Virus record (IMG/VR): IMGVR_UViG_2778261179_000013 | Coordinates: 1-16,612 of that record | DNA: 16,612 nt | Origin: a virus | Lineage: Duplodnaviria > Heunggongvirae > Uroviricota > Caudoviricetes | Strand: one strand, 5' to 3' | In this document: one piece after another, positions 1 through 16,612 of the stretch | Numbering within the stretch: the first letter of the stretch is position 1 | How the letters are laid out: the number at the start of each line of letters is the position of its first letter | Made by a program: the position numbers and the translations under genes | The notes under the pieces: generated by a model | Database searches by the model: none | Told to the model about the DNA's origin: nothing | The model's input: the letters and a program-made list of their open reading frames with translations, nothing else

Positions 1-891
1 TTACTTTGCAATGAGATCGGGGTCAACTTCGCTAACCCGGCATCGTTTTGACCGGTTGCCCGTCTTTCTTTTTTTCACTTTCGCCAGTTCTTCCGCGGAG
101 TAATGCGACGCGACATCCAGCCGTCGAAGCCCCATTTTGATGTACTCGCTGTTGATCTCAATACCAATGAATTTTCGTCCGCTGGCGATGGCTACGGCAC
201 CGGTAGTAAAGCTACCGGCAAACGGGTCGAGAACGATATCGCCTGGGTTGGAAGAGGCGAGAATAATGCGTTTCAGTAAGGCTTCCGGTTTTTGCGTCGG
301 GTGGTTCTCATATTCATCCATTAAATAACGCACGCGCGGAAAATCCCAGACGTTACCCGGTACTTTTTGATGATTGTATGGCTGTGGAGGATTTTTGCGA
401 TAATCGATCAACGCGCGCTGCGATCCGGTTTTGGCTTCTACCAGAATAGCATCACCGTTGAATGTGTAGTTCTTTGCGTCTTTCACCATCATCAGGATGG
501 GTTCGTACATGGAGCCGTAGTGTTTTTTCGCCTGTACTCCAGAACTGTCATATGACCAGACGATGCGACTTTTGATGGTAAAAAGCTTGCGGCACTGGAG
601 ATCGATAAAGGGCATGTTTTCCGTACTGTTCATAATGTACATGCTGCCCTGCTTTTTCAGAACGCGGTGGCACTCTGCAATCACTTCAAACAGCCAGTCG
701 ATAAACAGATCTTCTTTCCAGGCTTCGATCAGACCATCAAAATTTTTACCGATGTTATACGGTGGGTCGGCAAAGATCAGATCGACGCTTTCAGTAGGTA
801 GCTTTTTAAGTTCGGCAAGGGCATCACCGTGAATAATGGTCTTAGCTTCATTACCAAACCGGGTCGGTTCACATCCTGTTCTCATGGTCAC
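1..891 (-). CDS. yhdJ: DNA adenine N6-methyltransferase, CcrM-like beta-class (YhdJ-like), complete
   Basis: 296-aa ORF with stop codon at 1-3. Motif IV DPPY (FADPPYNIG) lies N-terminal to the AdoMet-binding motif I FAGSFTTG, which is the beta-class permutation; HPTQKP motif also present. From memory the protein is near-identical to E. coli YhdJ, whose gene lies just downstream of fis; the true start may be the second Met (883-885). Confidence 0.8.
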   Translation of the reverse strand: MTMRTGCEPTRFGNEAKTIIHGDALAELKKLPTESVDLIFADPPYNIGKNFDGLIEAWKEDLFIDWLFEVIAECHRVLKKQGSMYIMNSTENMPFIDLQCRKLFTIKSRIVWSYDSSGVQAKKHYGSMYEPILMMVKDAKNYTFNGDAILVEAKTGSQRALIDYRKNPPQPYNHQKVPGNVWDFPRVRYLMDEYENHPTQKPEALLKRIILASSNPGDIVLDPFAGSFTTGAVAIASGRKFIGIEINSEYIKMGLRRLDVASHYSAEELAKVKKRKTGNRSKRCRVSEVDPDLIAK

Positions 892-910
892 TCCCTTTGT
901 GACACCTATA

Positions 911-946
911 AAAAAGGCGCTTCCCCATGCCGAGTAGCGCCTTTTT
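911..946. terminator. Hairpin flanked by A5 and T5 runs (bidirectional intrinsic-terminator-like); probably the fis terminator
   Basis: aaaaaggcgct (911-921) is the reverse complement of agcgccttttt (936-946), with a 14-nt loop. It sits between the MTase start and the fis-like remnant. Confidence 0.5.
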
Positions 947-970
947 AATCAAGCATTTAGCTAACCTGAA

Positions 971-988
971 TTAGTTCATGCCGTACTG
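971..988 (-). other. fis 3'-end remnant (encodes YGMN-stop) and putative att core / island junction
   Basis: The minus strand reads cag tac ggc atg aac taa = Q-Y-G-M-N-stop (stop at 971-973). Fis ends ...KKYGMN. The frame is broken one codon further upstream (tga at 989-991) and there is no fis-sized ORF in 892-1155, so only the last codons are present. Confidence 0.45.
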
Positions 989-1115
989 TCATATTAGCTG
1001 TTTTCATGCTTTTAGATGATTTTAATATTCATATAATAATCAATGTGTTGTATAAATTCATGCCTGTATATTGTTCCAGTGTTTTTCTTTGTTTATGCTA
1101 TTATGTAAGCAATTC

Positions 1116-1137
1116 TGTATAAACATTTGTATAAACA
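1116..1137 (+). promoter_or_regulatory. Direct repeat TGTATAAACA x2 about 20 bp upstream of int; candidate promoter or recombinase/IHF-type site
   Basis: tgtataaaca at 1116-1125 and 1128-1137, within an AT-rich leader; a related tgtataaa lies near 1049. Confidence 0.3.
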
Positions 1138-1155
1138 CTTTGGGCTGGGTGGTCT

Positions 1156-2379
1156 ATGGCTGGCGAACTTAACAAACTGAGCGACAGGAAGTTAAAGGGA
1201 TTACATGGTATCCCGGCCAGTAAGATTGAGTTCTATGCTGATGGTGCCGGGCTGAGCGCCAAGGTAACTAAAGTTGGTGGTATTAGCTGGGTGTTTACTT
1301 ACCGACTCGACGGGCAGAAGCTGCATCGTCTTACTCTGGGACGATACCCGGATATGAGCCTCAAAGAGGCCCGTTCTTCGCGTGATAAATGCCGCCAATG
1401 GCTGGCCTCAGGTAAAGATCCAAAGCACCAGTTGGCGCTGACCACTCAGGAAACGCTTAAACCGGTCACTGTTAAGGAAGCTATCGAATACTGGATACGC
1501 GAATATGCAGAAGAGAACCGCGCGAATGTTGAAAGGCACAAAGCGGAGCTGCGTAAACACATTTATCCTTATATTGGGAAAATGGCGCTCGCTGACTGCG
1601 AAACCCGTTATTGGCTTGACTGCTTTGACAGGATGAAAAAGAAAACGCCAGTTGCTGCGGGTTATGTGTTCCAGATGTGCAAGCAAGCCCTGAAATTCTG
1701 CCGGGTTCGTCGCTATGCTGTGAGTACCGCGCTGGAAGATTTAACAATTCCAGATGTCGGTAAAAAACAGGCAAAAAAAGACCGGGTATTAAACGATAAA
1801 GAGGCTGGCGATTTATGGGCTGCCATTACCTCTGGAACTTGCTTCATGCCTTACTACACCAGGCTACTGACAATCTTAATGGTGTTTGGGTGCCGAACGC
1901 AGGAGGCCAGACTGTCAGAATGGAGTGAATGGGATATGGATGCCTGGGTCTGGACAGTTCCCAAAGAGCACAGCAAGGGCGGCGAGAAGATTGTAAGACC
2001 TGTGCCGGATGCCATGCGCAAATTCATTGAAATACTGCATGATGAAACGAAATTATCCGGCCTTTTGCTTGGGTCGGTTAAAGGCAGTGAAGCGGTAAGT
2101 CAGTGGGGCCGCGGTGTTTATAAAAAGCTGGGGCATTCTGAACCATGGACACTGCACGATCTAAGACGAACTTTAGCAACGCATATGAATAATATGGGTA
2201 TAGCACCACACGTTGTCGAACAGTTGTTGGGGCACTCAATGCCGGGAGTTATGGCGATTTATAACCGTAGTCTGTACTTGCCTGAGAAACTGGATGCGTT
2301 GAATAAATGGTATGACCGTCTCGATATTTTGGCGGGTAATCACTCGAATATTGTTATTTTAAAGGCTGGTGAGAAATGA
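1156..2379 (+). CDS. int: Tyrosine recombinase, P4-type phage integrase
   Basis: 407 aa. N-terminal arm-binding-type region (GLSAKVTKVGGISWVFTYRLDGQKLHRLTLGRYP), catalytic region with HDLRRTLATHM (HxxR) and the LGHSMPGVMAIYNRSLY tyrosine motif. Confidence 0.95.
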   Translation: MAGELNKLSDRKLKGLHGIPASKIEFYADGAGLSAKVTKVGGISWVFTYRLDGQKLHRLTLGRYPDMSLKEARSSRDKCRQWLASGKDPKHQLALTTQETLKPVTVKEAIEYWIREYAEENRANVERHKAELRKHIYPYIGKMALADCETRYWLDCFDRMKKKTPVAAGYVFQMCKQALKFCRVRRYAVSTALEDLTIPDVGKKQAKKDRVLNDKEAGDLWAAITSGTCFMPYYTRLLTILMVFGCRTQEARLSEWSEWDMDAWVWTVPKEHSKGGEKIVRPVPDAMRKFIEILHDETKLSGLLLGSVKGSEAVSQWGRGVYKKLGHSEPWTLHDLRRTLATHMNNMGIAPHVVEQLLGHSMPGVMAIYNRSLYLPEKLDALNKWYDRLDILAGNHSNIVILKAGEK

Positions 2380-2678
2380 AAAAGATAAATAAAATGACCG
2401 AATTACCGAAATGGTTTTCATTGGACAATTACAATTCTATCAATGGGCTGAGTGATCTTGATTTAATTAATCAGTTAGCTATGAGAATGGAAGTTGCTAA
2501 TGATGATTTTGAATGGCTTGATACCTATCCCGGAGCAAGAAATGAGTTCGCTTCATTTATGGAAGAAAGATTTAGTAACCCAATTCGGCCACTGAGCGGA
2601 AAATTATTTGCAGAAAAAATAAAAAGAAAAAATATTCTGAATGGCAAATGGATTCCGTCGGAGGTGTTGAGCCTTTAA
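2376..2678 (+). CDS. Hypothetical protein (AT-rich cargo ORF)
   Basis: 100-aa ORF whose ATG overlaps the int stop (ATGA at 2376-2379). Markedly AT-rich compared with the flanking genes. No motif recognised. Confidence 0.4.
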   Translation: MKKINKMTELPKWFSLDNYNSINGLSDLDLINQLAMRMEVANDDFEWLDTYPGARNEFASFMEERFSNPIRPLSGKLFAEKIKRKNILNGKWIPSEVLSL

Positions 2679-3163
2679 GATTAATTGATGTGATGCAGTT
2701 GTCTAAGAAAGCCGCTCATTATATTGATGAAAATAAAATTAATCGCTCATTGCGTGGACAAAAAAGGTCTGTAAGTAAGACCATAAGCGATAATGATCAA
2801 ATGCATATTACTTTAGATTTGTCTTGGCCTGATGAAATTTTATTAAGCGATTTGGCTGCATTGTTGCCAATATGGCGAATGGATCTTGAAAGGAAAAGTG
2901 AAAATAGTTGTAAGTTAAGTAATAGCTGGAGTGTAATCAAAAAGAAAATATTCGATTGCAAGATATTGCCAATGTTAGACCTTATGGAGTGGGCTAAAAT
3001 TAACAATGCAACAATCACTAACAGAGTTTTATCTTTAGCCCTGTTTCCTAATGCAGAGTATGACGCCATTGGTATCGCTCAAACGATCAAACCGTTCATT
3101 AGAAATTTTTCCGCAGATTTTTCTATAGAAATATTAAAGCGCAAAGCTATGGATTCATTTTAA
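2648..3163 (+). CDS. Hypothetical protein (AT-rich cargo ORF); start uncertain (alternative ATG at 2693)
   Basis: 171-aa ORF in a different frame, overlapping the previous ORF by 31 nt just after an A-rich run (2606-2632). Either a separate gene or the distal half of a frameshifted gene. No motif recognised. Confidence 0.45.
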   Translation: MDSVGGVEPLRLIDVMQLSKKAAHYIDENKINRSLRGQKRSVSKTISDNDQMHITLDLSWPDEILLSDLAALLPIWRMDLERKSENSCKLSNSWSVIKKKIFDCKILPMLDLMEWAKINNATITNRVLSLALFPNAEYDAIGIAQTIKPFIRNFSADFSIEILKRKAMDSF

Positions 3164-3266
3164 TCGGGAAATCCATATAGAAATAATTAAAAAATATCTA
3201 ATAGTGAACCATGCTTTTTAATAGCAAATAATAGCCTCCACAAAACGTAGAAACAGTGGAGGCAAC

Positions 3267-3551
3267 ATGCAAAATATCACCTTTATCCCGCCAAATCCTG
3301 AGCAGCGCCGCACCCTTTTAGAGGAGTACGGCTTTAAGTTCGACCGTCGAATCCGTGAAGAAGAATGTAGCGAGATCACCAGCCTTTCCCGTTCCAGCCG
3401 CTGGAAGATGGAACAGCAGGGGCGCTTCCCTCCGCGCTGTCACTTTGGCCGCAATAGCTGTGCCTGGCTTCTTTCGGATGTGCTCTGGTGGGTTCGTAAT
3501 CCGCCAGCAGTAGAGAACGTCAATAACCCGTACAGCCGCAAATCTGCTTAA
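3267..3551 (+). CDS. alpA: AlpA-family phage transcriptional regulator (helix-turn-helix)
   Basis: 94 aa. EITSLSRSSRWKMEQQGRFPPRCHFGRNSCAWLLSDVLWW matches the AlpA pattern (tGlSRst.Y ... G.FP ... G.rsv.W ... eV..Wl). GGAGG lies upstream of the ATG. Confidence 0.7.
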   Translation: MQNITFIPPNPEQRRTLLEEYGFKFDRRIREEECSEITSLSRSSRWKMEQQGRFPPRCHFGRNSCAWLLSDVLWWVRNPPAVENVNNPYSRKSA

Positions 3552-3571
3552 TTAACTACAGGTAATCGAAT

Positions 3572-4378
3572 ATGGAAAAAATAACTGCCTTGGCTGGCAG
3601 CGGCCAAACTCACCCCGAAACCAGCCAGAAAGATATTTCCAGCGATAATTTTGCTGCCCGGATCCCTGTAACCATGAGCACTATTGGTGGGAAAGAAACT
3701 CAGTCTGTAAGTGGTCGTAAGCTGCATACGTTTCTAGCTGTAGGGCGAGACTTTACCACCTGGATGAAAGCACGCATCAAACAGTATGGGTTTGTTAAAG
3801 GGGTTGATTATGTAATTGTTGAAGATTTGAGCACCCCAAAACGGGGGAGCGCAAAATCTCGCCAACAAGTCGAGCACGATTACATTGTCAGCCTGAATAT
3901 GGCTAAAGAGCTTTCTATGGTTGAGCGCAACGCGCAAGGCAAGATGGCCCGCCAGTATTTCATCGACTGTGAAGAACGTCTGCGCCGCGTAGCACCAGAG
4001 GAACATGAGGCGGCGTTGTTGGGCTGGCGTAAAAATCGTGTAGCTGCCTGCGAAGATCATAAGAGTATGGCCGATGCAATGAAGGGCTATATCGAGCGCA
4101 CCGGCGACAGGCAGCACGGCTTTGCCTACAGCAATGAATGCTCGTTCCTGAATAGCCTTGTGCTGGGTATGCACCCGCGAGTGTGGGCGAAACAGAAAGA
4201 AATTCCAGTTAAGCTGGTGCGTGACCATATGAACGCCGATCAGCTGGCGCTGCTGGCTTATCTGGAAAGCCGTGATTGTGCTCTGCTGGATCTTGATACC
4301 CGTACGGCAACCCGTAAGGCGAAACTCACCGAACTGGCACAACGCTGGCTGGTTAAGCGTGTTGGAGGTGCTGAGTGA
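3572..4378 (+). CDS. Phage antirepressor-like protein (AntA-type N-terminal domain)
   Basis: 268 aa. SGRKLHTFLAVGRDFTTWMKARIKQYGFVKGVDYVIV resembles the AntA/AntB antirepressor N-terminal motif (sARdLH.fL ... F..W ... ygF.eg.Dy). The C-terminal half is unassigned. Confidence 0.55.
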   Translation: MEKITALAGSGQTHPETSQKDISSDNFAARIPVTMSTIGGKETQSVSGRKLHTFLAVGRDFTTWMKARIKQYGFVKGVDYVIVEDLSTPKRGSAKSRQQVEHDYIVSLNMAKELSMVERNAQGKMARQYFIDCEERLRRVAPEEHEAALLGWRKNRVAACEDHKSMADAMKGYIERTGDRQHGFAYSNECSFLNSLVLGMHPRVWAKQKEIPVKLVRDHMNADQLALLAYLESRDCALLDLDTRTATRKAKLTELAQRWLVKRVGGAE

Positions 4379-4708
4379 TTTTGCATAACTCAATCAGGGT
4401 TGCGCAGAATTTGAGCCGACGAAATTCGCACGCGCAAATCAAGCTCGGTGATATGCCGAGTTTGAACAACCGCGTACTTTTAACGTACGGACATAGCAAC
4501 CCATTGAATCATCTTAATTATCGCGAAATGCGAGAATTGGCGAGCAACGAACACGAACAGTATTCGGGTTCGCCTGAACATCAACACTGCTTAGGTTCAG
4601 AGGTTCCGACGAATAACGTAGAGAGCTGCAATGGCAGCGCATTTTTGCTCTACGAGGGAAATCAACAACGTACAGTTTTGTACCGTAATCCAGATTTGGC
4701 TTACGAGA

Positions 4709-4768
4709 GGGTAGTACCTCAAAGTCACGAGGTTAACAGGGTAGTAACTCATAGTTACCAGGTTAACC
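4709..4768. repeat. Tandem direct repeat, 2 x 30 bp (25/30 identical), each unit containing GTTAAC
   Basis: gggtagtacctcaaagtcacgaggttaaca (4709-4738) and gggtagtaactcatagttaccaggttaacc (4739-4768). The units carry different internal stems (ACCTC/GAGGT in unit 1, GTAACT/AGTTAC in unit 2). Confidence 0.8.
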
Positions 4769-4877
4769 GCGTCGCTAAAAGATACGCGGAAAGCAAGACC
4801 TCTTTAAGAGGGGCAGTTCAGTGCGTGGAGACCTACGAAATTTTCGTAGGTCACAGCATTACCGAGAGTAACCCTGT

Positions 4878-5063
4878 TCAGCTTTCAGATTCCGATCTGG
4901 CTTTCTTGCGTTGGCGGCGTTTGATCTCGCATTGCATGGCTGTAACGATAAATTGGGCAGTGCTTTCGCCTTGCTCTTTAACTTGTTCCATTGCCTCGAC
5001 AACTTCATGCGGGGCACGAGTTTGCAATTTTTGTGATTTTTCGTTCTTTGTTCCCGTCGCCAT
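4878..5063 (-). CDS. Ribbon-helix-helix (Arc/CopG/MetJ-like) transcriptional regulator, probable island repressor
   Basis: 61 aa from the ATG at 5061-5063 (minus), preceded by AGGAGA with a 7-nt spacer. QKLQTRAP-HEVVEAMEQVKEQ-GES-TAQFIVTAMQCEI fits the RHH beta-strand / helix A / G-x-S turn / helix B pattern. The supplied ORF track starts it at a TTG at 5084. Confidence 0.65.
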   Translation of the reverse strand: MATGTKNEKSQKLQTRAPHEVVEAMEQVKEQGESTAQFIVTAMQCEIKRRQRKKARSESES

Positions 5064-5081
5064 TACTAAGTCTCCTGATAT

Positions 5082-5190
5082 CAAGTGGAGTACAGAATAC
5101 CAGAAAAATAATGAAATAAAACACTTGAAGTGGATTCCACTTTGTATTTATAGTGGAGTCCACCTTGAAGGGGTTCACCTTCAAGATATA
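5082..5190. promoter_or_regulatory. Divergent promoter/operator region with interleaved inverted repeats (half-sites AAGTGGA / TCCACTT and CACTT / AAGTG)
   Basis: cacttgaagtg (5122-5132) and aagtgga-t-tccactt (5128-5142) are overlapping palindromes; agtggagtccac (5152-5163) and ccttgaagg plus caccttcaag (5161-5185) follow. The region lies between the RHH gene and the rightward operon. Confidence 0.55.
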
Positions 5191-5261
5191 GCGAAGCCCG
5201 GCAGTGCGCGAACACTAACCGGGCCTCTGACCACCAAGATAGTTAACGTATCGAGGCAGCT

Positions 5262-5450
5262 ATGAAAGATTATATCACACACCCGCAAGGGCGGAAGTCC
5301 TACACCTGGCGTTTTCTGGCGCTGAGCGCCATCGGTCGCAACGTCATTCACATCAAAGCTACCACCGAACGCGAAGCCCGTGAGCAATCACCGGCTGGCT
5401 GCGTGATGGTATTCGCTGGCCGTCTGCCTGTGGAGGTGCGCCATGCGTGA
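5262..5450 (+). CDS. Hypothetical small protein (first gene of the rightward replication operon)
   Basis: 62-aa ORF with GAGG 5 nt upstream of the ATG; overlaps the next ORF. Confidence 0.5.
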   Translation: MKDYITHPQGRKSYTWRFLALSAIGRNVIHIKATTEREAREQSPAGCVMVFAGRLPVEVRHA

Positions 5451-5637
5451 GCCAATCAGCTTAGACCAGGCAGAATACAAATCAGCGCTGGCTGCTTCAC
5501 TTTTCGAAACCATTCTGGAAAAAGCCTGTGCTGAGTGTTCGGAAACCCTGCTGAACCATATCTCACTGGCATGTGACCTTAATCAGGAAATTCACCGGGC
5601 ATTAATCGCCGAGCTGGGTATGGGAGATGCGAAATGA
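5443..5637 (+). CDS. Hypothetical small protein
   Basis: 64-aa ORF with GGAGG 6 nt upstream of the ATG; its stop overlaps the next start (ATGA at 5634-5637). Confidence 0.5.
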   Translation: MREPISLDQAEYKSALAASLFETILEKACAECSETLLNHISLACDLNQEIHRALIAELGMGDAK

Positions 5638-5852
5638 GACAGGTTCCTTTTGAAGTCCTGATGCACGCTGAAAATGCCCTTTCTGAAAGCGAAGGAGCCT
5701 ATGAGGTTCTCAGCATGTGGCTAGACAGTATTCCTGAAGGCGAGGAGTTCCACGGTGAAGCGTGCAAGGTAAGCGCAATCATGTCGCTGCTGCATAAATC
5801 TATCGGCGAGCTGGTGAAAGCGCGGGAGGCTTACAGTGAAAAACGCGCCTAA
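5634..5852 (+). CDS. Hypothetical small acidic protein
   Basis: 72-aa ORF with GGAGA upstream; overlaps the start of the replication gene. Confidence 0.5.
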   Translation: MRQVPFEVLMHAENALSESEGAYEVLSMWLDSIPEGEEFHGEACKVSAIMSLLHKSIGELVKAREAYSEKRA

Positions 5853-7605
5853 CGTGAAAACCCTCCCACGCGACAAAATGGAGGAGGCCATCATCTTTGC
5901 CGGAACAGGAGCATGGAAAGCAGCTCAGGATTACCAGAAAGGTAAAGATGAGCATGGCGATGAGGTGCCGCCGGTTGTTCTGGATCATACCCAGCTGGCG
6001 GAATTACCCCACCTGCGCATTGTTGATAAAGGACGCCGATTTGCCCGTGTCTGTCAGGCCGGACTTATCGAACAAAACCAAATCAGTATGATTGCCAATA
6101 AGTTGTGTGAGGCTGGCGTTACCAATGCTGAGTTTATCAACGAAAAAGGTGAGAAAGAGGACTGGACGCCATTAATGAAGCGTCTGGAAGACGAGCCCCT
6201 AATGGTGACTACGAGGGGTAGCGCTACGCCAGCGCTTAACCAGATGGGAGCCAGCCAGCGCGGGGAAGTTCTGCTTGCTCATTACGATGGCAATCTGGCG
6301 ATCCATGCTGATTCCGACACGGTTCATCATTACAACGGCGTGGTGTGGGTTCCGCTTTCGGATAAAGAGCTGCAGCGAGAAATGGCGCAAATTTTTATTG
6401 ATGCCGAAGTCGCCTATTCGCAGAACGCGATTAAATCCGCTGTCGATACAATGAAGCTGGGTCTGCCAGTGATGGGTAACACAGCCCGAAATCTTATTGG
6501 TTTCAGCAACGGGGTTTTTGATACCCGGTTAGGGCAATTTCGACCACATGATAAAAAGGACTGGCTTATCGTTGCGAGCGAATTGCCATTCAGCGAACCA
6601 GCAGAAGGAGAGACTCTGGCAACCCATGCGCCGAACTTCTGGAAATGGCTCCGCCGCTCTGTGGCGGATAATGACAGAAAATCAGACCGCGTACTGTCTG
6701 CTCTGTTCATGGTGCTGGCGAACCGGTACGACTGGCAGCTGTTTCTTGAGGTAACGGGGCCGGGCGGAAGTGGTAAAAGTGTTATGGCTGAGATCTGCAC
6801 GATGCTGGCCGGCAAAGCCAATACGGTATCGGCAAGCATGGCGGCGCTGGAGAACCCAAGGGAAAGGGCGCTGGTGGTTGGCTATTCGCTGATTATCATG
6901 CCGGATATGACCCGGTACGCTGGCGACGGCGCAGGGATTAAAGCTATCACTGGCGGGGATAAGGTAGCTATCGACCCTAAACACAAAGCGCCGTATTCAA
7001 CGCGTATTCCGGCAGTGGTGCTGGCCGTCAATAACAATGCCATGTCATTCAGCGACCGAAGCGGTGGTATTTCGCGTCGTCGGGTTATTTTTAACTTCTC
7101 AGAGGTGGTACCGGAAAACGAACGTGATCCTATGCTTGCCGAGAAGATTGAAGGTGAGCTGGCCGTTATCATTCGCCACCTGCTTACTCGCTTTTCCAGA
7201 CAGGACGAGGCCAAACAGCTTTTGCATGAGCAGCAGAAATCAGAAGAGGCGCTGGCCATCAAACGTGAAGGGGATTCACTGGTGGACTTTTGCGGCTACC
7301 TGATGGCTTCGGTCGTATGTGATGGCATGTTTATCGGGAACGCCGAGATCGTACCGTTCAGCCCGCGCCGTTATCTGTATCACGCTTATCTGGCTTATAT
7401 GCGGGCTAACGGCCTGAGCAAGCCGGTGTCGCTGATGAGGTTCGGCACGGATATGCCAGGCGCAATGGCTGAATATGGCAAGGAGTACCAGAAGCGCAAA
7501 ACAAAACATGGCATAAGATCAAACGTCACACTTCACGACGATTCAGAAGACTGGATGCCTATGTGGAATGATACTTCTCACAATACCGGAGAAAATCAAA
7601 AGTAA
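5836..7605 (+). CDS. Replication initiator / SF3 helicase of the P4 alpha (D5-like) family (PICI pri-rep-like)
   Basis: 589 aa. Walker A VTGPGGSGKS, a Walker B-like LIIMPDMT region, and a D5_N-like segment (IGFSNGVFDTRLGQFRPHDKKDW). GTG start at 5836 is preceded by GGGAGG with a 7-nt spacer. No EGYATA-type primase motif seen in the N-terminal ~300 aa. Confidence 0.85.
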   Translation: MKNAPNVKTLPRDKMEEAIIFAGTGAWKAAQDYQKGKDEHGDEVPPVVLDHTQLAELPHLRIVDKGRRFARVCQAGLIEQNQISMIANKLCEAGVTNAEFINEKGEKEDWTPLMKRLEDEPLMVTTRGSATPALNQMGASQRGEVLLAHYDGNLAIHADSDTVHHYNGVVWVPLSDKELQREMAQIFIDAEVAYSQNAIKSAVDTMKLGLPVMGNTARNLIGFSNGVFDTRLGQFRPHDKKDWLIVASELPFSEPAEGETLATHAPNFWKWLRRSVADNDRKSDRVLSALFMVLANRYDWQLFLEVTGPGGSGKSVMAEICTMLAGKANTVSASMAALENPRERALVVGYSLIIMPDMTRYAGDGAGIKAITGGDKVAIDPKHKAPYSTRIPAVVLAVNNNAMSFSDRSGGISRRRVIFNFSEVVPENERDPMLAEKIEGELAVIIRHLLTRFSRQDEAKQLLHEQQKSEEALAIKREGDSLVDFCGYLMASVVCDGMFIGNAEIVPFSPRRYLYHAYLAYMRANGLSKPVSLMRFGTDMPGAMAEYGKEYQKRKTKHGIRSNVTLHDDSEDWMPMWNDTSHNTGENQK

Positions 7606-7860
7606 TGGGAAAAGTGTTCACCACTATTCACTGTGGATAAAATCGTTTATATAACAGATATTTAAGGGGTGAACACTTTTTATTGAAGTGTTCACCAAGT
7701 ATTCACCTGTTCACCTTTAAAGGGCTTTTCTTTTAAAAGGTGAAGGGTTAGGGTGAACACTAGTGAATACTTAAAATTATAGTCTTCACCCTGTAACCAT
7801 ATGAATTTGAATGGAAAAAATGCAAAGGTGAACAGGTGAACACTTAAACGCATATTTTTT
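7606..7860. repeat. Iteron array and AT-rich tract; putative origin of replication (P4 ori/crr-like)
   Basis: At least 10 copies of GGTGAACA(CTT) or its reverse complement (AAG)TGTTCACC, e.g. 7612-7622, 7668-7678, 7686-7696, 7709-7716, 7751-7760, 7826-7833, 7834-7844, plus variants (tattcacc, gtgaatac, cttcacc), followed by T-rich runs at 7852-7866. Placement immediately 3' of the replication gene is typical for these satellites. Confidence 0.75.
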
Positions 7861-7878
7861 ATTTTTACGAGGCTGCAT

Positions 7879-8223
7879 ATGGAAATTTTAGGCAACCATA
7901 ACGACAAGTTTCACGGCATCAAATTTCTGCATAGTGCAATTGAAGAAATGAATGAGAAAGCTGAAGTAACTCTGACCGACTATCTGGCTCTTAGGGCTTT
8001 TGTTCTGGCTGAGCGAAGAGAAACTCAGGACTACATTGATGCAATGGATGAAACGTATGCTGATTTGCCCGATGATCTGCGTTCTTACATTGAGCTTCTT
8101 AATGACGTTGCCGCACAGCTATCAAATCCATCACGCTCAAATGGGAATTTAAAATCAATTATTTACGATGCGAGAATATCAAGCGGAAACGCCATGTCTC
8201 ACTGGTTCAGTGTTGATAGATAG
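7879..8223 (+). CDS. Hypothetical protein (AT-rich cargo, gene 1 of a two-gene cassette)
   Basis: 114-aa ORF with ACGAGG 6 nt upstream of the ATG. Acidic and predicted helical; no motif recognised. Compositionally distinct from the flanking replication and head genes. Confidence 0.55.
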   Translation: MEILGNHNDKFHGIKFLHSAIEEMNEKAEVTLTDYLALRAFVLAERRETQDYIDAMDETYADLPDDLRSYIELLNDVAAQLSNPSRSNGNLKSIIYDARISSGNAMSHWFSVDR

Positions 8224-8246
8224 TAAAATCTAAGAAGGGATAACTA

Positions 8247-9092
8247 ATGCGTACTAATGATGATTTACAGATAATCCGAAAGCATCTGGATGGTGAATTT
8301 GAACAGCGCCTGTTAGACGCTGCGATCAATAACCTTTTGGATGAAAATAATCAGCTTCGGTTCAGCAATTATGCCTATGCACTTAGAGAGCTATTCTTAC
8401 ACGTTCTAAAACGCATGGCACCTGATGAAAATGTTCAACTATGCGAGTGGTTTCCTGGTTTGAATGAAAGAGAGCAGGTTGCAAGAAAAGACTCTTACAA
8501 ATATATCATTCATGGTGGGTTAAGTGATGAATATGTCAGGGATGTACTTGATGTAAATATTGCCGGAGTAATTCCGGGATTGCGTGATGCGTTCTACTCA
8601 TTAAATAAATTTACTCACATAAGCGAAAAGATTTTTCCAATTAATGATGACGATGGCCTAAAAATGGTGGGAGAGGTTGAAGGTTGCATCGGAGCTCTTT
8701 TCACCAAGCTTGATGAGTGTCATAAGGAGATAATTAATAAGCTTTATGAAGCTGTGAGTGAGGCCGCGATACATAGTTCGATAACTGAAACTGTAACATC
8801 AATTGATATTTTATCGACACACAGCTCGGTTGATGAAGTGTATGTTGATGATGTGAAAATAGTAGAAATAAATGACTCTGAAGTAATTTTCTCTGTTAGT
8901 GGCTCTGTAGGTGTCGGGTTGCAATGGGGATCTAATTCCGATTTGCGAAATGACATAGGTGCTGTAGGTAGAGAAACATTCCCATTTACCTGCGAGGTGA
9001 GAAGTCCAGTGTATGCCCCTGAACGTTTAGAGTGTGATGAAGGGGCATTCCATGCAGATACTTCAAGTTGGTGGGAAGGATATTACGACTAA
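8247..9092 (+). CDS. Hypothetical protein (AT-rich cargo, gene 2 of a two-gene cassette)
   Basis: 281-aa ORF with AAGAAGGGA upstream of the ATG. Helical N-terminal region containing an R-x4-H motif (RELFLH) and a beta-rich C-terminal region. Followed by an intrinsic terminator. Confidence 0.6.
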   Translation: MRTNDDLQIIRKHLDGEFEQRLLDAAINNLLDENNQLRFSNYAYALRELFLHVLKRMAPDENVQLCEWFPGLNEREQVARKDSYKYIIHGGLSDEYVRDVLDVNIAGVIPGLRDAFYSLNKFTHISEKIFPINDDDGLKMVGEVEGCIGALFTKLDECHKEIINKLYEAVSEAAIHSSITETVTSIDILSTHSSVDEVYVDDVKIVEINDSEVIFSVSGSVGVGLQWGSNSDLRNDIGAVGRETFPFTCEVRSPVYAPERLECDEGAFHADTSSWWEGYYD

Positions 9093-9128
9093 CAAGTGTA
9101 AATTATTCGTCCTCGCGTTTATTAGTGC

Positions 9129-9160
9129 TTAGCCCGATAAAATTCGGGCTTTTATTTATT
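9129..9160 (+). terminator. Rho-independent terminator after the cargo cassette
   Basis: Stem agcccg (9131-9136) / cgggct (9145-9150) with an 8-nt loop, followed by tttatttatt (9151-9160). Confidence 0.6.
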
Positions 9161-9324
9161 ATTTTCATGTATATGTTGAGAAGTGGCACTCAGACGTGAG
9201 CCGCCACTGGCCGTTAAATCAAGCTGTAGCGAGTACAGCCTGTGGGATGCAGAAAAAGATTTAACGGCCTCCCCTCCAAGCGCTGGTTTCACGTCTCTAC
9301 GTTAATTGATACGGAAACCACTCC

Positions 9325-10491
9325 ATGAAGAAACTACTCGAATTACGCCAGCAGAAAGCCACACTCAAAACCCAGATGCGTTCCATGCTGGACAAAGCCG
9401 ACACCGAAAAGCGCAGCCTGAACGAAGAAGAGGGCAAAAAGTTCGATGAACTCCGCGCCCAGGCTGATGCGCTTGAAGTTGAAATTACCCGCCTCGAAGC
9501 CGTCGCCGACGATCAGCGCAATCTGCCTGGTACTTCCGTTGAAGGTGAGCTAGTAAGCAACGACGAGCTGCGTCACTACATTATGACCGGTGATACCCGT
9601 TCTCTCTCCACGCTGGTGCAGGCTGACGGCGGTTATACCGTTATTCCTGAACTGGACAAAGAGATCATGCGTCAGTTGCAGGATGATAGCGTGATGCGCT
9701 CCATCGCAACGGTAAAGACCACCAAAACCAACGAATACCAGAAACTGGTATCTGTGGGCGGCACTACCGTTAAGCGCGGTACCGAAGGCGAAGCGCGTAC
9801 CGAAACCAGCACGCCGAAGATGGAGCGTGTTGATATCAAACTCAACCCGATCTACGCCTATCCGAAAACCACTCAGGAAATTCTCGACTTCTCTGAGGTG
9901 GATATTCTGGGCTGGCTGTCTTCTGAAATTGCCGACACCTTCACCGCTACCGAAGAGAGCGACTTTGTGAACGGCGACGGTGATAAAAAATCCAAAGGGT
10001 TCCTGTCTTACCCTCGCGCGGCCACAGCCGATAAAACCCGCCCGTTCGGTACGCTGGAGAAGATGGAAGCTGCTGACGTTTCCTCTGATGGCCTGATCGA
10101 CCTGCTGTATAAGCTGAAAGCCAAATACCGCAAAAACGCCGTATGGGTGATGAACTCCAATACCGCGGCCAAACTGCAAAAGCTGAAAAACGGCAACGGG
10201 GATTACATCTGGCGAGATCGTCTGGTTGCCGGTTCTCCCGATACGCTGCTGGGCCGTCCGGTTCAATATCTCGAAACCATGCCAGATGCGGAAGCAGGTG
10301 AAGCGTTCCTTGCTGTGGGCGACTTCAAACGCGGCTATTTCATCGTGGATCACACCACTGGTGTGCGTACCCGTCCTGACAACATCACCGAACCGGGTTT
10401 CTACAAGGTACATACCGATAAATACCTGGGCGGCGGCGTGGTGGACTCCAACGCCATCAAGGTGCTTGAGCTTTCCGGCTCCGGTTCCTGA
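9325..10491 (+). CDS. Major capsid protein, HK97 family (with N-terminal delta/scaffold-like coiled coil)
   Basis: 388 aa. N-terminal coiled-coil region (LELRQQKATLKTQMRSMLDKADTEKRSLNEEEGKKFDELRAQADALEVEITRLEA) and HK97-MCP-like core blocks (GGYTVIPE ... AVWVMNSNTAAKLQKLKNGNGDYIW ... LLGRPV ... GDFKRGYFIVDH). Confidence 0.9.
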   Translation: MKKLLELRQQKATLKTQMRSMLDKADTEKRSLNEEEGKKFDELRAQADALEVEITRLEAVADDQRNLPGTSVEGELVSNDELRHYIMTGDTRSLSTLVQADGGYTVIPELDKEIMRQLQDDSVMRSIATVKTTKTNEYQKLVSVGGTTVKRGTEGEARTETSTPKMERVDIKLNPIYAYPKTTQEILDFSEVDILGWLSSEIADTFTATEESDFVNGDGDKKSKGFLSYPRAATADKTRPFGTLEKMEAADVSSDGLIDLLYKLKAKYRKNAVWVMNSNTAAKLQKLKNGNGDYIWRDRLVAGSPDTLLGRPVQYLETMPDAEAGEAFLAVGDFKRGYFIVDHTTGVRTRPDNITEPGFYKVHTDKYLGGGVVDSNAIKVLELSGSGS

Positions 10492-10539
10492 TTTGACGTT
10501 TGAGGGGCTTAGGCCCCTTTTCTCCTGTGGAGTCCAACA

Positions 10540-11100
10540 ATGAAAACAATTGATTTTGAAATCCGCACCTCCGATCTGAGCGCCAGTAACAAAAAGCTGG
10601 TGGGCTATGCCGTGCGCTGGAACAGTCTCTCTGAAATTATCTGGGACGAGTTCCGCGAGCAGTTTGCGCCGGGAGCGTTTAAAGACAGCCTGGCATCAGG
10701 TAGCGATGTGCGTGCGCTGTACGAGCATAACTATACCCAGCTGCTGGGCCGCACTAAATCCGGAACGCTGGTGCTGTCCGAAGACGATACCGGGCTGCGC
10801 TTCGAGCTGACCCCGCCGAATACCCAGCTTGGTAACGATGTGCTGGAGCTGGTGGAGCGTGGTGATATCTCCGGCATGAGCTTTGGTTTCCGGGCGCTGA
10901 AAGAGGCGTGGGATATCGGCCAGTCTCCATACCTGCGCACTGTTACCGCAGCCGAACTGCGGGAGATTACCGTTACCTCTATGCCTGCTTATCCTGAGTC
11001 TGGCGTGGAAATCGCGCACCGTTCGCTTTTCTCCCAACATCCTGAACTGCGCCGCGCTGGCGATAACCGTCGCCGCTGGGCTGAATTAGCGGGGCTCTGA
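10540..11100 (+). CDS. Prohead maturation protease, HK97 family (S78-like)
   Basis: 186 aa. LVGYAVRWNS ... FAPGAFKDSL ... LYEHNY ... GMSFGF fits the HK97 prohead protease pattern, including the candidate His and Ser residues. Confidence 0.85.
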   Translation: MKTIDFEIRTSDLSASNKKLVGYAVRWNSLSEIIWDEFREQFAPGAFKDSLASGSDVRALYEHNYTQLLGRTKSGTLVLSEDDTGLRFELTPPNTQLGNDVLELVERGDISGMSFGFRALKEAWDIGQSPYLRTVTAAELREITVTSMPAYPESGVEIAHRSLFSQHPELRRAGDNRRRWAELAGL

Positions 11101-11101
11101 T

Positions 11102-12337
11102 ATGTGGAATATCTGGCCGTTTGGCCGCAAGTCTGAACCCTCTGAGCAGCGCAGCATGACCATTGATGAATTTCTGGCGATGGCAGGGATTCCAAATACC
11201 GGATCAGGCGAGTATGTGTCTGCGGGTACTGCGGAATCTCTGCCGGCGGTCATGAACGCCGTATCAGTTATCAGTGAGGCGGTGGCAACAATGCCATGCT
11301 ATCTCTACCGCGTCCGTAATGATAATGGTCGTGAGGCGCGAGAATGGCTGAGTAATCACCCGGTGGATTTTCTCCTGAACGAGCAGCCGAACGACTGCCA
11401 GACGCCTTATCAGTTTAAACGCACGATGATGCGCCATTGTCTGCTGAACGGTAACGCCTATGCGGTGATCCAGTGGGGCCGCGACGGCCAGCCGCAATCC
11501 CTGCACCCGTATGCGCCGGGGGCGGTTGTTCCTGAGCGTATCGGCCAGCATAAGTACAAATACACCGTTACAGAGCCGTTTACCGGGGCTGTGCGCACCT
11601 ATCTACAGGAAGAGATTCTGCACCTGCGTTACTCCACCGATGATGGCTTTCTGGGGCGTTCGCCTATTACTACGTGCCGTGAGGCGCTGGGGTTAGGTCT
11701 GGCCCAACAGCGCCACGGTGCCAGCATTATGAAAGATGGCATGATGGCGGCGGGCGTCGTCACTACTGCTGAATGGCTCGACAGCGTGAAGGGTAAGCAG
11801 GCTCTGGACGCACTGGAGCGCTACAAAGGTGCCAGAAATGCCGGGAAAACGCCGATCCTTGAAGGTGGCATGGATTATAAGCAGCTGGGCATGAGCAATC
11901 AGGATGCCGAATGGCTGGCCTCTCGTCGCTTCACCATTGAAGACATTGCCCGCATGTTCAACGTGTCGCCTATCTTCCTGCAGGAATACAGCAACAGCAC
12001 CTACAGCAATTTCAGCGAAGCGAGCCGCGCCTTTCTTACCATGACGATGCGCCCGTGGCTGGCGAACTTCGAACAACAAATCAAATCTGCGCTGCTGGTG
12101 GCCTCCCCAGTCCCAGGAACCCGTTATCAGGTGGAGTTTGACTCTGCTGACCTTCTCCGCGCCACGCCAACCGAACGTTATGCCACTTATGAGCGCGGTA
12201 TTAAGAACGGGATCATGAACCCGAACGAAGCCCGAGAGCGTGAGGGGATGCCACCGCGTGAAGGTGGTGACGAATTCAGCCAGGCATGGAAGCAGGAAGT
12301 GAAGATCAGCAAAGACGGCAAGGAAGGTGACGCATGA
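11102..12337 (+). CDS. Portal protein, HK97 family
   Basis: 411 aa. Conserved blocks LLNGNAYAVI, GFLGRSPI, FTIEDIARMFNVSPIFLQE and NPNEAREREGMPP match the HK97-type portal pattern. Its start is 2 nt after the protease stop. Confidence 0.9.
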   Translation: MWNIWPFGRKSEPSEQRSMTIDEFLAMAGIPNTGSGEYVSAGTAESLPAVMNAVSVISEAVATMPCYLYRVRNDNGREAREWLSNHPVDFLLNEQPNDCQTPYQFKRTMMRHCLLNGNAYAVIQWGRDGQPQSLHPYAPGAVVPERIGQHKYKYTVTEPFTGAVRTYLQEEILHLRYSTDDGFLGRSPITTCREALGLGLAQQRHGASIMKDGMMAAGVVTTAEWLDSVKGKQALDALERYKGARNAGKTPILEGGMDYKQLGMSNQDAEWLASRRFTIEDIARMFNVSPIFLQEYSNSTYSNFSEASRAFLTMTMRPWLANFEQQIKSALLVASPVPGTRYQVEFDSADLLRATPTERYATYERGIKNGIMNPNEAREREGMPPREGGDEFSQAWKQEVKISKDGKEGDA

Positions 12338-12672
12338 GAGCCGGGGGGCTGAGAAGCCGCGTCACTATTCGGGTATTCACTACCCACAGGGAGCCGTCCG
12401 GTCAGGTTGTTCAGGTCTGGGAAGACGGGGAAACCATATGGGCTGAGGTTAAGGGGATCAGTGGCCGAGAGTTAATGGCGTCAGGTGCCGAGGTTGCCGA
12501 AGCGACGATCCGCGTTTGGGTGCGTTTCCGCCGTGATATTACCGCAGCCAACCGTCTGAAAGTGCTTACTGGCCCGTTTGCTGGCAGCACTCTCAATATT
12601 ATCGGGCCTCCTATTCCTGATTCGGAAGGTACCCGGCTGGAAATTCTCTGCAAGACAGGAACGGAAAAATGA
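12334..12672 (+). CDS. Head-tail adaptor / head closure protein (SPP1 gp16-like)
   Basis: 112 aa; RVTIRVFTTHREPSGQVVQVWEDGETIWAEVKGISGRE fits the head-tail joining family pattern. ATGA overlap with the portal gene. Confidence 0.7.
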   Translation: MRAGGLRSRVTIRVFTTHREPSGQVVQVWEDGETIWAEVKGISGRELMASGAEVAEATIRVWVRFRRDITAANRLKVLTGPFAGSTLNIIGPPIPDSEGTRLEILCKTGTEK

Positions 12673-12962
12673 CAGCAGAAATCACCCTGGATGAAGCAAA
12701 GCTGCATTGCCGTATTGATGATGATTACGAAGATACGTTGATACAGGCGTACATCGATGCGGCGCTGGAGGTTTGCCAGAAGCATATCGGCAAGCGGTTT
12801 GATAACGGGCTGGAGTTTACGCCAGCTATCAAGATTGGCTGTCTGATGTACGTATCTCAGCTGTACGAGTACCGCACGATGATTGGTGATACCGACGCCA
12901 AAGAGATACCGATGGCTGTCTCTGCGTTGTGGTCTGTCTATCGTGATGTGGGGGTGTACTGA
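12669..12962 (+). CDS. Head-tail connector protein (gp6-like)
   Basis: 97 aa; ITLDEAKLHCRIDDDYEDTLIQAYIDAALEVCQKHIGKR ... YEYR fits the gp6-like connector pattern. ATGA overlap with the upstream gene. Confidence 0.7.
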   Translation: MTAEITLDEAKLHCRIDDDYEDTLIQAYIDAALEVCQKHIGKRFDNGLEFTPAIKIGCLMYVSQLYEYRTMIGDTDAKEIPMAVSALWSVYRDVGVY

Positions 12963-13405
12963 TGCCGTGGCAACCACTACGCCGGTGCAATGAGCCTGGA
13001 TGTAATAAACGGGTGAAGTCTGGCAAGTGTGACGAGCATAAGCGGGATGCCCGCCGACAAAGCGACAGCCGAAGAGGTACGCGAACAGAGCGTGGTTACT
13101 CCAACCGCTGGGGCGAATACCGTCGTCATTTTCTAAAAGCTAATCCGCTGTGTGTCCATTGTCTCAAGGCTGGCGTCTATGCATCGGCAACTATCGTCGA
13201 TCACATCATCCCTATCGAGGGTGAAGCTGATGTGCTGTTCTGGCCCGCCAGTAATCACCAGTCGTTATGCGCTGCCTGTCATGGACGGAAGACAACCACA
13301 ACAGACCCGGTGACGAAGCAGCAGCGTAAAGCCGGTAAGTTCCGCGAGCAGGAAGAAGCAGCACGTCATCGCACCGACTGGATCTATGAGGCAAACAATG
13401 ACTGA
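12962..13405 (+). CDS. HNH endonuclease (packaging-associated)
   Basis: 147 aa. Cys-rich N-terminus (CNEPGCNKRVKSGKCDEH) and an HNH core (CVHC ... DHIIPIEGEADVLFWPASNHQSLCAACHGRKT). Position next to the terminase genes is typical of HNH-cos packaging systems. Confidence 0.85.
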   Translation: MPWQPLRRCNEPGCNKRVKSGKCDEHKRDARRQSDSRRGTRTERGYSNRWGEYRRHFLKANPLCVHCLKAGVYASATIVDHIIPIEGEADVLFWPASNHQSLCAACHGRKTTTTDPVTKQQRKAGKFREQEEAARHRTDWIYEANND

Positions 13406-13550
13406 GCAGGAACAGCAGCGGCTGATTAGTGGGCTGATAAAGCAGCGTGAGTCATGGCAACCAGCCAGACAGAGAGCGCATAAGAAGCCCGTAGCAAAGC
13501 GCATGAGCCAGCGTGACCGGGAGCTTATGGAATGCTTTCGCAACCGCTGA
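13398..13550 (+). CDS. Possible small basic protein (50 aa), unannotated in the ORF track
   Basis: The ATG at 13398 overlaps the HNH gene end and the frame is open to the TGA at 13548-13550, giving MTEQEQQRLISGLIKQRESWQPARQRAHKKPVAKRMSQRDRELMECFRNR. Below the track's length cut-off; low support. Confidence 0.3.
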   Translation: MTEQEQQRLISGLIKQRESWQPARQRAHKKPVAKRMSQRDRELMECFRNR

Positions 13551-13680
13551 CAGGCCGAATGGACGGGGTGGGGGAGGTTTTAAAGACAAACCCCTCTCAG
13601 CGAGGAACCACCCGCCCCCTCAAATTTTTACGCACGGTGATTTTTTTGAAAATAAAACGCGACGGAAACGAGAAATTTTT

Positions 13681-14037
13681 ATGGCAAGACCACCCAAACC
13701 GCCAGCTTACCTTGATGAGTTAGCTGCGCAGCAGTGGAAAGCGAAGGCGAAGCAACTGGCGGAGCGCGGGGATTTGACTCCCGCCGACTGGAACAACCTT
13801 GAGCTTTTTTGCGTCAACTATTCGATGTACCGCAAAGCCGTGGAAGACCTTGCCAGCCGTGGGTTCAGCATTGTTAACAGCCAGGGCGGTGAGAGCCGAA
13901 ATCCGGCGCTGAGCGCAAAGGCCGATGCTGAAAAAATCATGATTAAAATGTCGTCGCTGCTGGGCTTTGATCCGGTAAGCCGCCGCCGGAACCCGGTGGA
14001 AACGGAGGAGGAAGACGAGCTTGACCGTCTGGAATGA
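13681..14037 (+). CDS. terS: Terminase small subunit (P27-family-like)
   Basis: 118 aa from the ATG at 13681: MARPPKPPAYLDELAAQQWKAKAKQLAERGDLTPADWNNLELFCVNYSMYRKA ... The track ORF from 13513 adds an implausible Gly-rich N-terminal extension, so the internal ATG is preferred. Confidence 0.8.
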   Translation: MARPPKPPAYLDELAAQQWKAKAKQLAERGDLTPADWNNLELFCVNYSMYRKAVEDLASRGFSIVNSQGGESRNPALSAKADAEKIMIKMSSLLGFDPVSRRRNPVETEEEDELDRLE

Positions 14038-15682
14038 GTACGCAAACGCGATAAAAACGGGCGAAATTCCGGCCTGTAAGCGCGTAAAACAGGCCGTGGA
14101 AAGGTACTTTTCAGACCTGAATGACCCCCGTTATGTGTTCGATACGGCGACCGTAGAGCGGTTTATTGCGTTCTCGCGGCTCTGTCCTCACGTCAAAGGC
14201 CCGTTGCGCGGGCAGTCTATCGAGCTGGAGCCGTGGCAGCAGTTCGCCTTTGCTAACCTGCTGGGCTTTAAAGTCAGGGAGTCAGGCCGCCGGAAGTATA
14301 GCAGCGCCTTTATTGAGGTGCCGCGCAAGAATGCCAAATCCACCGTGGCCGCCATGCTGGCTAACTGGTTTCTGGTGATGGAGAAGGGCCAGCAGGATAT
14401 CTACACGGCGGCGGTAAGCCGGGATCAGGCCCGAATCGTGTTCGACGATGCCCGCCAGATGTGCCTGCTGTCAAAACCGCTGAAAAAGCGCGTCAGTATT
14501 CAGGCACACAAGGTCATTTTCCCGAAGAGCAACAGCCTGTTAAAGCCGCTGGCGGCAAAAGCGGCCACCATTGAAGGGACTAACCCCAGCCTGGCGATTG
14601 TCGATGAGTACCACCTTCACCCGGATAACGGCGTTTATTCCGCGCTTGAGCTGGGTATGGGCGCCCGTCCTGAGGCAATTTTGTTCGCCATCACTACCGC
14701 CGGGAGTAACGTAGTCTCGGCCTGTAAGCAGCATTATGACTACTGCTGCCAGATTCTGGCAGGGGAAGAGAGCAACGATTCTCTGTTTGTCCTGATATAC
14801 GAGCTGGACGACGAAATTGAGGTTGAGCAGCCGGAAATGTGGATTAAGGCCAACCCTAACCTGCATGTGTCTGTTGACGCAGCGAAGCTGGAATCCACCA
14901 TCCAGAAAGCGCGGGGGATACCGTCGCAATGGGTGGAAATGCTCACCAAACGTTTCAATATCTGGTGTCAGGGCTCCACGCCGTGGATGGGGGCTGGCGC
15001 GTGGGATGCCTGTGCACTCGACTATAACGAAGAAGAGCTGGTCGGAATGGAGTGTTATGCCGGGTTTGACCTGTCCTCAACCAGCGATATCACCAGCGTG
15101 AGTTACGCTTTCCCGTTTGACAGGGAGATCCGGCTTCTGACCCGCCACTATCTACCGGAAGCGCAACTGCTTAACGTCGCCAACAAAAACCGCGCCATCT
15201 ATCGCCAGTGGGTAAAAACGGGCTGGATACGCACCACACCCGGCGACTGTATCGACTATGACCGCATTCGTGACGATATCCTGCGCGATGCTGAAACCTT
15301 CAATATTCGGCTGGTGGGCTTTGATACGTGGAACGCTACGCATCTGCGCACCCAGCTACAGGGTGCGGGCCTTGATGTTGAGCCATTCCCGCAAACCTAT
15401 CTCAGGTTCAGTCCGGTAGCGAAATCCTTTGAAGTGTTTGTTAACCGCAGGGTAGTGCGCCATCGCGGTGATCCGGTTCTGGCCTGGGCGATTGGTAACG
15501 TGGTGATGGAGTCCGACGCCAATGCCAACATCAAGCCCAACAAAAAGAAATCCTCCAACAAGATAGATCCGGCTGTGTCTGCGTTAATGGCGTTTGGCAC
15601 CTTCCAGGCTGAGCACGAGGATTTTGCATTTGATATGAGTGACAGTCACAAACAACGGCTAGCTGATTTCAATGGGCTTTGA
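14021..15682 (+). CDS. terL: Terminase large subunit
   Basis: 553 aa. Walker A-like EVPRKNAKST, Walker B-like LAIVDEYH and a C-terminal nuclease-type region. Apparent TTG start at 14021 overlapping the terS end, so the start codon is uncertain. Confidence 0.9.
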   Translation: MTVWNEYANAIKTGEIPACKRVKQAVERYFSDLNDPRYVFDTATVERFIAFSRLCPHVKGPLRGQSIELEPWQQFAFANLLGFKVRESGRRKYSSAFIEVPRKNAKSTVAAMLANWFLVMEKGQQDIYTAAVSRDQARIVFDDARQMCLLSKPLKKRVSIQAHKVIFPKSNSLLKPLAAKAATIEGTNPSLAIVDEYHLHPDNGVYSALELGMGARPEAILFAITTAGSNVVSACKQHYDYCCQILAGEESNDSLFVLIYELDDEIEVEQPEMWIKANPNLHVSVDAAKLESTIQKARGIPSQWVEMLTKRFNIWCQGSTPWMGAGAWDACALDYNEEELVGMECYAGFDLSSTSDITSVSYAFPFDREIRLLTRHYLPEAQLLNVANKNRAIYRQWVKTGWIRTTPGDCIDYDRIRDDILRDAETFNIRLVGFDTWNATHLRTQLQGAGLDVEPFPQTYLRFSPVAKSFEVFVNRRVVRHRGDPVLAWAIGNVVMESDANANIKPNKKKSSNKIDPAVSALMAFGTFQAEHEDFAFDMSDSHKQRLADFNGL

Positions 15683-15718
15683 TAGTGCTTGAACTTTTCA
15701 AATTGTCACTGTAATTCT

Positions 15719-16612
15719 TTAATATTCGACTTGCTGAGCCGGAACGGAGTTTAAAATCCAGCATTCTTGATGGACAAAATTTATATTCAGAGCAGATAAA
15801 TATTGTTGCTCATATGCTCTGTATATTAATAGTTTTGTTTGATTCTGATCATCCAATTCATAATCCGTTTTTGCAGTGCTCCATTGGGAGTGAAGCATTA
15901 CTGATTGAACAAAGGAGTTCATCTTTATACTCATGTTCATTACATTTGAAGATGTTCCGGCATATTTGTATGAGTCGATTACCGTGTTTTTTCCATCGCC
16001 ATCAACATCGAAAGGATTGGATATCCACTTGAATGTATTTAACAAAAAAAGATTGGCGACCCAAGTGTAATCGTTGCCGTTTATATTTTCTGTGGTAGAA
16101 GAGCTAATGCTTTCATGGAGATTGGTTGCCCCCATGAAAATCGCCTCAGGATCTATCTTTCCGTCAGACCTTCGCTGCCTTCCGGCTGCTAAGTAATTGA
16201 AAATGCCAGCATAACACTGCCCCATATATACTATCGCTCTATCTAAATCTGGCGTTGTTTTTATGCGATTAAGTAACCTATAGGGCGGTATTGGTGGGAG
16301 GGCGTCCAATCCATGCATACTTCCATGACCCGTTATAAATATAACTATATTATCATGGGTATTATCGTCGCAATCCGAAAAAAATTCGCTGCTTCTTTTT
16401 ACATTATATTGATGGTTAGTGCCAACTGAGATTAATTTTTGTATATTTCCTCTGTTGTTTCCATCTATATAAATAAAAATATCAGCAGGATTAATTCCAC
16501 GATTTTCTAAGCAGTAAATCCCAAAGGCCAGATCAGAAACATGCCGATCTTCCGGCTCACTGCTGGAAGCCAAAAAAAGAACCCATTTTGTTTTGTCTGC
16601 TAATAGCCCCAT
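15719..16612 (-). CDS. Caspase-like (clan CD, C13/C14-type) peptidase-domain protein; N-terminus at the window edge, possibly partial
   Basis: 297 aa on the minus strand with stop at 15719-15721 and ATG exactly at 16610-16612. Clan CD layout: hydrophobic strand ending in His-Gly (NIVIFITGHG) followed about 38 residues later by a strand ending in the catalytic-type Cys (AIVYMGQCYAG). AT-rich and convergent with terL. Confidence 0.6.
   Translation of the reverse strand: MGLLADKTKWVLFLASSSEPEDRHVSDLAFGIYCLENRGINPADIFIYIDGNNRGNIQKLISVGTNHQYNVKRSSEFFSDCDDNTHDNIVIFITGHGSMHGLDALPPIPPYRLLNRIKTTPDLDRAIVYMGQCYAGIFNYLAAGRQRRSDGKIDPEAIFMGATNLHESISSSTTENINGNDYTWVANLFLLNTFKWISNPFDVDGDGKNTVIDSYKYAGTSSNVMNMSIKMNSFVQSVMLHSQWSTAKTDYELDDQNQTKLLIYRAYEQQYLSALNINFVHQECWILNSVPAQQVEY

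Follow-up and report, generated by a model that had tools for sequence, protein, structure and literature searches.

The window (the whole stretch of 16,612 nucleotides analyzed here) opens with yhdJ, an adenine-specific DNA methyltransferase gene on the minus strand (positions 1–885) that forms the host left flank according to the RefSeq annotation of two reference loci, NZ_CP067265.1 (L001) and the island-free L002; the list of open reading frames lengthens this gene to a GTG at position 891. A minus-strand hairpin at 911–946 has an 11-bp A/G-C-rich stem, interrupted by a single unpaired base on either side, with a 3-bp stem-loop at its tip and a U-run behind it (z = –3.1 relative to shuffled sequences in the folding analysis). 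The sequence of this hairpin is identical to the stretch 3΄ of fis in L002, and we assigned it as the native intrinsic terminator of fis, split from its gene and left at attL. At 971–985, the minus strand reads TACGGCATGAACTAA and translates to Y-G-M-N-stop (TAC GGC ATG AAC TAA). In the surrounding frame (...I-stop-Q-Y-G-M-N-stop), the similarity to Fis stops at the Tyr codon; because the Lys of Fis is replaced by Q and the second codon before Tyr is a stop, no fis-sized open reading frame is present here. The initial annotation had read this segment as the C-terminus of Fis, adjoined by a terminator hairpin and yhdJ, with a frame broken upstream and no fis-sized reading frame. This description was borne out in each respect by the translation, the list of reading frames, the fold, the RefSeq annotation of yhdJ and the alignment of island-free genomes, which passes into fis.

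The match to island-free genomes ends at 985. Positions 986–1155 (plus strand) comprise the integrase-proximal (P΄) arm of attP, which is also the upstream region of int. The int gene (1156–2379, plus strand) points into the island and encodes a tyrosine integrase of 407 aa with the Pfam domains Arm-DNA-bind_3 (1.3e-18) and Phage_integrase (1.9e-17), an arrangement that fits the P4 type (N-terminal DUF4102 and C-terminal catalytic domain) and upholds the earlier classification of this protein. Its catalytic residues were located by eye as the R in CRTQE, the H-x-x-R in HDLRR, the H in LLGH and the Y in AIYNRS. Near position 2626, the window lacks one A relative to NZ_CP067265.1, and a 262-aa DUF6387 gene beside int is split into two overlapping reading frames (2376–2678 and 2648–3163), which may reflect either a real frameshift or a homopolymer sequencing error.

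Further into the island, the plus strand carries an alpA-family regulator gene (3267–3551; Phage_AlpA, 4e-10) whose product is presumed to be an excision factor, an AntA/AntB antirepressor-family gene in the so-called Bro zone (3572–4378; AntA, 1.5e-23), a replication module with a D5-type primase/helicase (5836–7605; D5_N, DUF5906 and Pox_D5) and an HK97-type capsid and packaging module (9325–15682). According to Pfam and RefSeq annotation, the last encodes the major capsid protein, prohead protease, portal, head completion protein, connector, an HNH protein, TerS and TerL (Phage_capsid, Peptidase_S78, Phage_portal, Phage_HCP, Phage_connect_1, HNH, Terminase_4, and TerL_ATPase with TerL_nuclease). 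Neither the RefSeq annotation of the whole L001 island nor the Pfam and PHROG hits included tail, holin or lysis genes. With head genes, TerS/TerL, Int, AlpA and a D5 primase all found by Pfam, the element has the gene content of a capsid-forming PICI (cf-PICI), and the window represents most of such a satellite. Between the replication and capsid modules, the plus strand also carries a reading frame at 7879–8223 and, downstream of it, a gene for a 281-aa protein (8247–9092) with pP_pnuc_1 and pP_pnuc_2 (‘pPIWI-associating nuclease’) domains, which PADLOC matched to Aga_Nuclease (7e-84); no Argonaute gene was found anywhere in the island beside this protein.

We aligned a probe spanning positions 700–1400 against 5,426 complete E. 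coli genomes. The flank in this probe aligned in 5,424 of them, and in the island-free genomes the alignment coming from yhdJ ended exactly at window base 985, where the annotated gene is fis. For example, the empty site of strain FDAARGOS_1277 reads ...agctaacctgaaTTAGTTCATGCCGTAttttttcaattttttacg... and continues into fis and then dusB; its junction, ...cctgaaTTAGTTCATGCCGTAttttttcaa..., runs on into fis. The fis-yhdJ region was uninterrupted in 5,309 genomes and interrupted in 117, and the junction of this particular element was detected by the probe search in only 19 complete E. coli genomes. The island is thus inserted at the 3΄ end of fis, as had been proposed from the window alone, and in its island-free relatives the match to base 985 leads into an intact fis beside yhdJ.

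The best match to the window was NZ_CP067265.1, which is 99.886% identical over the full length (18 mismatches and one 1-nt gap). In this genome, the 16-nt sequence ATTAGTTCATGCCGTA is found at the equivalent of positions 970–985 and again 16,386 bp further on. The second copy (L001 18646–18661) ends an intact, annotated fis gene, to which it contributes four codons plus the stop; yhdJ is followed in this genome by the island, two minus-strand accessory genes, the intact fis and dusB, in that order. The right junction lies about 740 bp past the end of the window; the last 743 bp of the island, attR and fis were seen only in L001, so that these parts are demonstrated in a near-identical genome rather than in the source of the window, whose right end would be expected to read ...TTATCATTAGTTCATGCCGTATTTTTTCAATTTTTTACG... 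joined to intact fis. The initial annotation had regarded the short segment as one copy of the att core and had predicted a repeat past position 16612 joined to an intact fis beyond the far end, which is what L001 contains. The Y-G-M-N-stop fragment is accordingly an att site and no pseudogene, and we are confident that positions 970–985 (minus strand, the five codons given above plus one T) are the attL identity block, with the crossover lying within this direct repeat, of a capsid-forming PICI of the published fis PICI type, which measures 16.4 kb and has integrated at the final fis codons.

The differences between the window and NZ_CP067265.1 are unevenly distributed: 13 of the 18 mismatches fall within the first 535 bp, in yhdJ, and the island part (986–16612, 15.6 kb) differs by five bases and one indel. 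Either the same island is therefore present in two host backgrounds or recombination has affected the flank. No tRNA gene and no Rfam family was returned by scans of the full window. No alternative integration target is therefore hidden there, and integration into a tRNA gene or another known RNA gene was excluded.

Islands of this kind have been described previously. A survey in NAR Genomics and Bioinformatics (2023; PMC10111431) mapped first 2,642 and later 3,565 fis islands, concluded that they are PICIs and not prophages, reported the consensus block TACGGCATGAACTAA followed by a terminator, and cited experimental evidence that Kpn47.16.fis of K. pneumoniae BAA-2146 excises within this block after mitomycin C; this Klebsiella relative is the one for which, according to that paper, excision and replication upon induction were shown. 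Positions 970–985 are identical to the block TACGGCATGAACTAAT published for Eco254.16.fis. Moreover, the supplementary attL of Eco254.16.fis corresponds letter for letter to window positions 895–1037, and its attR to L001 18579–18661; the same attL string is given for Eco254.16.fis, Eco3265.17.fis and Eco3299.16.fis, and the same attR string for the first two. The accession CP067265 itself is absent from the supplements of PMC10111431, although the element lineage is present there by sequence. The phenomenon, the target site, the repeat and the element lineage are therefore already known, and the interpretation in the initial annotation, given these matching blocks and att strings, was correct but not new. 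Its further suggestion that the 3΄ end of a protein gene is a notable target did not hold: in view of the 3,565 fis islands of PMC10111431 and the PICMI satellites, which also occupy the end of fis (PMC10803314), we rejected the idea that this is an unusual site for an integrase.

The element shares with the fis PICIs of PMC10111431 the target, the block (found at both ends, at attR through L001), an inward-pointing int beside attL together with a Phage_AlpA gene, and the 16-kb size class. Its layout, from int-alpA through AntA and the D5 primase to the genes from capsid to TerL, agrees with the order of Integration, Bro, Replication and Late zones given for PICIs in the same paper. We found no essential difference from this group; the cargo genes for 297-aa and 100-aa proteins are rare, occurring together with this island in 1 of 5,426 complete E. 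coli genomes. Like the prototype cf-PICI, EcCIEDL933 (PMC10085698), the element possesses Int, AlpA, primase, capsid, protease, portal, two head-tail joining proteins, HNH, TerS and TerL and lacks tail and holin genes; cf-PICIs build capsids of their own and use the tails of a helper phage. The integration site differs from that of EcCIEDL933, and the sampled O157:H7 genomes (H42–H44) have an empty fis-yhdJ site. PICMI satellites of the Vibrionaceae (PMC10803314) are likewise found at the end of fis and possess 17-bp direct repeats, int, alpA, a primase and cargo beside fis. However, they measure about 6–7 kb, lack genes for capsid and terminase and occur only in Vibrionaceae, whereas the present element measures 16.4 kb, has a full set of head and terminase genes and resides in an E. 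coli background, so that the target site alone is shared. In integration at the 3΄ end of icd (mentioned in PMC10111431) and in tRNA genes, attP likewise carries a replacement 3΄ end that leaves the gene intact; here, in contrast, the replaced coding part amounts to five codons, and it is mainly the 3΄UTR and terminator that are replaced.

At the right end of the island, the satellite far arm contributes its own terminator directly 3΄ of the restored fis stop (L001 18585–18645; z = –3.8). Both fis terminators, the native one and that of the satellite, have loops of more than 8 nt and were for this reason missed by a consensus terminator scan; folding revealed them. With the satellite terminator following the restored stop, fis therefore keeps its full coding sequence and exchanges its 3΄UTR and terminator. 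The satellite terminator and 3΄UTR have diverged from the native fis 3΄ region, of which they are a copy with 74% identity over 42 nt. In two further elements, L020 and L026, the latter a related 15.3-kb cf-PICI at the same site in E. coli with a 62% identical integrase, the satellite-side stretch is nearly identical to the host fis 3΄ region for more than 60 nt. The attP arm has therefore apparently been copied from a fis locus and has diverged to a variable extent. Comparison of attB, attL and attR defined the identity block of 16 nt. In the complete element L020, attL contains TTAG and attR contains TCAG, and strand exchange must therefore lie inside GTTCATGCCGTA.

The nature of the left fragment and of the element was weighed against three other explanations. 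Five codons are a short match, and a 15-mer with up to three mismatches is expected about 0.5 times per window, so that a decayed fis duplicate, a pseudogene or a chance occurrence unrelated to site-specific recombination might come to mind. This explanation is refuted by the exact match, which adjoins some 985 bp of host flank that aligns in 5,424 genomes and ends precisely at the repeat, by the exact 16-nt direct repeat that bounds the island, and by 20 loci of other genera in which this block keeps a constant distance from int. We assign the explanation practically no probability. The resemblance of the satellite P arm to the native fis 3΄ region, together with the identity of 60–80 nt through the terminator in other fis PICIs (L026; Eco10764.15.fis), would suit entry by homologous recombination through the shared terminator region without the integrase. 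Perfect identity in the present case, however, extends over 16 nt, less than RecA-dependent exchange requires, thousands of independent islands have their junction at these very nucleotides, and the Klebsiella relative mentioned above was shown experimentally to excise within the block (PMC10111431). Such a route is therefore extremely improbable.

A defective prophage that retained its head genes after losing tail and lysis functions would also contain the complete HK97-type head and terminase set observed here, and related head modules were found in 1,193 of the 5,426 E. coli genomes. Nevertheless, the order of int, alpA, Bro, primase and late genes with an inward int is the PICI layout of PMC10111431, the size of 16.4 kb and the gene set agree with the core genes listed for cf-PICIs in PMC10085698, the annotation of L001 includes no tail or holin gene, and independent relatives of the same size and order occupy the same site (L026). 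We thus consider a prophage remnant very unlikely and interpret the element as a cf-PICI integrated at fis.

We extended the comparison to relatives of the integrase. All 20 loci encoding integrases with 65–97% identity carry GTTCATGCCGTA at 170–203 bp upstream of int, and the linkage of int to the core is hence conserved across Enterobacter, Klebsiella, Pluralibacter, Brenneria, Pectobacterium, Rosenbergiella, Rahnella, Proteus, Erwinia, Serratia, Xenorhabdus, Yersinia and Scandinavium as well as one unclassified Enterobacteriaceae MAG. The closest integrases (97% identity), located at the end of fis in Enterobacter hormaechei (L003) and Klebsiella pneumoniae ATCC 13883 (L004), adjoin an attL with the host TGA stop (TCAG) in place of TAA. 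At the nucleotide level, L003 showed mosaic identity of about 95% to the island over int, alpA-antA and the capsid-portal region. A smaller element of 9.5 kb occupies the same fis core in E. coli (L027; NZ_CM176344.1, 10525–20015) with a 53% identical integrase; it encodes a VapE-type primase and a 762-aa protein annotated as a phage tail tape measure protein. In PMC10111431, the fis islands were concluded to be without tail genes, for which two minor-tail Pfam families only were tested.

A two-gene cargo cassette is located between terL and attR. The first gene (15719–16612, minus strand) encodes a 297-aa protein, and the next gene, just past the window (L001 17927–18229, minus strand), encodes a 100-aa partner (phrog_30138). 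The 297-aa protein returned no match in Pfam, PADLOC, PHROGs or PDB sequence searches; its 272 homologues, each about 296 aa long, are spread across Proteobacteria, and H96-G97 and Q132-C133 are invariant among them. An alignment-based AlphaFold model (pLDDT 89) matched legumain and GPI-transamidase in Foldseek (E = 1.6e-8, TM about 0.5), and it was the only usable model, the single-sequence model being uninformative (pLDDT 35). The modeled structure suggests a clan CD caspase-like fold, and we refer to the protein as a predicted legumain/caspase-fold protease. A homologous pair of 100-aa and 296-aa proteins (61% identity) was found at the edge of other E. coli satellite-like islands (L028–L030) and, in some cases, between the two halves of a prophage capsid-protease gene; in L031, the 296-aa gene alone was called. 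We regard the cargo pair as a candidate anti-phage system.

In the integrase-proximal arm, we identified a doubled motif with a 12-bp period, TGTATAAAC-ATT-TGTATAAAC-A, at positions 1116–1137 (plus strand; TGTATAAACATTTGTATAAACA); from there, 19 bp remain to the start codon of int. The far arm contains an exact second copy of its 20-nt core, and the TGTATAAAC motifs are positioned at –96 and +136 from the core centre. We surveyed this feature in 22 elements, namely the window and 21 integrase relatives. Among the window and 20 related loci, an exact 12-bp-period tandem starts between +135 and +137 relative to the core centre in 18 of 21. The strict search for exact matches had overlooked three Xenorhabdus loci and L027, all of which were recovered by relaxed or motif searches: the Xenorhabdus loci carry the tandem at +135 with one or two mismatches (relaxed and motif searches), and L027 carries a doubled GTTGTCA at +148 (motif search), compared with +135 to +137 in the other 21 of the 22 elements. 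Only 14 of 2,000 shuffled arms gave any such tandem. Furthermore, all four complete elements contain a second, co-oriented copy in the other arm, 232–234 bp away.

The doubled motif is conserved in position and lineage-specific in sequence, with at least six classes: TGTATAAAC, GTGGGGTA, GTGTAGTC, GTGTATCAC, GTGCAGTCA and GTTGTCA. The class tracks the arm-binding domain of Int better than the catalytic domain. For example, the integrase of L010 is 78% identical to that of the window in the catalytic domain and 61% in the arm domain, and its motif differs; the integrase of L012 is 64% identical in the catalytic domain and 78% in the arm domain, and its motif is the same. These sequence comparisons point to positions 1116–1137 as a putative arm-type integrase binding site, although AlpA or another protein could be the ligand. 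In the aligned arms, a second block, CTGTATATTGTTCCAGTG (1064–1081, plus strand), was recognized by eye as conserved across several motif classes. It is present in the window and in L003–L009, L012, L013 and L016–L018, with variants in L010 and L011, and is common to the Escherichia, Enterobacter, Klebsiella, Pectobacterium, Proteus and Xenorhabdus types despite their differing doubled motifs; the other lineages show repeated GTTCA/GTTCG words at that place. Possible roles of this block are the binding of a host factor or of AlpA, or a contribution to the int promoter.

A comparable arrangement is known from HE-PICIs, whose integrases are related and fall in the same clade. According to PMC10111431, the attP of HE-PICIs contains a co-oriented doubled motif with a 12-bp period in each arm, TGTATTGC, at about –81 and +132 from the reference points of that paper, and the authors report that this motif was not found in the attPs of fis PICIs. 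The targets of HE-PICIs are prophage late genes and not fis, and the sequence of their motif differs from those described here. On balance, these comparisons favor a model in which fis PICIs share the arm-site architecture of HE-PICIs with different words, and in which arm specificity may have been swapped modularly with the core target remaining constant. The lineage-specific doubled arm motif is the one addition of the present analysis to the literature.

Taken together with the gene content and both junctions, the motif suggests how the site may work. The circular attP would consist of the last four codons and the stop of fis, flanked on one side by the satellite's own fis-type terminator and on the other by the integrase-proximal arm, and the P4-type integrase would recombine it with the chromosomal end of fis. 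In such a complex, the N-terminal domain of Int may hold the doubled motifs that flank the core at distances of about 96 and 136 bp, and the catalytic domain would exchange strands inside GTTCATGCCGTA. After integration, fis is still complete, the satellite providing its final codons and a substitute terminator at attR, and the original Y-G-M-N-stop codons, 3΄UTR and terminator are stranded beside yhdJ at attL. AlpA and a helper phage would presumably drive excision and packaging, and the predicted excision products are an attP containing …TTATCATTAGTTCATGCCGTACTGTCAT… (ttatcaTTAGTTCATGCCGTActgtcat) and the attB cctgaaTTAGTTCATGCCGTAttttttc.

The main value of identifying the fragment is a correct annotation of this locus, comprising an att site, an intact fis and a cf-PICI. 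The element provides a clean example of a satellite that replaces the 3΄UTR and terminator of a global regulator gene and preserves its coding sequence. The doubled motif offers a direct handle for binding and swap experiments, and, if the proposed modular exchange of arm specificity is true, it could explain how related integrases with the same core avoid cross-reaction between their attPs.

Follow-up and report, generated by a model that had tools for sequence, protein, structure and literature searches.

Does an integrated element that encodes a phage-type head and packaging module, with no recognisable tail genes, represent a prophage, the remnant of one, or a satellite that builds its own capsids? 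The window, the whole stretch of 16,612 nucleotides analysed here, is Escherichia coli chromosome that begins with yhdJ and passes at a 16-bp att core into an island. With a probability of roughly 0.9, it is read as almost all of a ~16.4-kb capsid-forming phage-inducible chromosomal island (cf-PICI) of the lineage integrating at fis, to which KpCIDSM30104 (the vB_KppS-Ant record) belongs. An earlier note made from the DNA letters had proposed a capsid-forming, PICI-like satellite, and this proposal holds up, as gene content and order match published cf-PICIs and tail and lysis genes were not found; nothing in the sequence speaks against it. The class, the present lineage and the fis insertion site were all published before, and the element counts as already known because its core is close to vB_KppS-Ant, its packaging proteins are 53–82% identical to those of EcCIEDL933, and its att core equals the published "fis PICI" consensus. 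The case confirms that a cf-PICI can be recognised from raw sequence. Interest in these islands comes from their tail-less capsids, which combine with tails of different phages and thereby cross species boundaries.

Attachment sites and ends of the island

Both junctions are visible in a three-way alignment with K-12, whose fis site is empty. The att core is the reverse complement of the identity block TACGGCATGAACTAA published for PICIs at fis (PMC10111431), and this attL/attR block coincides with the fis 3' end, the opposite flank being yhdJ. The fis PICIs described by the Williams laboratory (PMC10111431) have the same site and att block, carry AlpA, lack tail signature genes and have yhdJ on the far side; that survey uses the label PICI and discusses "late gene capture", with 0 occurrences of the term cf-PICI. 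Integration restores the end of fis and brings a replacement terminator. A tRNA scan found no tRNA gene anywhere in the window, and the att site is therefore not a tRNA gene. The candidate arm-type repeat near the left end (Table 1) is matched exactly over 20 nt by a second copy within the island and close to its right end (L001 29270-29289), with an additional half-site at 1048-1056.

The left start had been placed at 987, correct to within 2 nt, and the element had been said to run past the right edge of the window, which it does by only ~760 bp as judged from the 99.9% identical copy in E. coli ABW_S38. A rightward extension in search of a second att copy and tail genes had also been suggested, and the ABW_S38 copy shows one 100-aa gene, the att copy and fis. 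The right att copy lies ~745-760 bp past the window end (L001 29356-29371) and overlaps the fis stop codon in this copy; the same fis-proximal end is present in eight other contigs. From att copy to att copy, inclusive, the island measures 16,402 bp, with the right ~760 bp taken from ABW_S38, a different, near-identical genome. Among the checked open reading frames (ORFs) of the att-bounded element, its right end again from ABW_S38, no matches to tail, baseplate or lysis families were found in Pfam or PHROGs, in agreement with the absence of tail and lysis genes claimed previously. An ordinary prophage, with tail and lysis genes following beyond 16612, is not what the near-identical ABW_S38 copy shows. 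A complete temperate prophage is equally at odds with the lack of tail, lysis and immunity module matches in an element bounded by yhdJ and fis.

Table 1. Coordinates of features in the window and the evidence for each.
Feature	Position	Strand	Evidence or remark
Left att core ATTAGTTCATGCCGTA	970-985		Duplicate of fis last codons and stop codon; three-way alignment with empty K-12 site
Doubled arm-type repeat TGTATAAACATTTGTATAAA	1116-1138	+	Candidate integrase arm-binding site; putative binding
P4-type tyrosine integrase	1156-2379	+	Pfam Arm-DNA-bind_3 1.3e-18, Phage_integrase 1.9e-17
DUF6387 gene (5' cargo slot)	2376-3163	+	Pfam DUF6387 matches both halves
AlpA regulator/excisionase	3267-3551	+	Pfam Phage_AlpA 4e-10, phrog_2790 2e-39
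AntA/AntB-type (Bro-zone) protein	3572-4378	+	Pfam AntA 1.5e-23; PHROG anti-repressor families
296-codon open frame between antA and icd	4375-5265	+	No family match
YlcI/YnfO-family small protein	4878-5084	-	NCBIfam NF041551 8.6e-19, phrog_949; annotated in ABW_S38
Icd-like protein	5262-5450	+	NCBIfam phage_ICD_like 2.9e-17; 51% identical to EcCIEDL933 Icd-like protein
Two small conserved ORFs (64, 72 aa)	5443-5852	+	phrog_35285, phrog_2196; upstream of replication gene
Replication protein, D5/P4-family SF3 helicase	5836-7605	+	Pfam D5_N, DUF5906, Pox_D5
Putative iteron-type origin, ten GGTGAAYAC-like repeats	7614-7843		Both orientations; just downstream of helicase gene
114-aa protein (middle cargo slot)	7879-8223	+	PHROG matches in slot: phrog_7232, phrog_29508
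281-aa pAgo-associated-type nuclease (middle cargo slot)	8247-9092	+	PADLOC Aga_Nuclease 7e-84; Pfam pP_pnuc_1, pP_pnuc_2
Terminator-like hairpin after middle cargo slot	9131-9150		Terminator scan
HK97-fold major capsid protein with N-terminal delta (scaffold) region	9325-10491	+	Phage_capsid 7e-69
Prohead serine protease S78	10540-11100	+	Peptidase_S78 1e-47
Portal protein	11102-12337	+	Pfam 1.6e-96; 80% identical to EcCIEDL933 portal
Head closure protein/head-tail adaptor	12334-12672	+	Phage_HCP 3e-22
gp6-like head-tail connector	12669-12962	+	Pfam Phage_connect_1 1e-11
HNH endonuclease	12962-13405	+	Pfam HNH 7.5e-07
Small conserved ORF between hnh and terS, C-terminus DRELMECFRNR	13395-13550	+	phrog_3173 4e-17
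Candidate cos region, G-run GGGGTGGGGGAGG then C-run CCACCCGCCCCCTC	13551-13680		Conserved in EcCIEDL933, GN02050
TerS, small terminase, P27 family	13681-14037	+	Terminase_4 3e-25
TerL, large terminase	14021-15682	+	Pfam TerL_ATPase, TerL_nuclease; 82% identical to EcCIEDL933 TerL
297-aa legumain-like (clan CD, C13-like) cysteine protease (3' cargo slot)	15719-16612	-	

Head and packaging genes

The island encodes its own capsid, protease, portal, connectors, hnh, terS and terL in that order (Pfam), with int, alpA and a replication module of PICI type at its left end (Pfam, PHROGs, NCBIfam), the order reported for cf-PICIs of proteobacteria (Alqurainy et al., bioRxiv 10.1101/2022.09.08.507074). 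Its packaging proteins, at the identities to EcCIEDL933 given above, fall within the 50-90% described across the family in the same work, and its size is close to the ~15 kb that would fit a small T=4 capsid. EcCIEDL933, the 15.4-kb prototype cf-PICI, has an identical module order, down to the small ORF that separates hnh from terS, and its int, AlpA and Icd-like proteins are 47-50% identical to those of the island. It differs in sitting between roxA and phoQ rather than at fis, in replicating with a DUF927-type protein and SSB instead of a D5-type helicase, and in its cargo. Profile searches confirmed every gene that the earlier note had named (int, AlpA, the helicase, the head and packaging set) at its place; three cargo slots, the AntA-like gene and the Icd-like gene had been missed.

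The capsid protein is 98% identical to that of vB_KppS-Ant and 64% to that of EcCIEDL933, with genuine phages reaching at most 36%. It matches PDB 9gyi_B, a 385-aa "Major head protein" (E 1.8e-159), whose solved chain equals the capsid protein of EcCIEDL933 in length, the source organism being unstated in the match output. HK97-like temperate phages (HK97, HK022, SfI, SfII) have in common with the island an HK97-fold capsid with a delta domain, an S78 protease, a portal and, as in the island's class, HNH-dependent cos packaging, but their capsids are only ~35% identical and they possess tail, lysis and immunity modules in ~40-kb genomes. Derivation of the head genes from a resident full prophage was rejected, as the head module occurs at a single place in the ABW_S38 genome and phage capsids remain at that low identity. 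A gene transfer agent would lack an integrase and replication module and would package random host DNA; the island has an integrase, a replication gene, an origin and att sites. The sole link to gene transfer agents is a capsid match to RcGTA (E 2.5e-50).

The full capsid, protease, portal and terminase set also bears on a reading of the element as a P4-like satellite or classical PICI, which would have no heads of its own and would redirect capsid proteins encoded by the helper. Like satellite P4, the island has an integrase of P4 type and a replication helicase of the P4/D5 family and would depend on a helper phage, and AlpA together with an Icd-like gene is common to classical E. coli PICIs. 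P4 itself lacks capsid and terminase genes and uses Sid to remodel the capsids of P2. None of the profile libraries gave a match of Sid, Psu, Delta, Rpp or Ppi type, and with head genes present in the island such a capsid-redirecting satellite is scarcely credible.

The cf-PICI reading is further supported by vB_KppS-Ant (LR881103.1), a 16,548-bp record deposited as a "phage" and alike in architecture and size. Its Int (97%), AlpA (98%), replication protein (97%), capsid (98%), protease (96%), portal (96%), TerS (94%) and TerL (93%) are nearly those of the island, whereas the adaptor (43%), HNH (61%) and connector (87%) diverge, and the Bro-zone gene and all cargo differ; after terL it has a lone tape-measure-like gene where the island has a protease pair. 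The source of the record was a phage lysate on K. pneumoniae DSM 30104, the strain in which the characterised KpCIDSM30104 resides, and the case for treating the two as one element is built on this common strain and the >99% identity given in PMC8006926. KpCIDSM30104 makes tail-less capsids and uses HK022 tails (He et al., bioRxiv 10.1101/2025.02.11.637232). The regions described as variable in that study of KpCIDSM30104 and EcCIGN02175, namely those flanking the packaging module, that downstream of alpA and the adaptor/connector genes, are the same as the variable regions of the island. The head closure protein/adaptor of the cf-PICI family is reported to help decide tail fit, and the island, with a core close to vB_KppS-Ant and a diverged adaptor, is a natural variant for the question of tail choice.

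HNH acts as a terminase accessory protein in HNH-dependent cos packaging (Alqurainy et al., bioRxiv 10.1101/2022.09.08.507074). The small ORF that follows it aligns with its positional counterparts in EcCIEDL933 and vB_KppS-Ant, and is presumably equivalent to "gene 1792" of EcCIEDL933. The cos cleavage site would lie within the conserved region between this ORF and terS. The lysate-derived vB_KppS-Ant record breaks in the same region and is ~70 nt short of the integrated relatives; its ends were rejected as proof of cos because submitters often begin records at terS, and the missing junction nucleotides are suggestive only.

For the relatives EcCIEDL933, KpCIDSM30104 and EcCIGN02175 it has been shown that induction depends on a helper and AlpA, that small capsids are encoded by the island and that transfer requires tails. 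By analogy with these, a helper phage would turn on alpA, upon which the island would excise and replicate from its iteron origin, build small T=4 HK97-type capsids, and cut and package unit-length island DNA at the cos between hnh and terS by its own HNH-TerS-TerL. The filled tail-less heads would then join phage-made tails, with adaptor and connector setting the tail fit.

Replication and regulatory genes

The replication protein matches phrog_864 "DNA primase" (2.5e-152) and carries the NCBI annotation "DNA primase family protein", yet profile searches detected no Toprim or zinc-ribbon primase domain in it, and its score of 99 bits against the NCBIfam P4-family primase C-terminal model falls below the 108.7-bit cutoff. 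The 64- and 72-aa ORFs upstream are 91% and 99% identical to ORFs of vB_KppS-Ant. An iteron origin beside the helicase gene had been suggested before and is borne out by the repeat counts: 10 of the 18 GGTGAAYAC near-matches in the whole window fall within the array, while shuffled windows averaged 5.5 matches and never produced 18. Its function as an origin is inferred from the position adjoining the replication gene.

At the left end, the integrase is 97% identical to that of vB_KppS-Ant and 50% to that of EcCIEDL933. The position occupied by the AntA/AntB-type gene is variable among relatives, the gene being only 22% identical to its positional counterpart in GN02050. The following 296-codon frame has no Pfam or PHROG match, although it is open in five diverged relatives. 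It contains a strongly conserved ~90-nt block (4550-4640) and a tandem repeat of 2 x 30 nt (4708-4767), and its substitutions are evenly distributed across codon positions. The YlcI/YnfO-family gene is divergent in transcription from icd. In the five relatives the 205-313 codons that precede the conserved Icd motif contain no stop in the icd frame, with 8-21 stops in the two other frames, as against a stop 22 codons upstream of the motif in the window and ABW_S38. Rfam searches of the whole window, and of 4300-5300 at permissive E-values, gave sub-threshold, chance-level matches only, and no Rfam match was found to the C4 antisense RNA family (P1 c4/P4 CI immunity RNA type) expected upstream of icd.

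Mobility and cargo

Of 5426 complete E. coli genomes, 543 contain the packaging module, which also occurs in other genera; in ~23 of the 5426 it is >=80% identical to that of the island. Between the window and ABW_S38, yhdJ differs at 13 of 891 nt, as opposed to only 5 substitutions and 1 indel in 15.6 kb of island, a contrast that may be taken as a sign of recent mobility. These data weigh on the idea of a decayed, no longer mobile prophage whose tail, lysis and immunity modules were deleted, an idea to which the phage (HK97) type of the head genes, the one frameshifted gene (DUF6387) and the rarity of the exact island lend some colour. Both att copies, however, are intact, the int, alpA, replication, head and packaging ORFs are unbroken with nearly full-length Pfam matches, and the island is much more alike between the two strains than the flanking yhdJ. 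Hundreds of genomes and several genera show this tail-less architecture, at fis and elsewhere, close relatives were mobilised in experiments, and no prophage was present among 3565 surveyed fis islands (PMC10111431), so that decay appears very improbable.

A milder alternative is a genuine cf-PICI that is stranded, its sequence intact but currently not mobilised through want of a compatible inducer or tail donor, or through an undetected regulatory defect. Resident prophages often neither induce cf-PICIs nor give compatible tails (He et al., bioRxiv 10.1101/2025.02.11.637232), and the stop upstream of the Icd motif in the window and ABW_S38 may point the same way. Against this, two strains of diverged background carry almost the same island. 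Adaptor and connector have counterparts of 100% identity in E. coli GN02050, as does the adaptor in Enterobacter hormaechei B17-3, which argues for ongoing cross-genus spread. Stranding is consequently considered unlikely, if less so than decay.

In the cf-PICI as read here, all three known PICI cargo hot spots are filled, and the three variable slots (after int, the replication gene and terL) carry accessory genes that are probably anti-phage. In the first, loss of one nucleotide from an A-run near 2627-2633 puts the DUF6387 gene out of frame and leaves two ORFs (2376-2678 and 2648-3163), where ABW_S38 shows one CDS of 262 aa. The "Aga" nuclease of the middle slot occurs without an Argonaute gene in the island.

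In the legumain-like protease of the third slot the His96/Cys133 pair is invariant, and the gene has an obligatory partner of ~100 aa upstream, here the 100-aa gene just past the window (L001 28637-28939). The pair has no match in Pfam, NCBIfam or PADLOC v2.0.0, and a literature search of titles and abstracts found no legumain-like or caspase-like defence system that corresponds to it. We tentatively suggest, at rather less than even odds, that the cassette is a hitherto undescribed module of anti-phage (probably abortive-infection) or toxin type, exchanged among cf-PICIs, prophages and defence islands. As a widely conserved, unannotated pair it deserves attention as possible phage-defence cargo: ~50% identity is kept from E. 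coli to Burkholderia, Pseudomonas and Xanthomonas, and its neighbours are hsdR and reverse-transcriptase genes, SIR2/PLD genes, or the integrase-proximal part of a prophage.

Integration at fis and the ends of the island

Megablast against complete E. coli genomes placed the window on the chromosome of strain ABW_S38 (NZ_CP067265.1 3416290-3432902) with 99.9% identity over its full length. Everything in the window from about position 970 on is inserted element. The site is empty in K-12 MG1655, where fis and yhdJ are neighbours 85 bp apart, and alignment of this empty site with the two ABW_S38 junctions revealed a 16-bp direct repeat, ATTAGTTCATGCCGTA, at both of them. The right copy, which the earlier note had proposed to seek rightwards, was found at fis in ABW_S38, where it overlaps the last four fis codons and the stop codon, and a terminator-like hairpin, AAAAAGGCGCTT...AAGCGCCTTTTTT, just within the right end of the island takes the place of the native fis terminator. 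As the note had also stated, the element runs past the right edge of the window, but only by about 760 bp (ABW_S38 copy), so that it measures 16,402 bp from att to att inclusive.

Read on the opposite strand, the att core is TACGGCATGAACTAA, the identity block of 3565 'fis' islands (PMC10111431). No prophages were found at the fis site in that survey, and one fis island, Kpn47.16.fis, excised and replicated upon mitomycin C treatment (PMC10111431). Exact 20-nt copies of a doubled motif, TGTATAAACATTTGTATAAA, occur at 1116-1135 of the window and at 29270-29289 of the ABW_S38 locus (L001), lying about 150 bp downstream (+150) and about 82 bp upstream (-82) of the core in the reconstructed attP. 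These copies are putative integrase arm sites, with the spacing expected for such sites. Helper-embedded phage-inducible chromosomal islands (PICIs) carry a different doubled motif, at +132/-81, in nearly the same geometry, and that motif was not found in the attPs of fis PICIs (PMC10111431).

Comparison of the window with ABW_S38 gave 13 differences over the 891 positions of yhdJ (1.5%), versus five substitutions and one indel (about 0.04%) in the 15.6-kb island (986-16612). Because the island is far less diverged than the flanking gene, these counts suggest its recent horizontal arrival in one or both strains, with recombination at yhdJ being a possible other source of the yhdJ divergence. 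The packaging module was found in 543 of 5426 complete E. coli genomes, with at least 80% identity in only about 23, and occupies a single place in ABW_S38. Related modules of 87-95% nucleotide identity are present in Enterobacter, Phytobacter, Kosakonia and Kluyvera, and Klebsiella-like contigs carry related islands at fis too.

Features of the island and its flanks (window coordinates, except where the ABW_S38 locus L001 is named)
Feature	Position	Strand	Remarks
yhdJ, DNA adenine methyltransferase	1-891	-	flanking host gene
Left att core ATTAGTTCATGCCGTA	970-985		junction alignment
Doubled motif TGTATAAACATTTGTATAAA region	1116-1138		exact second copy near right end
P4-type integrase	1156-2379	+	profile searches
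DUF6387 gene, 5' slot, split in two ORFs	2376-3163	+	1-nt deletion in A-run
AlpA	3267-3551	+	profile searches
AntA/AntB-type protein	3572-4378	+	profile searches
Open frame, antA to icd	4375-5265	+	890 nt
YlcI/YnfO-family protein	4878-5084	-	profile searches
Icd-like protein	5262-5450	+	profile searches
Two small conserved ORFs	5443-5852	+	profile searches
D5/P4-family SF3 helicase	5836-7605	+	D5_N, DUF5906, Pox_D5 domains
Ten GGTGAAYAC iterons	7614-7843		repeat count; array adjoins replication gene
114-aa protein, middle slot	7879-8223	+	upstream partner of nuclease
281-aa nuclease, middle slot	8247-9092	+	PADLOC Aga_Nuclease 7e-84; Pfam pP_pnuc_1, pP_pnuc_2 (pPIWI-associating nuclease domains)
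Terminator-like hairpin after nuclease	9131-9150		terminator scan
Head and packaging module	9325-15682	+	single co-directional block
Adaptor	12334-12672		
Candidate cos segment	13551-13680		
297-aa protein, 3' slot	15719-16612	-	no family match
100-aa partner gene, 3' slot	L001 28637-28939	-	ABW_S38; beyond window
Right att core ATTAGTTCATGCCGTA	L001 29356-29371		ABW_S38 copy; ~745-760 bp past window end

Gene content and relation to capsid-forming islands

Gene content was assigned with Pfam, PHROGs, NCBIfam and PADLOC searches, which matched the P4-type integrase and AlpA named in the earlier note. The full head and packaging set that it had described was recovered in the order HK97-type capsid, S78 protease, portal, head-closure/adaptor, gp6-like connector, HNH, a 51-aa conserved ORF, TerS and TerL. 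Past TerL follow two minus-strand genes (297 and 100 aa), the att copy and fis, with ABW_S38 supplying the last part. None of the ORFs checked by profile searches matched tail, baseplate, holin or endolysin families, the ABW_S38 right end included, in line with the claimed absence of tail and lysis genes. The proposed P4 alpha-like helicase with iterons held as to the helicase and the adjacent array; its score against the P4-family primase C-terminal model was under the cutoff, and profile searches detected no Toprim or zinc-ribbon primase domain in it.

Capsid-forming PICIs (cf-PICIs) are defined as islands that combine int, alpA and rep genes of the PICI type with a capsid-protease-portal-connector-hnh-terS-terL module of their own and lack tail genes; the prototype EcCIEDL933 forms small capsids by itself and depends on its helper for tails alone (bioRxiv 10.1101/2022.09.08.507074, Alqurainy et al.). 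The module and content of the present island are as in this published class, so both the observation and the cf-PICI interpretation of the earlier note are correct. EcCIEDL933 lies between roxA and phoQ in EDL933, and the identities to it are 64% for the capsid, 63% for the protease, 80% for the portal, 53% for the adaptor, 63% for the connector, 62% for HNH, 81% for TerS, 82% for TerL, 50% for the integrase and 47% for AlpA. That the island encodes a capsid and terminase set of its own contradicts a P4-like satellite or classical PICI, and so does the lack, in the profile searches, of genes of the Sid, Psu, Delta and Rpp types. Decay of a former prophage is likewise contradicted, as the att sites are intact, the int, alpA, replication and head/packaging ORFs are unbroken, the same tail-less design recurs across genera and the large survey encountered no prophages at fis.

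The capsid matched PDB 9gyi ('Major head protein', 385 aa) with an E value of 1.8e-159, followed by RcGTA capsids at about 1e-50. Within the phage collection its identity to genuine phages was at most 36%, and the high-identity matches were small or odd records, the best being the 16,548-bp 'phage' vB_KppS-Ant (LR881103.1), published as a filamentous ssDNA phage of a novel genus (PMC8006926). The assembly came from a phage lysate on K. pneumoniae DSM 30104, and a region of the DSM 30104 genome matches it at more than 99% identity. KpCIDSM30104, from the same strain, was induced, released tail-less capsids and was transferred into E. coli with HK022 tails (He et al., bioRxiv 10.1101/2025.02.11.637232). 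The gene content of vB_KppS-Ant is that of a cf-PICI, and the shared host strain makes its identity with KpCIDSM30104 very probable. Pasteurella 'phage' Pmp8 (15.3 kb), with a 62.5% identical capsid, may be a similar case.

Most core proteins of vB_KppS-Ant are nearly identical to those of the island (Int 97%, AlpA 98%, replication protein 97%, capsid 98%, protease 96%, portal 96%, TerS 94%, TerL 93%), whereas the connector (87%), HNH (61%) and above all the adaptor (43%), the most divergent core gene, differ. Copies of both adaptor and connector with 100% identity occur in E. coli GN02050, and one of the adaptor in Enterobacter hormaechei B17-3. The same variable adaptor/connector and other variable positions distinguish KpCIDSM30104 from EcCIGN02175 (He et al.), and the adaptor pattern fits the published idea that adaptor/connector swaps retarget cf-PICI capsids to other tails. 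A segment within the module (13551-13680) probably holds the cos site, because it is kept in EcCIEDL933 and GN02050 and because the vB_KppS-Ant record breaks within the matching segment and lacks about 70 nt present in integrated relatives, which is suggestive rather than proof.

The sequence itself shows integration at fis, iterons beside the replication gene and a complete set of head and packaging genes with no tail genes. By analogy with the experiments on EcCIEDL933, KpCIDSM30104 and EcCIGN02175, a helper phage would trigger AlpA and thereby excision, the island would replicate from its iteron origin and assemble T=4 HK97-type capsids, unit-length DNA would be packaged through HNH-dependent cos cleavage, and the adaptor and connector would join the filled heads to phage tails. 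An island that is intact yet stranded without an available helper or tail donor is considered unlikely. Since the class (preprint 2022, Alqurainy et al.), the fis site (described 2023) and the lineage (studied experimentally 2025) are published and RefSeq already contains a near-identical copy, the element counts as known, and its residual value is modest, residing in the cargo and in the still unexplained stretch ahead of icd.

The region upstream of icd

In each of five diverged relatives, no stop interrupts the icd-containing frame over the 205-313 codons before the Icd motif, compared with 8-21 stops in the other frames, and the vB_KppS-Ant annotation joins the open frame and icd into one fused ORF. 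Substitutions in this frame displayed no codon-position bias, and it matched no protein family. A block of about 90 nt (4550-4640) is nearly invariant, and unusually strong folding (z = -4.1) was seen for the minus strand of 5186-5261, antisense to the icd leader. The region upstream of icd matched no Rfam family, the C4 antisense RNA included.

Cargo slots

PICI immune genes sit at either end (5' and 3') and downstream of pri (PMC11364771), and all three slots are occupied here. In the 5' slot, the A-run at 2627-2633 is A6 in the window and A7 in ABW_S38, which frameshifts DUF6387; the deletion could be a sequencing error, a pseudogene mutation or slippage. The middle slot carries the nuclease and its partner, and no Argonaute gene was found in the island.

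The 297-aa protein of the 3' slot, for which no family annotation was obtained, folds like legumain/GPI8 (C13, clan CD) and is a putative cysteine protease. Its homologues (more than 270 at E <= 0.001, about 50% identity) extend from enterics to Burkholderia, Pseudomonas and Xanthomonas, with His96 and Cys133 invariant. The partner gene of about 100 aa is always upstream, and conserved counterparts occur in P. aeruginosa (45% identity) and Xanthomonas. The pair ranges from E. coli and Klebsiella cf-PICIs, always between fis and terL in the Klebsiella-like contigs, to Pseudomonas, Xanthomonas, the integrase-proximal part of a Serratia prophage and an integrase/resolvase island of Burkholderia. 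Defence genes are often adjacent: the P. aeruginosa pair is flanked by hsdR and two reverse-transcriptase genes, and that of P. fragi adjoins PLD and SIR2 genes. The pair is a reasonable candidate for a new defence or toxin module.

In close tail-less relatives, the 3' slot after terL holds a lone tail-type gene, encoding a 765-aa tape-measure-like protein in vB_KppS-Ant (L005 2036-4333; phrog_2854, 2e-176) and a 199-aa tail-assembly-like protein in GN02050 (L009 18805-19404; phrog_32, 2e-74). Tail interference and tail adaptation are possible roles of these genes.

Follow-up and report, generated by a model that had tools for sequence, protein, structure and literature searches.

Downstream of the integrase gene int, the window (the whole 16,612-nt stretch of viral DNA analysed here) carries two small overlapping open reading frames (ORFs). 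Are these two genes, one gene split by a homopolymer frameshift, a programmed slippage site or the product of a sequencing error? The preliminary description of the locus left these options side by side. We consider it highly probable that positions 2376–3163 constitute one gene of the DUF6387 family that was recently inactivated by shortening of an A7 tract to A6, rather than a gene pair or a recoding site; this reading includes the guess at function given below.

Two reading frames downstream of int

The features of the region are as follows.

1156–2379, + strand: tyrosine integrase gene (int), 407 aa, Pfam Arm-DNA-bind_3 and Phage_integrase
2376–3163, + strand: whole DUF6387-family gene, 262 codons if intact, frameshifted allele here, PF19924 match of the fused translation
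2376–2678, + strand: ORF1, 100 aa, native codons 1–85 followed by 15 out-of-frame codons (NILNGKWIPSEVLSL)
2648–3163, + strand: ORF2, 171 aa, native codons 91–262
2627–2632, + strand: A6 tract, the frameshift site, from pairwise alignment with E. coli ABW_S38 and a survey of 22 loci

As read from the sequence, the int stop codon overlaps the start of the DUF6387 gene (ATGA at 2376–2379), and this stop–start overlap is common to all loci of the gene's subfamily. Relative to ORF1, ORF2 is read in the −1 frame; the two share 31 nt (2648–2678), downstream of an A-rich run at 2611–2633 (GCAG-A6-T-A5-G-A6-T). The GC content of 2376–3163 is 0.34, versus 0.48 for int and 0.54 for alpA. The preliminary description had given both the arrangement of the pair and its AT-richness correctly. 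The native frame is open from 2633 and the ORF2 frame is also open upstream of the A6 tract, so that a single A added at 2627–2632 joins both ORFs.

The two ORFs share one DUF6387 profile

No family had been recognised for the pair at the outset, yet both ORFs separately exceed the gathering threshold of PF19924 (DUF6387; 28.9 bits), ORF1 with 35.8 bits over profile positions 1–42 and ORF2 with 65.8 bits over positions 93–248. The fused translation scored 100 bits over positions 1–248 of 258. The profile is thus split over two ORFs in the window, and a single 262-aa protein is obtained only after an A is added at 2627–2632. The window copy is thus a disrupted member of the DUF6387 family.

Comparison with homologous islands, which had been suggested together with these profile searches, led to the same gene in one piece. 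The same island in E. coli ABW_S38 encodes an intact 262-aa protein (WP_220233126.1), and the sole difference at the junction is A7 in ABW_S38 versus A6 in the frameshifted window copy; the fused window protein is otherwise identical to WP_220233126.1 except for Tyr195Cys. The intact 262-aa allele is also found in many Enterobacteriaceae, and essentially all of the homologues surveyed (16 close homologues, 57 profile matches and 1122 representative clusters) are single ORFs of 245–300 aa. At the tract, intact alleles read AGA AAA AAA TAT (A7), AGG AAA AAA TAT or CGC AAA AAA TAT, all of which encode R-K-K-Y as part of the family motif K-(K/R)-Y-S, in which K85, Y87 and S88 do not vary across the subfamily alignment. 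Purifying selection acts on both halves of intact alleles (omega about 0.1–0.2; dN 0.21, dS saturated), and AlphaFold predicted one compact fold across the junction (pLDDT 93.5, pTM 0.85). The conserved residues F14, Y19, R37, D153, R168, Y195, D202, W206 and T237 are all present in the window frames except Y195, which is Cys.

Origin of the A6 allele and alternative readings

In our reading, replication slippage at a homopolymer hot spot removed a single A from the A7 tract in the window lineage (AGA AAA AAA to AGA AAA AA, 2627–2632). Out of the native frame after codon 85, translation then stops at 2678, and the remaining 176 codons form the second ORF in the −1 frame. The result is a recent loss-of-function (OFF) allele, and the window copy would contribute nothing beyond possible trace read-through.

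The locus could also be read as two genuine, separate small genes of 100 and 171 aa, since RefSeq lists both as separate proteins (exact matches WP_000723557.1, 'DUF6387 family protein', for ORF1 and WP_244569834.1 for ORF2) and ORF2 starts with an ATG. However, the two ORFs together tile one Pfam profile, their homologues are single ORFs and the AlphaFold model is one compact fold. Moreover, the last 15 residues of ORF1 are out of frame and have no counterpart in any homologue, and the ATG of ORF2 at 2648 has no canonical Shine–Dalgarno in its upstream sequence (TTCTGAATGGCAAATG, read directly). We therefore set this reading aside almost entirely. Hardly more credible is a programmed −1 ribosomal frameshift or transcriptional slippage by which the A6 allele would normally be read through to the full-length protein. 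It has in its favour that ORF2 lies in the −1 frame and that A_AAA_AAT (2627–2633) is an in-phase X_XXY_YYZ heptamer (zero-frame codons AGA AAA AAT), at which a P-site slip on AAA would restore the wild-type R-K-K-Y. In these respects, the site resembles the −1 sites of dnaX and IS elements, which likewise combine an in-phase A-rich heptamer with a downstream ORF in the −1 frame. Unlike those sites, it has neither a stimulatory stem-loop nor a Shine–Dalgarno-like stimulator upstream of the heptamer (for the 67 nt that follow, the MFE of −12 kcal/mol does not differ from that of shuffled sequence, z = 0.06), and the heptamer exists only through the deletion. Nor is the shift conserved. It is rare and derived from an ancestral single ORF, which is still by far the prevailing form, and none of the homologues, near or distant, needs a shift. 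The slippage site first proposed as programmed is thus poorly compatible with the data, although low-level −1 or transcriptional slippage at the A6 heptamer could restore some full-length protein.

An error of sequencing or assembly, in which the strain is truly A7 with an intact gene and a homopolymer was systematically miscalled, deserves more attention, as a homopolymer is involved, A7 is what the nearest complete genome shows and GCA_000250195.2 (read set SRR096435) presumably dates from the era of homopolymer-error-prone platforms. Support for A6 was judged at the level of assemblies and contigs. A6 is present in GCA_000250195.2 and in the Logan assemblies of SRR096435 and SRR3987998; that is, it was independently assembled from at least three read sets or assemblies, and its carriers form two sublineages that are 4 island SNPs apart. 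On a second haplotype, this deletion was found in another 8 contigs, which come from unrelated samples and have E. coli-type or Enterobacter-type contexts. In the window copy, there is an additional substitution at a conserved Tyr:

2958, + strand: window-specific G, TGC (Cys) versus TAC (Tyr) in ABW_S38 and in locus L018, from a three-way SNP table

Y195 does not vary within the subfamily (alignment A2) and, with a conservation of at least 90% in an 80-sequence alignment (A3), is nearly invariant in the wider family; its change to Cys is as expected after real inactivation. In L018, a Val-to-Phe change was counted as secondary damage. The A6 allele is probably real, judging from these assemblies, which makes an error improbable, and by the same comparison the step from A7 to A6 has arisen separately at least twice, on different haplotypes. 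This recurrence, together with other indel alleles in the same A-rich stretch (P0026 and P0028) and the many loss-of-function alleles in the family, which may mean that OFF is advantageous, could point to phase variation, with A7/A6 acting as a reversible ON/OFF switch of DUF6387 through slipped-strand mispairing. Seven As are short for a contingency locus, however, and the only tract lengths seen were A7 and A6, with no A8 alleles. The run is interrupted in many intact alleles (AGG AAA AAA, CGC AAA AAA) and is hence not maintained as a switch; two Lys codons after an Arg codon are enough to produce it. In addition, OFF alleles carry secondary damage, and other disruptions lie at non-repeat sites or in different repeats. 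We thus regard reversible switching as unlikely, and ordinary inactivation of a single DUF6387 gene as the preferred reading.

The gene occupies an exchangeable slot in a capsid-forming satellite

By its gene content, the island is a capsid-forming phage satellite (cf-PICI); it is integrated beside yhdJ, and the DUF6387 gene comes second in its int operon. Besides int (Phage_integrase) and alpA (Phage_AlpA), the window encodes a primase/replicase module (D5_N/DUF5906/Pox_D5) and a capsid and packaging module (Phage_capsid, Terminase_4 and TerL domains). The annotation of the ABW_S38 island, which is 99.9% identical, includes a protease and a portal, and connectors and an HNH protein were seen in the related locus L005. 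The ORFs scanned in the window included no tail gene, and a search for att direct repeats of at least 14 nt gave nothing convincing. Within about 15 kb, the window has the gene order of the cf-PICI prototype EcCIEDL933 (int, alpA, primase/replicase, HK97-type capsid, protease, portal, connectors, HNH, TerS and TerL). The published description of cf-PICIs (10.1101/2022.09.08.507074) does not discuss the gene between int and alpA.

The slot that holds the gene and its downstream neighbours are given below.

2383–3226, + strand: exchangeable cassette, no nucleotide homology to sister islands, from blastn breakpoints
3234–3263, + strand: conserved alpA-leader hairpin, GCCUCCAC-N14-GUGGAGGC, MFE −15.3 kcal/mol, z = −5.7
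3267–3551, + strand: alpA, 94 aa, Pfam Phage_AlpA, E = 4e-10

Against three sister islands (L013, L012 and L011), blastn breakpoints fell at 2382 (or 2342) and 3227, and the int and alpA flanks are 88–98% identical among sister islands whose cassettes differ. In other E. coli islands, whose int and alpA flanks are 93–98% identical, the slot is filled by a DUF6387 variant of 33% identity or by unrelated genes (272 aa and 216 aa); in QL57EC, for example, identity is 93% for Int and 96% for AlpA versus 33% for DUF6387. The possibility that the alternative PE15 cassette is a hidden DUF6387 homologue was rejected, as hhalign gave it a probability of 1%. Loci of 24% to 100% identity all have Int, DUF6387 and AlpA in this order. 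In each of the element classes examined, DUF6387 is the gene immediately before alpA; it is a long-standing partner of alpA and therefore not arbitrary cargo. The original view of a variable cargo slot therefore holds in so far as unrelated cassettes sit between near-identical flanks, but not for DUF6387 itself.

By tblastn, the family has almost no presence in phage records (2 matches) or plasmid records (1 match); the 'plasmid' match is a cf-PICI in its excised form, and one 'phage' record is in fact a contig of a bacterial chromosome. A profile search of genome contigs gave 2 loci. DUF6387 also adjoins alpA in ICEKp258.2 and in a Serratia island (PMC10763509, PMC9964261). Like the window gene, ORF28 of ICEKp258.2 (KPNJ2_RS09320, K. 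pneumoniae) is a PF19924 member directly upstream of an AlpA-family gene, but int is at the other end of that island (PMC10763509), whereas the window gene overlaps the int stop codon.

The window slot is int-proximal, AT-rich, exchangeable between conserved flanks, home to unrelated alternative cassettes and subject to frequent loss. In all of these features it resembles the variable antiviral-gene hot spots next to int that Rousset et al. reportedly described in P4-like satellites in 2022. Unlike in those hot spots, no occupant of the window slot matches a known defence family (PADLOC), and the predominance of a single family, DUF6387, even among very distant islands is unusual for a hot spot of pure cargo.

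The alpA leader and the possible role of DUF6387

AlpA is the master activator and excision regulator of Gram-negative PICIs (10.1101/2022.09.08.507074; PMC11773190). In the window, the 3′ arm of the leader hairpin holds the alpA Shine–Dalgarno (GGAGG, 4–8 nt before the ATG at 3267). Per-sequence folding gave equivalent hairpins, with differing but complementary stems, in 10 of 14 loci, and in one of the loci (L043) the hairpin is followed by U7. Since DUF6387 is translationally coupled to int, and the hairpin occluding the alpA ribosome-binding site lies between DUF6387 and alpA, we infer that intact DUF6387 would be made in the uninduced island.

Searches for relatives of DUF6387 returned little. 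The family profile found nothing among sequences of solved structures (best E = 0.21), and the AlphaFold model had no fold match in the PDB and none by Foldseek among the viral structures of BFVD (E ≥ 3.9). PADLOC-DB v2 gave no match at E ≤ 0.1 for four DUF6387 variants or the PE15 cassette, NCBIfam gave none, and in PHROGs the only match was to a family of unknown function. There were no fused domains in ten longer family members, and no helix-turn-helix or other DNA-binding fold was detected in DUF6387. The literature held no experimental work on DUF6387; the name was found only in two annotation tables.

Its context would fit a specificity cassette of the conflict type, being AT-rich, swapped between conserved flanks, often lost and under purifying selection while intact. 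Our best guess from this context is that DUF6387 is a phage-facing protein. A role as an interference or defence factor comes close to an even chance, a helper-sensing modulator of the AlpA induction/excision switch is less likely, and some altogether different role slightly less likely again. That the gene so strictly adjoins alpA, even in very different islands, would be explained by a core regulatory role no less well than by defence. SaPI Stl offers a parallel: both proteins are about 260 aa, mostly helical, encoded next to int, highly divergent among similar islands and expressed in the quiescent state, which for DUF6387 would follow from its position. Unlike Stl, DUF6387 has no detected DNA-binding fold and is co-directional with, not divergent from, the gene that would be regulated. 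Also unlike Stl, its loss-of-function alleles persist in integrated islands, which argues against DUF6387 as an essential repressor. In a more speculative version, which we think unlikely, DUF6387 would be what the AlpA switch of Gram-negative PICIs and related islands has so far been missing, its component for the quiescent state: an orphan-fold, fast-swapping protein that senses the helper phage or another signal and frees alpA from its leader hairpin or terminator, with the A7 tract as a cheap ON/OFF toggle of satellite inducibility.

The value of the present analysis is in part corrective: the RefSeq proteins WP_000723557.1 and WP_244569834.1 are fragments of one inactivated gene that carries no recoding signal. 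Although DUF6387 has not been characterised and no relative of its fold could be detected, the family accompanies alpA in PICIs, cf-PICIs and mobilisable genomic islands alike. As a cassette, it is swapped while the int and alpA flanks are conserved, and natural knock-outs have arisen repeatedly. According to the literature, the way in which helper phages turn on alpA is not yet understood; with a conserved but variable gene upstream of alpA and a hairpin that occludes its ribosome-binding site, the locus therefore offers a concrete and cheap experimental target.

A probable frameshifted DUF6387 gene between int and alpA

The window represents a capsid-forming phage satellite (cf-PICI) integrated beside the chromosomal methylase gene yhdJ, and two small ORFs lie between its integrase gene (int) and alpA.

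Features of the island (window coordinates)
1-891, minus strand: yhdJ, chromosomal methylase gene
1156-2379: integrase
2376-2678: ORF1, 100 aa
2648-3163: ORF2, 171 aa, -1 frame relative to ORF1
3267-3551: alpA
3572-4378: antA
5836-7605: D5-type primase
7600-9100: AT-rich insert between the primase and capsid genes
3′ of this insert, in order: capsid, protease, portal, connectors, HNH, TerS, TerL

As the preliminary description had it, the two ORFs are in different frames and overlap by 31 nt past an A-rich run, which we place at 2611-2633 (GCAG-A6-T-A5-G-A6-T), and the pair is AT-rich (GC 0.34; int, 0.48; alpA, 0.54). That description recognized no family, but ORF1 and ORF2 each score above the Pfam gathering threshold for DUF6387 (PF19924), covering profile positions 1-42 and 93-248, respectively. 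Of the searches it proposed, the profile search on the fusion (one base added) matched positions 1-248 of 258 with 100 bits, and the structure search in BFVD returned no match. The single ORF of about 260 aa suggested for homologous islands was found in E. coli ABW_S38; among 5426 complete E. coli genomes, no other has this cargo. Its copy is 99.8% identical to the window across 961 nt with one base extra, and encodes an intact 262-aa 'DUF6387 family protein' that contains EKIKRKKYSEWQMDSVGG, that is, ORF1 fused to the upstream-extended ORF2 frame. The sole difference near the junction is A7 in ABW_S38 versus A6 in the window (2627-2632).

The alternative of two small genes disagrees with the tiling of one profile by both ORFs and with the relatives, which are mostly full-length single proteins: 14 of the 16 retrieved from 5.8 billion proteins have 245-269 aa, the others being a 147-aa protein that continues into unrelated sequence and a 159-aa protein. 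Searching 1.84 billion representatives with a profile gave 1122 clusters, typically of 250-300 aa. The A tract forms codons AGA AAA AAA within a conserved R-K-K-Y-S motif, and K85, Y87, S88 and Q91 are invariant in the subfamily alignment. Both halves of intact alleles are under purifying selection (omega about 0.1-0.2 among close alleles; dN 0.21 with saturated dS against a 70%-identical allele). AlphaFold2, run with an 80-sequence alignment, predicted a single compact, mostly helical fold spanning the junction (pLDDT 93.5, pTM 0.85), with the frameshift at the end of helix 75-84. The pair is thus very probably one homopolymer-frameshifted gene, a disrupted member of a catalogued family. Since that family is in Pfam and both fragments carry the DUF6387 name in RefSeq, the finding is already known, and the frameshift is an ordinary homopolymer one.

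The A6 allele is shared and the tract appears prone to deletion

Whether the frameshift was genuine or a sequencing error had been left open. In a survey of junction codons at 22 close loci, intact copies read AGA AAA AAA TAT, AGG AAA AAA TAT or CGC AAA AAA TAT, and the broken AGA AAA AAT was found in the window and three other sequences (GenBank assembly GCA_000250195.2 and the Logan assemblies of two SRA runs). One run, SRR3987998, matches the window at every position across 5.7 kb; the remaining two sequences differ from it at 24 positions, 4 of them within the island. Because A6 is common to two sublineages and was assembled independently, a one-off sequencing or assembly error is unlikely, and the genuine reading is favoured. 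Each A6 sublineage carries one private amino-acid change in DUF6387. At 2958, the window and SRR3987998 have Tyr195Cys (TGC; TAC in the others). Throughout the subfamily this residue is invariant, and its conservation in the family is at least 90%. The sister sublineage (loci L017 and L018) keeps Tyr195 and has Val-to-Phe at 2657. With one substitution per lineage, these changes hint weakly at decay or relaxed selection after the frameshift.

A second 100-aa fragment (P0018), present in 8 further contigs with E. coli-type and Enterobacter-type flanks, has likewise gone from A7 to A6, but its haplotype is another one, equal to the intact L035 allele at 15 of the 16 other variable sites; the tract is therefore a recurrent deletion hot spot. 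Programmed slippage, also raised previously, is not supported: the deletion does yield an in-phase A_AAA_AAT heptamer, but folding of the 67 nt that follow does not surpass that of shuffled sequences (z = 0.06), there is no upstream Shine–Dalgarno sequence, and an unshifted ORF is both ancestral and predominant. A trace of full-length product from ribosomal or transcriptional slippage is possible on slippery A-runs. Phase variation through A7/A6 switching is weakened by the shortness of the tract, by its interruption in many intact alleles and by the secondary damage in OFF alleles.

Loss-of-function alleles are frequent in the family, with independent disruptions in unrelated elements. Close relatives include a Q91-stop allele (P0023, found on 6 contigs), a Citrobacter braakii allele (P0019 and P0036) that has lost a C at codon 72, two foreign-sequence junctions at codons 83-86 and one in-frame 27-aa deletion; by contig counts, roughly one in ten copies of this close group is disrupted. 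In more distant copies, the break is a T4-to-T3 change in E. coli CFS3292 (L010, 2686-3488); Serratia sp. L9 (L015, 5995-6767) has its break at a G run, and the Kosakonia copy (L052, 4868-5756) is in two pieces of 51 and 251 aa. Several breaks fall at codons 72-95, where the N-terminal helical part gives way to the remainder of the protein. We give this clustering little weight: similarity to ORF1 was the basis on which the fragment cluster was retrieved, and this favours that position; it may be an ascertainment artefact or just reflect homopolymer placement.

The slot is exchanged at short range and linked to alpA

Sequence comparison of the sister islands shows that DUF6387 behaves as a cassette at short range. 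E. coli QL57EC matches the window at 93% in Int and 96% in AlpA but only 33% in DUF6387. The breakpoints are sharp: compared with PE15, QL57EC, D8 and OW1E2 (L012, L013, L011 and L060), nucleotide homology ends at 2382 and restarts at 3227, defining a cassette at 2383-3226. At the same yhdJ site, an unrelated 272-aa gene (PE15) or a 216-aa gene followed by about 600 nt without an annotated gene (OW1E2) replaces DUF6387. None of these three sister-island occupants exceeds a curated Pfam cut-off, and the two tested with PADLOC (the 272-aa protein and the DUF6387 variant, of 267 aa) gave no match. Occupant GC is 9-16 points under int in every host examined.

The variable cargo slot proposed earlier thus holds as exchange between conserved flanks but not as a purely arbitrary one, DUF6387 adjoining alpA across island classes. 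All loci with 30-100% identity relatives have the order Int, DUF6387, AlpA, primase, with the int stop and the start of DUF6387 overlapping. The 293-aa subfamily (24-26% identity), abundant in Salmonella and E. albertii, is likewise flanked by int and alpA, 140-330 bp separating it from int; in Kosakonia, other genes separate int from DUF6387, which still adjoins alpA. A Salmonella houtenae tRNA-Leu island has, in order, int, DUF6387 and an unannotated 68-aa AlpA-like ORF. K. pneumoniae pKp_Goe_795-4 (CP018459.1; circular, 16,971 bp), deposited as a non-mobilisable plasmid, encodes int, DUF6387, AlpA-like, capsid, head-tail adaptor, terminases and a tape-measure-annotated gene; rather than a plasmid, it seems to be a cf-PICI that has excised and circularised. 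In published tables, DUF6387 immediately precedes AlpA in a Serratia island (PMC9964261) and in ICEKp258.2 (PMC10763509), a mobilisable island of the EARL family whose int is at the opposite end. In our database search, the family was essentially absent from phage and plasmid records. At long range, Int, DUF6387 and AlpA diverge together, each down to 24-29% identity. The searched literature describes neither the cassette-like exchange nor the linkage to alpA.

A leader hairpin and the possible role of DUF6387

The alpA leader (ATG at 3267) contains a strong hairpin at 3234-3263, GCCUCCAC-N14-GUGGAGGC (-15.3 kcal/mol, z = -5.7), whose 3′ arm contains the alpA Shine–Dalgarno sequence. Equivalent hairpins with different but complementary stems occur at 10 of 14 loci; stems in diverged islands are ACCCUCAC/GUGAGGGU, GCCCUUG/CGAGGGC, UGCUCUCG/CGAGAGCA followed by U7, and UGUCCUCG/CGAGGACA. 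That of the Klebsiella element, with its U7, is terminator-like, and 293-aa-subfamily islands have no such hairpin. The structure, not described in the searched literature, may be a translational or termination block holding alpA off in int-operon transcripts.

Only two papers in the searched literature mention DUF6387, both in annotation tables, with nothing experimental; PADLOC gave no match for it, and ten longer family members carry no fused domains. From the gene anatomy, DUF6387 would be made in the quiescent island, as it would be translationally coupled to int and set apart from alpA by the conserved hairpin burying the alpA Shine–Dalgarno sequence. An external partner is most likely for a protein of presumed quiescent-state expression whose gene is AT-rich, exchangeable, often lost, selectively kept and not co-varying with Int or AlpA. 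We tentatively suggest that it could well be a phage-interference or defence cassette. A modulator of the AlpA switch that senses a helper or another signal is less likely; strict alpA adjacency, also in islands other than phage satellites, keeps this regulatory reading alive, and knocked-out copies persisting in integrated islands argue against an essential repressor. Some other role is slightly less likely again.

Other features of the island

The AT-rich insert at 7600-9100 (ORFs 7879-8223 and 8247-9092; GC 0.34-0.42) encodes a 114-aa protein of phrog_7232, whose function is not known, and a 281-aa protein, which has pP_pnuc_1 and pP_pnuc_2 domains and matches PADLOC 'Aga_Nuclease' (E = 7e-84); the window contains no Argonaute gene. 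The search for att sites found no direct repeat of at least 14 nt joining the two island ends; at the right end, past terL, is an AT-rich 297-aa minus-strand ORF (15719-16612; GC 0.33-0.44) without a Pfam match. Gene calls conflict at 4375-5265 (plus strand) and 4878-5084 (minus strand): the Logan and NCBI draft calls place a plus-strand ORF of 296 aa, without a family match, at 4375-5265, and RefSeq annotates there, in the 99.9% identical ABW_S38 island, only a small minus-strand YlcI/YnfO-family gene.

Follow-up and report, generated by a model that had tools for sequence, protein, structure and literature searches.

A long open frame antisense to a repressor-like gene in a PICI-type phage satellite is a probable eta-like translated bridge

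The window, the whole stretch of 16,612 nucleotides analysed here (IMG/VR record IMGVR_UViG_2778261179_000013), is by its gene content a capsid-forming satellite of the PICI type from E. coli. The island of about 15 kb carries int, alpA and a primase gene together with its own capsid, protease, portal and head-completion genes, a class assignment that rests on the PGAP annotation of a 99.9% identical locus in E. coli ABW_S38, which adjoins yhdJ/acrS and in which the alpA counterpart is named an HTH regulator. The genome of a related element, vB_KppS-Ant (16.5 kb), was obtained from induced particles. The features that surround the frame under study, from the left operon to the primase operon, are as follows.

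3267-3551, + strand: alpA-family regulator in the upstream (left) operon (Pfam Phage_AlpA PF05930, 39.9 bits)
3572-4378, + strand: AntA/AntB antirepressor-family gene, antA (Pfam AntA PF08346, 83.6 bits)
4364-4368, + strand: Shine-Dalgarno-like GGAGG, 6 nt upstream of the GTG of the bridge ORF, read from the sequence
4375-5265, + strand: putative bridge (eta-like) ORF, without stops in the window and open in homologous frames of relatives
4379-4877, either strand: spacer between the convergent antA and repressor-like genes, a mosaic of hairpin cassettes that makes up the first 168 codons of the bridge ORF
4625-4650, + strand: terminator-like hairpin inside the ORF, GCTGCAATGGCAGC followed by GCATTTTTGC, from a consensus scan; only some relatives have it
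4708-4767, either strand: tandem repeat of 2 x 30 nt, each copy a hairpin (repeat search and folding)
4830-4852, either strand: perfect 11-bp palindrome, in a 33-nt cassette missing from two relatives (L002 and L003)
4878-5063, - strand: YlcI/YnfO-family gene of 61 aa at the island's repressor position (NCBIfam NF041551, YlcI_YnfO_N, 67.8 bits; phrog_949)
5083-5162, either strand: three 12-nt operator-like repeats, AAGTGGAGTACA, AAGTGGATTCCA and TAGTGGAGTCCA, partly inverted, lying over the rightward promoter
5125-5154, + strand: sigma-70-like promoter (TTGAAG, 18-nt spacer, TATAGT) within the bridge ORF, a consensus match only
5196-5256, + strand: icd leader, with hairpins at 5196-5224 and 5238-5252 and then a Shine-Dalgarno GAGG at 5253-5256 (alignment of 32 loci)
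5262-5450, + strand: Icd-like gene of the Kil family, 62 aa (NCBIfam NF033153, 62.5 bits)
5443-7605, + strand: downstream operon of small genes at 5443-5637 and 5634-5852 and the primase gene at 5836-7605, each overlapping the stop of the preceding gene

The frame at 4375-5265 begins with GTG and comprises 296 codons and a stop (891 nt in the ORF listing); PGAP left it uncalled. Over 4375-5262 it contains no stop codon, against 22 and 20 in the other two + frames and 10, 17 and 11 in the - frames, and none of 20,000 dinucleotide-preserving shuffles left this frame free of stops (analytic estimate, about 3e-10). These counts agree with the earlier note, which had judged the frame to be open beyond chance. 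The junctions that it had pointed out are also present: the GTG, behind its GGAGG, overlaps the TGA of antA (GTGA, 4375-4378), and the stop of the frame overlaps the ATG of the Icd-like gene (ATGA, 5262-5265). The Shine-Dalgarno/GTG junction, GTTGGAGGTGCTGAGTGA, is kept in 12 other loci among those listed.

Loci of relatives were gathered solely with the Icd-like gene as anchor, giving 93 loci that represent 67 clusters at 90% identity. All nine close genome relatives with an upstream flank have 670-1620 nt open upstream of icd and in frame with it. At least 600 nt are open in 64 of 72 metagenome loci and 507-567 nt in 4 more; two of the remaining loci have a window-type or other frame and one has a frame that begins at a nearer upstream gene. 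A comparable frame is found in about 70 of the 72. A 1-nt frameshift occurs in only two metagenome contigs, and in one Pectobacterium locus (L017) the frame stops inside icd. Homologous islands, to which the earlier note had looked for stops or frameshifts, thus keep the frame open almost throughout. Locus by locus, the bridge frame had no stops vs 3-38 in each other frame, and almost no shuffle was open. Many of the N-terminal parts are non-homologous among loci and are still open. Of the aligned spacer columns, 97% share the codon phase, and gaps of at least 6 nt are multiples of three in 70% of cases. Openness in nearly all of these independently anchored relatives, together with the preserved phase and the mostly three-nucleotide indels, argues that this is not a chance ORF. 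The comparison indicates that selection holds the frame open in dozens of related islands, and we infer that it is translated.

Both ends of the ORF are coupled to its neighbors. Its start overlaps or abuts the stop of an upstream alpA, ant or Rha gene in almost all loci (RTGA, TGATG or ATGnnTAA). The upstream partner is antA here, one gene after alpA, and alpA itself in Pectobacterium-type and short-type loci. At the other end, about 90% of relatives have a frame that continues into icd without a change of phase; the window's ATGA makes the two contiguous and coupled, not nested. The in-frame relatives have a C at about 5237/5238 that is missing from the window, and it is because of this 1-nt deletion that the window's frame ends on the icd start. 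In Pectobacterium, Samsonia and Buttiauxella the end of the bridge is in frame with the gene after icd. Bridge ORFs range from 220 to 500 codons across loci, and open frames are carried in E. coli, Klebsiella, Enterobacter, Citrobacter, Salmonella, Cedecea, Rahnella, Pectobacterium and others.

We then compared substitutions by codon position, a check named in the earlier note. Spacer mismatches were 7.1/6.5/7.4% at first, second and third positions, and 10.9/9.7/12.5% in a larger set, in which third positions are in slight excess; neither amounts to a meaningful third-position bias, against a 3- to 10-fold excess in all neighboring genes. The values were 4.0/3.8/11.7% for antA, 4.3/7.6/21.0% for icd and 4.5/1.9/22.5% for the primase gene. 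The codon-usage score of the bridge is non-coding-like, at -0.02 vs 0.28-0.45 in seven of the eight small genes of the window (the eighth, 12962-13402, scores 0.11). Its product was not folded confidently by AlphaFold (pLDDT 38.6, pTM 0.17, from a 47-sequence alignment), and a profile search of the 296-aa translation, also proposed earlier, found no match in Pfam, NCBIfam or PHROG.

One explanation of such a frame is that it encodes a functional protein, either an Eta-like factor or a long Icd isoform whose N-terminal region is tolerant or disordered. As many as 522 database proteins match it, some of them named as long 'Icd-like' proteins; a 325-aa ORF is annotated in the induced element vB_KppS-Ant; the Pfam family Phage_ASH was built on the P4 eta region; and the slight third-position excess of the larger set points the same way. 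Against this reading stand the flat codon positions, the codon usage and the absence of a confident fold or domain. The N-terminal parts are moreover mosaic and unrelated, the window's lineage is not fused to Icd while others are fused to a different gene, and much of the apparent conservation of the frame seems to mirror the repressor gene and DNA or RNA elements. We regard a functional protein as improbable. Because the frame fails every test of amino-acid selection, it is not a conventional overlapping gene: of the "real overlapping gene" of the earlier note, the selectively open frame stands, and amino-acid selection, coding codon usage, a fold and a family do not. The amino-acid sequence of the bridge is not conserved, and most likely selection acts on its being translated, not on the peptide.

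The repressor-like gene at 4878-5063 behaves as a protein-coding gene in its own frame, with substitutions of 13.6/9.1/30.6% by codon position, a strong third-position bias; the proteins of relatives at this position are HicB/Arc-like with a ribbon-helix-helix. As the earlier note had it, the long frame runs antisense through this small gene and through the three operator-like repeats. The crossing occurs with third codon position facing third in 62 of 62 representatives. When the gene was resampled synonymously, this wobble-on-wobble frame stayed open in about 42% of trials. An open antisense frame within the overlap segment alone is not improbable (about 0.42 per gene), which counts against giving weight to that segment by itself. 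The other permissive antisense frame is open in 1 of 62 representatives vs 36% expected.

The hairpin density that the earlier note reported for 4380-4877 was recovered, with the hairpins that it named in place (among them CTCGG/CCGAG at 4444-4460 and CCTCTT.AAGAGG at 4799-4811) and folding z scores against shuffles of -3.4 for 4379-4640 (+), -5.0 for 4620-4880 (+) and -6.0 for 4379-4880 (-). Terminator-like hairpins were found on both strands of the region in a consensus scan. Spacer cassettes are gained, lost or swapped as units of 27, 33, 48 or 54 nt or at equal length, and other loci share only parts of the spacer. A dispersed repeat of the REP or MITE kind was discarded as the origin of the hairpins because the spacer was found in 5 of 5426 E. 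coli genomes, at a single place in each. A first impression of nucleotide conservation (about 94% identity to an unrelated island) gave way in a paired test, with 8.1% for the spacer vs 4.2% for antA third positions; the spacer diverges at least as much as these neighboring synonymous sites. A minus-strand gene in the spacer was also set aside, each minus frame holding 10-17 stops and the short minus ORFs not being kept across loci.

Searches for a structured RNA were negative. Rfam at gathering thresholds had no match in the whole window, and a scan of 4300-5300 for C4 or isrK, up to E = 10, gave neither, only insignificant matches such as symR (E = 0.045). P4 and a Buttiauxella relative (L018) have both RNAs at the corresponding place. 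On these scans, the P4-style immunity RNA suggested earlier is rejected for this locus. The int-alpA RNA, which relatives do have, was not found in the window. The covariance of the spacer hairpins proved equally unrewarding: the consensus fold of the shared spacer block had a covariation term of +0.21 and few compensatory pairs, and there was no Rfam family for it.

The hairpins, terminator-like on either strand and well above shuffles, would fit a purely non-coding region, either the 3' UTR and terminators of two convergent genes or an sRNA, in which the open frame came about by composition or chance; substitutions uniform over the codon positions and an ORF uncalled by PGAP would fit as well. 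On the other side, the phase-specific absence of TAA, TAG and TGA in 67 clusters, non-homologous segments included, would be impossible without translation. Indels keep the phase, both ends are stop/start overlaps, no Rfam family is present and nucleotide conservation of the spacer does not exceed the neutral expectation. We consider this reading very improbable. The "structured non-coding region" of the earlier note accordingly survives in its hairpins, which are denser than in shuffles, and not in being non-coding, given a frame that is open and kept in phase and the lack of an Rfam RNA. The abundance of hairpins is not accounted for by a translated bridge either, and counts against it, as hairpins would if anything hinder ribosomes.

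Downstream of the operator-like repeats, the sigma-70-like match at 5125-5154 is a candidate for the early promoter that drives the icd-primase operon, and by its position an analogue of P4 PLE. The icd leader that follows is kept as a stretch in about 70 loci, and its hairpins carry compensatory changes among the 32 aligned loci (AU to GC in 7, GC to CG in 4, AU to UA in 8). These elements bear on a further explanation, in which the frame is translated for another end: setting the dosage of the toxic Icd/Kil through ribosome traffic over the icd ribosome-binding site, making an inactive N-extended Icd, or interfering with repressor mRNA so as to flip the switch. The frame always covers the icd leader hairpins and Shine-Dalgarno sequence, its product is an Icd fusion in most loci, its transcription is convergent with the repressor gene, and a conserved peptide is no more needed than in the bridge model. 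On the other hand, three endings interchange among loci (fusion to icd; a stop on the icd start; passage over icd out of frame with fusion to the next gene), and this interchangeability argues against any single isoform as the purpose. The sole experimental precedent, P4 eta, concerns anti-termination, as summarized in PMC10111431. We think it unlikely that such another end explains the frame.

The closest parallel to the window's arrangement is the eta/kil region of P4. There, kil is the 3' end of an ORF of 199-214 codons, three ATGs of which overlap the stop of alpA/orf88 (GCATGATGATG), with an ATGA junction. According to a summary in PMC10111431, transcripts that start at the upstream late promoter were reported to escape termination as long as eta is translated (Forti et al. 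1999). The same signature of an open but unconstrained frame is seen in P4-type loci (51 unique), where the N-terminal part of eta shows 9.1/10.5/9.4% by codon position vs 4.2/2.8/15.1% for kil. The two systems are thus alike in having a long ORF that starts from the stop of an alpA-operon gene and ends as, or at, a Kil/Icd-like gene, in holding within that ORF an immunity determinant (in the window an antisense protein gene) and, by a consensus match only in the window, a putative internal promoter, and in combining an open N-terminal part without codon-position bias with a biased kil or icd. The NCBIfam profile NF033153 (phage_ICD_like, cut-off 25) scores P4 Kil at 76.1 bits and so takes in both proteins. 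Pairwise homology between the window's Icd-like protein and P4 Kil was not obtained, BLASTP and tblastn giving no alignment, and the link is the profile only.

The differences are as clear. Unlike P4, the window has no CI (C4) or seqA (isrK) RNA and has instead an antisense gene resembling that of a protein repressor, in a fixed wobble phase; it contains a hairpin-cassette spacer of about 500 nt and an intercalated ant/Rha gene; and its ORF is not nested with icd, ending as ATGA on the icd start. The window ORF lacks sequence homology to the N-terminal part of P4 eta, and the analogy therefore rests on position and function. The earlier comparison with P4 thus holds in another form, since P4 eta, and not the CI RNA, is the counterpart of the ORF. 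Pfam Phage_ASH (PF10554, 'ash family protein'), the name under which databases list translated eta regions of P4-like elements, matches P4 eta with 82 bits and had no match to the window ORF at E <= 0.01. As the eta region of P4-type loci lacks codon-position bias, Phage_ASH may reflect conservation at the nucleotide level and not at the protein level.

Taken with the P4 precedent, these data suggest that the frame is probably an eta-like bridge ORF, the translation of which would protect transcripts that read through the repressor gene as far as the replication genes. In this model, the upstream alpA-antA operon is transcribed, and ribosomes that finish antA would re-initiate on the overlapping GTG. 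They would then translate about 0.9 kb in which the sense strand has no gene: first the spacer with its hairpins, then the repressor-like gene in antisense, and after it the stretch of operators and promoter and the leader of icd. They would terminate exactly at the icd start codon or, in most relatives, run on in frame into icd. Unbroken ribosome cover would spare the transcript early termination, Rho-dependent or hairpin-dependent, and decay. The transcript could thereby reach icd and the primase operon with no need of the internal promoter that the repressor would control. Where P4 has its CI immunity RNA on the sense strand, the window would have the gene of a protein repressor on the other strand, and the two overlapping readings share their wobble positions. 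Read-through of upstream transcription, prevention of termination by translation and any role of Rho are all predictions of the model; a search of the + strand for a C-rich, G-poor rut-like tract found none that is obvious, which gives no support either way for the use of Rho.

The putative bridge ORF can be set beside several other systems. The P1/P7 immI operon reportedly runs c4 RNA, icd, ant, as Biere, Citron and Schuster are said to have described in 1992, and translational repression of icd there is said to bring about Rho-dependent termination before ant. It resembles the window in that an Icd-family gene heads the operon, translation of the first frame decides onward transcription, and stops and starts are coupled; it differs in that an antisense RNA, acting at the ribosome-binding site of icd, exerts the control, with no long upstream bridge ORF and no antisense protein gene, and the C4 RNA family was not found in the window with Rfam. 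Leader and upstream ORFs, which are tens of codons long and lie in 5' leaders, control Rho-dependent termination by their translation and not by their product. They share with the bridge a selected ribosome occupancy and a largely irrelevant peptide sequence, whereas the bridge has 220-500 codons, links one operon to the next and shares its DNA with a gene of the other strand. Antisense overlapping genes have been reported in enterobacteria and claimed to encode functional proteins; like the bridge, they are long ORFs antisense to an established gene with third codon positions paired, but the bridge has no amino-acid constraint beyond that imposed by the sense gene. In the literature searched, which included the papers on EcCIMP1 and on capsid-forming PICIs, we found no description of an antisense-repressor variant of the eta design.

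The finding also explains a recurrent annotation problem, in that hundreds of 250- to 470-aa "Icd-like" or hypothetical proteins in databases would be translations of such frames, and the Phage_ASH family may share this origin. Some annotations call the long ORF and omit the real repressor gene.

More broadly, the data point to a widespread regulatory device in phage satellites, with at least 67 sequence clusters in which an ORF is kept open for the sake of translation itself, and would carry what was found once, for P4 in 1999, over to PICI and capsid-forming PICI elements. There is perhaps an even chance that P4-like and PICI-type satellites of Enterobacterales share one design, a translated bridge that leads from the alpA operon through an immunity cassette to the replication operon. 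The cassette would be a sense RNA in P4 or an antisense repressor gene, the latter having co-evolved through its wobble positions to be free of stops when read backwards, and induction would get round the repressor, and perhaps silence it, by convergent transcription under the protection of translation. Induction could on this account escape a protein repressor by transcription and translation straight through its gene. The locus would then be a natural antisense overlap in which one of the two readings is constrained only to be without stop codons, and if the shared design is true, such bridges would make up a large class of natural ORFs in which translation is all that selection maintains.

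At 99.9% identity the window matches a chromosomal island in E. coli ABW_S38, and the insertion adjoins yhdJ/acrS. Its int/alpA/ant/icd/primase/capsid gene order matches that of capsid-forming PICI-type satellites, and the 16.5-kb genome of one relative, vB_KppS-Ant, was deposited as that of an induced particle. From icd as far as primase, each stop codon overlaps the next start. The DUF6387 gene (2376-3163) is broken into two ORFs (2376-2678 and 2648-3163) because of a 1-nt deletion in an A-run at about 2627 relative to the intact gene of E. coli ABW_S38, reflecting either a pseudogene or an error in sequencing. Several relatives (L004, 1618-1686; L007, 1827-1892; L012, 2075-2143; L013, 1538-1605) have an int-alpA RNA (Rfam RF02996) in the interval from int to alpA; it was not found in the window even at E <= 1 over 2300-3700.

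Features of the window, in island order
First genes: integrase, then the DUF6387 gene (annotation and profile matches)
3267-3551: AlpA-family regulator (Pfam Phage_AlpA)
3572-4378, plus strand: AntA/AntB antirepressor-family gene, antA (Pfam AntA)
4364-4368, plus strand: GGAGG, seen in the sequence six bases 5' of the GTG
4375-5265, plus strand: bridge ORF, 296 aa with a GTG start (ORF listing)
Between antA and the YlcI/YnfO-family gene: unannotated stretch of about 500 bases, the spacer
4878-5063, minus strand: small YlcI/YnfO-family gene, repressor-like
5262-5450, plus strand: Icd-like gene, icd
After icd: two small genes and primase
After primase: capsid, protease, portal and head-completion genes

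The bridge frame contains no stop codon over 4375-5262, versus 22 and 20 in the other plus-strand frames and 10, 17 and 11 in the minus-strand frames, and none of 20,000 dinucleotide-preserving shuffles of the interval came out stop-free. The open frame pointed out in the earlier note is thus real, as are its junctions: the GTG, preceded by GGAGG, overlaps the antA stop (GTGA), and at the 3' end the ORF stop and the icd ATG share bases (ATGA, 5262-5265). PGAP makes no call of this frame.

The same arrangement is present in two E. coli relatives with other flanking genes (L002 and L003), in which the frame, 336 and 344 codons long, begins at the stop of an upstream Rha-type gene (TGATG) and continues into icd without a change of phase, differing from the window by indels of 27 and 54 nt. 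A protein search with the bridge translation returned 522 database proteins of 190-470 aa from many enterobacterial genera, with identity down to about 40%, some of them named as long "Icd-like" proteins. Since protein databases hold open frames only, loci were gathered with the 62-aa Icd-like protein as the sole anchor. All nine close genome relatives with upstream flank (Cedecea, Enterobacter, Intestinirhabdus, two Klebsiella, Superficieibacter, Rahnella, Rosenbergiella and E. ruysiae) were open for 670-1620 nt 5' of icd, in frame. Among 72 metagenome loci with enough flank, 64 were open for at least 600 nt and four more for 507-567 nt; in one the frame starts at a nearer upstream gene, and two others belong to the window type or lie in another frame. 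Stops and frameshifts in homologous islands, which the earlier note had set against a coding frame, were looked for, and the frame was intact nearly throughout: only two metagenome contigs carry a 1-nt frameshift, one of which recurs as an IMG/VR locus. With 12 IMG/VR loci the set came to 93 loci, or 67 clusters at 90% identity. In a 16-locus sample the bridge frame had no stop in any locus, versus 3-38 in each other frame, and the N-terminal parts of L004 and L009-L012 were open despite having no similarity to the window. The Pectobacterium and Samsonia frames begin at the alpA stop (ATGA), run antisense across the repressor-like gene, pass over icd in a different frame and share the frame of the next gene; a P4-like Buttiauxella locus likewise overlaps icd out of frame and joins the following gene in frame.

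In every locus, position 1 of the minus-strand gene lies opposite position 2 of the frame, and therefore the third positions of both readings coincide. This wobble phase is constant across several unrelated small-protein families at the minus-strand position, including YlcI/YnfO-like, DUF3950-like and HicB/Arc-like ribbon-helix-helix proteins ending in GIEPKG. When synonymous codons were resampled in the minus-strand genes of 62 representatives, about 42% of trials left the observed antisense frame open and 36% left another one open; in the real sequences they were open in 62/62 and 1/62, respectively. The overlap is therefore cheap to keep yet clearly maintained. Downstream of the repressor-like gene, L003 (5283-5435) and L010 (1458-1610) have a second small minus-strand gene for a 50-aa hydrophobic peptide (MNWLLHTLPGRILIALIILWILYQFGFF...), which could be a membrane peptide or toxin-like; the open plus frame crosses it in the identical wobble phase. 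The vB_KppS-Ant record (L113, LR881103) annotates a 325-aa bridge ORF fused to icd at 2206-3180 and leaves out the minus-strand repressor-like gene.

A conventional protein gene was not borne out. In the part overlapping no other gene, which extends from the start of the ORF as far as the stop of the repressor gene, pairwise mismatch by codon position was 7.1/6.5/7.4% across 21 loci and 10.9/9.7/12.5% across 61 cluster representatives; controls by the identical method gave 4.3/7.6/21.0% for icd, 4.5/1.9/22.5% for primase, 4.0/3.8/11.7% for ant/Rha and 13.6/9.1/30.6% for the repressor-like gene. Where the frame overlaps the latter, its mismatch pattern is that of the repressor-like gene read backwards. 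Codon phase was nevertheless unchanged in 97% of aligned spacer columns, and 70% of spacer gaps of at least 6 nt were multiples of three. The codon-usage score of the frame, trained on the window's large genes, was -0.02, as compared with 0.28-0.45 in seven of eight small genes and 0.11 in the eighth (12962-13402). AlphaFold2 on the translation (47-sequence alignment) gave a mean pLDDT of 38.6 and a pTM of 0.17, and the profile search proposed earlier for the 296-aa translation found no match in Pfam, NCBIfam or PHROGs. Protein conservation in the C-terminal half is only apparent, mirroring the repressor-like gene, operator repeats and icd leader hairpins.

The alternative of a structured non-coding region was weighed on the spacer, where every hairpin named in the earlier note was found. 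The interval 4379-4880 folds far better than shuffles on either strand (z = -3.4, -5.0, -6.0). The spacer is a mosaic: among some 110 loci, 4375-4630 is common to about 25-30, 4645-4735 to about 10 and 4735-4855 to 3-6, and differences are mainly whole hairpin cassettes gained, lost or swapped for an equal-length hairpin. Covariance analysis gave slight covariation (term +0.21) with few compensatory pairs. In a paired test the spacer diverged by 8.1%, versus 4.2% at adjacent antA third positions, and so evolves at least as fast as the latter. The suggested P4-style immunity RNA found no counterpart, no Rfam family matching the spacer. A genome search ruled out a dispersed repeat. A tandem pair of 30-nt units (4708-4767; 87% identity between them), each forming a hairpin, recurs in very few relatives (3-9 loci). 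The hairpins could plausibly be 3'-end structures or terminators of the two convergent transcripts; the bridge model leaves them unaccounted for. Both proposals, overlapping gene and structured region, thus stood in part: the open frame is selected and the hairpins are real, but amino-acid constraint and an Rfam match are missing.

The frame is coupled to its neighbors at both ends. Its start codon overlaps or abuts the upstream stop in almost every locus (RTGA, TGATG, ATGnnTAA and similar), and its 3' end runs on into icd or, in the window lineage, ends on the icd ATG. The window frame is not fused to icd because one C is missing at about 5237/5238 relative to in-frame relatives; the same ending recurs with different N-terminal modules in database proteins P0002 and P0020, and this variant is therefore viable. 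Two hairpins form in the icd leader (5196-5256), at 5196-5224 and at 5238-5252, the latter reaching the SD GAGG. Both are kept in about 70 loci with compensatory changes (AU to GC in 7, GC to CG in 4, AU to UA in 8) and probably make up a regulatory element in the 5' UTR of the icd-primase operon, one for which Rfam has no family.

The gene downstream of the bridge ORF is a Kil-family member: NCBIfam NF033153 matches both the window Icd-like protein (62.5 bits) and P4 Kil (76.1 bits), pairwise BLAST of the two giving no alignment. P4 (NC_001609) has a frame of 199-214 codons, eta, that ends with the 65 codons of kil and whose three ATGs overlap the orf88/alpA stop (GCATGATGATG). As PMC10111431 recounts the work of Forti et al. 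[quoted passage not shown] Rfam places C4 (CI RNA) and isrK (seqA) inside P4 eta and at the corresponding site of the Buttiauxella locus; neither RNA was found in any locus carrying the minus-strand protein gene. In 51 unique P4-type IMG/VR loci the eta part 5' of kil is unbiased (9.1/10.5/9.4% by codon position) and kil is biased (4.2/2.8/15.1%); the P4 prototype therefore has the "open but unconstrained" signature of the window frame. Pfam Phage_ASH (PF10554) is defined by this unbiased part of eta (P4, L020, 8365-8767, minus strand; loci L114-L193), and the 'Ash protein family' may owe its conservation to the nucleotide sequence (CI RNA, seqA) and not to a protein domain. P4 RefSeq NC_001609 still labels the kil/eta region (8168-8584) 'cI gene product, transcriptional repressor', a label that passes on to PHROG names of Icd-like proteins (phrog_6196, phrog_1743).

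An open, phase-preserved frame is thus under selection, coupled at both ends and free of amino-acid constraint; an eta-like bridge ORF is the best interpretation. Very probably it is selected for being translated, the peptide being irrelevant: since its endings vary (icd fusion, a stop on the icd start, next-gene fusion), ribosome transit would matter and not one product. Transcription of the alpA-antA operon would continue past antA, and ribosomes on the bridge would shield the transcript from Rho-dependent or hairpin-dependent termination and decay, opening a route into the icd-primase operon independent of the repressor. We somewhat favor this full anti-termination mechanism. A weak point is that no obvious rut-like composition was found in the frame region. 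A promoter-like site within the frame (5125-5154; TTGAAG, 18-nt spacer, TATAGT) lies under the operator-like repeats.

According to a 2023 paper (PMC10111431), immunity RNAs reside in P4 eta and in certain PICI "Bro zone" genes. In the literature searched we found no description of a bridge ORF running antisense through a protein-repressor gene in fixed wobble phase, of missing protein-level constraint in such ORFs, P4-type eta included, or of a near-universal bridge ORF in Icd-anchored loci. The mechanism class is already known from P4, and the bridge ORF antisense to a repressor is a widespread variant.

Follow-up and report, generated by a model that had tools for sequence, protein, structure and literature searches.

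A frame-preserving tandem repeat in a possible Eta-like translated leader of an Escherichia coli capsid-forming PICI

What are two nearly identical 30-bp units doing side by side in the gap between an antA-like gene and an RHH-type regulator gene of a phage satellite, and why does each carry a different internal stem? The units lie on the + strand at 4709–4738 (unit 1, GGGTAGTACCTCAAAGTCACGAGGTTAACA) and 4739–4768 (unit 2, GGGTAGTAACTCATAGTTACCAGGTTAACC) of the window, i.e. the whole stretch of 16 612 nucleotides analysed here (IMG/VR record IMGVR_UViG_2778261179_000013). They were taken in the initial annotation for a paired protein-binding site or an RNA element rather than coding sequence, and its description of the repeat itself was accurate. 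The units are identical at 25 of 30 positions, with mismatches at unit positions 9, 14, 18, 21 and 30. The repeat was reported by Tandem Repeats Finder (4708–4767, period 30, 2.0 copies, 86% matches, score 92) and recovered alike by a separate repeat-finding run on the window. A degenerate 29-mer spanning both units matched the window twice, at the units themselves, against an expectation of 0.00 (0 of 200 dinucleotide-preserving shuffles). The two inverted repeats were also placed as described: ACCTC (4716–4720) pairs with GAGGT (4729–4733) in unit 1, and GTAACT (4744–4749) with AGTTAC (4753–4758) around a CAT loop in unit 2. GGTTAAC is present near the end of both (4731–4737 and 4761–4767). 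A further property, absent from that description, is that at 30 bp the period is a whole 10 codons of an extended open frame on the + strand, in which unit 1 reads RVVPQSHEVN and unit 2 RVVTHSYQVN. The sequences of units 1 and 2 are called the P-type and T-type alleles below.

Gene identities were taken from Pfam and from the RefSeq annotation of a 99.8% identical chromosome, that of E. coli ABW_S38 (CP067265). The island is integrated beside yhdJ. Its genes follow in the order integrase, DUF6387, AlpA (alpA, 3267–3551, + strand), AntA-like (3572–4378, + strand, stop codon 4376–4378), a 500-bp gap, an RHH-type regulator of the YlcI/YnfO family on the - strand (4878–5063; NF041551, E 6e-19), an Icd-like (P4 Kil-like) gene, icd (5262–5450, + strand; NF033153), two small ORFs and a D5/P4-alpha-type primase (5836–7605). 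The icd gene is the first of the replication operon. Genes for an HK97-type capsid, protease, portal, connectors, HNH and terminase come after the primase. The P4 alpha-binding octamer TGTTCACC was found in seven exact copies, all within 7615–7842, against 0.39 expected in the window, and this segment is very likely the replication origin of the island, of the P4 ori/crr type. The copies occur on both strands, just past the primase gene and round AT-rich stretches. By its gene order and the seven octamers, the window is a capsid-forming PICI of E. coli whose early region resembles that of P4. Capsid-forming PICIs of the EcCIEDL933 type share its int, alpA, primase/rep, HK97-type capsid, protease, portal, connector, HNH and terminase genes and its size class (about 15–17 kb). 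The 16.5-kb induced 'phage' genome vB_KppS-Ant is a relative of the island, and this genome of an induced particle has the leader described next.

The open frame that contains the repeat has 296 codons and runs on the + strand from GTG 4375 to TGA 5263–5265. Its start overlaps the antA stop codon, with GGAGG six nucleotides before it (4364–4368), and its TGA overlaps the icd ATG at 5262 (ATGA). On the way it crosses the gap, the RHH gene, which lies antisense within it, and the putative icd promoter. When its translation was used as a protein query, 522 predicted proteins of 180–470 aa were matched in E. coli, Enterobacter, Citrobacter, Salmonella, Klebsiella and Yersinia, many of them labelled 'Icd-like'. 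In most relatives the leader frame continues in frame into Icd, whereas in the subfamily of the window the two are coupled by the ATGA overlap and not fused. In other islands, too, the start of the ORF overlaps the stop of the upstream gene.

That the frame is specifically kept open is indicated by the distribution of stop codons. In 27 distinct leaders (24.6 kb), 6 stops were counted in the ORF frame, all within two leaders (L012 and L036), as against 517 and 512 in the other two + frames. Retrieving the relatives through the translated ORF favours loci in which the frame is open; the contrast between frames within each locus is independent of this bias. The same frame is open in two more distant islands, despite different flanking and repressor genes, and runs into icd in both. 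Leader lengths range from 230 to 680 codons across relatives. Eight - strand genes embedded in such leaders come from seven loci and, by annotation, from at least three families; all eight keep to a single phase against the + strand ORF, and none of them puts a stop into the + frame; after synonymous-codon shuffling of these genes the + frame stayed open in 2–70% of trials per gene. Length changes also respect the frame: the indels between islands are 54 and 27 bp long, and the repeat unit 30 bp. The claim that the repeat is something other than coding sequence therefore has to be revised, since the repeat lies inside a frame-specific ORF with a Shine-Dalgarno sequence and start codon that is open in hundreds of relatives, the peptide itself being unconstrained.

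Two further observations concern the extent of these leaders. Very long open + frames, of 513 codons in L019 (2171–3712) and 678 codons in L009 (2752–4788), span two opposite-strand genes or a 124-aa CopG-like gene, with L019 the locus of an ORF over two - strand genes; both loci are without the core motif. In the window, a core of about 90 bp (AACACGAACAGTATTCGGGTTC...GTAGAGAGCTGC) within 4380–4630 is nearly identical (1–2 differences) in L002, L005 and L007. These islands differ in flanking genes, repressors, primases and integration sites, and the mosaic boundary is sharp, which suggests strong constraint on the core or very recent exchange of a module.

The frame is held open while the amino-acid sequence is free to change. 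Between the leader of the window (4375–4877) and its relatives, 174 distinct substitutions were spread evenly over codon positions 1, 2 and 3 (63/53/58); the synonymous share was 25%, with 21% expected for random changes; and stop-creating changes numbered 3 in the ORF frame as against 11 and 13 in the other frames. These counts are a crude test and are confounded by constraints on the hairpins. The codon-usage log-likelihood of the leader was -0.07 per codon; genuine genes of the island, small ones withheld from the training set among them, scored between +0.14 and +0.32. AlphaFold, given an alignment of 45 sequences, returned a mean pLDDT of 36 and a pTM of 0.14, and a Pfam and NCBIfam search of the ORF found no family outside the Icd part. 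All allele differences of the unit but one alter an amino acid. It is thus highly improbable that the ORF encodes a functional protein, fast-evolving or disordered (a long Icd/Eta isoform), in which the repeat would be a 10-residue peptide repeat with a role at the protein level. The conservation of the ORF, its Shine-Dalgarno sequence and start codon, its fusion to an Icd-like domain in most islands and its annotation by gene callers and NCBI would all fit such a protein. The even substitutions, the near-random synonymous fraction, the amino-acid changes between alleles and a codon usage unlike that of island genes do not, nor do the low pLDDT, the want of a domain outside Icd and the absence of Icd fusion in the subfamily of the window.

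How often the unit is doubled was determined in the 120 best matches of the leader ORF protein search. A P-then-T tandem was present in 19 of the 120, with the same downstream cassette each time; at least 42 had one unit, of either type; and the remainder had no unit and a different cassette instead. The tandem haplotype was found in at least 19 protein clusters with different flanks, from E. coli, Enterobacter and others. Nucleotide searches yielded few matches, and it was the translated ORF that brought the family into view. The repeat segment was found in 1 of 5426 complete E. coli genomes, and a search of GTDB species representatives gave 2 loci only. A nucleotide search of phage records with the gap matched vB_KppS-Ant alone, which shares the leader and lacks the unit. 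The unit junction AGGTTAACNGGGTAGTA, scanned in viral contigs, gave two chance matches in unrelated structural genes. Within the window the 30-mer occurs at the two units and nowhere else. Several syntenic islands (L002, L005, L006 and L007) lack the tandem, and it is the single unit that is conserved. In a metagenomic relative (L022, 2523–2583), the P-T tandem is spaced at 31 bp by one extra G, which breaks the frame; this locus has no repressor gene and no accessory gene and may be a decaying island or a case of the repeat outliving the ORF.

The two stems are explained by the alleles. DNA from 13 distinct relatives aligned without gaps across 110 bp, GGTTAAC being invariant. In these relatives unit positions 9 and 18 are strictly linked, as C/C in the P-type and A/T in the T-type. 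Pair 12–21 of the P-type stem is C-G, C.C or G-C, and the other variable site is in the loop; the exchange of C-G for G-C reads as a compensatory change. In single T-type copies (L027, L037, L038 and L041), variation is confined to the loop and to position 21, which is outside the stem. In both alleles, then, variation leaves the allele's own stem intact, and the stem is shifted by 2–5 bp between the two. The non-equivalent stems are two pre-existing alleles of one cassette set side by side, most simply through unequal recombination, and the tandem is one haplotype uniting a P and a T copy. Taken alone, the tandem is a minor, ordinary variant of one cassette.

Other readings of the repeat were considered and rejected. 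Short tandem direct repeats on mobile elements are also a feature of type III toxin-antitoxin RNAs (ToxI) and of iteron origins. The number of units here is only 0–2, unlike that in type III antitoxins, and there is no ToxN-like gene downstream on either strand. The P4-type iteron TGTTCACC is absent from the repeat, TGTTAACC on the - strand being one base off. Pairing of the unit with the icd leader would be based on the self-complementary GTTAAC (6 bp) alone, and other islands have no GTTAAC there. A - strand ORF over the repeat (4597–4752, 51 aa), whose ATG is the CAT loop of unit 2, was also discarded; it is absent from single-unit relatives and has stops in L036 and L038.

The copy numbers bear directly on the idea of a paired site. 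Most relatives have one unit or none, and pairing is therefore not a conserved property. Whether 0, 1 or 2 units are present varies independently of the type of repressor, i.e. paired sites are not conserved with a cognate regulator, and the presence of a unit is likewise independent of the primase type and of the upstream gene (AntA, Rha or unrelated proteins of 196–236 aa). Better candidates for RHH operators lie elsewhere. The icd operon has a putative promoter/operator region at 5083–5163, within the leader ORF, with a -35 box TTGAAG (5125–5130), a -10 box TATAGT (5149–5154) and three GTGGAnTCCAC-type sites (5083–5094, 5128–5142 and 5151–5163). These palindromes over the promoter, and not the 30-bp units, are likely the RHH operators. 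It is accordingly very unlikely that the units form a paired operator or recruitment site for the RHH, AlpA or an AntA/Bro-type protein. The palindromic GTTAAC core that ends both units, the invariance of GGTTAAC, the many local inverted repeats with very short, operator-like spacers and the symmetric changes in palindromes, which could reflect a dimeric binder, are consistent with such a site. Even so, the stem moves between P and T, leaving no single recognition sequence, and more than ten different palindromes in 500 bp would require many proteins.

Two sequence features near the RHH gene and the icd promoter are recorded here. A stem-loop, GCCCGGCAGTGCGCGAACACTAACCGGGC, is found at 5192–5233, downstream of the icd promoter and ahead of the icd start codon. 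Of the whole stretch 4800–5265, this segment alone is common (about 93%) to some 50 other complete E. coli genomes; in these it has no annotation or lies beneath 'Icd-like' or 'ash family' genes. Its sole Rfam match is a weak one to SymR (E 0.045), and icd operons may have it as a conserved leader element. In the region antisense to the RHH gene, the + strand sequence TTGCTCTTTAACTT (4969–4982) holds the rrn-type boxA core GCTCTTTAAC; as islands with other repressor genes do not conserve this match, chance probably accounts for it.

The 30-bp unit is one member of an array. The whole region between antA and the RHH gene (4379–4877) is a mosaic of hairpin cassettes that are common to islands in varied combinations. 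Besides the units it holds H0 (4634–4653), H1 (4670–4683), H2 (4684–4705), CCTCTTTAAGAGG (4799–4811) and an 11-bp perfect palindrome (4830–4852). The 502-nt gap folds far better than shuffled sequences (z -6.7 for the + strand, -6.0 for the -). In the four helices adjoining the unit, 91.7% of alignment cells were paired on the + strand and 90.7% on the -, as against about 30% in a control in which the partners were slid by 1–3 columns. Six pairs had changed on both sides; pair 44–53 of H1, for example, is A-U, C-G or G-C. Two further compensated stems were seen by eye: TCGCG..CGCGA as against TAACG..CGTTA, and the 11-bp palindrome at 4830–4852 as against ACCTACAAAAA..TTTTTGTAGGT in L019. The covariation score was reached by 0 of 500 shuffles; because related sequences inflate such scores, this covariation is support and not proof. 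The stems of about ten short hairpins, the 30-bp unit among them, are probably under selection. Rfam returned nothing relevant, whether the whole window was searched at the gathering threshold or 4300–5300 with E values up to 10.

Which strand the hairpins act on is less clear-cut. Pair counts and folding z-scores are alike on the + and - strands, and symmetric DNA sites would covary similarly; G-U cells number 12 on the + strand and 9 on the -. The suggestion of an RNA element in the initial annotation is supported in part, by the compensatory changes that keep the stems of the unit and its neighbours and by the folding of the gap. On the - strand, a transcript of the RHH gene would meet the 11-bp perfect hairpin at 4830–4852, then the terminator-like CCTCTTAAAGAGG with its T-rich tail at 4811–4799, and only then the repeat. 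Because the repeat lies beyond these two hairpins, it would be part of the RHH transcript by read-through alone, and its initial placement in the 3' region of that transcript is uncertain.

The hairpins, the units included, might act on the - strand only, as tandem terminators or 3' stabilisers of the RHH mRNA. They would then protect antA and alpA against convergent antisense transcription, and the open + frame would be a separate matter. The terminator-like sequence has similar palindromes in all relatives, a conserved hairpin just past the RHH stop pairs better on the - strand (G-U, as against A.C on the +), and the region folds equally well on that strand. Exclusive action there is nevertheless unlikely. 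Few RHH transcripts should reach the repeat, because two strong - strand hairpins precede it; several G-U pairs exist on the + strand only; about 500 nt of hairpins far exceeds the need of a 186-nt gene; and the frame-preserving lengths of the cassettes are left unexplained. Our leading guess is that the hairpins are conditional terminators or processing sites on the + transcript, which ribosomes would override, terminators or 3' stabilisers of the RHH transcript on the - strand, or both.

Doubling of the unit has a structural consequence that was not part of the initial annotation. Where P and T copies are joined, a larger composite hairpin is formed. Both units and the downstream CGCGTCGC make up an imperfect palindrome (about 4723–4776) that only the tandem haplotype has: round the hairpin of unit 2, GGTTAAC of unit 1 and of unit 2 pairs, as do the flanks GTCACG and CGCGTC. 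The folding energy of the 107-nt tandem segment is -33.9 kcal/mol for each strand (z -3.5 and -4.4); relatives with one unit have 77-nt segments of -18 to -23 kcal/mol, and because the lengths differ these energies are only roughly comparable. The tandem may act as a stronger composite hairpin, or may be a tolerated product of recombination.

The second of these options, a neutral duplication or recombination scar in a mosaic spacer with no function beyond keeping the frame intact, has a modest chance of being correct. There is one haplotype, P then T with a constant downstream cassette, and this constancy suggests a single event spread by recombination; islands with a single unit or none look complete; and the region is clearly mosaic. 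Set against this are the persistence of the haplotype in its many protein clusters with different flanks and the complementarity of the downstream flank to unit 1, which yields the composite hairpin of about 54 nt and hints at selection on the combined structure.

What could keep a frame open over an antisense gene, a promoter and a hairpin array while its peptide drifts? The closest parallel is in phage P4. According to the summary in PMC10111431 of the work of Forti et al. (1999, J Bacteriol 181:5225), translation of P4 Eta depends entirely on the upstream late promoter. [quoted passage not shown] The P4 genes are ordered vis (AlpA family), 'cI ORF' (Eta), epsilon, orf151, cnr, alpha and crr. 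Both elements have, in this order, an AlpA-family gene, a long ORF, small ORFs, a primase and TGTTCACC iterons. The long ORF ends in an Icd-like/Kil domain in P4 and in most relatives of the island; in the window it stops on the icd ATG. In both, the long ORF starts where the upstream gene finishes and extends over the region of immunity and promoter, and its upstream part has no recognisable protein domain. NF033153 is common to the window icd, the C-termini of the long ORFs (residues 288–331 of the L002 ORF) and the C-terminus of P4 Eta (residues 85–132, E 8e-21).

The likeness has limits. P4 Eta has 138 aa and overlaps the CI (C4-type) RNA, seqA and isrK, whereas this island has instead a protein repressor gene on the opposite strand and an array of short hairpin cassettes. 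The ORF in the subfamily of the window is coupled to icd by the ATGA overlap, unlike the in-frame fusion of P4. Rfam models C4, isrK and c4-a1b1 were detected in P4; the window matched none of the three, also when E values up to 10 were allowed. Because the window is without a C4/CI, isrK or seqA-type RNA, the core of P4 immunity, the analogy is confined to the Eta part.

On balance we lean towards reading the repeat as a frame-preserving 10 + 10 codon doubling of a stem-loop cassette within an Eta-like translated leader, whose translation would keep alpA-driven transcripts running into the icd-primase genes. We infer translation of the ORF, prevention of termination and a role for the hairpins; the frame itself is kept open without amino-acid constraint. 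Through the leader ORF, the alpA-antA transcript that the helper induces would be connected with the replication operon of icd and primase. Ribosomes ending antA would reinitiate at GTG 4375, pass the hairpin cassettes, the RHH gene in antisense and the RHH operators, and stop at the start codon of icd, where they would begin anew. If P4 Eta/Kil is a guide, the act of translating, and not the peptide, would matter: it would shield the long transcript from termination, by Rho or at the hairpins, and induction would therefore bypass the RHH-repressed icd promoter. Unequal recombination would be the probable origin of the tandem from one P and one T copy.

It is quite unlikely, in our estimate, that the cassettes amount to a new modular RNA regulatory system of PICI/P4-like satellites that replaces C4/CI antisense-RNA immunity. 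Such a system would consist of conditional terminators or processed small RNAs that are read out only if the leader ORF is untranslated, and the number of cassettes and their alleles would set the threshold of a switch or the specificity of immunity.

A translated leader of the Eta type would have consequences for how these satellites are understood. It is reported that alpA is needed for cf-PICI induction (bioRxiv 10.1101/2022.09.08.507074). The step from alpA induction to replication in Gram-negative PICIs and cf-PICIs is poorly described, and the locus suggests a simple route: a P4 Eta-type translated spacer would carry the induced transcript past a convergent repressor gene and its operators. 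The literature searched on PICIs and cf-PICIs holds no mention of a long leader ORF, an embedded antisense repressor or hairpin cassettes, and the EcCIMP1 paper (PMC11773190) has nothing on the antA-icd region. The Eta/Kil principle is known from P4; what appears to be new is its use in a PICI/cf-PICI without CI RNA, across an antisense repressor and covarying cassettes. Hundreds of enterobacterial islands (Enterobacteriaceae) have kept the frame open, with free drift of the peptide. Annotation pipelines name these ORFs of 300–470 aa 'Icd-like proteins' or ignore them as a 500-bp 'intergenic' gap, and the architecture is hidden either way. With 0, 1 or 2 copies and two stem alleles, the tandem is a natural handle on hairpin function.

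Other features of the island were noted in passing. DUF6387 (2376–3163) is split in the window into overlapping ORFs (2376–2678 and 2648–3163), where ABW_S38 has one intact gene of 262 aa; by this comparison the split is a frameshift or a sequencing error in the window. Between the predicted origin and the capsid gene, 8247–9092 encodes a 281-aa protein with both 'pPIWI-associating nuclease' domains (PF18165, E 7e-31; PF18166, E 1e-36) and no Argonaute nearby; it could serve the satellite as defence or interference cargo. Directly upstream of the integrase gene, at 1116–1142, lies a 12–13-bp direct repeat (TGTATAAACACTT x 2.2) that may provide a pair of arm-type sites for the integrase or belong to attL.

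Follow-up and report, generated by a model that had tools for sequence, protein, structure and literature searches.

In Gram-positive satellites, the repressors SaPI Stl and PICI Rpr are encoded divergently from the replication module and combine a helix-turn-helix (HTH) with an inducer-bound domain. Phage lambda likewise has a divergent repressor gene, cI, and three operators (OR1-3), two on the lytic promoter PR and one on the repressor's own promoter PRM; such regions exist in many heteroimmune specificity classes, and the HTH repressor carries a RecA-cleavable domain. In the immI region of phage P22, ribbon-helix-helix (RHH) proteins, Arc and Mnt, act as tetramers on a 21-bp operator, with ant as the target. 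The plasmids pMV158 and R1 pair an RHH-type or otherwise small repressor (CopG in pMV158, CopB in R1), encoded by the first gene of the rep operon, with a short antisense RNA (RNAII and CopA) complementary to a translation-initiation region, and the two components jointly control the replication operon. RNA also serves the immI region of phage P1 (c4, icd, ant), where a small structured RNA targets the start of an Icd-like first ORF; downstream genes are translationally coupled, and blocked icd translation also lowers downstream expression through this coupling. P4, itself a satellite, has its replication operon held off by an RNA, the CI immunity RNA. In contrast to the Stl and Rpr systems, Gram-negative islands are induced through AlpA, their known activator (PMC6092414). 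Cloned AlpA alone leads to excision and replication of EcCICFT073, and mutation of alpA abolishes induction and transfer of EcCIEDL933, no repressor being invoked in either case (PMC6092414; bioRxiv 10.1101/2022.09.08.507074). The open-access papers that we searched on Gram-negative PICIs deal with AlpA, a 'Bro zone' and immunity RNAs; the 61-aa gene that is the subject of this work does not appear in them, and one calls a global repressor unclear.

The window analysed here, a stretch of 16,612 nt, is by its gene content a capsid-forming PICI (cf-PICI) of the EcCIEDL933 type, adjoining yhdJ. The gene set defining cf-PICIs (bioRxiv 10.1101/2022.09.08.507074) was found in its ORFs and Pfam matches as well as in the PGAP annotation of a 99.9% identical E. 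coli locus, which also lies next to yhdJ and has identical gene annotation. We consider it probable that the replication operon of this island is under a two-layer control region, made up of an RHH repressor acting on three operators and an antisense RNA. The first-pass annotation had described the interval 4878-5261 as a divergent RHH repressor-operator switch; this observation is confirmed, and the region is more structured than first described. The genes concerned are the following:

1156-2379: integrase gene
2376-3163: DUF6387 gene, between the integrase gene and alpA
3267-3551, plus strand: alpA (Pfam PF05930)
3572-4378, plus strand: AntA-family gene, 21 bp after alpA (Pfam PF08346)
500 bp between the Ant gene and the repressor gene: non-coding spacer
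4799-4811, minus strand: terminator-like hairpin with a T-rich tail, 3' of the repressor gene (terminator scan)
4878-5063, minus strand: 61-aa YlcI/YnfO-family gene, predicted RHH protein and proposed repressor
5071-5076, minus strand: Shine-Dalgarno sequence AGGAGA of the repressor gene, with a 7-nt spacer to the ATG at 5063 (read from sequence)
5253-5256, plus strand: Shine-Dalgarno sequence GAGG of icd
5262-5450, plus strand: Icd-like gene, first in the operon (NCBIfam NF033153, 62.5 bits)
5443-7605, plus strand: ORFs of 64 and 72 aa followed by the D5/DUF5906 primase-helicase (ORF list, Pfam, PGAP)
5836-7605, plus strand: D5/DUF5906 primase gene within that stretch

In the ORF list, each start in the operon overlaps the previous stop (5443/5450, 5634/5637 and 5836/5852). 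By inference only, alpA and the AntA-family gene (3267-4378) are a candidate upstream input to the switch. The spacer behind them holds two tandem 30-nt direct repeats (AGGGTAGTACCTCAAAGTCACGAGGTTAAC, 87% alike) at 4708-4767, followed by a perfect palindrome with 11-bp arms at 4830-4852; these might be iterons or a protein-binding site. A plus-strand open frame of 296 aa (4375-5265) spans the whole switch and is almost certainly not a gene; in LR881103.1 (L140 834-1808), a comparable 324-aa CDS has been annotated over the repressor gene, operators and icd, hiding the module. Elsewhere in the window, the 788 nt of the DUF6387 gene are broken up between ORFs at 2376-2678 and 2648-3163, which overlap. 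The near-identical E. coli locus L001 has a single 789-nt CDS, so that a 1-nt frameshift is likely, marking either a pseudogene or a sequencing error. At the right end of the island, a 297-aa ORF (15719-16612, minus strand) without obvious annotation is opposed to the packaging genes and may be an accessory or defence cargo gene.

The first-pass annotation proposed a small minus-strand RHH gene with a strong AGGAGA site, lying about 200 bp from a rightward operon and starting at the ATG at 5063 rather than at the TTG at 5084, and all of this held up. The minus-strand ORF (4878-5084, including the upstream TTG) and the ribosome site are both present, ATG 5063 is 198 bp from ATG 5262, and the family match, the predicted fold and the opposed gene orientations agree with an RHH protein transcribed divergently from the replication operon. 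The choice of ATG 5063 is backed by the spacing of AGGAGA, by RefSeq PGAP, which has the same start and an identical 186-nt CDS in the 99.9% identical locus, and by conservation of M1 and of the N-terminal MATG among 52 homologues. TTG 5084 directly adjoins O3, one of the operators described below, and the position where transcription is predicted to begin, which makes it an implausible start codon.

The 61-aa protein is a member of the YlcI/YnfO family: over residues 9-50 it scores 67.8 bits (E 6e-19) with NF041551, for which the curated cut-off is 30, and PGAP gives it this name too. It also falls in PHROG 949, whose function is not known. Our search of open-access papers found no function for YlcI/YnfO and no relevant RHH repressor of phage satellites. 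An AlphaFold model computed as a monomer with an alignment has strand-helix-helix topology over about 45 residues, as in RHH proteins. The strand alternates between hydrophobic and polar residues as expected for this fold (K/L/Q/T/R/A), with R16 and P18 invariant, and the G-x-S/T turn at the start of helix 2 is represented by conserved G32-E33-S34, with E33 invariant; F38 and the C-terminal stretch EIKRRQR do not vary either. We discarded a single-sequence model consisting of one long helix, since many homologues have proline in the 29-34 loop. In an hhalign comparison with Arc, K12, Q14 and R16 fall on Arc Q9, N11 and R13 (E 0.0024, probability 12%). Among Pfam RHH families there was no match at E up to 0.1 (the best Pfam match, CTC1_2, was sub-threshold), phmmer and profile searches of PDB chains retrieved no RHH protein, and the best Foldseek match in the PDB, VapB (E 7.7), was not significant. 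We regard it as a predicted RHH protein. Codon 45 (5045-5047), before EIKRRQR, encodes Cys; the family consensus is Gly, as in the 98% identical protein of L052.

E. coli K-12 YnfO (prophage Qin) and YlcI (DLP12) belong to the same NCBIfam family, and the YnfO-type motif IRFP...NFSAWV is also present in the satellite homologue of LR881103.1. We rejected the K-12 ynfO context (L141 2757-2990, flanked by nohA and ydfO in Qin, a lambdoid prophage) as a satellite-like module: its arrangement differs, inspection by eye gave no clear operator triplet upstream of ynfO, and the antisense RNA motif described below was absent from Qin according to the covariance model. A sequence upstream of K-12 ynfO, CCACGTCAA, resembles the junction of O2 and the -35 hexamer in the satellite modules.

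The 198 bp between the two genes contain the following elements:

5085-5095: operator O3, GTGGAGTACAG on the plus strand (placed by alignment across 96 loci, with a core matching those of the locus's own O1 and O2)
5094-5102, minus strand: predicted repressor promoter, extended -10 TGgTATTCT (read from sequence; hexamer column conserved)
5125-5130, plus strand: -35 hexamer TTGAAG of the predicted rightward icd-primase promoter (promoter scan)
5130-5140: operator O2, GTGGATTCCAC, which has G5130 in common with the -35 hexamer and extends over the beginning of the spacer behind it
5149-5154, plus strand: -10 hexamer TATAGT of the same promoter (promoter scan)
5153-5163: operator O1, GTGGAGTCCAC, overlapping the end of the -10 hexamer and the predicted start of the rightward promoter
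5164-5185, plus strand: inverted repeat CTTGAAGG-N6-CCTTCAAG, where the icd mRNA is predicted to begin (repeat search)

The switch had first been described as interleaved palindromes built from AAGTGGA/TCCACTT and CACTT/AAGTG half-sites. The repeats are real: the repeat search returned a 15-nt palindrome, AAGTGGA-T-TCCACTT, at 5128-5142, the related AGTGGAGTCCAC at 5152-5163 and a partial copy at 5084-5094, and GTGGAGTCCAC with up to two mismatches matches the window 14 times against 2.9 expected, a count reached in none of 200 shuffles. The operator anatomy is another, namely three 11-bp sites of the form (G/C)TG-N5-CAC. AAGTGGA/TCCACTT is O2 plus its flanks, palindromic only because the window's operator class has a near-symmetric core, and the CACTT/AAGTG palindrome is the junction of the -35 hexamer with O2, which is not conserved in relatives. 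The operators lie over both predicted divergent promoters, O2 and O1 on the rightward one and O3 on that of the repressor, where O3 overlaps the last two bases of the -10 hexamer and the predicted start. In the promoter scan, the rightward promoter has an 18-nt spacer and 9 of 12 matched positions.

We collected relatives from reference genomes (50 loci) and viral contigs (80 loci), supplemented by exact-protein look-ups, and aligned the 140-215 nt upstream of the repressor gene. The three-site architecture recurred in 96 distinct loci, which cover at least ten genera of the order Enterobacterales (Escherichia, Klebsiella, Enterobacter, Serratia, Pectobacterium, Dickeya, Yersinia, Xenorhabdus, Proteus and Morganella). 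Beside O2, relatives keep TTGA(C/A/G)G, which is TTGACG in most of them; the hexamer of the repressor promoter is mostly TATACT; and the position of the inverted repeat at 5164-5185 is occupied in most aligned leaders by CACCTTGA...TCAAGGTG. Further near-perfect operator-like sites occur in the window at the capsid/protease junction (10441-10451 and 10527-10537, TTGGAGTCCAC and GTGGAGTCCAA). We rejected them as a sign of island-wide control: one falls on the codons for the capsid protein's conserved VVDSN, the other contains the ribosome site of the protease gene, and neither is conserved in L137 and L138, two cf-PICIs of other classes, so that they probably arose by chance.

The 5-bp core of the operators varies between loci, while all three sites of a locus carry one core family. 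The core tracks residues 12, 14 and 17 of the N-terminal strand of the 61-aa protein, as can be seen from the strand sequences (residues 12-17) and the cores found with them:

KLQ[TA]RA, KVQARA and KIQARA: core GGA-N-TCC (the window's class)
ALKARV and SLKSRV: core TGGCC
KLEARV: core TCAGC
QLNARF: core AATCG
KMSARV: core GCACC
RFDVRV: core TCGGA
MTTVRI: core AAATA
S[LV]TARI: core TCTTA
QIASRV: core CTAAC
QLASRV: core CTTAG
QVNVRV: core ATAGC
QVSVRL: core AACAC
LFTVRV: core AAACA
QKTARV: core ACTTG

Mutual information with operator class peaks, among all positions, at residue 14, where it equals the residue's own entropy (2.73 bits), and operator class explains nearly all the entropy of residues 17 and 12, but not that of helix and tail positions. 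Sixteen residue-12/14/17 triples map onto core families, the sole exception being L003 with its degenerate O2, and none of 10,000 label shuffles did as well. With single-linkage clustering of the 5-bp cores, the adjusted Rand index is 0.45; this clustering chains classes, merging several of them, and so understates the association. A prediction made beforehand for P0111, which has a window-like C-terminal tail and the strand QQLNARF, held: its switch contains GTGAATCGCAC three times.

Other proteins of the island do not follow the operator class. AlpA, Ant and Icd of L135 are 99%, 94% and 85% identical to those of the window, yet its operator core is ATAGC; AlpA proteins 96-98% identical occur with core AATCG (L093, L099), and one 99% identical with CTAAC (L125). 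Other operator classes are found beside Icd proteins that share 83-85% identity with that of the window, and the window's own class beside some that share only 54-63%; among the compared loci there was no covariation between Ant and the repressor. We therefore rejected AlpA, Ant and Icd as the operator-binding factor, since they stay near-identical while the operator class changes. No more than about 170 bp separate the operators from codons 11-17, so co-inheritance through linkage contributes to the association; it does not account for the concerted change of three separate sites. Thus, the covariation supports the 61-aa protein as the specificity determinant of the operators, and comparative support for which protein binds which sites is strong.

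In five genomes with two to four copies of the module, the classes within each genome are always different: four copies in Xenorhabdus innexi (L016, L021, L031, L036), three in X. mauleonii, and two each in X. kozodoii, X. santafensis and Pectobacterium carotovorum. This is expected if classes act as immunity groups, and we propose that they behave as such. Two further loci show variations on the arrangement. The distant YnfO-type homologue of LR881103.1 is accompanied by three GTG-N6-CAC sites. In an otherwise related island of E. coli NZ_CP070162.1 (L139 2918-3250), the slot of the YlcI-type gene is occupied by an unrelated 63-aa canonical RHH protein, annotated by PGAP as a HicB family antitoxin, with two ACGTACGTACAT repeats, the second over its start codon, and with the antisense RNA module kept, which amounts to a cassette swap in that slot.

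The earlier reading of the interval missed a conserved, predicted cis-antisense RNA of about 90 nt at 5172-5266, the elements of which are:

5172-5266, minus strand: predicted cis-antisense RNA, facing icd from its leader through the ribosome site to the start codon
5193-5227, minus strand: its 3' terminator-like hairpin, followed by a U-rich stretch
5230-5260, minus strand: its 5' hairpin, with the anti-Shine-Dalgarno sequence in or beside the loop
5269-5277, minus strand: its predicted promoter, -10 TGaTATAAT, inside icd codons 3-6

In the aligned leaders, the hairpin at 5193-5227 and the sequence from there up to the icd start are strongly conserved. On the icd-sense strand, the paired columns contain 66 A.C and 4 G.T cells. 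With G.U wobbles on the minus strand only, the selected structure is that of an RNA antisense to icd, and for the same reason we rejected the hairpin as a leader structure of the icd mRNA. RNAalifold on the minus strand gave two hairpins with 23 pairs, 18 of which have compensatory changes, and the window's RNA folds at -34.1 kcal/mol (z -3.1). Among 51 diverse leaders, the only invariant columns in the first icd codons are T-12, A-11 and T-7 of the minus-strand hexamer, which are kept although the encoded residues vary between Icd classes. A covariance model built from 51 sequences and run on 42 further sources detected the RNA in 37, once per locus, at 62-95 bits and always on the repressor's strand (at most 29 bits on the other strand); the window scores 72.9 bits, and the motif was also detected in L139 beside the unrelated RHH gene. 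At the gathering score, Rfam had no family in the window, the C4, IsrK and P4 CI models included; at E up to 10 over 4300-5500 nothing credible emerged, the best being a weak match to SymR (E 0.054), and the open-access literature yielded nothing relevant on antisense RNA in PICIs. The predicted RNA represents a family absent from Rfam. The U-tract after its 3' hairpin is interrupted, so the RNA may not end there and could instead be a long leader of the repressor mRNA.

These components recur, in part, in each of the systems outlined at the start. With lambda the satellite shares a divergent repressor gene, three operators distributed two to one between the replication promoter and the repressor's own, and many specificity classes; its repressor, however, is RHH and not HTH, has no RecA-cleavable domain, and no Cro counterpart was identified in the satellite switch. 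Like Arc and Mnt, the satellite protein is of the RHH type, but it lacks detectable sequence-family membership, is associated with a single 11-bp GTG-N5-CAC unit in three copies instead of a 21-bp operator bound by a tetramer, and has the replication operon and not ant as its target. In layout this is a lambda-type immunity region, with an Arc-type protein as the proposed repressor. The satellite resembles pMV158 and R1 in directing both a small repressor and a short antisense RNA, the latter complementary to a region of translation initiation, at a replication operon. Its repressor gene, however, is divergent and not the first gene of the rep operon, and its RNA is directed at icd, which heads a set of four coupled genes, instead of at the replicase. 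The Icd-like first ORF with its start targeted by a small structured RNA, and the coupling of downstream genes, recall P1 immI. Unlike P1 c4 and P4 CI, the RNA of the satellite is cis-antisense, has its own predicted promoter and is not processed from the sense leader; moreover, a protein repressor is present as well, and the Rfam C4 and IsrK models do not match.

How this region is used could be read in other ways. The first-pass annotation considered it Stl-like in function, meaning that the RHH protein would silence the whole island until a helper-phage protein bound it and triggered induction. The divergent layout of repressor and replication genes with operators on the promoter would suit such a role, and the invariant EIKRRQR could be an interaction surface. 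However, where Stl and Rpr have an HTH and an inducer-bound domain, here there is a 61-aa RHH protein without a second or sensor domain, which is not an Stl-family repressor. In addition, int, not co-oriented with the repressor as it is in those systems, and alpA lie outside the switch; in L137 and L138 own-class operators occur at this single intergenic region only, so that control looks local and not island-wide; and alpA by itself suffices for excision and replication of EcCICFT073, while EcCIEDL933 with a mutated alpA is neither induced nor transferred. We consider a master repressor in the Stl sense unlikely. It is somewhat less doubtful, but still on the unlikely side, that the module is mainly a plasmid-type controller of copy number or replication after induction, comparable to pMV158 CopG with RNAII, and not a lysogeny-type off switch. 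Features that would fit are a target operon, shared by an RHH protein and an antisense RNA, whose last gene is a primase/replicase gene, the negative autoregulation implied by O3, and the position of the antisense RNA over the translation start of the first, translationally coupled gene. In such plasmids, though, the repressor is co-transcribed with the rep genes and not divergent from them, and the many orthogonal classes, distinct in co-resident islands, would fit immunity-like insulation equally well; nor does a role in copy control exclude that of an off switch.

Two remaining readings concern the identity of the protein and the nature of the sites. The RHH protein would be a type II antitoxin, with the Icd-like cell-division inhibitor as its toxin, if one followed the PGAP name 'HicB family antitoxin' in the same slot of the related island and the annotation of Icd-like proteins as division inhibitors. 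Yet the two genes are divergent and do not form a co-transcribed operon, the variable positions of the RHH protein follow the DNA sites and not Icd, and the C-terminal stretch is invariant, leaving no variable toxin-binding region; this makes an antitoxin very improbable. It is likewise very improbable that the ORF is incidental, with another factor (AlpA, Icd, Ant or a repressor of the helper phage) binding the repeats, or with the repeats being no more than RNA or terminator hairpins. The palindromes do appear terminator-like in a simple scan, and PHROGs call Icd-like families 'transcriptional repressor', but the class changes among islands with nearly identical AlpA, Ant and Icd speak against such binders, hairpins do not fit with cores that are often not palindromes and whose direct or inverted copies keep to fixed places in the promoters, and the ORF is conserved, R16, P18, E33 and F38 being invariant.

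Returning to two-layer control by an RHH repressor and an antisense RNA, we infer the following course of events. Dimers of the protein would insert the N-terminal two-stranded sheet into the major groove of the three 11-bp operators, with invariant R16 reading the constant outer GTG/CAC and residues 12 and 14, together with 17, setting the 5-bp core. As O2 shares a base with the -35 hexamer and O1 covers the -10 hexamer and the start, their occupancy would block transcription of icd, orf64, orf72 and the primase gene; as O3 covers the corresponding part of the repressor's own promoter, its occupancy would result in negative autoregulation. The second layer would be an RNA of about 80-95 nt, transcribed on the minus strand from the -10 element inside the first icd codons. 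Its full complementarity to the icd leader, with the Shine-Dalgarno sequence and the start codon, would let it block icd translation and, via the chain of overlapping stops and starts, lower primase expression. Release of the block could come from AlpA-driven read-through from a helper-activated alpA-ant operon, by analogy with the PLL transcripts of P4 (P4 regulation is summarised in PMC10111431), or from antagonism by the adjacent Ant/Bro-family protein. Since AlpA drives induction in related islands, these two routes appear the likeliest.

In a broader perspective, we tentatively suggest, with confidence slightly short of an even chance, that the protein and the RNA together represent an overlooked immunity module of Gram-negative PICIs and cf-PICIs. 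The replication operon's missing off switch would then be this module, which would prevent cross-talk between co-resident islands, be overridden by AlpA induction, and use a simple, evolvable recognition code, residues 12/14/17 against the 5-bp core of GTG-N5-CAC, with at least 15 naturally orthogonal pairs. The module offers a concrete candidate for the silencing side of the circuit, in islands of the EcCIEDL933 type that are experimentally tractable. For the YlcI/YnfO family, whose members in E. coli K-12 are not known to have any role, it also provides a first hypothesis of function. The one-to-one correspondence of two or three residues in the strand with a 5-bp core, in more than 15 natural classes, amounts to a data set on the RHH recognition code, and the same classes may be a source of orthogonal repressor parts. 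Finally, the predicted antisense RNA parallels the RNA immunity of P1 and P4 and adds a family beyond those in Rfam.

Follow-up and report, generated by a model that had tools for sequence, protein, structure and literature searches.

A probable P4-like early operon with an Icd-like first gene ahead of the replication gene of a capsid-forming PICI at fis

What do three small overlapping open reading frames encode that run into the replication gene of a phage satellite, and to what kind of operon do they belong? The question was raised by a stretch of 16,612 nucleotides (virus record IMGVR_UViG_2778261179_000013; the window in the following), in which an initial annotation had pointed out three such frames, here called ORF1, ORF2 and ORF3 (Table 1). 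The evidence assembled below makes it reasonably probable that they are the promoter-proximal early-operon genes of a capsid-forming PICI (cf-PICI) at fis, and that this operon is built like the left operon of P4. A satellite early operon would thereby find its place in the known framework of P4 kil/eta and P1 icd.

Table 1. Features of the island, with positions in the window.
Feature	Position	Strand	Basis or remark
yhdJ	1-891		fis downstream in NZ_CP067265
AlpA-type gene	3267-3551		PF05930
antA-type gene	3572-4378	+	PF08346 (AntA), 1.5e-23; stop overlapped by start of eta-like frame
Eta-like open frame, 296 codons	4375-5265	+	Stop-free, frame-conserved; ends at TGA over ORF1 ATG (ATGA)
ylcI (YlcI/YnfO family, 61 aa), antisense within eta-like frame	4878-5063	-	NF041551, 67.3 bits (cutoff 30)
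Predicted sigma-70 promoter of the ORF1-to-primase operon, TTGAAG/18-nt spacer/TATAGT	5125-5154	+	Consensus scan, 9/12
Two palindromic operator-like sites AGTGGAnTCCAC, over the -35 and -10 hexamers	5129-5141, 5152-5164	.	Pattern count
Structured leader before ORF1 (hairpin 1, 5193-5227; hairpin 2, 5238-5252)	5193-5252	+	RNA fold
ORF1, Icd-like/Kil-like, 62 aa; first gene after the predicted internal promoter	5262-5450	+	NF033153, BLASTP, dN/dS
ORF2, predicted two-helix hairpin, 64 aa; position that of epsilon in P4	5443-5637	+	phrog_35285, 3.7e-34
ORF3, predicted two-helix hairpin, 72 aa; overlaps primase-helicase start	5634-5852	+	phrog_2196, 2e-18
Primase-helicase: D5_N, DUF5906 (SF3 helicase) and Pox_D5 C-terminal domains	5836-7605	+	Profile matches; PGAP agrees

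The island had initially been taken for P4-type; judged by its gene content and insertion site, it is instead a cf-PICI, with the fis attachment site as its point of insertion. The cf-PICI gene set is present (int, alpA, primase, HK97-type capsid, protease, portal, connectors, HNH, TerS and TerL). Unlike P4, the island encodes a capsid and a terminase of its own, with a late region that forms a complete HK97-type head and terminase module, and none of psu, sid and delta was found in the annotated island. The identity block of the fis att site, TACGGCATGAACTAA, was matched exactly at 971-985, and the insertion lies between fis and yhdJ. Both the gene set and the TACGGCATGAACTAA block are shared with EcCIEDL933 and the Enterobacteriaceae 'fis PICIs', and the four-zone PICI layout (PMC10111431) fits this island as well. 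The studies of cf-PICIs and fis PICIs left the small genes from the Bro zone up to the primase uncharacterised. The E. coli chromosome NZ_CP067265 is 99.9% identical to the window.

All three ORFs were recovered at the sites first assigned to them, and the PGAP annotation (RefSeq) of NZ_CP067265 holds the identical three CDS with identical coordinates. As had been proposed, a Shine-Dalgarno match at good spacing precedes each start (GAGG at 5253-5256, 5 nt before the start, for ORF1; GGAGGT, 5 nt, for ORF2; GGAG, 7 nt, for ORF3), and each ORF overlaps the next gene from stop to start. The overlaps comprise 8 nt between ORF1 and ORF2 (ATGCGTGA), 4 nt between ORF2 and ORF3 (ATGA) and 17 nt between ORF3 and the primase-helicase, whose GTG start at 5836 (GGAGG, 6 nt before it) lies inside ORF3 and ends this chain of small coupled genes leading into the replication gene. 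Comparison of related loci shows that the stop/start overlaps which join the ORFs to one another and to the primase-helicase are conserved, the 8-nt overlap of the Icd-like gene with ORF2 being retained at 45/47 loci and the 4-nt overlap of ORF2 with ORF3 at 38/38. The coupled chain already starts before 5262, with the 296-codon eta-like frame that precedes ORF1.

Conservation across related islands had been suggested as a check, and the frames were found to be kept, with purifying selection on all three. In pooled Nei-Gojobori comparisons of about 40-57 related loci, in which the pooled pairs are non-independent, dN/dS amounted to 0.16 for ORF1, 0.16 for ORF2 and 0.18 for ORF3. Mismatches at codon positions 1/2/3 numbered 944/1602/5119, 3817/2625/11802 and 2144/1209/6620, respectively. 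No in-frame stop codons were found in the three ORFs among the related loci; the two off-frames gave ratios of 1.4-2.9 and 1,650-4,640 stop-containing codons. By this substitution pattern, ORF1, ORF2 and ORF3 are shown to be protein-coding genes under purifying selection. It also contradicts the notion that the small ORFs are mere translational relays or chance ORFs with irrelevant peptide products, which is extremely unlikely. The eta-like frame next door does behave in a relay-like manner (dN/dS of 0.57, codon-position profile nearly flat), whereas the three ORFs combine low ratios with a strong third-position bias, comparable to ylcI (0.15 on the minus strand by the same pooled method), and further show conserved residues and confident helical models.

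None of the ORFs had been thought recognisable by motif. For ORF1 this did not hold, as it scored 62.5 bits on the Icd-like model NF033153 (cutoff 25; residues 14-57 on model positions 1-48) and is already named Icd-like by RefSeq. The P4 kil-containing ORF reached 73.9 bits on the same model (residues 85-132) and P1 Icd 52.6 bits (residues 12-51), and ORF1 was 32% identical to P1 Icd in BLASTP (E 5e-7) and 32% identical to P4 Kil. The shared profile shows ORF1 to be a member of the Icd-like family together with P1 Icd and the P4 Kil-encoding ORF. P1 Icd blocks Z-ring formation via FtsZ binding, and the smallest region that retains both the division block and FtsZ binding comprises its residues 12-51 (PMC11897509). 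ORF1 is thus a probable cell-division inhibitor; as it shares no more than 32% identity with P1 Icd and P4 Kil, the targeting of FtsZ is an extrapolation. Like a kil gene, it is short, has its own Shine-Dalgarno site and start, and comes first after the promoter-like site at 5125-5154. By analogy, once the operon is switched on, a small protein would be made that inhibits cell division or growth by way of FtsZ, which provides ORF1 with a testable role, namely cell-division arrest during satellite induction. A tblastn search of ORF1 on phage records found one packaged cf-PICI and no other match.

A separate experimental indication comes from E. coli ECOR61, where a prophage-borne locus responds to a phage protein by inhibiting growth. 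The locus contains six linked genes, among them a long Icd-like gene and a primase, and growth inhibition was lost when the Icd-like gene was removed (Silas et al., bioRxiv 10.1101/2023.04.06.535777). The linkage of an Icd-like gene and a primase is the common trait, and the two loci are likened by description, not by sequence.

The frame upstream of ORF1 begins on the stop codon of antA, the regulatory gene before it, and has been maintained as an open frame. Its GTG (4375) overlaps the antA TGA (4376-4378) as GTGA, with GGAGGT 5 nt upstream. Over the 890-nt span, not a single stop occurs in the eta-like frame, compared with about 20 in each other frame. Equivalent long frames of 152-493 codons were present at 59/70 related loci, and at 53/70 the long frame and the Icd-like domain formed one continuous reading frame. 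Homologous HSPs totalling 136,899 nt all lay in the same frame, and only one stop-containing codon was counted, versus 3,275-4,304 in the off-frames. Searches of the eta-like frame against Pfam and PHROG gave no match. Across relatives, these comparisons show the frame at 4375-5265 to be free of stops and conserved in frame, with a sequence that can vary almost freely; apparently it is translated yet almost unconstrained. In P4, Kil is nested in the longer eta, and translation of eta spares upstream transcripts premature termination (PMC10111431, citing Forti et al. 1999). Phase-specific stop avoidance, near-neutral evolution (0.57) and the P4 precedent together point to a role in protection from Rho, although no Rho-dependent terminator is recognisable from the sequence. 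Ribosomes on 4375-5265 of read-through transcripts from the alpA/antA side would block Rho termination, and translation would then be handed to ORF1, ORF2, ORF3 and the primase-helicase via termination-reinitiation. This matters for annotation: the gene-finder entries of 'Icd-like proteins with N-terminal extension' would carry an extension that is mostly an unconstrained translated leader and no protein domain.

Two other explanations of the long frame were rejected. A conserved 'KTKAA' at the start of many long frames was considered as an N-terminal peptide; the motif is the antisense image of the intrinsic terminator of the leftward transcript and shows compensatory stem changes. A shadow of a minus-strand gene was also considered, and no minus frame is open outside ylcI.

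Within the window, the TGA of the eta-like frame (5263-5265) lies in another frame than ORF1, so that ORF1 is not nested in it. It might be argued that ORF1 is here what a frameshift has left of the C-terminal end of an eta-type gene and that the island is defective and lacks an independent kil. The window differs from the fused-frame relatives by 1 nt in length about 25 nt upstream of the ORF1 ATG, and another island gene, DUF6387, is likewise split by a frameshift. However, in every relative examined the fused frame has kept the ATG at 5262 and its Shine-Dalgarno site, P4 kil is translated independently from the equivalent internal start, and the frames are likewise unfused in five other loci. 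In addition, the upstream frame ends exactly on the ORF1 ATG, whereby coupling is preserved. A remnant is thus very unlikely.

How the operon might be switched on is suggested by the features inside the eta-like frame. The promoter scan alone was not above chance (1 found versus 1.5 expected), and the prediction gains support because the operator-like sites overlap it. These sites lie 23 bp apart and are the only perfect AGTGGAnTCCAC matches in the window; a degenerate third copy is located at 5084-5095. With up to 2 mismatches, 16 matches were counted in the window versus 2.9 expected. The antisense gene ylcI, for which PGAP sets the start at ATG 5063, is a candidate for the repressor of this rightward promoter. 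In a relative with a 67%-identical YlcI, GTGCGATTCAC repeats take the place of AGTGGAnTCCAC, and relatives have a HicB/Arc/RHH-type gene at the ylcI position. We infer a ribbon-helix-helix fold for YlcI, which gave no match against Pfam and PDB sequences, including no RHH match. Transcripts from the predicted promoter would accordingly be controlled by YlcI acting at the two palindromic operators, and this control would stand in for the CI RNA of P4. The PICI papers compared here describe regulation of the region as AlpA-dependent and name no repressor; YlcI and its sites would provide a candidate repressor/operator pair for this satellite class.

The leader between this promoter and ORF1 is predicted to be structured. 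RNA folding of 5160-5275 gave -37.4 kcal/mol (z = -3.64), and in 18 loci 86.5% of cells were paired versus 25-48% in slid controls, with 8 pairs changed on both sides. No credible family was detected in Rfam scans of the whole window (to E = 1) and of 4380-5300 (to E = 10), and C4, isrK and c4-a1b1 gave no match upstream of ORF1. In the P4 control, the three models scored 74.9, 60.8 and 44.1 bits, respectively, the last (c4-a1b1) slightly below its gathering score of 46.7 bits.

The comparison with the P4 left operon, drawn from the outset, proved apt. That operon comprises eta/kil (nested), epsilon, orf151, cnr and alpha (PMC10111431, citing Forti et al. 1999). In the P4 sequence, a 65-codon kil ORF with the Shine-Dalgarno site AGGAGG was recovered, and ATG 8767, which overlaps the stop of the alpA homologue, opens a 199-codon frame containing kil. 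The kil/epsilon junction GAGGTGTCCCGTGCGTAA has the same geometry as the ORF1/ORF2 junction GAGGTGCGCCATGCGTGA. Both operons thus share a Kil-type gene of the NF033153 family with about 62-65 aa and a similar Shine-Dalgarno context, a long upstream frame opening on the stop of the preceding regulatory gene, a promoter internal to that frame (PLE in P4, predicted at 5125-5154 here), an 8-nt cassette of Shine-Dalgarno site, start and stop leading into the next gene, and a run of small coupled genes that ends in a P4-family primase/helicase. They differ in that P4 has C4/CI and isrK/seqA RNA where antisense ylcI and palindromic operators are found here, that the long frame is here not fused to the kil-like ORF1, and that neither ORF2 nor ORF3 is related to epsilon, orf151 or cnr. 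The P1 immI operon (c4 RNA, icd, ant1/ant2) is similar in that the Icd-like gene is the first translated gene and overlaps with the next; the P1 record states that icd is 'apparently required for expression of ant'. In contrast to P1, ORF1 (32% identical to Icd) lacks the C-terminal tail, small hairpin proteins and a helicase follow instead of an antirepressor, and there is no C4 RNA.

The two remaining ORFs follow the Icd-like gene in a slot that, among relatives, holds many unrelated small ORFs before the primase. The predicted hairpins are formed by helices 7-28 and 34-57 in ORF2 (AlphaFold pLDDT 78.5) and by helices 6-32 and 37-71 in ORF3 (pLDDT 91.7). ORF2 was found in 59 clusters, all named ones from enterobacterial genera, and ORF3 in 81 clusters, with only 52 representatives among 1.84 billion proteins. 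In four loci (L072, L073, L075 and L077), ORF2 is tandem-duplicated. Pfam gave no match for ORF2, ORF3 and all 34 ORF3 family members, and Foldseek (ORF3 model versus PDB and BFVD, ORF2 model versus PDB) returned generic helical hairpins only (lowest E 0.31). Several Foldseek matches of ORF2 to CsoR/CstR-type proteins, at E 3.6-7, were dismissed as no evidence for such an identity. No relation to the P4 proteins was detected for ORF2 versus epsilon (hhalign probability 0.2%; HMM E > 0.5) and ORF3 versus Cnr (DUF5375; hhalign probability 0.15%), and hhalign showed no similarity between ORF2 and ORF3 or between ORF3 and the 64-aa ORF located after ORF2 in loci of the L069 type. An excisionase, one of the functions first considered, is unlikely, since an AlpA-type gene is already present in the island and ORF1, ORF2 and ORF3 bear no resemblance to such a protein.

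Among 26 primase-anchored genomes, an Icd-like gene was present in 24, ORF2 in 6 and an ORF3-like gene in 7; ORF2 and ORF3 are accessory, not core. The two genes adjoin each other in 40/56 ORF2 loci and are fused in two lineages (P0261/P0307 and P0290/P0308), the P0261/P0307 fusion occurring on 5 contigs, one of them of 4.35 Mb. Because of the adjacency with the ATGA overlap and the fusion in two lineages, ORF2 and ORF3 most likely work as one complex.

One proposal for this pair is that ORF2 and/or ORF3 are replication accessory proteins acting directly on the primase-helicase, modelled on P4 Cnr, a modulator of alpha whose gene directly precedes that of alpha. ORF3 and the start of the primase-helicase share 17 nt, and in relatives the last small ORF always overlaps the primase start, by 4, 11 or 17 nt. 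Moreover, helper factors are conceivable because no primase domain is recognisable by Pfam in the primase-helicase of the window. Against this stand the missing similarity to Cnr/DUF5375, the presence of ORF3-like genes in only 7/26 primase-anchored genomes, and the variable company of the primase itself: alongside primases 97-99% identical to that of the window, ORF3 shows 99%, 84% or 60% identity, an additional DUF4222 gene intervenes, or ORF3 is missing altogether (locus L066). That the same primase type goes with a divergent ORF3 or none argues against a tight partnership, which leaves the accessory-protein proposal unlikely, with some plausibility retained, and a core replication role seems less likely than the reading preferred below.

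A different proposal takes ORF2, with ORF3, as an antidote to the toxic Kil/Icd-like protein, or a modulator of it, that is translated together with it and keeps its activity in check. Small toxic proteins commonly come with a neutraliser, and the Icd-like gene directly precedes ORF2 in 46/56 ORF2 loci, with the 8-nt overlap in nearly all measured junctions. However, in 19/26 primase-anchored genomes an Icd-like gene occurs in the absence of ORF2, neither P4 kil nor P1 icd has such a partner, and ORF1 and ORF2 are not linked by any fusion or co-variation, so that an antidote function is quite improbable. Our best guess for ORF2/ORF3 is a protein-binding factor directed against helper phage or host, encoded in the variable slot that holds epsilon in P4, and as a linked accessory pair they are worth testing for helper or host targets.

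Taken together, these features permit a tentative joint reading, which we regard as possible though rather doubtful: a 'translated bridge', independent of sequence, across a protein-based immunity module, combined with a heterodimeric ORF2/ORF3 module. The bridge would be an arbitrary-sequence long ORF maintained purely for ribosome cover in hundreds of enterobacterial PICIs, and would span the whole antisense repressor gene with its promoter, operators and terminator. ORF2 and ORF3 would constitute an unreported heterodimeric four-helix module, kept at a fixed ratio by ATGA coupling, that would gate Kil toxicity or the satellite-helper interaction. If true, the eta trick of P4 would be generalised, with a protein-based immunity module in place of CI RNA.

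The initial annotation had described three small ORFs with Shine-Dalgarno (SD) sites that overlap stop to start and lead into the replication gene. This layout was borne out by the coordinates and SD matches and by the RefSeq annotation of the E. coli chromosome NZ_CP067265 (99.9% identical), in which exactly the same three CDS are named Icd-like protein (ORF1) and hypothetical proteins (ORF2, ORF3). Successive overlaps from ORF1 through the replication gene measure 8 nt (ATGCGTGA), 4 nt (ATGA) and 17 nt.

Features of the window discussed in the text
Feature	Position	Strand	Description
yhdJ	1-891		
att block	971-985	-	exact copy of TACGGCATGAACTAA
int	1156-2379		
DUF6387 gene	2376-2678, 2648-3163		two overlapping ORFs (788 nt)
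eta-like frame	4375-5265	+	296 codons without stop; GTG start, GGAGGT 5 nt upstream
window-specific insertions	~4690-4840		within eta-like frame
direct repeats	~4709-4766		GGGTAGTAcCTCAaAGTcACgAGGTTAAC, two of ~28 nt each
third palindrome	5084-5095		degenerate copy of AGTGGAnTCCAC
promoter-like site	5125-5154		TTGAAG-18-TATAGT, between ylcI and ORF1
palindromes AGTGGAnTCCAC	5129-5141, 5152-5164		two perfect copies, spacing 23 bp, overlapping promoter hexamers
leader hairpins	5193-5227, 5238-5252		directly ahead of ORF1 SD
ORF1	5262-5450	+	62 aa; SD GAGG, 5 nt upstream of start
ORF2	5443-5637	+	64 aa; SD GGAGGT, 5 nt upstream of start
ORF3	5634-5852	+	72 aa; SD GGAG, 7 nt upstream of start
replication gene	5836-7605	+	589 aa; GTG start, SD GGAGG 6 nt upstream
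two cargo genes	7879-9092		between primase-helicase and capsid module
281-aa cargo protein	8247-9092		PF18165 7e-31, PF18166 1e-36
operator-like palindrome	10440-10452		GGTGGACTCCAA, between capsid and protease genes
operator-like palindrome	10526-10538		TGTGGAGTCCAA, between capsid and protease genes

The frames were also found to be conserved in homologous islands, as seen in 26 loci from different species collected via primase similarity and 48 viral contigs collected via ORF2 similarity. Pooled Nei-Gojobori counts over ungapped matches gave ratios of 1.4-4.2 in the off-frames, with stop-containing codons in the hundreds to thousands, and the coding pattern is unambiguous despite the non-independence of the pooled pairs. 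The 8-nt overlap between the Icd-like gene and ORF2, with GGAGG(T) within the final Icd-like codons, was seen at 45 of 47 loci, and the ATGA/GTGA overlap between ORF2 and ORF3, with GGGAG, in 38 of 38. Judged from these sequences, ORF1, ORF2 and ORF3 are real, translationally coupled genes.

Pooled substitution counts in the reading frames (pairs non-independent)
Frame	dN/dS	Mismatches at codon positions 1/2/3
ORF1 domain	0.16	944/1602/5119
ORF2	0.16	3817/2625/11802
ORF3	0.18	2144/1209/6620
AlpA (control)	0.05	2174/1843/17751
YlcI (control)	0.15	547/291/1430

None of the three had been thought recognisable by motif, which does not hold for ORF1, as it scored 62.5 bits (cutoff 25) on the NCBIfam model NF033153 'host cell division inhibitor Icd-like'. 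P1 Icd scored 52.6 bits on this model with residues 12-51, which were shown to be the smallest part retaining FtsZ binding and the division block (PMC11897509), and was matched by ORF1 in BLASTP (E 5e-7, 32% identity). In P4, an ATG with SD AGGAGG opens a 65-codon ORF ending in ...ARLPVVEVSRA, compared with ...GRLPVEVRHA in ORF1. The P4 ORF and epsilon share 8 nt in the cassette GAGGTGTCCCGTGCGTAA, with a geometry identical to that of the ORF1/ORF2 junction. The 65-aa product is reported to be Kil (Forti et al. 1999). Kil has been described as a truncated Eta with a role in cell killing (PMC10111431). By these resemblances, ORF1 appears to be the kil/icd counterpart of this island. PHROGs labels its families 'transcriptional repressor', which is probably explained by the P4 ORF once named 'cI gene product (AA 1-137)', scoring 73.9 bits on NF033153 over residues 85-132; the label was regarded as carried over from this obsolete annotation.

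Most related islands have the Icd-like frame not as a separate short ORF but as the end of an open frame of 210-490 codons, whose start sits on the stop of the gene before it. The eta-like frame of the window, named after P4 eta, overlaps the antA stop with its start (GTGA) and the ORF1 ATG with its TGA (ATGA), and has zero stops versus about 20 in each of the other two plus frames. Of 70 loci carrying an Icd-like domain, 53 have it in frame with an open stretch of 180 codons or more, and in six further loci, the window included, an open stretch of 152-314 codons lies in a different frame and stops at the Icd start. The region is mosaic at the nucleotide level among relatives, yet the pairwise homologous segments, 136,899 nt in total, preserve the frame throughout. 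Neither Pfam nor PHROG gave a match to the extension, whose composition is odd; it has a dN/dS of 0.57 and almost flat codon-position mismatches (4145/4738/6024), with one stop-containing codon versus 3,275-4,304 in the off-frames. Stops are avoided phase-specifically while amino acids are unconstrained, which argues that translation of the frame itself is under selection.

The same layout was recovered from the P4 sequence, where a 199-codon frame begins at ATG 8767, on the stop of orf88. P4 eta holds kil and an internal promoter that is constitutive; translating eta keeps transcription from terminating, which allows transcripts begun at the upstream promoter to continue through it (PMC10111431, citing Forti et al. 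1999). This description of P4 eta agrees with the stop-free, near-neutral frame of the window and its relatives. Unlike in P4, kil and the long ORF occupy different frames in the window, through a 1-nt length difference from relatives about 25 nt before the ATG; termination-reinitiation coupling nevertheless seems to be preserved. Compared with five aligned relatives, the frame also carries window-specific insertions, one of them with two direct repeats, and is still open across them.

The interior of P4 eta contains the C4-family CI RNA and isrK/a1b1-type targets (74.9, 60.8 and 44.1 bits). No C4, isrK or a1b1-type RNA was found in the whole window or its long-frame region; where P4 has its immunity RNA, the island has ylcI, antisense inside the long frame (NF041551, 67 bits), and operator-like palindromes. 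A relative with a 67%-identical YlcI has GTGCGATTCAC repeats in the same place, and in other relatives a HicB/Arc/RHH-type gene replaces ylcI. YlcI may thus be a small protein that represses the rightward promoter, and its sequence can be read as a ribbon-helix-helix fold. Database searches gave no match supporting this fold. The conserved motif with which many long frames open corresponds, read antisense, to an intrinsic terminator of the leftward transcript whose stem shows compensatory changes. Such hairpins, followed by minus-strand TTTGTTTT, occur in the related loci L002 (7417-7450), L017 (3115-3150) and others at the upstream end of the long frames, right at the antA/alpA gene end, and look like the intrinsic terminator of the ylcI-side transcript.

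The ORF1 5' leader folds with -37.4 kcal/mol (z = -3.64). Over 18 loci, its pairing is kept in 86.5% of cells versus 25-48% in slid controls, with changes on both sides in eight pairs. The leader could influence how stable the mRNA is, how it is processed or how kil translation is controlled. The palindromes between the capsid and protease genes have 2 mismatches to AGTGGAnTCCAC; they could be due to chance or form a second control point of the same regulator.

ORF2 and ORF3 belong to small families of 59 and 81 clusters, with named members all from enterobacterial genera, and a profile search of 1.84 billion proteins found only 52 ORF3 representatives. AlphaFold modelled both as two-helix hairpins (pLDDT 78.5 for ORF2, 91.7 for ORF3); fold searches gave no specific relatives, and no similarity was found to P4 epsilon, Cnr or one another. 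In the unbiased primase-anchored sample of 26 genomes, 24 carry an Icd-like gene, six carry ORF2 and seven an ORF3-like gene, and the kil-primase space of other islands holds 2-6 different small coupled ORFs, DUF4222 being one family. Many unrelated proteins of this slot (loci L007-L030) end in ...EV(R/G/T)H(A/G) because a cassette joining SD, start and stop (GAGGTGnnnCATGnnTGA) is reused at junctions between successive genes; it may also be a recombination joint for shuffling modules. Primases 97-99% identical to that of the window are accompanied by ORF3 at 99%, 84% or 60% identity or by none, so ORF3 is not bound to any one primase. It immediately follows ORF2 in 40 of 56 ORF2 loci, and two independent proteins fuse both domains (P0261/P0307, in five contigs, one of 4.35 Mb, and P0290/P0308). 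The ORF2 domain also occurs as a tandem duplicate within a single protein. These arrangements suggest that the two proteins act together. ORF2 and ORF3 are an accessory pair and probably assemble into a helical bundle. A helper- or host-directed factor is a guess, and a rather doubtful one, which fits better than a core replication protein because of the position in the slot held by epsilon in P4, the patchy distribution and the frequent replacement.

The island lies between yhdJ and fis in NZ_CP067265. Its order is int, DUF6387 gene, AlpA-type regulator, AntA-type gene, ylcI (opposite strand), the three ORFs, D5_N/DUF5906/Pox_D5 primase-helicase, two cargo genes, HK97-type capsid, protease, portal, two connector genes, HNH, TerS and TerL. 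Such a gene set is that of a capsid-forming PICI (bioRxiv 10.1101/2022.09.08.507074), a type of phage satellite, and TACGGCATGAACTAA is the att identity block of 'fis PICIs' (PMC10111431); its exact copy between yhdJ and int marks one island end. Gene set and att block therefore show that the island is not a P4-type satellite, so that the earlier P4-type comparison stands only for the early operon, which appears to be built like that of P4.

The initial observation is sound, but its object is largely ordinary: the genes are annotated already, ORF1 falls in a known family, and P4 and P1 offer classic precedents for the regulatory design. Added to the literature consulted are a likely kil counterpart in a capsid-forming PICI; an eta-like frame that is widespread (59/70 loci), nearly neutral in sequence and uncouplable from kil, and that spans a protein-based module (antisense ylcI or RHH-type gene with putative operators) versus the RNA of P4; and the link of ORF2 to ORF3 through fusions.

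The DUF6387 gene, split in the window, is one CDS of 789 nt in NZ_CP067265, which indicates either a 1-nt frameshift or a sequencing error. The 281-aa cargo protein has both 'pPIWI-associating nuclease' domains and is a candidate defence or accessory gene; papers on capsid-forming PICIs expect immune systems in this region. In the replication protein, the domain search recognised D5_N, DUF5906 (SF3 helicase) and a C-terminal Pox_D5 and no primase domain; close relatives occur as 775-810-aa forms with a different and longer N-terminus (loci L013, L043, L057, L069-L076). The 16.5-kb record LR881103.1 (L004) came from an induced prophage and was deposited under the name 'Escherichia phage vB_KppS-Ant'; it is a capsid-forming PICI in packaged form, shares the Icd-like/ORF2/ORF3/primase operon, and has its long frame annotated as a single 324-aa protein.

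Follow-up and report, generated by a model that had tools for sequence, protein, structure and literature searches.

A candidate replication origin made of two inverted P4-ori-like iteron modules in a capsid-forming PICI of Escherichia coli

The initiator alpha of P4 is said, from work by Ziegelin et al. in 1993, to bind the P4 type 1 octamers. The GenBank record of P4 (NC_001609) annotates 16 octamers as 'ori type 1 repeat': ori (9310-9413) has six, and crr (4291-4590) contains two 120-bp repeats with five octamers each. The crr is directly 3' of the alpha gene, about 4.7 kb away from ori, and is a required cis element annotated apart from the rep_origin feature. The winged-helix domain at the C-terminus of alpha is described as the part that binds the origin repeats (PMC4234260; PMC2777425); helix 2 of this domain holds the two conserved tyrosines, and the DNA contacts are made by helix 3 and the wing (PMC2777425).

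In PICIs, the homology between Pri-Rep and P4 alpha and the location of ori 3' of rep are already published, and ori is defined as two sets of iterons flanking AT-rich DNA, the sites of one side being oriented opposite to those of the other (PMC6092414, Fig. 2 legend). In the case of EcCICFT073, rep together with its 3' region supports plasmid replication, and the deletion of either abolishes replication (Fillol-Salom et al. 2018, PMC6092414). The same 2018 paper on Gram-negative PICIs describes the relation of Pri-Rep to alpha as 'distant' and the organisation of the origin as unique to PICIs (PMC6092414). The Reps of SaPIs are helicases that load themselves, their winged-helix domain binding iterons located on either side of an AT-rich region (PMC9371898).

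The stretch of DNA analysed here (hereafter the window, 16,612 bases) is 99.886% identical to a locus of E. coli ABW_S38 located between yhdJ and fis. Its genes are, in order, those encoding an integrase, a DUF6387 protein, an HTH regulator, AntA/B, an Icd-like protein, two small ORFs and a 589-aa Rep, followed by two accessory genes and by the genes for the major capsid protein, prohead protease, portal, head closure, connector, HNH, TerS and TerL. Neither Pfam searches nor the RefSeq annotation of the ABW_S38 locus reveal any tail gene in the window. Such a gene make-up is that of the capsid-forming PICIs (PMC10085698; bioRxiv 10.1101/2022.09.08.507074) and, judged by its gene content, the island is a cf-PICI; the description of the element outside its replicon as PICI-like, made in an earlier note on this DNA, therefore holds. 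A close relative was deposited as a 16.5-kb 'phage', vB_KppS-Ant.

Rep is encoded at 5836-7605 (+ strand) and named 'DNA primase family protein' in RefSeq. It combines an SF3 helicase, recognised by the Pfam matches D5_N, DUF5906 and Pox_D5 that are the signature of this superfamily, with a C-terminal winged-helix origin-binding domain. Residues 134-581 share 51% identity (229/449) with residues 327-775 of P4 alpha (BLASTP, E 4e-163), and aa 479-575 (codons 7270-7560, + strand) match chain residues 2-99 of PDB 1KA8, the solved origin-binding domain of P4 alpha (phmmer, E 5.3e-26). The helicase core also has a weak similarity to the PriRep of SaPI5 (7OLA, E 4e-9). The N-terminal part differs: residues 1-133 (5836-6234) are unrelated to alpha, whose aa 1-326 consist of Zn_Ribbon_Prim and Toprim domains. 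Residues 1-140 have no match in Pfam, NCBIfam or the PDB sequences, the only match of the N-terminus being phrog_2850, a PHROG of unknown function. Rep is thus regarded as a helicase/initiator without recognisable primase domain. In several related loci (L015-L017, L019, L023 and L025-L028), the match to the Rep of the window starts only near residue 130, and the N-terminal module seems to be exchangeable.

An array of octamers immediately follows this gene. The seven exact copies of GGTGAACA/TGTTCACC (the two orientations of the word) found in the whole window are all located within 7615-7842, against a mean of 0.48 and a maximum of 3 in dinucleotide shuffles of the window (0 of 200 shuffles reach 7). 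The array also includes two copies with one mismatch (7700-7707, TATTCACC; 7783-7790, TCTTCACC); the nine remaining one-mismatch octamers are isolated over the window and do not exceed the chance level (11.5 expected for the whole window). When octamer-like sites are counted in 250-bp bins, the bin of the array is the only enriched one. Three further copies carry two mismatches, at 7625-7632 (TATTCACT), 7739-7746 (GGTGAAGG) and 7762-7769 (AGTGAATA), and the alignment of the arrays indicates that close relatives have better copies of the octamer in these three slots. The seven exact, two one-mismatch and three two-mismatch copies therefore amount to 12 iteron slots in 228 bp. The first of them, at 7615, is located 10 bp past the stop codon (7605) of the helicase ORF, and the GC content drops from 0.52-0.57 within rep to 0.34 within the array. 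The claims of the earlier note that the octamers form a cluster in both orientations and that this cluster lies directly downstream of the replication helicase gene are thus both confirmed. No IHF consensus is present within the array.

The conservation of the array was estimated from an alignment of 15 arrays of the TGTTCACC class originating from Escherichia, Klebsiella, Citrobacter, Raoultella, Pluralibacter, Pectobacterium, Kluyvera and Pantoea. The identity to the window is 90% in the iteron columns and 64% in the other columns (Mann-Whitney, p = 2e-13). The region is AT-rich and intergenic, which might evoke a cluster due to chance or low complexity, or else a site of packaging (cos/pac). 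Both explanations are practically negligible, as the shuffled sequences never reach the observed count and the sites are conserved across genera. Furthermore, in the deposited record of the related packaged genome vB_KppS-Ant, the ends lie a short way upstream of terS, about 4.6 kb past the array on the circular map; this suggests a packaging site at terS and not at the array.

Arrays homologous to that of the window and adjoining a gene for a 'DNA primase family protein' were found in 668 of 5426 complete E. coli genomes. An array is also located directly 3' of rep in 30 related loci and in EcCICFT073; in one other locus, L032, no array was seen downstream of the rep homologue. In E. coli, the places homologous to the array number 798 in these 668 genomes, with up to six per genome, so that satellites with the same or a similar class of iterons can reside together in a cell while they are integrated. 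A more distant case is the Pasteurella satellite L035 (Pasteurella phage Pmp7, OR544138), whose Rep is 35% identical to that of the window: a short GTGAA(T/C/G)A array lies at 2190-2290, between rep and the integrase gene, and resembles only the right-hand module of the array (...GTGAATACTTAAAATAAGTCTTCAC...GAGGTGAACACT).

The 12 iterons are distributed into two modules of six. The left module (7615-7715, + strand) includes the sites 7615-7622, 7625-7632, 7668-7675 (inverted), 7689-7696, 7700-7707 and 7708-7715, with the orientations > > < > > > and the offsets 0,10,53,74,85,93 (positions at which the octamers start along the reading direction). The right module (7739-7842, - strand) is an inverted copy of the left one and includes the sites 7739-7746, 7752-7759, 7762-7769, 7783-7790 (opposite orientation), 7827-7834 and 7835-7842. 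Read on the - strand, it displays the same pattern > > < > > >, with the offsets 0,8,52,73,83,96, and, once reverse-complemented, it shares 59% identity with the left module. The earlier note had described two halves of mostly opposite orientations, and indeed the + strand shows TGTTCACC at five of the six sites in 7615-7715 and GGTGAACA at five of the six in 7739-7842.

Three AT-rich segments separate these sites: a 35-bp spacer in the left module (7633-7667, 74% A+T), a central 23-bp segment (7716-7738, 78% A+T), which is the dyad centre between the inverted modules, and a spacer in the right module (7791-7826, 72% A+T). A nearest-neighbour stability scan places the least stable 25-mers of the array at 7640-7664, within the left spacer (this one being the least stable of all), and at 7760-7784; the AT-rich segments of the array are not the least stable DNA of the window. 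Any of the three segments may be the melting site. The left spacer also contains a perfect DnaA box (TTATCCACA, 7632-7640, - strand) that abuts the degenerate second iteron and is the only exact copy in the window. It is absent in the closest relatives, which have an intact second iteron followed by ...ATGTATAAAA, and may result from chance or from a recent gain.

When single-stranded, both strands of the array fold far better than shuffled sequences (-51.3 and -49.1 kcal/mol, z = -8.7 and -8.9). The functional element might therefore be a hairpin or cruciform of the inverted copies, acting as a signal for single-strand initiation or priming or as a stem-loop origin similar to that of pRN1. 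A stem-loop 3' of rep was proposed for the primase-helicase proteins of the pRN1 type (PMC4234260), and a signal for host priming would be sensible since Rep lacks a primase. However, a word that is present in both orientations gives such a fold automatically, tandem sites are numerous, five of the six sites of the P4 ori module share one orientation, and P4 alpha is described as binding the repeats via its winged-helix domain (PMC4234260). This explanation is thus extremely unlikely, but hairpins could form after melting as a secondary feature.

A T-rich block (CTTAAACGCATATTTTTTATTTTTAC, 7843-7868) is located just outside the last iteron, and its conservation across genera in the 15 arrays is nearly that of the iterons. 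It corresponds to one of the two T-rich flanks mentioned in the earlier note: the T-run of the right side (7853-7868) is present, but the left side of the array is the A-rich end of a coding sequence. The block possibly belongs to the origin or is a promoter of the next genes, and no strong sigma-70 match was found in it in the + direction. At its start it is similar to the P4 type 2 repeat CCACTTAAAG, from which it differs at two positions. The array, located between two blocks of genes of the same orientation, with this conserved block after its last iteron and no intrinsic terminator found after rep in the + direction by a scan, might be considered as being mainly a transcriptional operator or roadblock, through which Rep would control either its own synthesis or the read-through into the accessory and packaging genes. 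However, the promoter-like matches are weak and no more numerous than in shuffled sequence (3, against 1.5 +/- 1.2), and 12 sites arranged in inverted modules with AT-rich spacers, colinear with two origins from the literature, are far more than an operator needs. A main function of this kind is therefore highly unlikely; as a side function of the array it is possible, since a regulatory side-effect is compatible with a function as origin and does not replace it.

The earlier note had taken the octamer for the type I iteron of P4 and had proposed its comparison with P4 ori and crr. This comparison proves it right, as the word TGTTCACC of the window is identical to the 'ori type 1 repeat' of NC_001609. 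The repeats extracted from P4 are TGTTCACC and the variants TATTCACC, TCTTCACC and TGTTCACA, and the variants TATTCACC and TCTTCACC are shared with the array of the window. The sharing of this word and the homology of the adjoining protein with alpha (51% over alpha 327-775, match to 1KA8) likewise uphold the tie of the island replicon to P4 that had been suggested.

This kinship extends to the arrangement of the sites. Read in the direction of alpha, the six iterons of P4 ori have the orientations > > < > > > and the offsets 0,10,53,75,86,96. A MAFFT alignment of the three modules of about 120 bp (left, right and P4 ori) puts all the iterons in register with 59-61% identity: P4 ori (9300-9423, reverse-complemented) shares 60% identity with the left module and 61% with the right module once the latter is reverse-complemented too. 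The 35-bp AT-rich spacer located between iterons 2 and 3 and a motif TAA(A/G)GGGTGAACA are aligned as well. Since the modules are colinear, the array can be viewed as two inverted P4-ori-like modules arranged around a 23-bp AT-rich centre. A BLASTN search of the array against phage records did not retrieve P4, this kinship being visible only as octamers and spacing.

The location of the array directly 3' of the initiator gene is that of P4 crr, but the geometry of its iterons is that of P4 ori. Location alone would therefore be no proof that replication initiates at the array, and the most serious alternative is that the array is a cis enhancer of the crr type that binds Rep, with an initiation elsewhere, for example at a site inside rep comparable to the second P4 replicon, or outside of the window. 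In every crr repeat of P4, iterons 1 to 3 (0,9,52) fit the start of the module, and work cited in PMC6092414 describes two replicons in P4. However, the spacing of the crr repeats agrees with that of the module for these three sites only, whereas the full six-iteron geometry is that of P4 ori; counts of exact copies, of one-mismatch copies and of octamer-like sites per 250-bp bin did not reveal any second iteron cluster elsewhere in the 16.6-kb window; and rep of EcCICFT073 with its homologous 3' region was sufficient for plasmid replication (PMC6092414). Such an enhancer is consequently unlikely, and the assignment of the array to the crr type was rejected in favour of the ori module.

The two replicons also differ in several ways. 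P4 has an ori and a separate crr, whereas the window has one compact site made of two adjacent inverted modules. [quoted passage not shown] Three tandem 10-mers, the type 2 repeats CCACTTAAAG, lie beside P4 ori, whereas no such tandem repeats but only isolated matches with two mismatches were found in the window. P4 carries the capsid-hijack genes sid, psu and delta, as well as epsilon and the C4/CI immunity RNA. None of these hallmarks is present in the island, whose downstream genes are instead those for capsid, portal and terminase, and no Rfam family, C4/CI RNA included, reaches the threshold in the window. The label of P4 replicon was thus rejected, as the fused primase, separate crr, type 2 repeats and accessory genes of P4 are all lacking, and the array was therefore filed as the origin of a cf-PICI.

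Among PICIs, the closest comparison is provided by EcCICFT073. Ten sites with the orientations > > < > > > < < < < and the offsets 0,9,57,77,88,97,130,141,209,218 were found 3' of its pri-rep in E. coli CFT073; one of the deletion primers given in PMC6092414 matches the sequence analysed, which is thus the same locus. The two islands share an array located directly 3' of rep, inverted iteron sets around AT-rich DNA with nearly the same spacing, and the order int, HTH regulator, Icd-like protein and rep. Their Reps are 41% identical over their full length. They differ in the iteron word (TGTCTACC/TATCTACC in EcCICFT073, TGTTCACC in the window) and in the putative wing of Rep (ITRKVKGVTQTN versus QKRKTKHGIRSN). 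In addition, EcCICFT073 is a classical PICI that borrows the capsids of its helper, whereas the island of the window encodes its own capsid, portal and terminase. SaPIs (Ubeda 2007; PMC9371898) also have an ori directly 3' of rep, with 6-12 iterons split in opposite directions around an AT-rich region, and a specificity that comes from a C-terminal winged-helix domain carried by an SF3-type helicase; by contrast, their iterons are 5-6 nt long and of unrelated sequence, their proteins are distant and their hosts are Gram-positive.

The window therefore displays the features of a PICI origin, i.e. an array 3' of rep, opposed iteron sets flanking DNA with 78% A+T, and the gene set of an island. 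Taken as a whole, these data suggest, with a probability of roughly 85%, that 7606-7860 is the vegetative replication origin of the cf-PICI inserted between yhdJ and fis in E. coli and that it works by the binding of Rep to the iterons. Origin function was tested in EcCICFT073, and that of the array is inferred from its homology to this origin. A PICI origin 3' of rep with an alpha-homologous Rep is a known kind of element. However, the kinship of the array to the P4 origin appears closer than that described in PMC6092414, and its exact colinearity with the P4 ori module may be a modest novelty. It shows that one and the same six-iteron module makes up the P4 origin and the PICI origin. For a widespread family of satellites, the array would define both the origin and the code by which the initiator binds it.

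The binding and loading of Rep, the melting and the priming at the array can be pictured as follows, by analogy with the elements described above. After induction, Rep synthesised from the adjoining gene would bind the iterons through its C-terminal winged-helix domain, a short segment of which (aa 552-566) would read the variable middle of the octamer. Several Rep protomers would then assemble on each module and, the modules being inverted, helicase rings would be loaded facing opposite ways. The AT-rich DNA would melt and be unwound bidirectionally, as in the model of the self-loading Reps of SaPIs (PMC9371898). As Rep has no recognisable primase domain, priming would presumably be carried out by the host DnaG or by the N-terminal domain of Rep.

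The role proposed for this segment comes from the comparison of Reps and iterons across related loci. Arrays were found in 30 loci overall, over which the covariation holds, and 31 proteins were aligned; the octamer classes were drawn from 26 loci of species-representative genomes, and the iteron class of each locus is the commonest octamer downstream of its rep homologue. The octamer classes, each restricted to the region downstream of rep, are TGTTCACC; TGTCTACC; TCTCCACC; TGTCCGCC and TGTCCACC; and TATCTACC. The spacing is largely kept across classes, the offsets in L020, which belongs to the TCTCCACC class, being 0,10,53,74,85,93. Each class has its own sequence in one segment of 15-20 residues that follows a conserved ...MPGAMAEYGKEY. 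This segment is (Q/E)K(R/K)(K/R/H)TK(H/Q/N/L)G(I/L/M)(R/Q)(S/T)N in the TGTTCACC class, a pattern that includes P4, KRKQCTRGPDKGRTISN in the TGTCTACC class, IRKKSTKGNMRSN in the TCTCCACC class, KKAESKKKATRGRIQSN in the TGTCCGCC class and LTRTIKGRRQTN in the TATCTACC class. In the window, the covarying segment is QKRKTKHGIRSNVTL (aa 552-566, codons 7489-7533, + strand).

In Reps whose 73-residue domain core is 75-90% identical to the window, the segment is only 25-50% identical when the octamer differs. Conversely, the core of P4 alpha is only 49% identical to that of the window, but the segment is 60% identical and the octamer is the same. As the single-sequence AlphaFold models (pLDDT 44 for the C-terminal domain and 48 for the N-terminal 140 aa) are too poor to use, we infer from the alignment and from the general topology of winged-helix domains that aa 552-566 form the beta-hairpin wing that follows the recognition helix. 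These residues probably set the specificity for the origin. A natural swap is seen in L024 and L031, which come from two contigs of the MAG Enterobacterales SMAGNO137: their Reps are identical at 545 of 553 positions (99%) up to the last 60 aa, which share only 63% identity, and their arrays are of the TGTTCACC and TCTCCACC classes, respectively. A specificity cassette thus appears to have been exchanged recently. Such a covariation between wing and iterons, with a natural swap, may also be new at a modest level.

Since a large group of enterobacterial PICIs and cf-PICIs has the iteron word and the module geometry of P4 and a P4-like wing, P4 alpha and the Reps of these islands could fire, or compete for, each other's origins when both satellites are induced in the same cell. 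In this scenario, which is tentative and rather doubtful, the final ~45 residues of Rep would have been replaced repeatedly, each time together with the ~12 iterons (TGTTCACC, TGTCTACC, TCTCCACC, TGTCCGCC, TATCTACC); this would be a switch of specificity and would create replication 'incompatibility groups' among satellites residing together. If true, the joint switching of wing and iterons would offer an escape route from competition between P4 and PICIs, L024 and L031 being a recent example of it. The wing residues (aa 552-566) would constitute a short, testable list, usable for predicting which satellites cross-replicate and for building orthogonal rep-ori pairs.

Several other features of the window deserve mention. 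No convincing att direct repeats were found inside the window, and attR is probably located beyond its end. Two matches to the IHF consensus WATCAANNNNTTR, at 947-959 and 1038-1050, lie just upstream of the integrase gene and likely belong to the arm region of the attachment site. Two accessory ORFs are located between the array and the capsid gene. The first (7879-8223) encodes a 114-aa protein of phrog_7232, of unknown function. The second (8247-9092) encodes a 281-aa protein with the 'predicted pPIWI-associating nuclease' domains pP_pnuc_1 and pP_pnuc_2 (E 1e-31 to 1e-36); no Argonaute is encoded near 8247-9092, and this protein is possibly a defence cargo of the satellite. At position 2626, the window has a run of six A where ABW_S38 has seven, and the DUF6387 gene is split into the ORFs 2376-2678 and 2648-3163; a sequencing error, a pseudogene or a slippage site might each account for this difference. 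Finally, a GTG-start ORF (4375-5265, + strand, 296 aa) without any family match is unannotated in RefSeq, where a YlcI/YnfO gene is found on the opposite strand (4878-5063, -); at the equivalent place, vB_KppS-Ant encodes a 324-aa hypothetical protein.

What the first reader, a model, noticed from the sequence alone, without database searches (positions are those of the whole stretch)
7861..9160. AT-rich two-gene cassette between the replication origin and the head operon: candidate accessory or defence module
Two ORFs (114 aa and 281 aa) with good ribosome-binding sites and their own terminator sit between the iteron origin and the capsid gene. They are clearly more AT-rich than both flanks, which suggests separate acquisition. 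Neither matches any family I recognise. The larger protein has a helical N-terminal region with an R-x4-H motif (RELFLH), compatible with but not diagnostic of a HEPN-type RNase, and a beta-rich C-terminal region. Satellite islands are known to carry anti-phage or helper-interference cargo in such slots.
Basis: partly seen in the sequence, partly recalled or inferred. Interest (0 to 1): 0.75.

Follow-up and report, generated by a model that had tools for sequence, protein, structure and literature searches.

The report
Argonaute-less "pAgo-associated nuclease" satellite cargo
A phage satellite of E. coli carries, in a slot already known to hold anti-phage genes, a stand-alone copy of an untested protein family that databases call an "Argonaute-associated nuclease". 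Its recurrent defence-island and satellite-cargo contexts make it a good candidate single-gene phage-defence factor, not a new kind of system.

Summary
Two real genes, ORF-A (7879-8223, 114 aa) and ORF-B (8247-9092, 281 aa), form an AT-rich insert (GC 0.40-0.41, flanks 0.52-0.54). It lies between the iteron origin and the capsid gene of a capsid-forming PICI-type satellite at the E. coli yhdJ/fis site.

No Argonaute is present here. In about 70 genomes the family has no conserved partner, and only two loci adjoin a short pAgo system. Neighbours are typically defence genes (Lamassu, MADS, Septu, PARIS, Hachiman, AbiE).

In Enterobacterales, ORF-B homologues recur in the primase-adjacent slot of at least six satellites. 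Sister islands carry other cargo there, including the PADLOC candidate PDC-M18. That slot is a published PICI immune hot spot.

ORF-A is a small four-helix protein from a tiny satellite-restricted family. It occurs without ORF-B, and ORF-B occurs without it, so an obligate pair is unlikely.

The chemistry is unproven. HEPN similarity is weak, and the C-terminal domain is cystatin/NTF2-like, not PD-(D/E)XK.

Best reading: stand-alone candidate defence cargo, a new variant of a known kind.

The parts
7612..7845 (.). Iteron replication origin of the satellite, immediately downstream of the D5-type primase gene (5836-7605). It is context for the slot, not part of the cargo.
   Evidence: About ten GGTGAACA(CT) repeats in both orientations. 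The primase carries Pfam D5_N, DUF5906 and Pox_D5. The region is 92% identical in sister island L008 up to 7868.
7869..9096 (+). The AT-rich insert, defined by homology breakpoints with sister cf-PICIs. It contains ORF-A and ORF-B.
   Evidence: blastn against L008 and L009 shows backbone homology ending at 7868 and resuming at 9097. GC is 0.40-0.41 against 0.52-0.54 in the flanks. It is the most diverged segment (83-85% identity) between two variants of the island whose backbone is 92-100% identical.
7879..8223 (+). ORF-A: 114 aa, acidic (pI 4.7), predicted four-helix bundle. It belongs to a small family restricted to enterobacterial satellites. Function is unknown and it is separable from ORF-B.
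8247..9092 (+). ORF-B: 281 aa, acidic (pI 4.5), cytoplasmic two-domain protein. It is a stand-alone member of the pP_pnuc ('predicted pPIWI-associating nuclease') / PADLOC Aga_Nuclease family and the candidate defence gene.
   Evidence: Pfam PF18165 at 7e-31 and PF18166 at 1.4e-36. PADLOC PDLC02413 at 7e-84 over the full length. phrog_29508 at 3e-59. More than 220 homologues, all with the same two-domain architecture. AF2 gives pLDDT 91.8 and pTM 0.85. dN/dS is 0.08-0.14.
8280..8654 (+). ORF-B N-terminal all-helical domain (residues 12-136, pP_pnuc_1). It holds invariant N41, R47, E48, T123 and H124. The RELFLH motif lies at 8385-8402.
8712..9074 (+). ORF-B C-terminal domain (residues 156-276, pP_pnuc_2). 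A long helix packs on three long antiparallel strands. Invariant residues are D187, H192, Q226, G228, S229 and D232 of the LQWGSNSD motif (W227, N230 and S231 are kept in over 90%); the DTSSW motif (271-275) is nearly invariant.
9131..9150 (+). Intrinsic terminator-like hairpin after the slot. It is a backbone feature and not cargo.
   Evidence: Terminator scan. Sister islands L008 and L009 have a hairpin at the same position with a different stem sequence.

Best explanation
The window is a capsid-forming PICI-type phage satellite. The stretch 7869-9096 is horizontally acquired cargo in the accessory slot next to the primase gene and origin.

The functional core is ORF-B. It is a stand-alone member of the pP_pnuc / 'Aga_Nuclease' family and works here without an Argonaute.

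Most likely it is a single-gene anti-phage factor. I infer that it is made from the resident satellite and stays inactive until a phage infects. It would then attack nucleic acid through conserved polar residues (R47/E48, H124, D187, H192, QWGSNSD). This would stop phage production, probably by abortive infection, and protect the satellite's host population against phages the satellite cannot exploit.

ORF-A is a small satellite-lineage helical protein co-transcribed with ORF-B. It is not required for ORF-B function. At most it modulates ORF-B or serves the satellite itself.

Shown: gene reality, family membership, absence of Argonaute, slot variability, defence-island neighbourhoods, and separability of the two genes.

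Inferred: the defence function, the nuclease chemistry, the trigger, and the abortive outcome.
For: - Satellite identity: integrase, AlpA-like HTH, D5 primase, iterons, HK97 capsid, S78 protease, portal, HNH, TerS and TerL.
- Family membership of ORF-B: Pfam PF18165 + PF18166 and PADLOC Aga_Nuclease at 7e-84 over the full length.
- Cargo status: low GC. Breakpoints fall at 7868 and 9097. Sister islands at the same yhdJ/fis site carry instead an 86-aa gene plus PDC-M18 A+B (L008), or only an 87-aa gene (L009).
- Rarity: the cassette is present in 4 of 5426 complete E. coli genomes.
- Recurrent satellite cargo: ORF-B homologues at 52-87% identity sit in the replication-module-adjacent slot (primase or helicase gene; none called in L097) of other satellites. 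These are in Pantoea (L003), Raoultella (L086), Buttiauxella (L087), Pectobacterium (L096) and Rahnella (L097).
- The pri-adjacent region of PICIs is a published immune hot spot (PMC11364771).
- Defence-island context across phyla: there is no conserved neighbour. Neighbours include SMC/AAA_15/AAA_21, SIR2_2 and Shedu. PADLOC finds mad3, LmuB, AbiLi, AriA, PtuA, HEC-01A, BovA and mREase_IV. On plasmids the neighbours are Hachiman, AbiE and restriction endonucleases.
- ORF-B does not need ORF-A: about 100 loci have ORF-B homologues with no ORF-A-like sequence, even by HMM on six-frame translations. In Pectobacterium a decayed, frameshifted ORF-A-like remnant precedes an intact ORF-B homologue.
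Against: - No experiment on any member of this family was found in the searchable literature.
- The C-terminal domain looks cystatin/NTF2-like, which is not a known nuclease fold.
- In Rhizobiales the gene is translationally coupled to Lit-family or caspase-family peptidases. That fits a sensor or regulator role as well as an effector role.
- Guilt by association with defence islands and cargo slots does not prove defence.
- ORF-A and ORF-B do travel together in two enterobacterial lineages, so cooperation is not excluded.
Confidence: 0.55

Rival explanations
1. ORF-A and ORF-B form an obligate two-component system. This could be toxin-antitoxin-like or sensor-effector. ORF-A would neutralise or trigger the ORF-B effector, and phage infection would break or make that interaction.
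For: The genes are 23 nt apart on the same strand. The pair is conserved together at 85-90% identity in a variant island (L088-L091) and in a Pantoea element (L003). An ORF-A-like remnant lies directly upstream of the Pectobacterium ORF-B homologue, although other cargo separates it from the origin there. Other family members also have lineage-specific, tightly coupled partners such as Lit, caspase-like and a flavobacterial convergent gene.
Against: The ORF-A family has only 7 representatives, whereas the ORF-B family is large and spans many phyla. About 100 ORF-B loci lack any ORF-A-like sequence. ORF-A homologues occur in cf-PICIs without ORF-B, next to unrelated reverse-strand genes. In Pectobacterium ORF-A is decayed while ORF-B is intact, which an essential antitoxin would not allow. 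The Pantoea pair lies inside a contiguous 84%-identical block reaching into a capsid-gene remnant, so its co-occurrence reflects common descent and is not independent evidence.
Confidence: 0.2
2. ORF-B is specifically a HEPN-type RNase. The R47-x4-H52 motif would be its catalytic site, and it would cleave RNA on activation.
Confidence: 0.2
3. ORF-B is not an enzyme. It would be a sensor, adaptor or protease regulator whose cystatin-like C-terminal domain binds a phage or host protein. In other lineages it would control an adjacent effector (Lit or caspase-like peptidase, short pAgo). In the satellite it would act alone by binding and blocking a phage protein.
For: The C-terminal domain matches cystatin, latexin, fetuin-B and multicystatin folds, which are protease inhibitors, and NTF2/VirB8-like folds. 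In Rhizobiales plasmids there is a 4-nt overlap with downstream Lit-family or caspase-family peptidase genes. The two pAgo-linked loci already encode their own SIR2 or REase effector. Assembly-blocking single proteins (Tai) are known cargo of this very slot (PMC11364771).
Against: Fold similarity is weak and this small alpha+beta fold is very common. Invariant polar His/Asp/Arg/Glu residues look more like a catalytic or metal site than a binding surface. Most family members have no partner at all.
Confidence: 0.15
4. The two genes serve the satellite life cycle and not host defence. They could act in capsid-size control, scaffolding, helper interference or replication.
For: Their position lies between the origin and the head operon. 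ORF-A-like genes follow the origin in several cf-PICIs.
Against: Sister islands with 88-97% identical backbones lack both genes. ORF-B relatives occur in Cyanobacteria, Bacteroidota, Thermotogae and Alphaproteobacteria, on chromosomes and plasmids with no satellite. There is no similarity to morphogenesis families.
Confidence: 0.07

Closest known systems
Pfam pP_pnuc_1 / pP_pnuc_2 (PF18165 / PF18166), 'predicted pPIWI-associating nuclease'; PADLOC model Aga_Nuclease (PDLC02413)
   Same: ORF-B is a full-length, high-scoring member with the same two-domain architecture as all 120 listed homologues. The family does sometimes sit beside short pAgo systems. Examples are Bradyrhizobium L053 (SIR2-APAZ + pAgo + homologue) and Flavobacterium L059 (REase-APAZ + pAgo + homologue).
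   Different: No Argonaute or APAZ gene is in the window. Only 2 of about 70 related genomic loci have one. Here the gene is satellite cargo. The family's nuclease activity has never been shown, as far as the searchable literature goes.
bAgaN, the nuclease of long-B pAgo BPAN systems (Song et al. 2023, PMC10620215)
   Same: Both are called 'pAgo-associated nuclease'. Both have two domains joined by a linker, and both are proposed abortive-infection effectors.
Immune cargo in the pri-adjacent accessory region of PICIs, e.g. Tai systems (He et al. 2024, PMC11364771)
   Same: The genomic position is the same, directly downstream of the satellite primase/origin. The logic is the same: variable, AT-rich anti-phage cargo that benefits the satellite. 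Sister island L008 carries PADLOC candidate PDC-M18 in this slot.
   Different: Tai genes were chosen because PADLOC and DefenseFinder did not recognise them, and they block tail assembly. ORF-B matches a PADLOC model and has a different predicted activity. This island is capsid-forming, whereas Tai was described in classical PICIs, prophages and P4-like elements.
Single-gene HEPN defence proteins and toxins (RnlA/LsoA, AbiA C-terminal domain, ApeA-type)
   Different: There is no sequence or profile similarity. The motif histidine is not invariant and the motif sits in an atypical position. ORF-B has an additional conserved cystatin/NTF2-like domain.

Membership tests
pP_pnuc / Aga_Nuclease protein family (Pfam PF18165 + PF18166; PADLOC PDLC02413) | Significant full-length match to both Pfam domain models, above the gathering thresholds, and to the PADLOC model | tested here: met
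   PF18165 scores 107 bits (cut-off 26.3). PF18166 scores 125.8 bits (cut-off 25). PDLC02413 scores 279 bits, E 7e-84, covering model positions 3-267 of 267.
pP_pnuc / Aga_Nuclease protein family | Family-wide invariant residues are retained (R47, E48, T123-H124, D187, H192, LQWGSNSD, DTSSW) | tested here: met
   Every column that is invariant or kept in over 90% of the 54-sequence alignment is retained in ORF-B.
Prokaryotic Argonaute defence system (pAgo plus associated effector) | An Argonaute/PIWI gene, with APAZ partner for short pAgos, in the same operon | tested here: not met
   None of the window ORFs scanned matches PIWI or pAgo, and RefSeq annotates none in the island. Only 2 of about 70 related loci have a pAgo within two genes.
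Prokaryotic Argonaute defence system (pAgo plus associated effector) | Nuclease activity of the associated protein, activated by guide-dependent target recognition | not testable with these tools
   This needs biochemistry. No published assay of this family was found.
BPAN bAgaN (PD-(D/E)XK, RecB-like) | Restriction-endonuclease-like C-terminal fold with a D-EVK catalytic motif | tested here: not met
HEPN superfamily | Conserved R-x4-6-H motif | tested here: inconclusive
   R47 is kept in 54 of 54 sequences and H52 in 46 of 54 (N, L or I otherwise).
HEPN superfamily | Significant sequence, profile or structural similarity to established HEPN domains | tested here: not met
Capsid-forming PICI (cf-PICI) satellite (context of the finding) | Integrase, AlpA-type regulator and primase/origin, plus its own HK97 capsid, protease, portal, head-tail connectors, HNH, TerS and TerL, but no tail or lysis genes, within about 15 kb between host genes | tested here: met
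   Pfam and RefSeq annotation of the window and L001 show the island bounded by yhdJ and fis with no tail genes.
PICI pri-adjacent immune hot spot | Variable gene content at the same backbone position among related islands, including recognised defence genes | tested here: met
   L008 carries PDC-M18 A+B. L009 carries a single 87-aa gene. L092 and L095 carry an ORF-A-like gene plus a reverse gene. Breakpoints fall at 7868 and 9097. The hot spot is described in PMC11364771.
Type II toxin-antitoxin pair (ORF-A/ORF-B) | Obligate co-occurrence of the two genes | tested here: not met
   Each gene is found without the other. A decayed ORF-A lies next to an intact ORF-B in L096.

The most novel reading that the evidence does not exclude
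Stand-alone pP_pnuc proteins would be a widespread, so far unnamed single-gene anti-phage system that works without Argonaute. It would use a previously uncharacterised two-domain architecture: a helical domain plus a cystatin/NTF2-like domain, with an invariant Arg/Glu/His/Asp constellation. Phage satellites of several unrelated backbones would repeatedly capture it as cargo. In a stronger version, the protein is a modular sensor or regulator that can be coupled to interchangeable effectors (Lit peptidase, caspase-like peptidase, short pAgo) or act alone.
Probability: 0.35. Interest if true: 0.65.

Novelty: new variant of a known kind. Interest (0 to 1): 0.45.

Why it matters
Three reasons it would matter if confirmed.

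- It would give a function to a large family that spans many phyla. That family is currently known only from a computational label tied to Argonaute, although most members, including this one, have no Argonaute nearby.
- It would add another cargo type to the primase-adjacent immune hot spot of phage satellites. It would also show that capsid-forming PICIs use that hot spot.
- The gene is small and solo, and it lies in E. coli, so it is directly testable. A phage panel plus point mutants of the invariant residues would decide both whether it defends and how.

It does not overturn any current view. Defence cargo in satellite hot spots is expected.

Tried and rejected
- Sequence search of ORF-B, and of a 54-sequence profile, against all PDB chains found nothing meaningful.
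- hhalign of the family profile against a DUF4145 protein and an Abi_C protein (HEPN clan) gave probability 0.1.
- I considered identity with bAgaN of BPAN systems and rejected it, because bAgaN is RecB-like PD-(D/E)XK.
- I considered the pPIWI-RE / DinG / REase triad (PMC3702460). That REase is a different protein with a zinc ribbon plus REase fold, and no DinG or PIWI-RE gene is in the window.
- tblastn of ORF-B against 50,697 phage genomes gave no match. ORF-A gave two weak matches, one of them a cf-PICI-like segment inside a Klebsiella 'phage' record.
- Rfam on 7500-9400 returned only sub-threshold hairpin matches in the origin.
- Literature searches for pP_pnuc, PF18165/6, 'pPIWI-associating', Aga_Nuclease and the RefSeq accessions found nothing relevant. 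The Fillol-Salom 2022 PICI-immunity paper is not in the searchable library.
- I rejected the toxin-antitoxin reading as the main explanation because the two genes are separable.
- The 86/87-aa proteins that follow the origin in sister islands are not homologous to ORF-A.
Full report
**What is in the sequence**

The window is a complete capsid-forming PICI-type satellite. Pfam and RefSeq annotation give a tyrosine integrase (1156-2379), a DUF6387 gene, an AlpA-like HTH, an AntA-domain protein and an Icd-like gene. A D5-type primase follows (5836-7605). The head and packaging genes come after it: HK97 capsid (9325-10491), S78 prohead protease, portal, head closure and connector proteins, HNH, TerS and TerL (14021-15682). 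No tail or lysis genes are present.

In E. coli ABW_S38 the island lies between yhdJ and fis. Downstream of the primase gene lie about ten GGTGAACA(CT) iterons in both orientations, at 7612-7845.

ORF-A (7879-8223, 114 aa) and ORF-B (8247-9092, 281 aa) follow on the + strand. Each has a Shine-Dalgarno-like sequence, and a hairpin-plus-T-run lies at 9131-9150. GC is 0.41 and 0.40 for the two ORFs, 0.34 for the origin, 0.52 for the primase gene and 0.54 for the capsid gene. Both ORFs are under purifying selection, with dN/dS of 0.08-0.14 against two diverged copies.

**Boundaries and variability of the slot**

Two sister islands sit at the same att site: L008 (strain CU37RT-2) and L009 (strain QL57EC). 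Their backbone homology to the window stops at 7868 and resumes at 9097.

| Island | Content of the slot |
|---|---|
| Window | ORF-A, ORF-B |
| L008 | 86-aa gene, then two reverse-strand genes matching PADLOC candidate PDC-M18 B and A (E 8e-23 and 2e-71) |
| L009 | one 87-aa gene |
| L092/L093 and L095 (further cf-PICIs) | ORF-A homologue (35-47% identity), then an unrelated reverse-strand gene of 159-170 aa |

The terminator hairpin and the roughly 165 nt before the capsid gene are backbone. They are conserved in islands with different cargo, and the hairpin stems differ in sequence. The exact cassette occurs in only 4 of 5426 complete E. coli genomes.

**What ORF-B is**

- Pfam pP_pnuc_1 (residues 12-136, 7e-31) and pP_pnuc_2 (156-276, 1.4e-36), both described as "predicted pPIWI-associating nuclease".
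- PADLOC Aga_Nuclease over its whole length (7e-84).
- phrog_29508 (3e-59).

More than 220 homologues were found, all with the same two-domain architecture.

The AlphaFold model is confident (pLDDT 91.8, pTM 0.85). It shows a seven-helix N-terminal domain, a 47-residue connecting helix, and three long antiparallel strands.

Invariant residues in 54 homologues are N41, R47, E48, T123, H124, D187, H192, Q226, G228, S229 and D232. The DTSSW motif at 271-275 is nearly invariant.

The HEPN idea is thus neither established nor excluded. The "nuclease" label remains a prediction.

ORF-B is not the bAgaN nuclease of BPAN systems. bAgaN is a RecB-like PD-(D/E)XK enzyme with a D-EVK motif (PMC10620215).

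**Is it Argonaute-associated?**

The window has no PIWI or APAZ gene. I fetched 74 species-level genomic loci encoding relatives and called their neighbours.

No neighbour family is conserved. The largest recurrent partner is a convergent gene of 127-166 aa in five Flavobacteriia/Sphingobacteriia genomes.

Pfam and PADLOC scans covered the 145 neighbours within two genes. They show SMC/AAA_15/AAA_21 ATPases, SIR2_2, Shedu, integrases, mad3 (6), LmuB (5), AbiLi, AriA, PtuA, HEC-01A, BovA and a type IV REase.

Short pAgo systems are adjacent in just two loci:
- Bradyrhizobium L053: SIR2-APAZ + pAgo + homologue.
- Flavobacterium L059: REase-APAZ + pAgo + homologue, with a 5-nt gap.

Both of those pAgo systems already carry their own effector.

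On plasmids (59 records) the gene sits in defence islands with Hachiman, AbiE and restriction enzymes. In Rhizobiales it overlaps by 4 nt a downstream Lit-family or caspase-family peptidase gene. In E. coli and Klebsiella plasmids it is solo. Eighteen IMG/VR viral contigs carry relatives, five of them this island.

The family is therefore a typical defence-island resident that is usually solo and sometimes coupled to variable partners.

**Recurrent capture by satellites**

I examined seven enterobacterial contexts. Six place the ORF-B homologue in the accessory region next to the replication module of a satellite:

| Locus | Host | Context |
|---|---|---|
| Window | E. coli | cf-PICI, after D5-type primase and origin |
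| L003 | Pantoea brenneri | after a shorter D5-type primase, beside a 1232-aa reverse-transcriptase gene |
| L086 | Raoultella | after the primase and an M78-like pair |
| L087 | Buttiauxella | alone between an AAA_25 helicase and a ClpP-capsid fusion |
| L096 | Pectobacterium | after an 86-aa gene and two reverse genes |
| L097 | Rahnella | after a DUF4145 gene |

The seventh context, Pantoea agglomerans, is chromosomal.

**ORF-A and its relation to ORF-B**

An HMM of the ORF-A family was searched against six-frame translations of all 115 loci held at that point. It hit 16 loci:
- Eleven copies of this island, its variants and the Pantoea block.
- Four cf-PICI-type loci that lack ORF-B.
- A decayed, N-terminally truncated and frameshifted copy directly upstream of the intact Pectobacterium ORF-B homologue.

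The Pantoea pair lies in one contiguous 84%-identical block that includes the first 45 nt of a capsid gene. It therefore descends from a cf-PICI and is not independent evidence for linkage.

The two genes are separable, and an essential-antitoxin role for ORF-A is unlikely. A modulatory role is not excluded, because adjacency recurs in two lineages.

**Most likely mechanism**

Shown:
- ORF-B is a stand-alone member of the pP_pnuc / Aga_Nuclease family.
- It is acquired as cargo in a known satellite immune hot spot.
- Its relatives live in defence islands across phyla.

Inferred:
- It is a single-gene anti-phage factor expressed from the resident satellite.
- It is activated on infection.
- It acts through its invariant Arg/Glu/His/Asp residues, most plausibly on nucleic acid, with an abortive outcome.

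I put 0.55 on the defence-cargo reading as a whole and much less on the specific chemistry. The rivals are an obligate ORF-A/ORF-B two-component system (0.2), a bona fide HEPN RNase (0.2, a sub-hypothesis about chemistry), a non-enzymatic sensor or protease regulator suggested by the cystatin-like domain and the peptidase partners (0.15), and a satellite life-cycle function (0.07).

**Novelty and verdict**

The family, the hot spot and the principle are all known. New here are the Argonaute-free, solo use of this family as recurrent satellite cargo, and the observation that the "pPIWI-associating" label describes only a small minority of contexts. No paper in the searchable library mentions the family by name.

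I rate it a new variant of a known kind, with moderate interest (0.45). It is a clean, easily testable candidate and not a surprise.

Noticed in passing
window 9160-9324: The noncoding stretch just upstream of the capsid gene is the best-conserved noncoding DNA among related cf-PICIs. It is conserved even in L092, whose backbone is only 69% identical. It contains a perfect 12-bp inverted repeat, GGCCGTTAAATC (9208-9219) / GATTTAACGGCC (9256-9267), and folds far better than shuffles (-55.5 kcal/mol, z = -4.3). It may be a late-operon leader, regulatory RNA or protein-binding site.
   Followed up: partly
window 2376-3163 (indel at 2626): The DUF6387 gene after the integrase is split into 100-aa and 171-aa ORFs. 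The cause is a 1-bp deletion relative to NZ_CP067265, where it is one 262-aa gene. This is either a pseudogene in this copy or a sequencing error. The region is also very AT-rich (GC 0.33), suggesting a second, 5' cargo slot.
   Followed up: partly
window 15719-16612 (- strand) and beyond the window end: A third AT-rich accessory region (GC 0.37-0.40) lies after TerL. It has a 297-aa reverse-strand gene and, in L001/L088, a further 100-aa gene, with no Pfam or PADLOC match. Sister islands carry different genes there (DUF3892 in L008, a 63-aa gene in L009). It is probably the 3' cargo hot spot of the island.
   Followed up: partly
L008 9581-11138 (E. coli CU37RT-2, same slot): The sister island carries PADLOC candidate system PDC-M18 in the pri-adjacent slot. 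It consists of a 344-aa A protein and a 173-aa membrane B protein.
   Followed up: yes
L096 5451-5716 (Pectobacterium satellite): A decayed ORF-A-like gene, lacking its N-terminus and frameshifted, sits directly upstream of an intact ORF-B homologue.
   Followed up: yes
L116 5828-6517, L121 5828-6691, L118 5789-7354 (Rhizobiales plasmids): ORF-B family genes overlap by 4 nt a downstream gene: a Lit-family peptidase in L116, a caspase-family protein in L118, and a small hypothetical gene that precedes a Lit-family peptidase in L121. All lie inside Hachiman/AbiE/REase defence islands. They are possible two-gene systems with swappable protease effectors.
   Followed up: partly
window 7922-8521 versus L088 9044-9643: Between two variants of the island whose packaging module is 99-100% identical, the cassette is the most diverged segment (83-85%). 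This suggests allelic replacement or faster turnover of the cargo, although dN/dS stays low.
   Followed up: partly
L095 (GenBank PQ569648, 'Klebsiella phage P12620-1', 94-106 kb): The end of this 106-kb phage record looks like a cf-PICI segment: primase, unannotated ORF-A-like gene, reverse 170-aa gene, capsid, protease and portal. It may be a co-assembled satellite or a chimera.
   Followed up: no
L003 733-4431 (Pantoea brenneri): A 1232-aa reverse-transcriptase (RVT_1) gene lies in the same satellite-like element, a few kb upstream of the ORF-A/ORF-B pair. It is possibly a DRT-type defence gene.
   Followed up: no

Follow-up and report, generated by a model that had tools for sequence, protein, structure and literature searches.

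A capsid-forming satellite and the gap before its capsid gene

Capsid-forming PICIs (cf-PICIs) are phage satellites that make capsids of their own and borrow nothing but tails, and the accessible literature describes neither the activation of their head and packaging operon nor its promoter or leader. How that operon is switched on is the question raised by a cluster of inverted repeats that lies directly before the capsid gene of one such island.

The window (the whole stretch of viral DNA analyzed, 16,612 nt) is a cf-PICI, as follows from its ORF layout, its Pfam hits, and the annotation of a 100% identical segment located between yhdJ and fis in an E. coli chromosome. The left side of the island carries the genes for the integrase (1156-2379), an AlpA-domain protein of 94 aa (3267-3551; Pfam Phage_AlpA), AntA, and the primase (5836-7605); a cargo gene (8247-9092) occupies the middle; and the right side, up to 15682, is an HK97-type module with the order capsid, protease, portal, head closure, connector, HNH, terS, and terL, which is the gene order published for cf-PICIs of Proteobacteria (bioRxiv 10.1101/2022.09.08.507074). 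The HK97-type major capsid protein gene (9325-10491, plus strand, ATG at 9325) heads this packaging operon, which extends for about 6.4 kb behind the leader and in which a terminator scan found no convincing intrinsic terminator on the plus strand. The leader itself lies in the 232 nt that separate the cargo gene from the capsid gene. The cargo gene is closed by a terminator-like hairpin with a T-run (9131-9160, plus strand; stem AGCCCGA/TCGGGCT, then TTTATTTATT), and other islands have an equivalent hairpin and T-run at this place. Weak Rfam matches to Trp_leader and AgvB at 9063-9157 were set aside as merely this cargo terminator.

The sequence-only reading of the window had reported three stem-forming pairs between the cargo terminator and the capsid start codon. 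All three are present, and they do lie between the hairpin with its T-run (taken there as 9131-9150) and the ATG at 9325; a single arm had been misplaced by 1 base. The pair AGTGGC/GCCACT has its 3' arm at 9203-9208 as reported, and its first arm is at 9182-9187, not 9183-9188. The 12-bp pair, GGCCGTTAAATC (9209-9220) and GATTTAACGGCC (9258-9269), is 100% complementary over 12 nt, and the nested GCTGTA (9223-9228) and TACAGC (9234-9239) belong to a 9-nt pair with 89% complementarity (9220-9228/9234-9242). Two further pairs, of greater importance, had escaped that reading, namely, AGACGTGA (9192-9199) with TCACGTCT (9289-9296) and TGGTTTC (9284-9290) with GAAACCA (9314-9320).

Elsewhere in the island, TerS (13681-14037) is the most conserved protein among leader-bearing islands, with a median identity of 94%, compared with 83 to 86% for capsid, portal, and terL and 66% for HNH. 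The cargo protein contains both "predicted pPIWI-associating nuclease" domains (PF18165 and PF18166); a pPIWI (prokaryotic Argonaute-like) gene is absent beside the cargo gene (the adjoining 7879-8223 was also noted), and the gene, which only 1 of 30 related islands has as well, is at the variable position where cf-PICIs are said to hold defense genes. Just 3' of the primase gene, 7592-7865 holds clustered direct and inverted repeats of the GGTGAACA(C) type, including a pair with 95% complementarity (7697-7718/7824-7845), and looks like an iteron-type replication origin. The DUF6387 gene (2376-3163) is split in the window into two overlapping ORFs in different frames (2376-2678 and 2648-3163); RefSeq annotates a single 262-aa CDS over this span in the matching genome. 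The gap between HNH and terS (13405-13680) contains G-rich and C-rich runs (GGGGTGGGGGAGG ... CCCGCCCCCTC), and the terS start is preceded by ACGGAAACGAGAAA, which resembles the ACGGAAACC of the capsid gene.

The idea that the leader is itself a cos or packaging site was considered and rejected. In LR881103, a virion-derived record of 16,548 bp with the leader at 12111-12295, the record ends lie between HNH and terS, some 4.3 kb past the capsid start; this gap is the likely cos region if these ends are the packaged ends.

A putative promoter upstream of the repeats

Immediately upstream of the repeats, 9150-9177 (plus strand) reads as a moderate sigma-70-type promoter, with a −35-like hexamer TTTTAT (9150-9155), a 16-nt spacer, and a −10 hexamer TATGTT (9172-9177); the −35-like hexamer overlaps the T-run of the cargo terminator. 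A generic promoter scan misses this site, which falls below a 9/12 match. Among 127 unique leaders, the family consensus is TTTwCw for the −35 and TATnTT for the −10 hexamer, and conservation peaks at TTT..C and TAT.TT with the fourth base of the second hexamer variable, a pattern expected of −35 and −10 elements. Because the first hairpin of the leader (H1) begins 5 nt past the −10 hexamer, we infer that transcription starts at about 9183 ± 2. The same 5-nt gap is found in the diverged leader of O157 type described below.

A TCATG motif, often as TTTTTCATG, is conserved within the promoter spacer, where it lies at 9165-9169 in the window, at about 1309-1313 in the O157-type locus L327, and also in Xenorhabdus loci such as L036 and L048. 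The leader families that carry it are otherwise unrelated, and such spacer conservation is unusual. The motif could be bound by a regulator, and as a protein site it has more in its favor than the repeats singled out earlier. Inspection by eye for LexA, CRP, and IHF sites and for boxA/boxB gave no match; a LexA box of the form CTGT-N8-ACAG, as on the SaPI packaging operon, is approached at 9224-9238, which reads CTGT-N7-ACAG and is missing in close relatives (GCTGCGAGAAGTAGC). A search of the rest of the island for a second H1 or promoter motif, such as a shared regulator site would produce, found none. Two stretches near its left end were noted, TTTTCATG close to int (1001-1008) and TTCATGCCTGTATATTGTT upstream of the integrase gene (1057-1075); the latter bears a loose likeness to the capsid promoter core TTCATGTATATGTTG, which could reflect a shared regulator site or coincidence.

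The repeats belong to a conserved, folded leader RNA

Within 9150-9324, this conserved sigma-70-like promoter is followed by a leader RNA some 140 nt long with three hairpins, H1, H2, and H3. The whole leader folds with a z score of −4.05, and none of 200 shuffles was equally stable; taken alone, H2 reaches −5.40 (0/200 shuffles), H1 −2.61, and H3 −2.79. Conservation and covariation across related islands, the check proposed with the original observation, were assessed in an alignment of 106 distinct homologous leaders, whereas promoter and complementarity counts used 127 distinct leaders. In the alignment, 92.9% of the cells of the H1+H2+H3 structure are paired, compared with 37 to 42% when the partners are slid, and double-sided changes account for 200 cells, against 55 ± 6 in shuffles; none of 500 shuffles reached the observed paired cells, double-sided cells, or covariation score of the named structure. 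RNAalifold finds H1 and the base of H2 again, with 12 of 19 pairs compensated. Pairing is thus kept in more than 100 distinct homologues, and the inverted repeats are part of a 5' leader RNA, conserved and folded, that precedes the capsid gene.

The leader occurs in 150 to 153 of 5,426 complete E. coli genomes; in every case it occupies unannotated sequence ahead of a gene annotated as "phage major capsid protein," and its position directly upstream of the capsid start is constant even where the replication and regulation modules of the islands differ. Among the loci fetched, 156 matches to the H1 core were found, and all but two are followed by a capsid start at the expected distance, the exceptions being a locus cut by a contig end and a degenerate copy. 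Sequences fetched via the exact H1 core are uninformative about H1 conservation; the set retrieved by capsid protein, with one genome per species, is informative. It comprises 80 loci, 30 of which have this type of leader, from Escherichia, Enterobacter, Kosakonia, Pantoea, Erwinia, Serratia, Proteus, and some Xenorhabdus. Scanning viral contigs by pattern brought in many others, for the total of 127. About half of the related capsid genes retrieved, mostly from Xenorhabdus, have short, AT-rich, unstructured leaders, and the device is therefore optional and modular. Short pairs of 6 nt such as AGTGGC/GCCACT are common by chance; nevertheless, with fold z scores of −4 to −5.4, pairing kept in over 100 distinct homologues, and a location always at the capsid start in 153 of 5,426 complete E. 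coli genomes, it is barely conceivable that the inverted repeats are accidental and without function.

In a phage collection, three records matched, of which at least two (16.5 kb and 3.8 kb) are too small for tailed phages, and no true phage late leader was alike. Separately, Klebsiella phage P12620-1 (PQ569648.1, 106.5 kb) contains at 102107-102276 a 91% identical copy of part of the leader, either a cf-PICI joined to the phage record or an assembly chimera. Against Rfam 15, no match overlapped 9160-9330 at an E value of ≤10 and none in the whole window reached the gathering score; the O157-type leader likewise gave chance-level matches only. The leader lies outside any described RNA family tested: it has no Rfam match and is not put, a Q/AlpA loading site, a LexA box, or cos.

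A nearly invariant hairpin and a proposed clamp of free sequence

The three hairpins are conserved in different ways. H1 (9183-9207, plus strand; GUGGC-A-CUCA-GACG-UGAG-CC-GCCAC) has an outer stem (9183-9187/9203-9207), an inner stem (9189-9192/9197-9200), and the loop GACG (9193-9196). It hardly varies among the 30 species-representative genomes found through the capsid protein, in which the capsid proteins are down to about 70% identical. Within the family, 3 of its 9 pairs show compensatory change and the rest are invariant (106 leaders); symmetric changes from G:C to A:T are found at 9186/9204 and 9183/9207.

H2 (9209-9269, plus strand; −28.5 kcal/mol) has a 12-bp basal stem (9209-9220/9258-9269) and apical hairpins at 9223-9228/9234-9239 and at about 9241-9244/9250-9253, so that it takes in both the 12-bp and the nested inverted repeats. 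Double-sided changes affect 11 of the 12 basal pairs (106 leaders), and at least eight unrelated stem sequences, for example, GGCCGTTAAATC, TGTCCACCTGG, GCCGCCTGAC, and GGTCGCTTAC, occupy the same position, with G-U pairs among them. On these comparisons, H2 is an RNA stem in which the sequence is immaterial. The suggestion that the 12-bp and nested pairs are a binding site for a helper-phage late activator is therefore not supported: their sequence is wholly replaced between islands while pairing, G-U pairs included, is kept, as expected of an RNA stem and not of a DNA site. Minimum-energy folds of H2 on the two strands were not decisive when G-U pairs were counted (129 versus 143), and the plus strand was the more stable in 70 of 98 cases. 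No conserved leader ORF was found; a 5-codon ATG..TAA ORF in the H2 loop is missing from close relatives.

H2 is followed by a pyrimidine-rich linker, UCCCCUCCAAGCGC (9270-9283, plus strand), which is C/U rich in nearly all family members and predicted to be unpaired. The third hairpin, H3 (9284-9320, plus strand; GGUUUC-A-CGU ... ACG-GAAACC; −12.2 kcal/mol), covers the ribosome-landing region. Its 5' strand is segment D, UGGUUUCACGUCU (9284-9296, plus strand), and its 3' strand, ACGGAAACCA (9311-9320, plus strand), spans the weak GGA ribosome-binding region, 5 to 14 nt before the ATG; for the GGA, at −12 to −10, the predicted probability of being unpaired is 0.01 to 0.04. H3 is conserved, and covariation is neutral toward it (106 leaders): none of its 9 pairs is double sided, 2 are invariant, and 5 show one-sided, wobble-compatible changes. 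The GGTTTC.CGTC of D is invariant in the family.

An alternative helix between H1 and the start-proximal hairpin

The loop and 3' strand of H1, AGACGUGA (9192-9199), are complementary to part of the 5' strand of H3, UCACGUCU (9289-9296). In the window, the resulting alternative helix, H1:D, has 8 bp and a G-U pair and could be extended by two C-G pairs. H1, H1:D, and H3 overlap and are thus mutually exclusive. The complementarity is kept in 127 of 127 family members over at least 7 nt, or with a G-U pair in three; a complement of at least 8 nt arose in 54 of 5,000 dinucleotide shuffles of the window type (1.1%). A variant allele found in 14 sequences, GTGACACTCCGACGGGAGCCGTCAC, combines U9197→G with changes in the inner-stem partner (A9192→C) and the partner in D (A9291→C); this is one covarying pair, probably from a single event, and weak as an argument by itself. 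Variants with A9194→G retain a G-U pair with D.

The stronger support for the alternative helix comes from comparing the window with a diverged homologue, although this sets only two families side by side. Distant relatives of the capsid gene occur in 530 E. coli genomes, mostly of O157:H7 type, and their leader was read from locus L327. Its promoter and H1 read TTTTAC-17-TATTCT, 5 nt, GUGGU-G-CCAG-GACG-CUGG-G-GCCAC. The outer stem and the GACG loop are shared with the window, whereas 3 of the 4 inner-stem pairs differ and still pair (CCAG/CUGG), so that H1, conserved in sequence within the family, has its arms swapped here for another complementary pair. A clamp hairpin (UUUCCCGCCUG..CAGGCGGGAAA) is present, and further on GCGUCCUGG complements without mismatch the 9 nt of CCAGGACGC, made up of the 5' inner strand and the loop; as in the window, this complement sits in the 5' strand of the start-proximal hairpin, and the three helices are again mutually exclusive. 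After that last hairpin (GUCCUGG..CCAGGAC, −14.1 kcal/mol) come U8 and the ATG; the terminator scan missed the hairpin owing to a loop that exceeds the 8 nt of the scan. A complement of this kind appeared in 16 of 5,000 dinucleotide shuffles (0.3%), and 22 of 22 distinct O157-type leaders keep it, with the hairpin and T-run kept in 20 of 22. Across the two families, then, the constant core is the loop GACG pairing with CGUC, with the helix extended to 9 bp on opposite sides.

Sequence-unrelated leaders of Xenorhabdus/Arsenophonus and of Gilliamella/Frischella have the same three-part complementarity around the start codon, and in both families a 5' segment complements the strand that otherwise pairs with the start-codon region. 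Other leader types were also observed. About 80 to 100 nt before the capsid ATG, Xenorhabdus leaders L033 and L049 (with the related L037, L042, L048, L054, and L079) have GGCGGTAG or GCGGTAG as the 5' arm of a central hairpin, the core of the RfaH ops element. In L063 and L067 ("Candidatus Pantoea bathycoeliae"), a G+C-rich hairpin followed by T6 (GCGGCGG..CCGCTGC TTTTTT) lies about 40 to 80 nt before the capsid ATG, and this suggests that leader terminators recur among the relatives of the capsid gene.

The comparison of the two families also bears on whether the elements act as DNA. An operator could be made up of H1, which spans about +1 to +25, together with D, where the core of H1 recurs in inverted form (TCACGTCT); a DNA-binding regulator of the capsid promoter, whether the island's AlpA, a repressor, or a late activator of the helper, would bind there, and the DNA might loop. 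The near invariance of H1 DNA across genera whose capsid proteins are only about 70% identical would suit an operator, as would the palindromic form of H1, its overlap with the putative start site, and its symmetric and compensatory changes, which also fit a palindromic dimer site; alpA, moreover, is present in 24 of 30 long H1-type loci. Yet the O157 type replaces the arms of H1 by another self-complementary sequence and keeps the GACG loop, which is not palindromic, and the complement in D moves from the 3' arm to the 5' arm between the types, as expected of RNA pairing and not of a protein that reads fixed DNA. The A9194→G variants keep their G-U pair with D, H2 between both putative sites is plainly an RNA stem, the regulatory modules differ among islands that share H1, and there is the lack of any H1 or promoter-motif copy elsewhere in the island. 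In a co-occurrence test for an island-encoded partner, the packaging genes alone were universal among H1-type islands. We consider such an operator unlikely.

Folding order and a proposed RNA switch

The order in which the helices would form was followed with minimum-energy folds of growing transcripts. In both the window and the O157 types, H1 and H2 appear first, then H1:D, and then H1 with H3; in the window, H1:D is favored while the 3' end lies at 9297-9315, and H1+H3 is back from 9320 onward. At full length, H1+H3 is favored over H1:D by about 7 kcal/mol on average, among nested folds only, with a pseudoknot that keeps the outer stem of H1 left unscored; a switch would therefore need kinetics or a factor. 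Averaged over the 127 leaders, 8.5 of the 10 nt before the ATG are predicted to be paired in the H1+H3 state, versus 4.7 in the H1:D state.

We favor, with slightly better than balanced confidence, the hypothesis that 9183-9324 acts as a cis RNA switch in the 5' leader of the capsid and packaging operon. Under this hypothesis, about 9183-9324 would be the 5' untranslated leader of the capsid and packaging mRNA, made from the promoter at 9150-9177. The halves of H1 would pair with each other; alternatively, the GACG loop and the 3' strand would pair with D (9289-9296), which otherwise pairs with the region just before the start codon to form H3. H2 would serve as a sequence-free clamp that brings H1 and D near each other, and the unpaired GACG loop as the toehold for pairing with D. 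In the H1+H3 state, the ribosome-landing region would be buried and capsid translation low, and Rho-dependent polarity on the operon may follow; in the H1:D state, the landing region would be free. The scan found no intrinsic terminator in the window leader (9160-9324), in which H3 is followed by ACUCCAUG with no U-tract; any attenuation here would thus act through translation or Rho. In the O157 type, the same sensor would be coupled to the terminator-like hairpin and U8 as a transcription attenuator. Since the leader can pair in two mutually exclusive ways, it is probably an on/off gate for head gene expression, and the simplest reading is an attenuator-like riboregulator that would be translational here and transcriptional in the O157 type. 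The comparisons show the structures, their conservation and covariation, and the alternative complementarity in two diverged families; in vivo operation of the switch and its direction we infer.

The other suggestion of the sequence-only reading, a structured leader for antitermination or attenuation, is supported by the compensatory changes in H1 and H2, the mutually exclusive helices, and the terminator-like hairpin with U8 in the diverged homologue.

Candidates for setting the switch would be a protein or RNA on the invariant H1, polymerase speed or pausing, and the choice of start site. No known ligand- or protein-binding motif was found in the leader of the window, and there is no convincing minus-strand promoter-like site for an antisense input at the leader. 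Intramolecular antisense pairing of 4614-4631 with the H3 loop was examined and dropped, as the 11-nt complement is at chance level and falls in a variable stretch.

A leader that does not switch would also account for part of these observations. It could stabilize the mRNA, with a 5' stem acting against RNase E/RppH, or provide an RNase III processing site. H1 starts at or next to the putative 5' end, H2 is long and stable at −28.5 kcal/mol with its sequence immaterial, and H1+H2+H3 is the predicted equilibrium structure, all of which a static leader would share. Such a leader, however, needs neither an invariant loop nor its complement, which two diverged families keep inside the start-proximal hairpin; it gives no reason for a terminator-like hairpin right against the start codon in the O157 type; and the placing of a −12 kcal/mol hairpin where ribosomes land to translate the most abundant virion protein speaks for regulation. 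A purely static role consequently seems improbable to us.

Comparison with known leader systems

The proposed switch resembles terminator/antiterminator/anti-antiterminator leaders, of trp type or controlled by protein or RNA as in the countertranscript attenuation of pT181 and pIP501, which likewise have four consecutive segments forming the exclusive helices 1:2, 2:3, and 3:4 and in which the outcome is decided during transcription, as it would be here. The O157-type homologue shares with them a hairpin and U8 directly before the gene, whereas the 3:4 hairpin of the window has no U-tract, so that its output would be translational. The present leader also differs in that neither a leader peptide nor an input by protein, tRNA, metabolite, or antisense RNA was found, and in having segment 1 at the very 5' end of the transcript. 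Translational leaders that use long-range anti-Shine-Dalgarno pairing or kinetic folding include the MS2 maturation-gene leader, the rpoS leader opened by DsrA/RprA, and the start-site switching of pyrC. As in these, a hairpin buries the ribosome-binding region, an upstream complement can free it, and the state may depend on the folding order or the transcript start; there is no homology, and in the present leader a conserved 5' hairpin, whose loop would be the toehold, itself contains the freeing segment.

Among phage systems, the put RNA of HK022 consists of two adjacent stem-loops, transcribed just after the promoter, that act in cis to confer factor-independent antitermination (PMC9378689). 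H1 and H2 could similarly bind the transcribing polymerase, which would then withstand terminators or Rho throughout the 6.4-kb operon. Both systems are phage related, the architecture is that of HK022 putL, with two stem-loops of about 70 to 90 nt right after the promoter (PMC9378689), and the sequence conservation of H1 would be expected of a polymerase contact. Set against this, putL and putR as read from NC_002166 share only the pentamer AGACG with H1 and no similarity beyond it, no conserved −10-like pause element is visible in the leader, and H2 is free in sequence whereas both put stems contact polymerase (PMC9378689). The packaging operon, as described above, offers no convincing plus-strand intrinsic terminators for such an RNA to overcome. 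Nor would a put-like RNA account for H1:D and D:H3, the conserved complementarities that involve the start-proximal hairpin and have no counterpart in put. We regard a put-like or other processive antitermination RNA as very unlikely.

The loading sites of lambdoid Q proteins and of Pseudomonas aeruginosa AlpA combine a protein-binding element at the promoter, a sigma-dependent pause, and a downstream terminator (PMC9371919). The conserved TCATG likewise lies in the spacer of the promoter, as do the binding elements for Q and AlpA, and the O157 type shares a downstream terminator-like hairpin, while the window has no terminator. Direct reading of the early transcribed region (9183-9207) revealed no TAnnnT pause element. 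For P. aeruginosa AlpA, residues up to 142 are cited and an N-terminal segment forms the ring in the RNA exit channel, whereas the island AlpA has 94 aa. These systems, too, leave H1:D unexplained.

Implications for capsid-forming satellites

The leader is a candidate for a new family of cis-regulatory RNAs with more than 100 distinct members across Enterobacterales, in which one sensor is apparently joined to two different output stages. Riboswitch-like elements are built in this way, as one conserved sensor with different outputs. The GACG loop and its CGUC partner offer a concrete, mutable handle on how the head operon of a cf-PICI is switched on.

A further-reaching hypothesis, which we offer tentatively and hold to be rather doubtful, is that the GACG hairpin H1 is the docking site of a trans factor, a protein or RNA of the helper, the island, or the host, that gates the invasion of the start-proximal hairpin by the loop and that the leader would represent a new class of riboregulator with one sensor and interchangeable outputs, a terminator in the O157 type and masking of the ribosome site here. 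If this were so, the satellite would time its own capsid production to helper infection, and a helper or host factor that reads H1 would supply the connection, so far missing, from helper infection to capsid production by the satellite.
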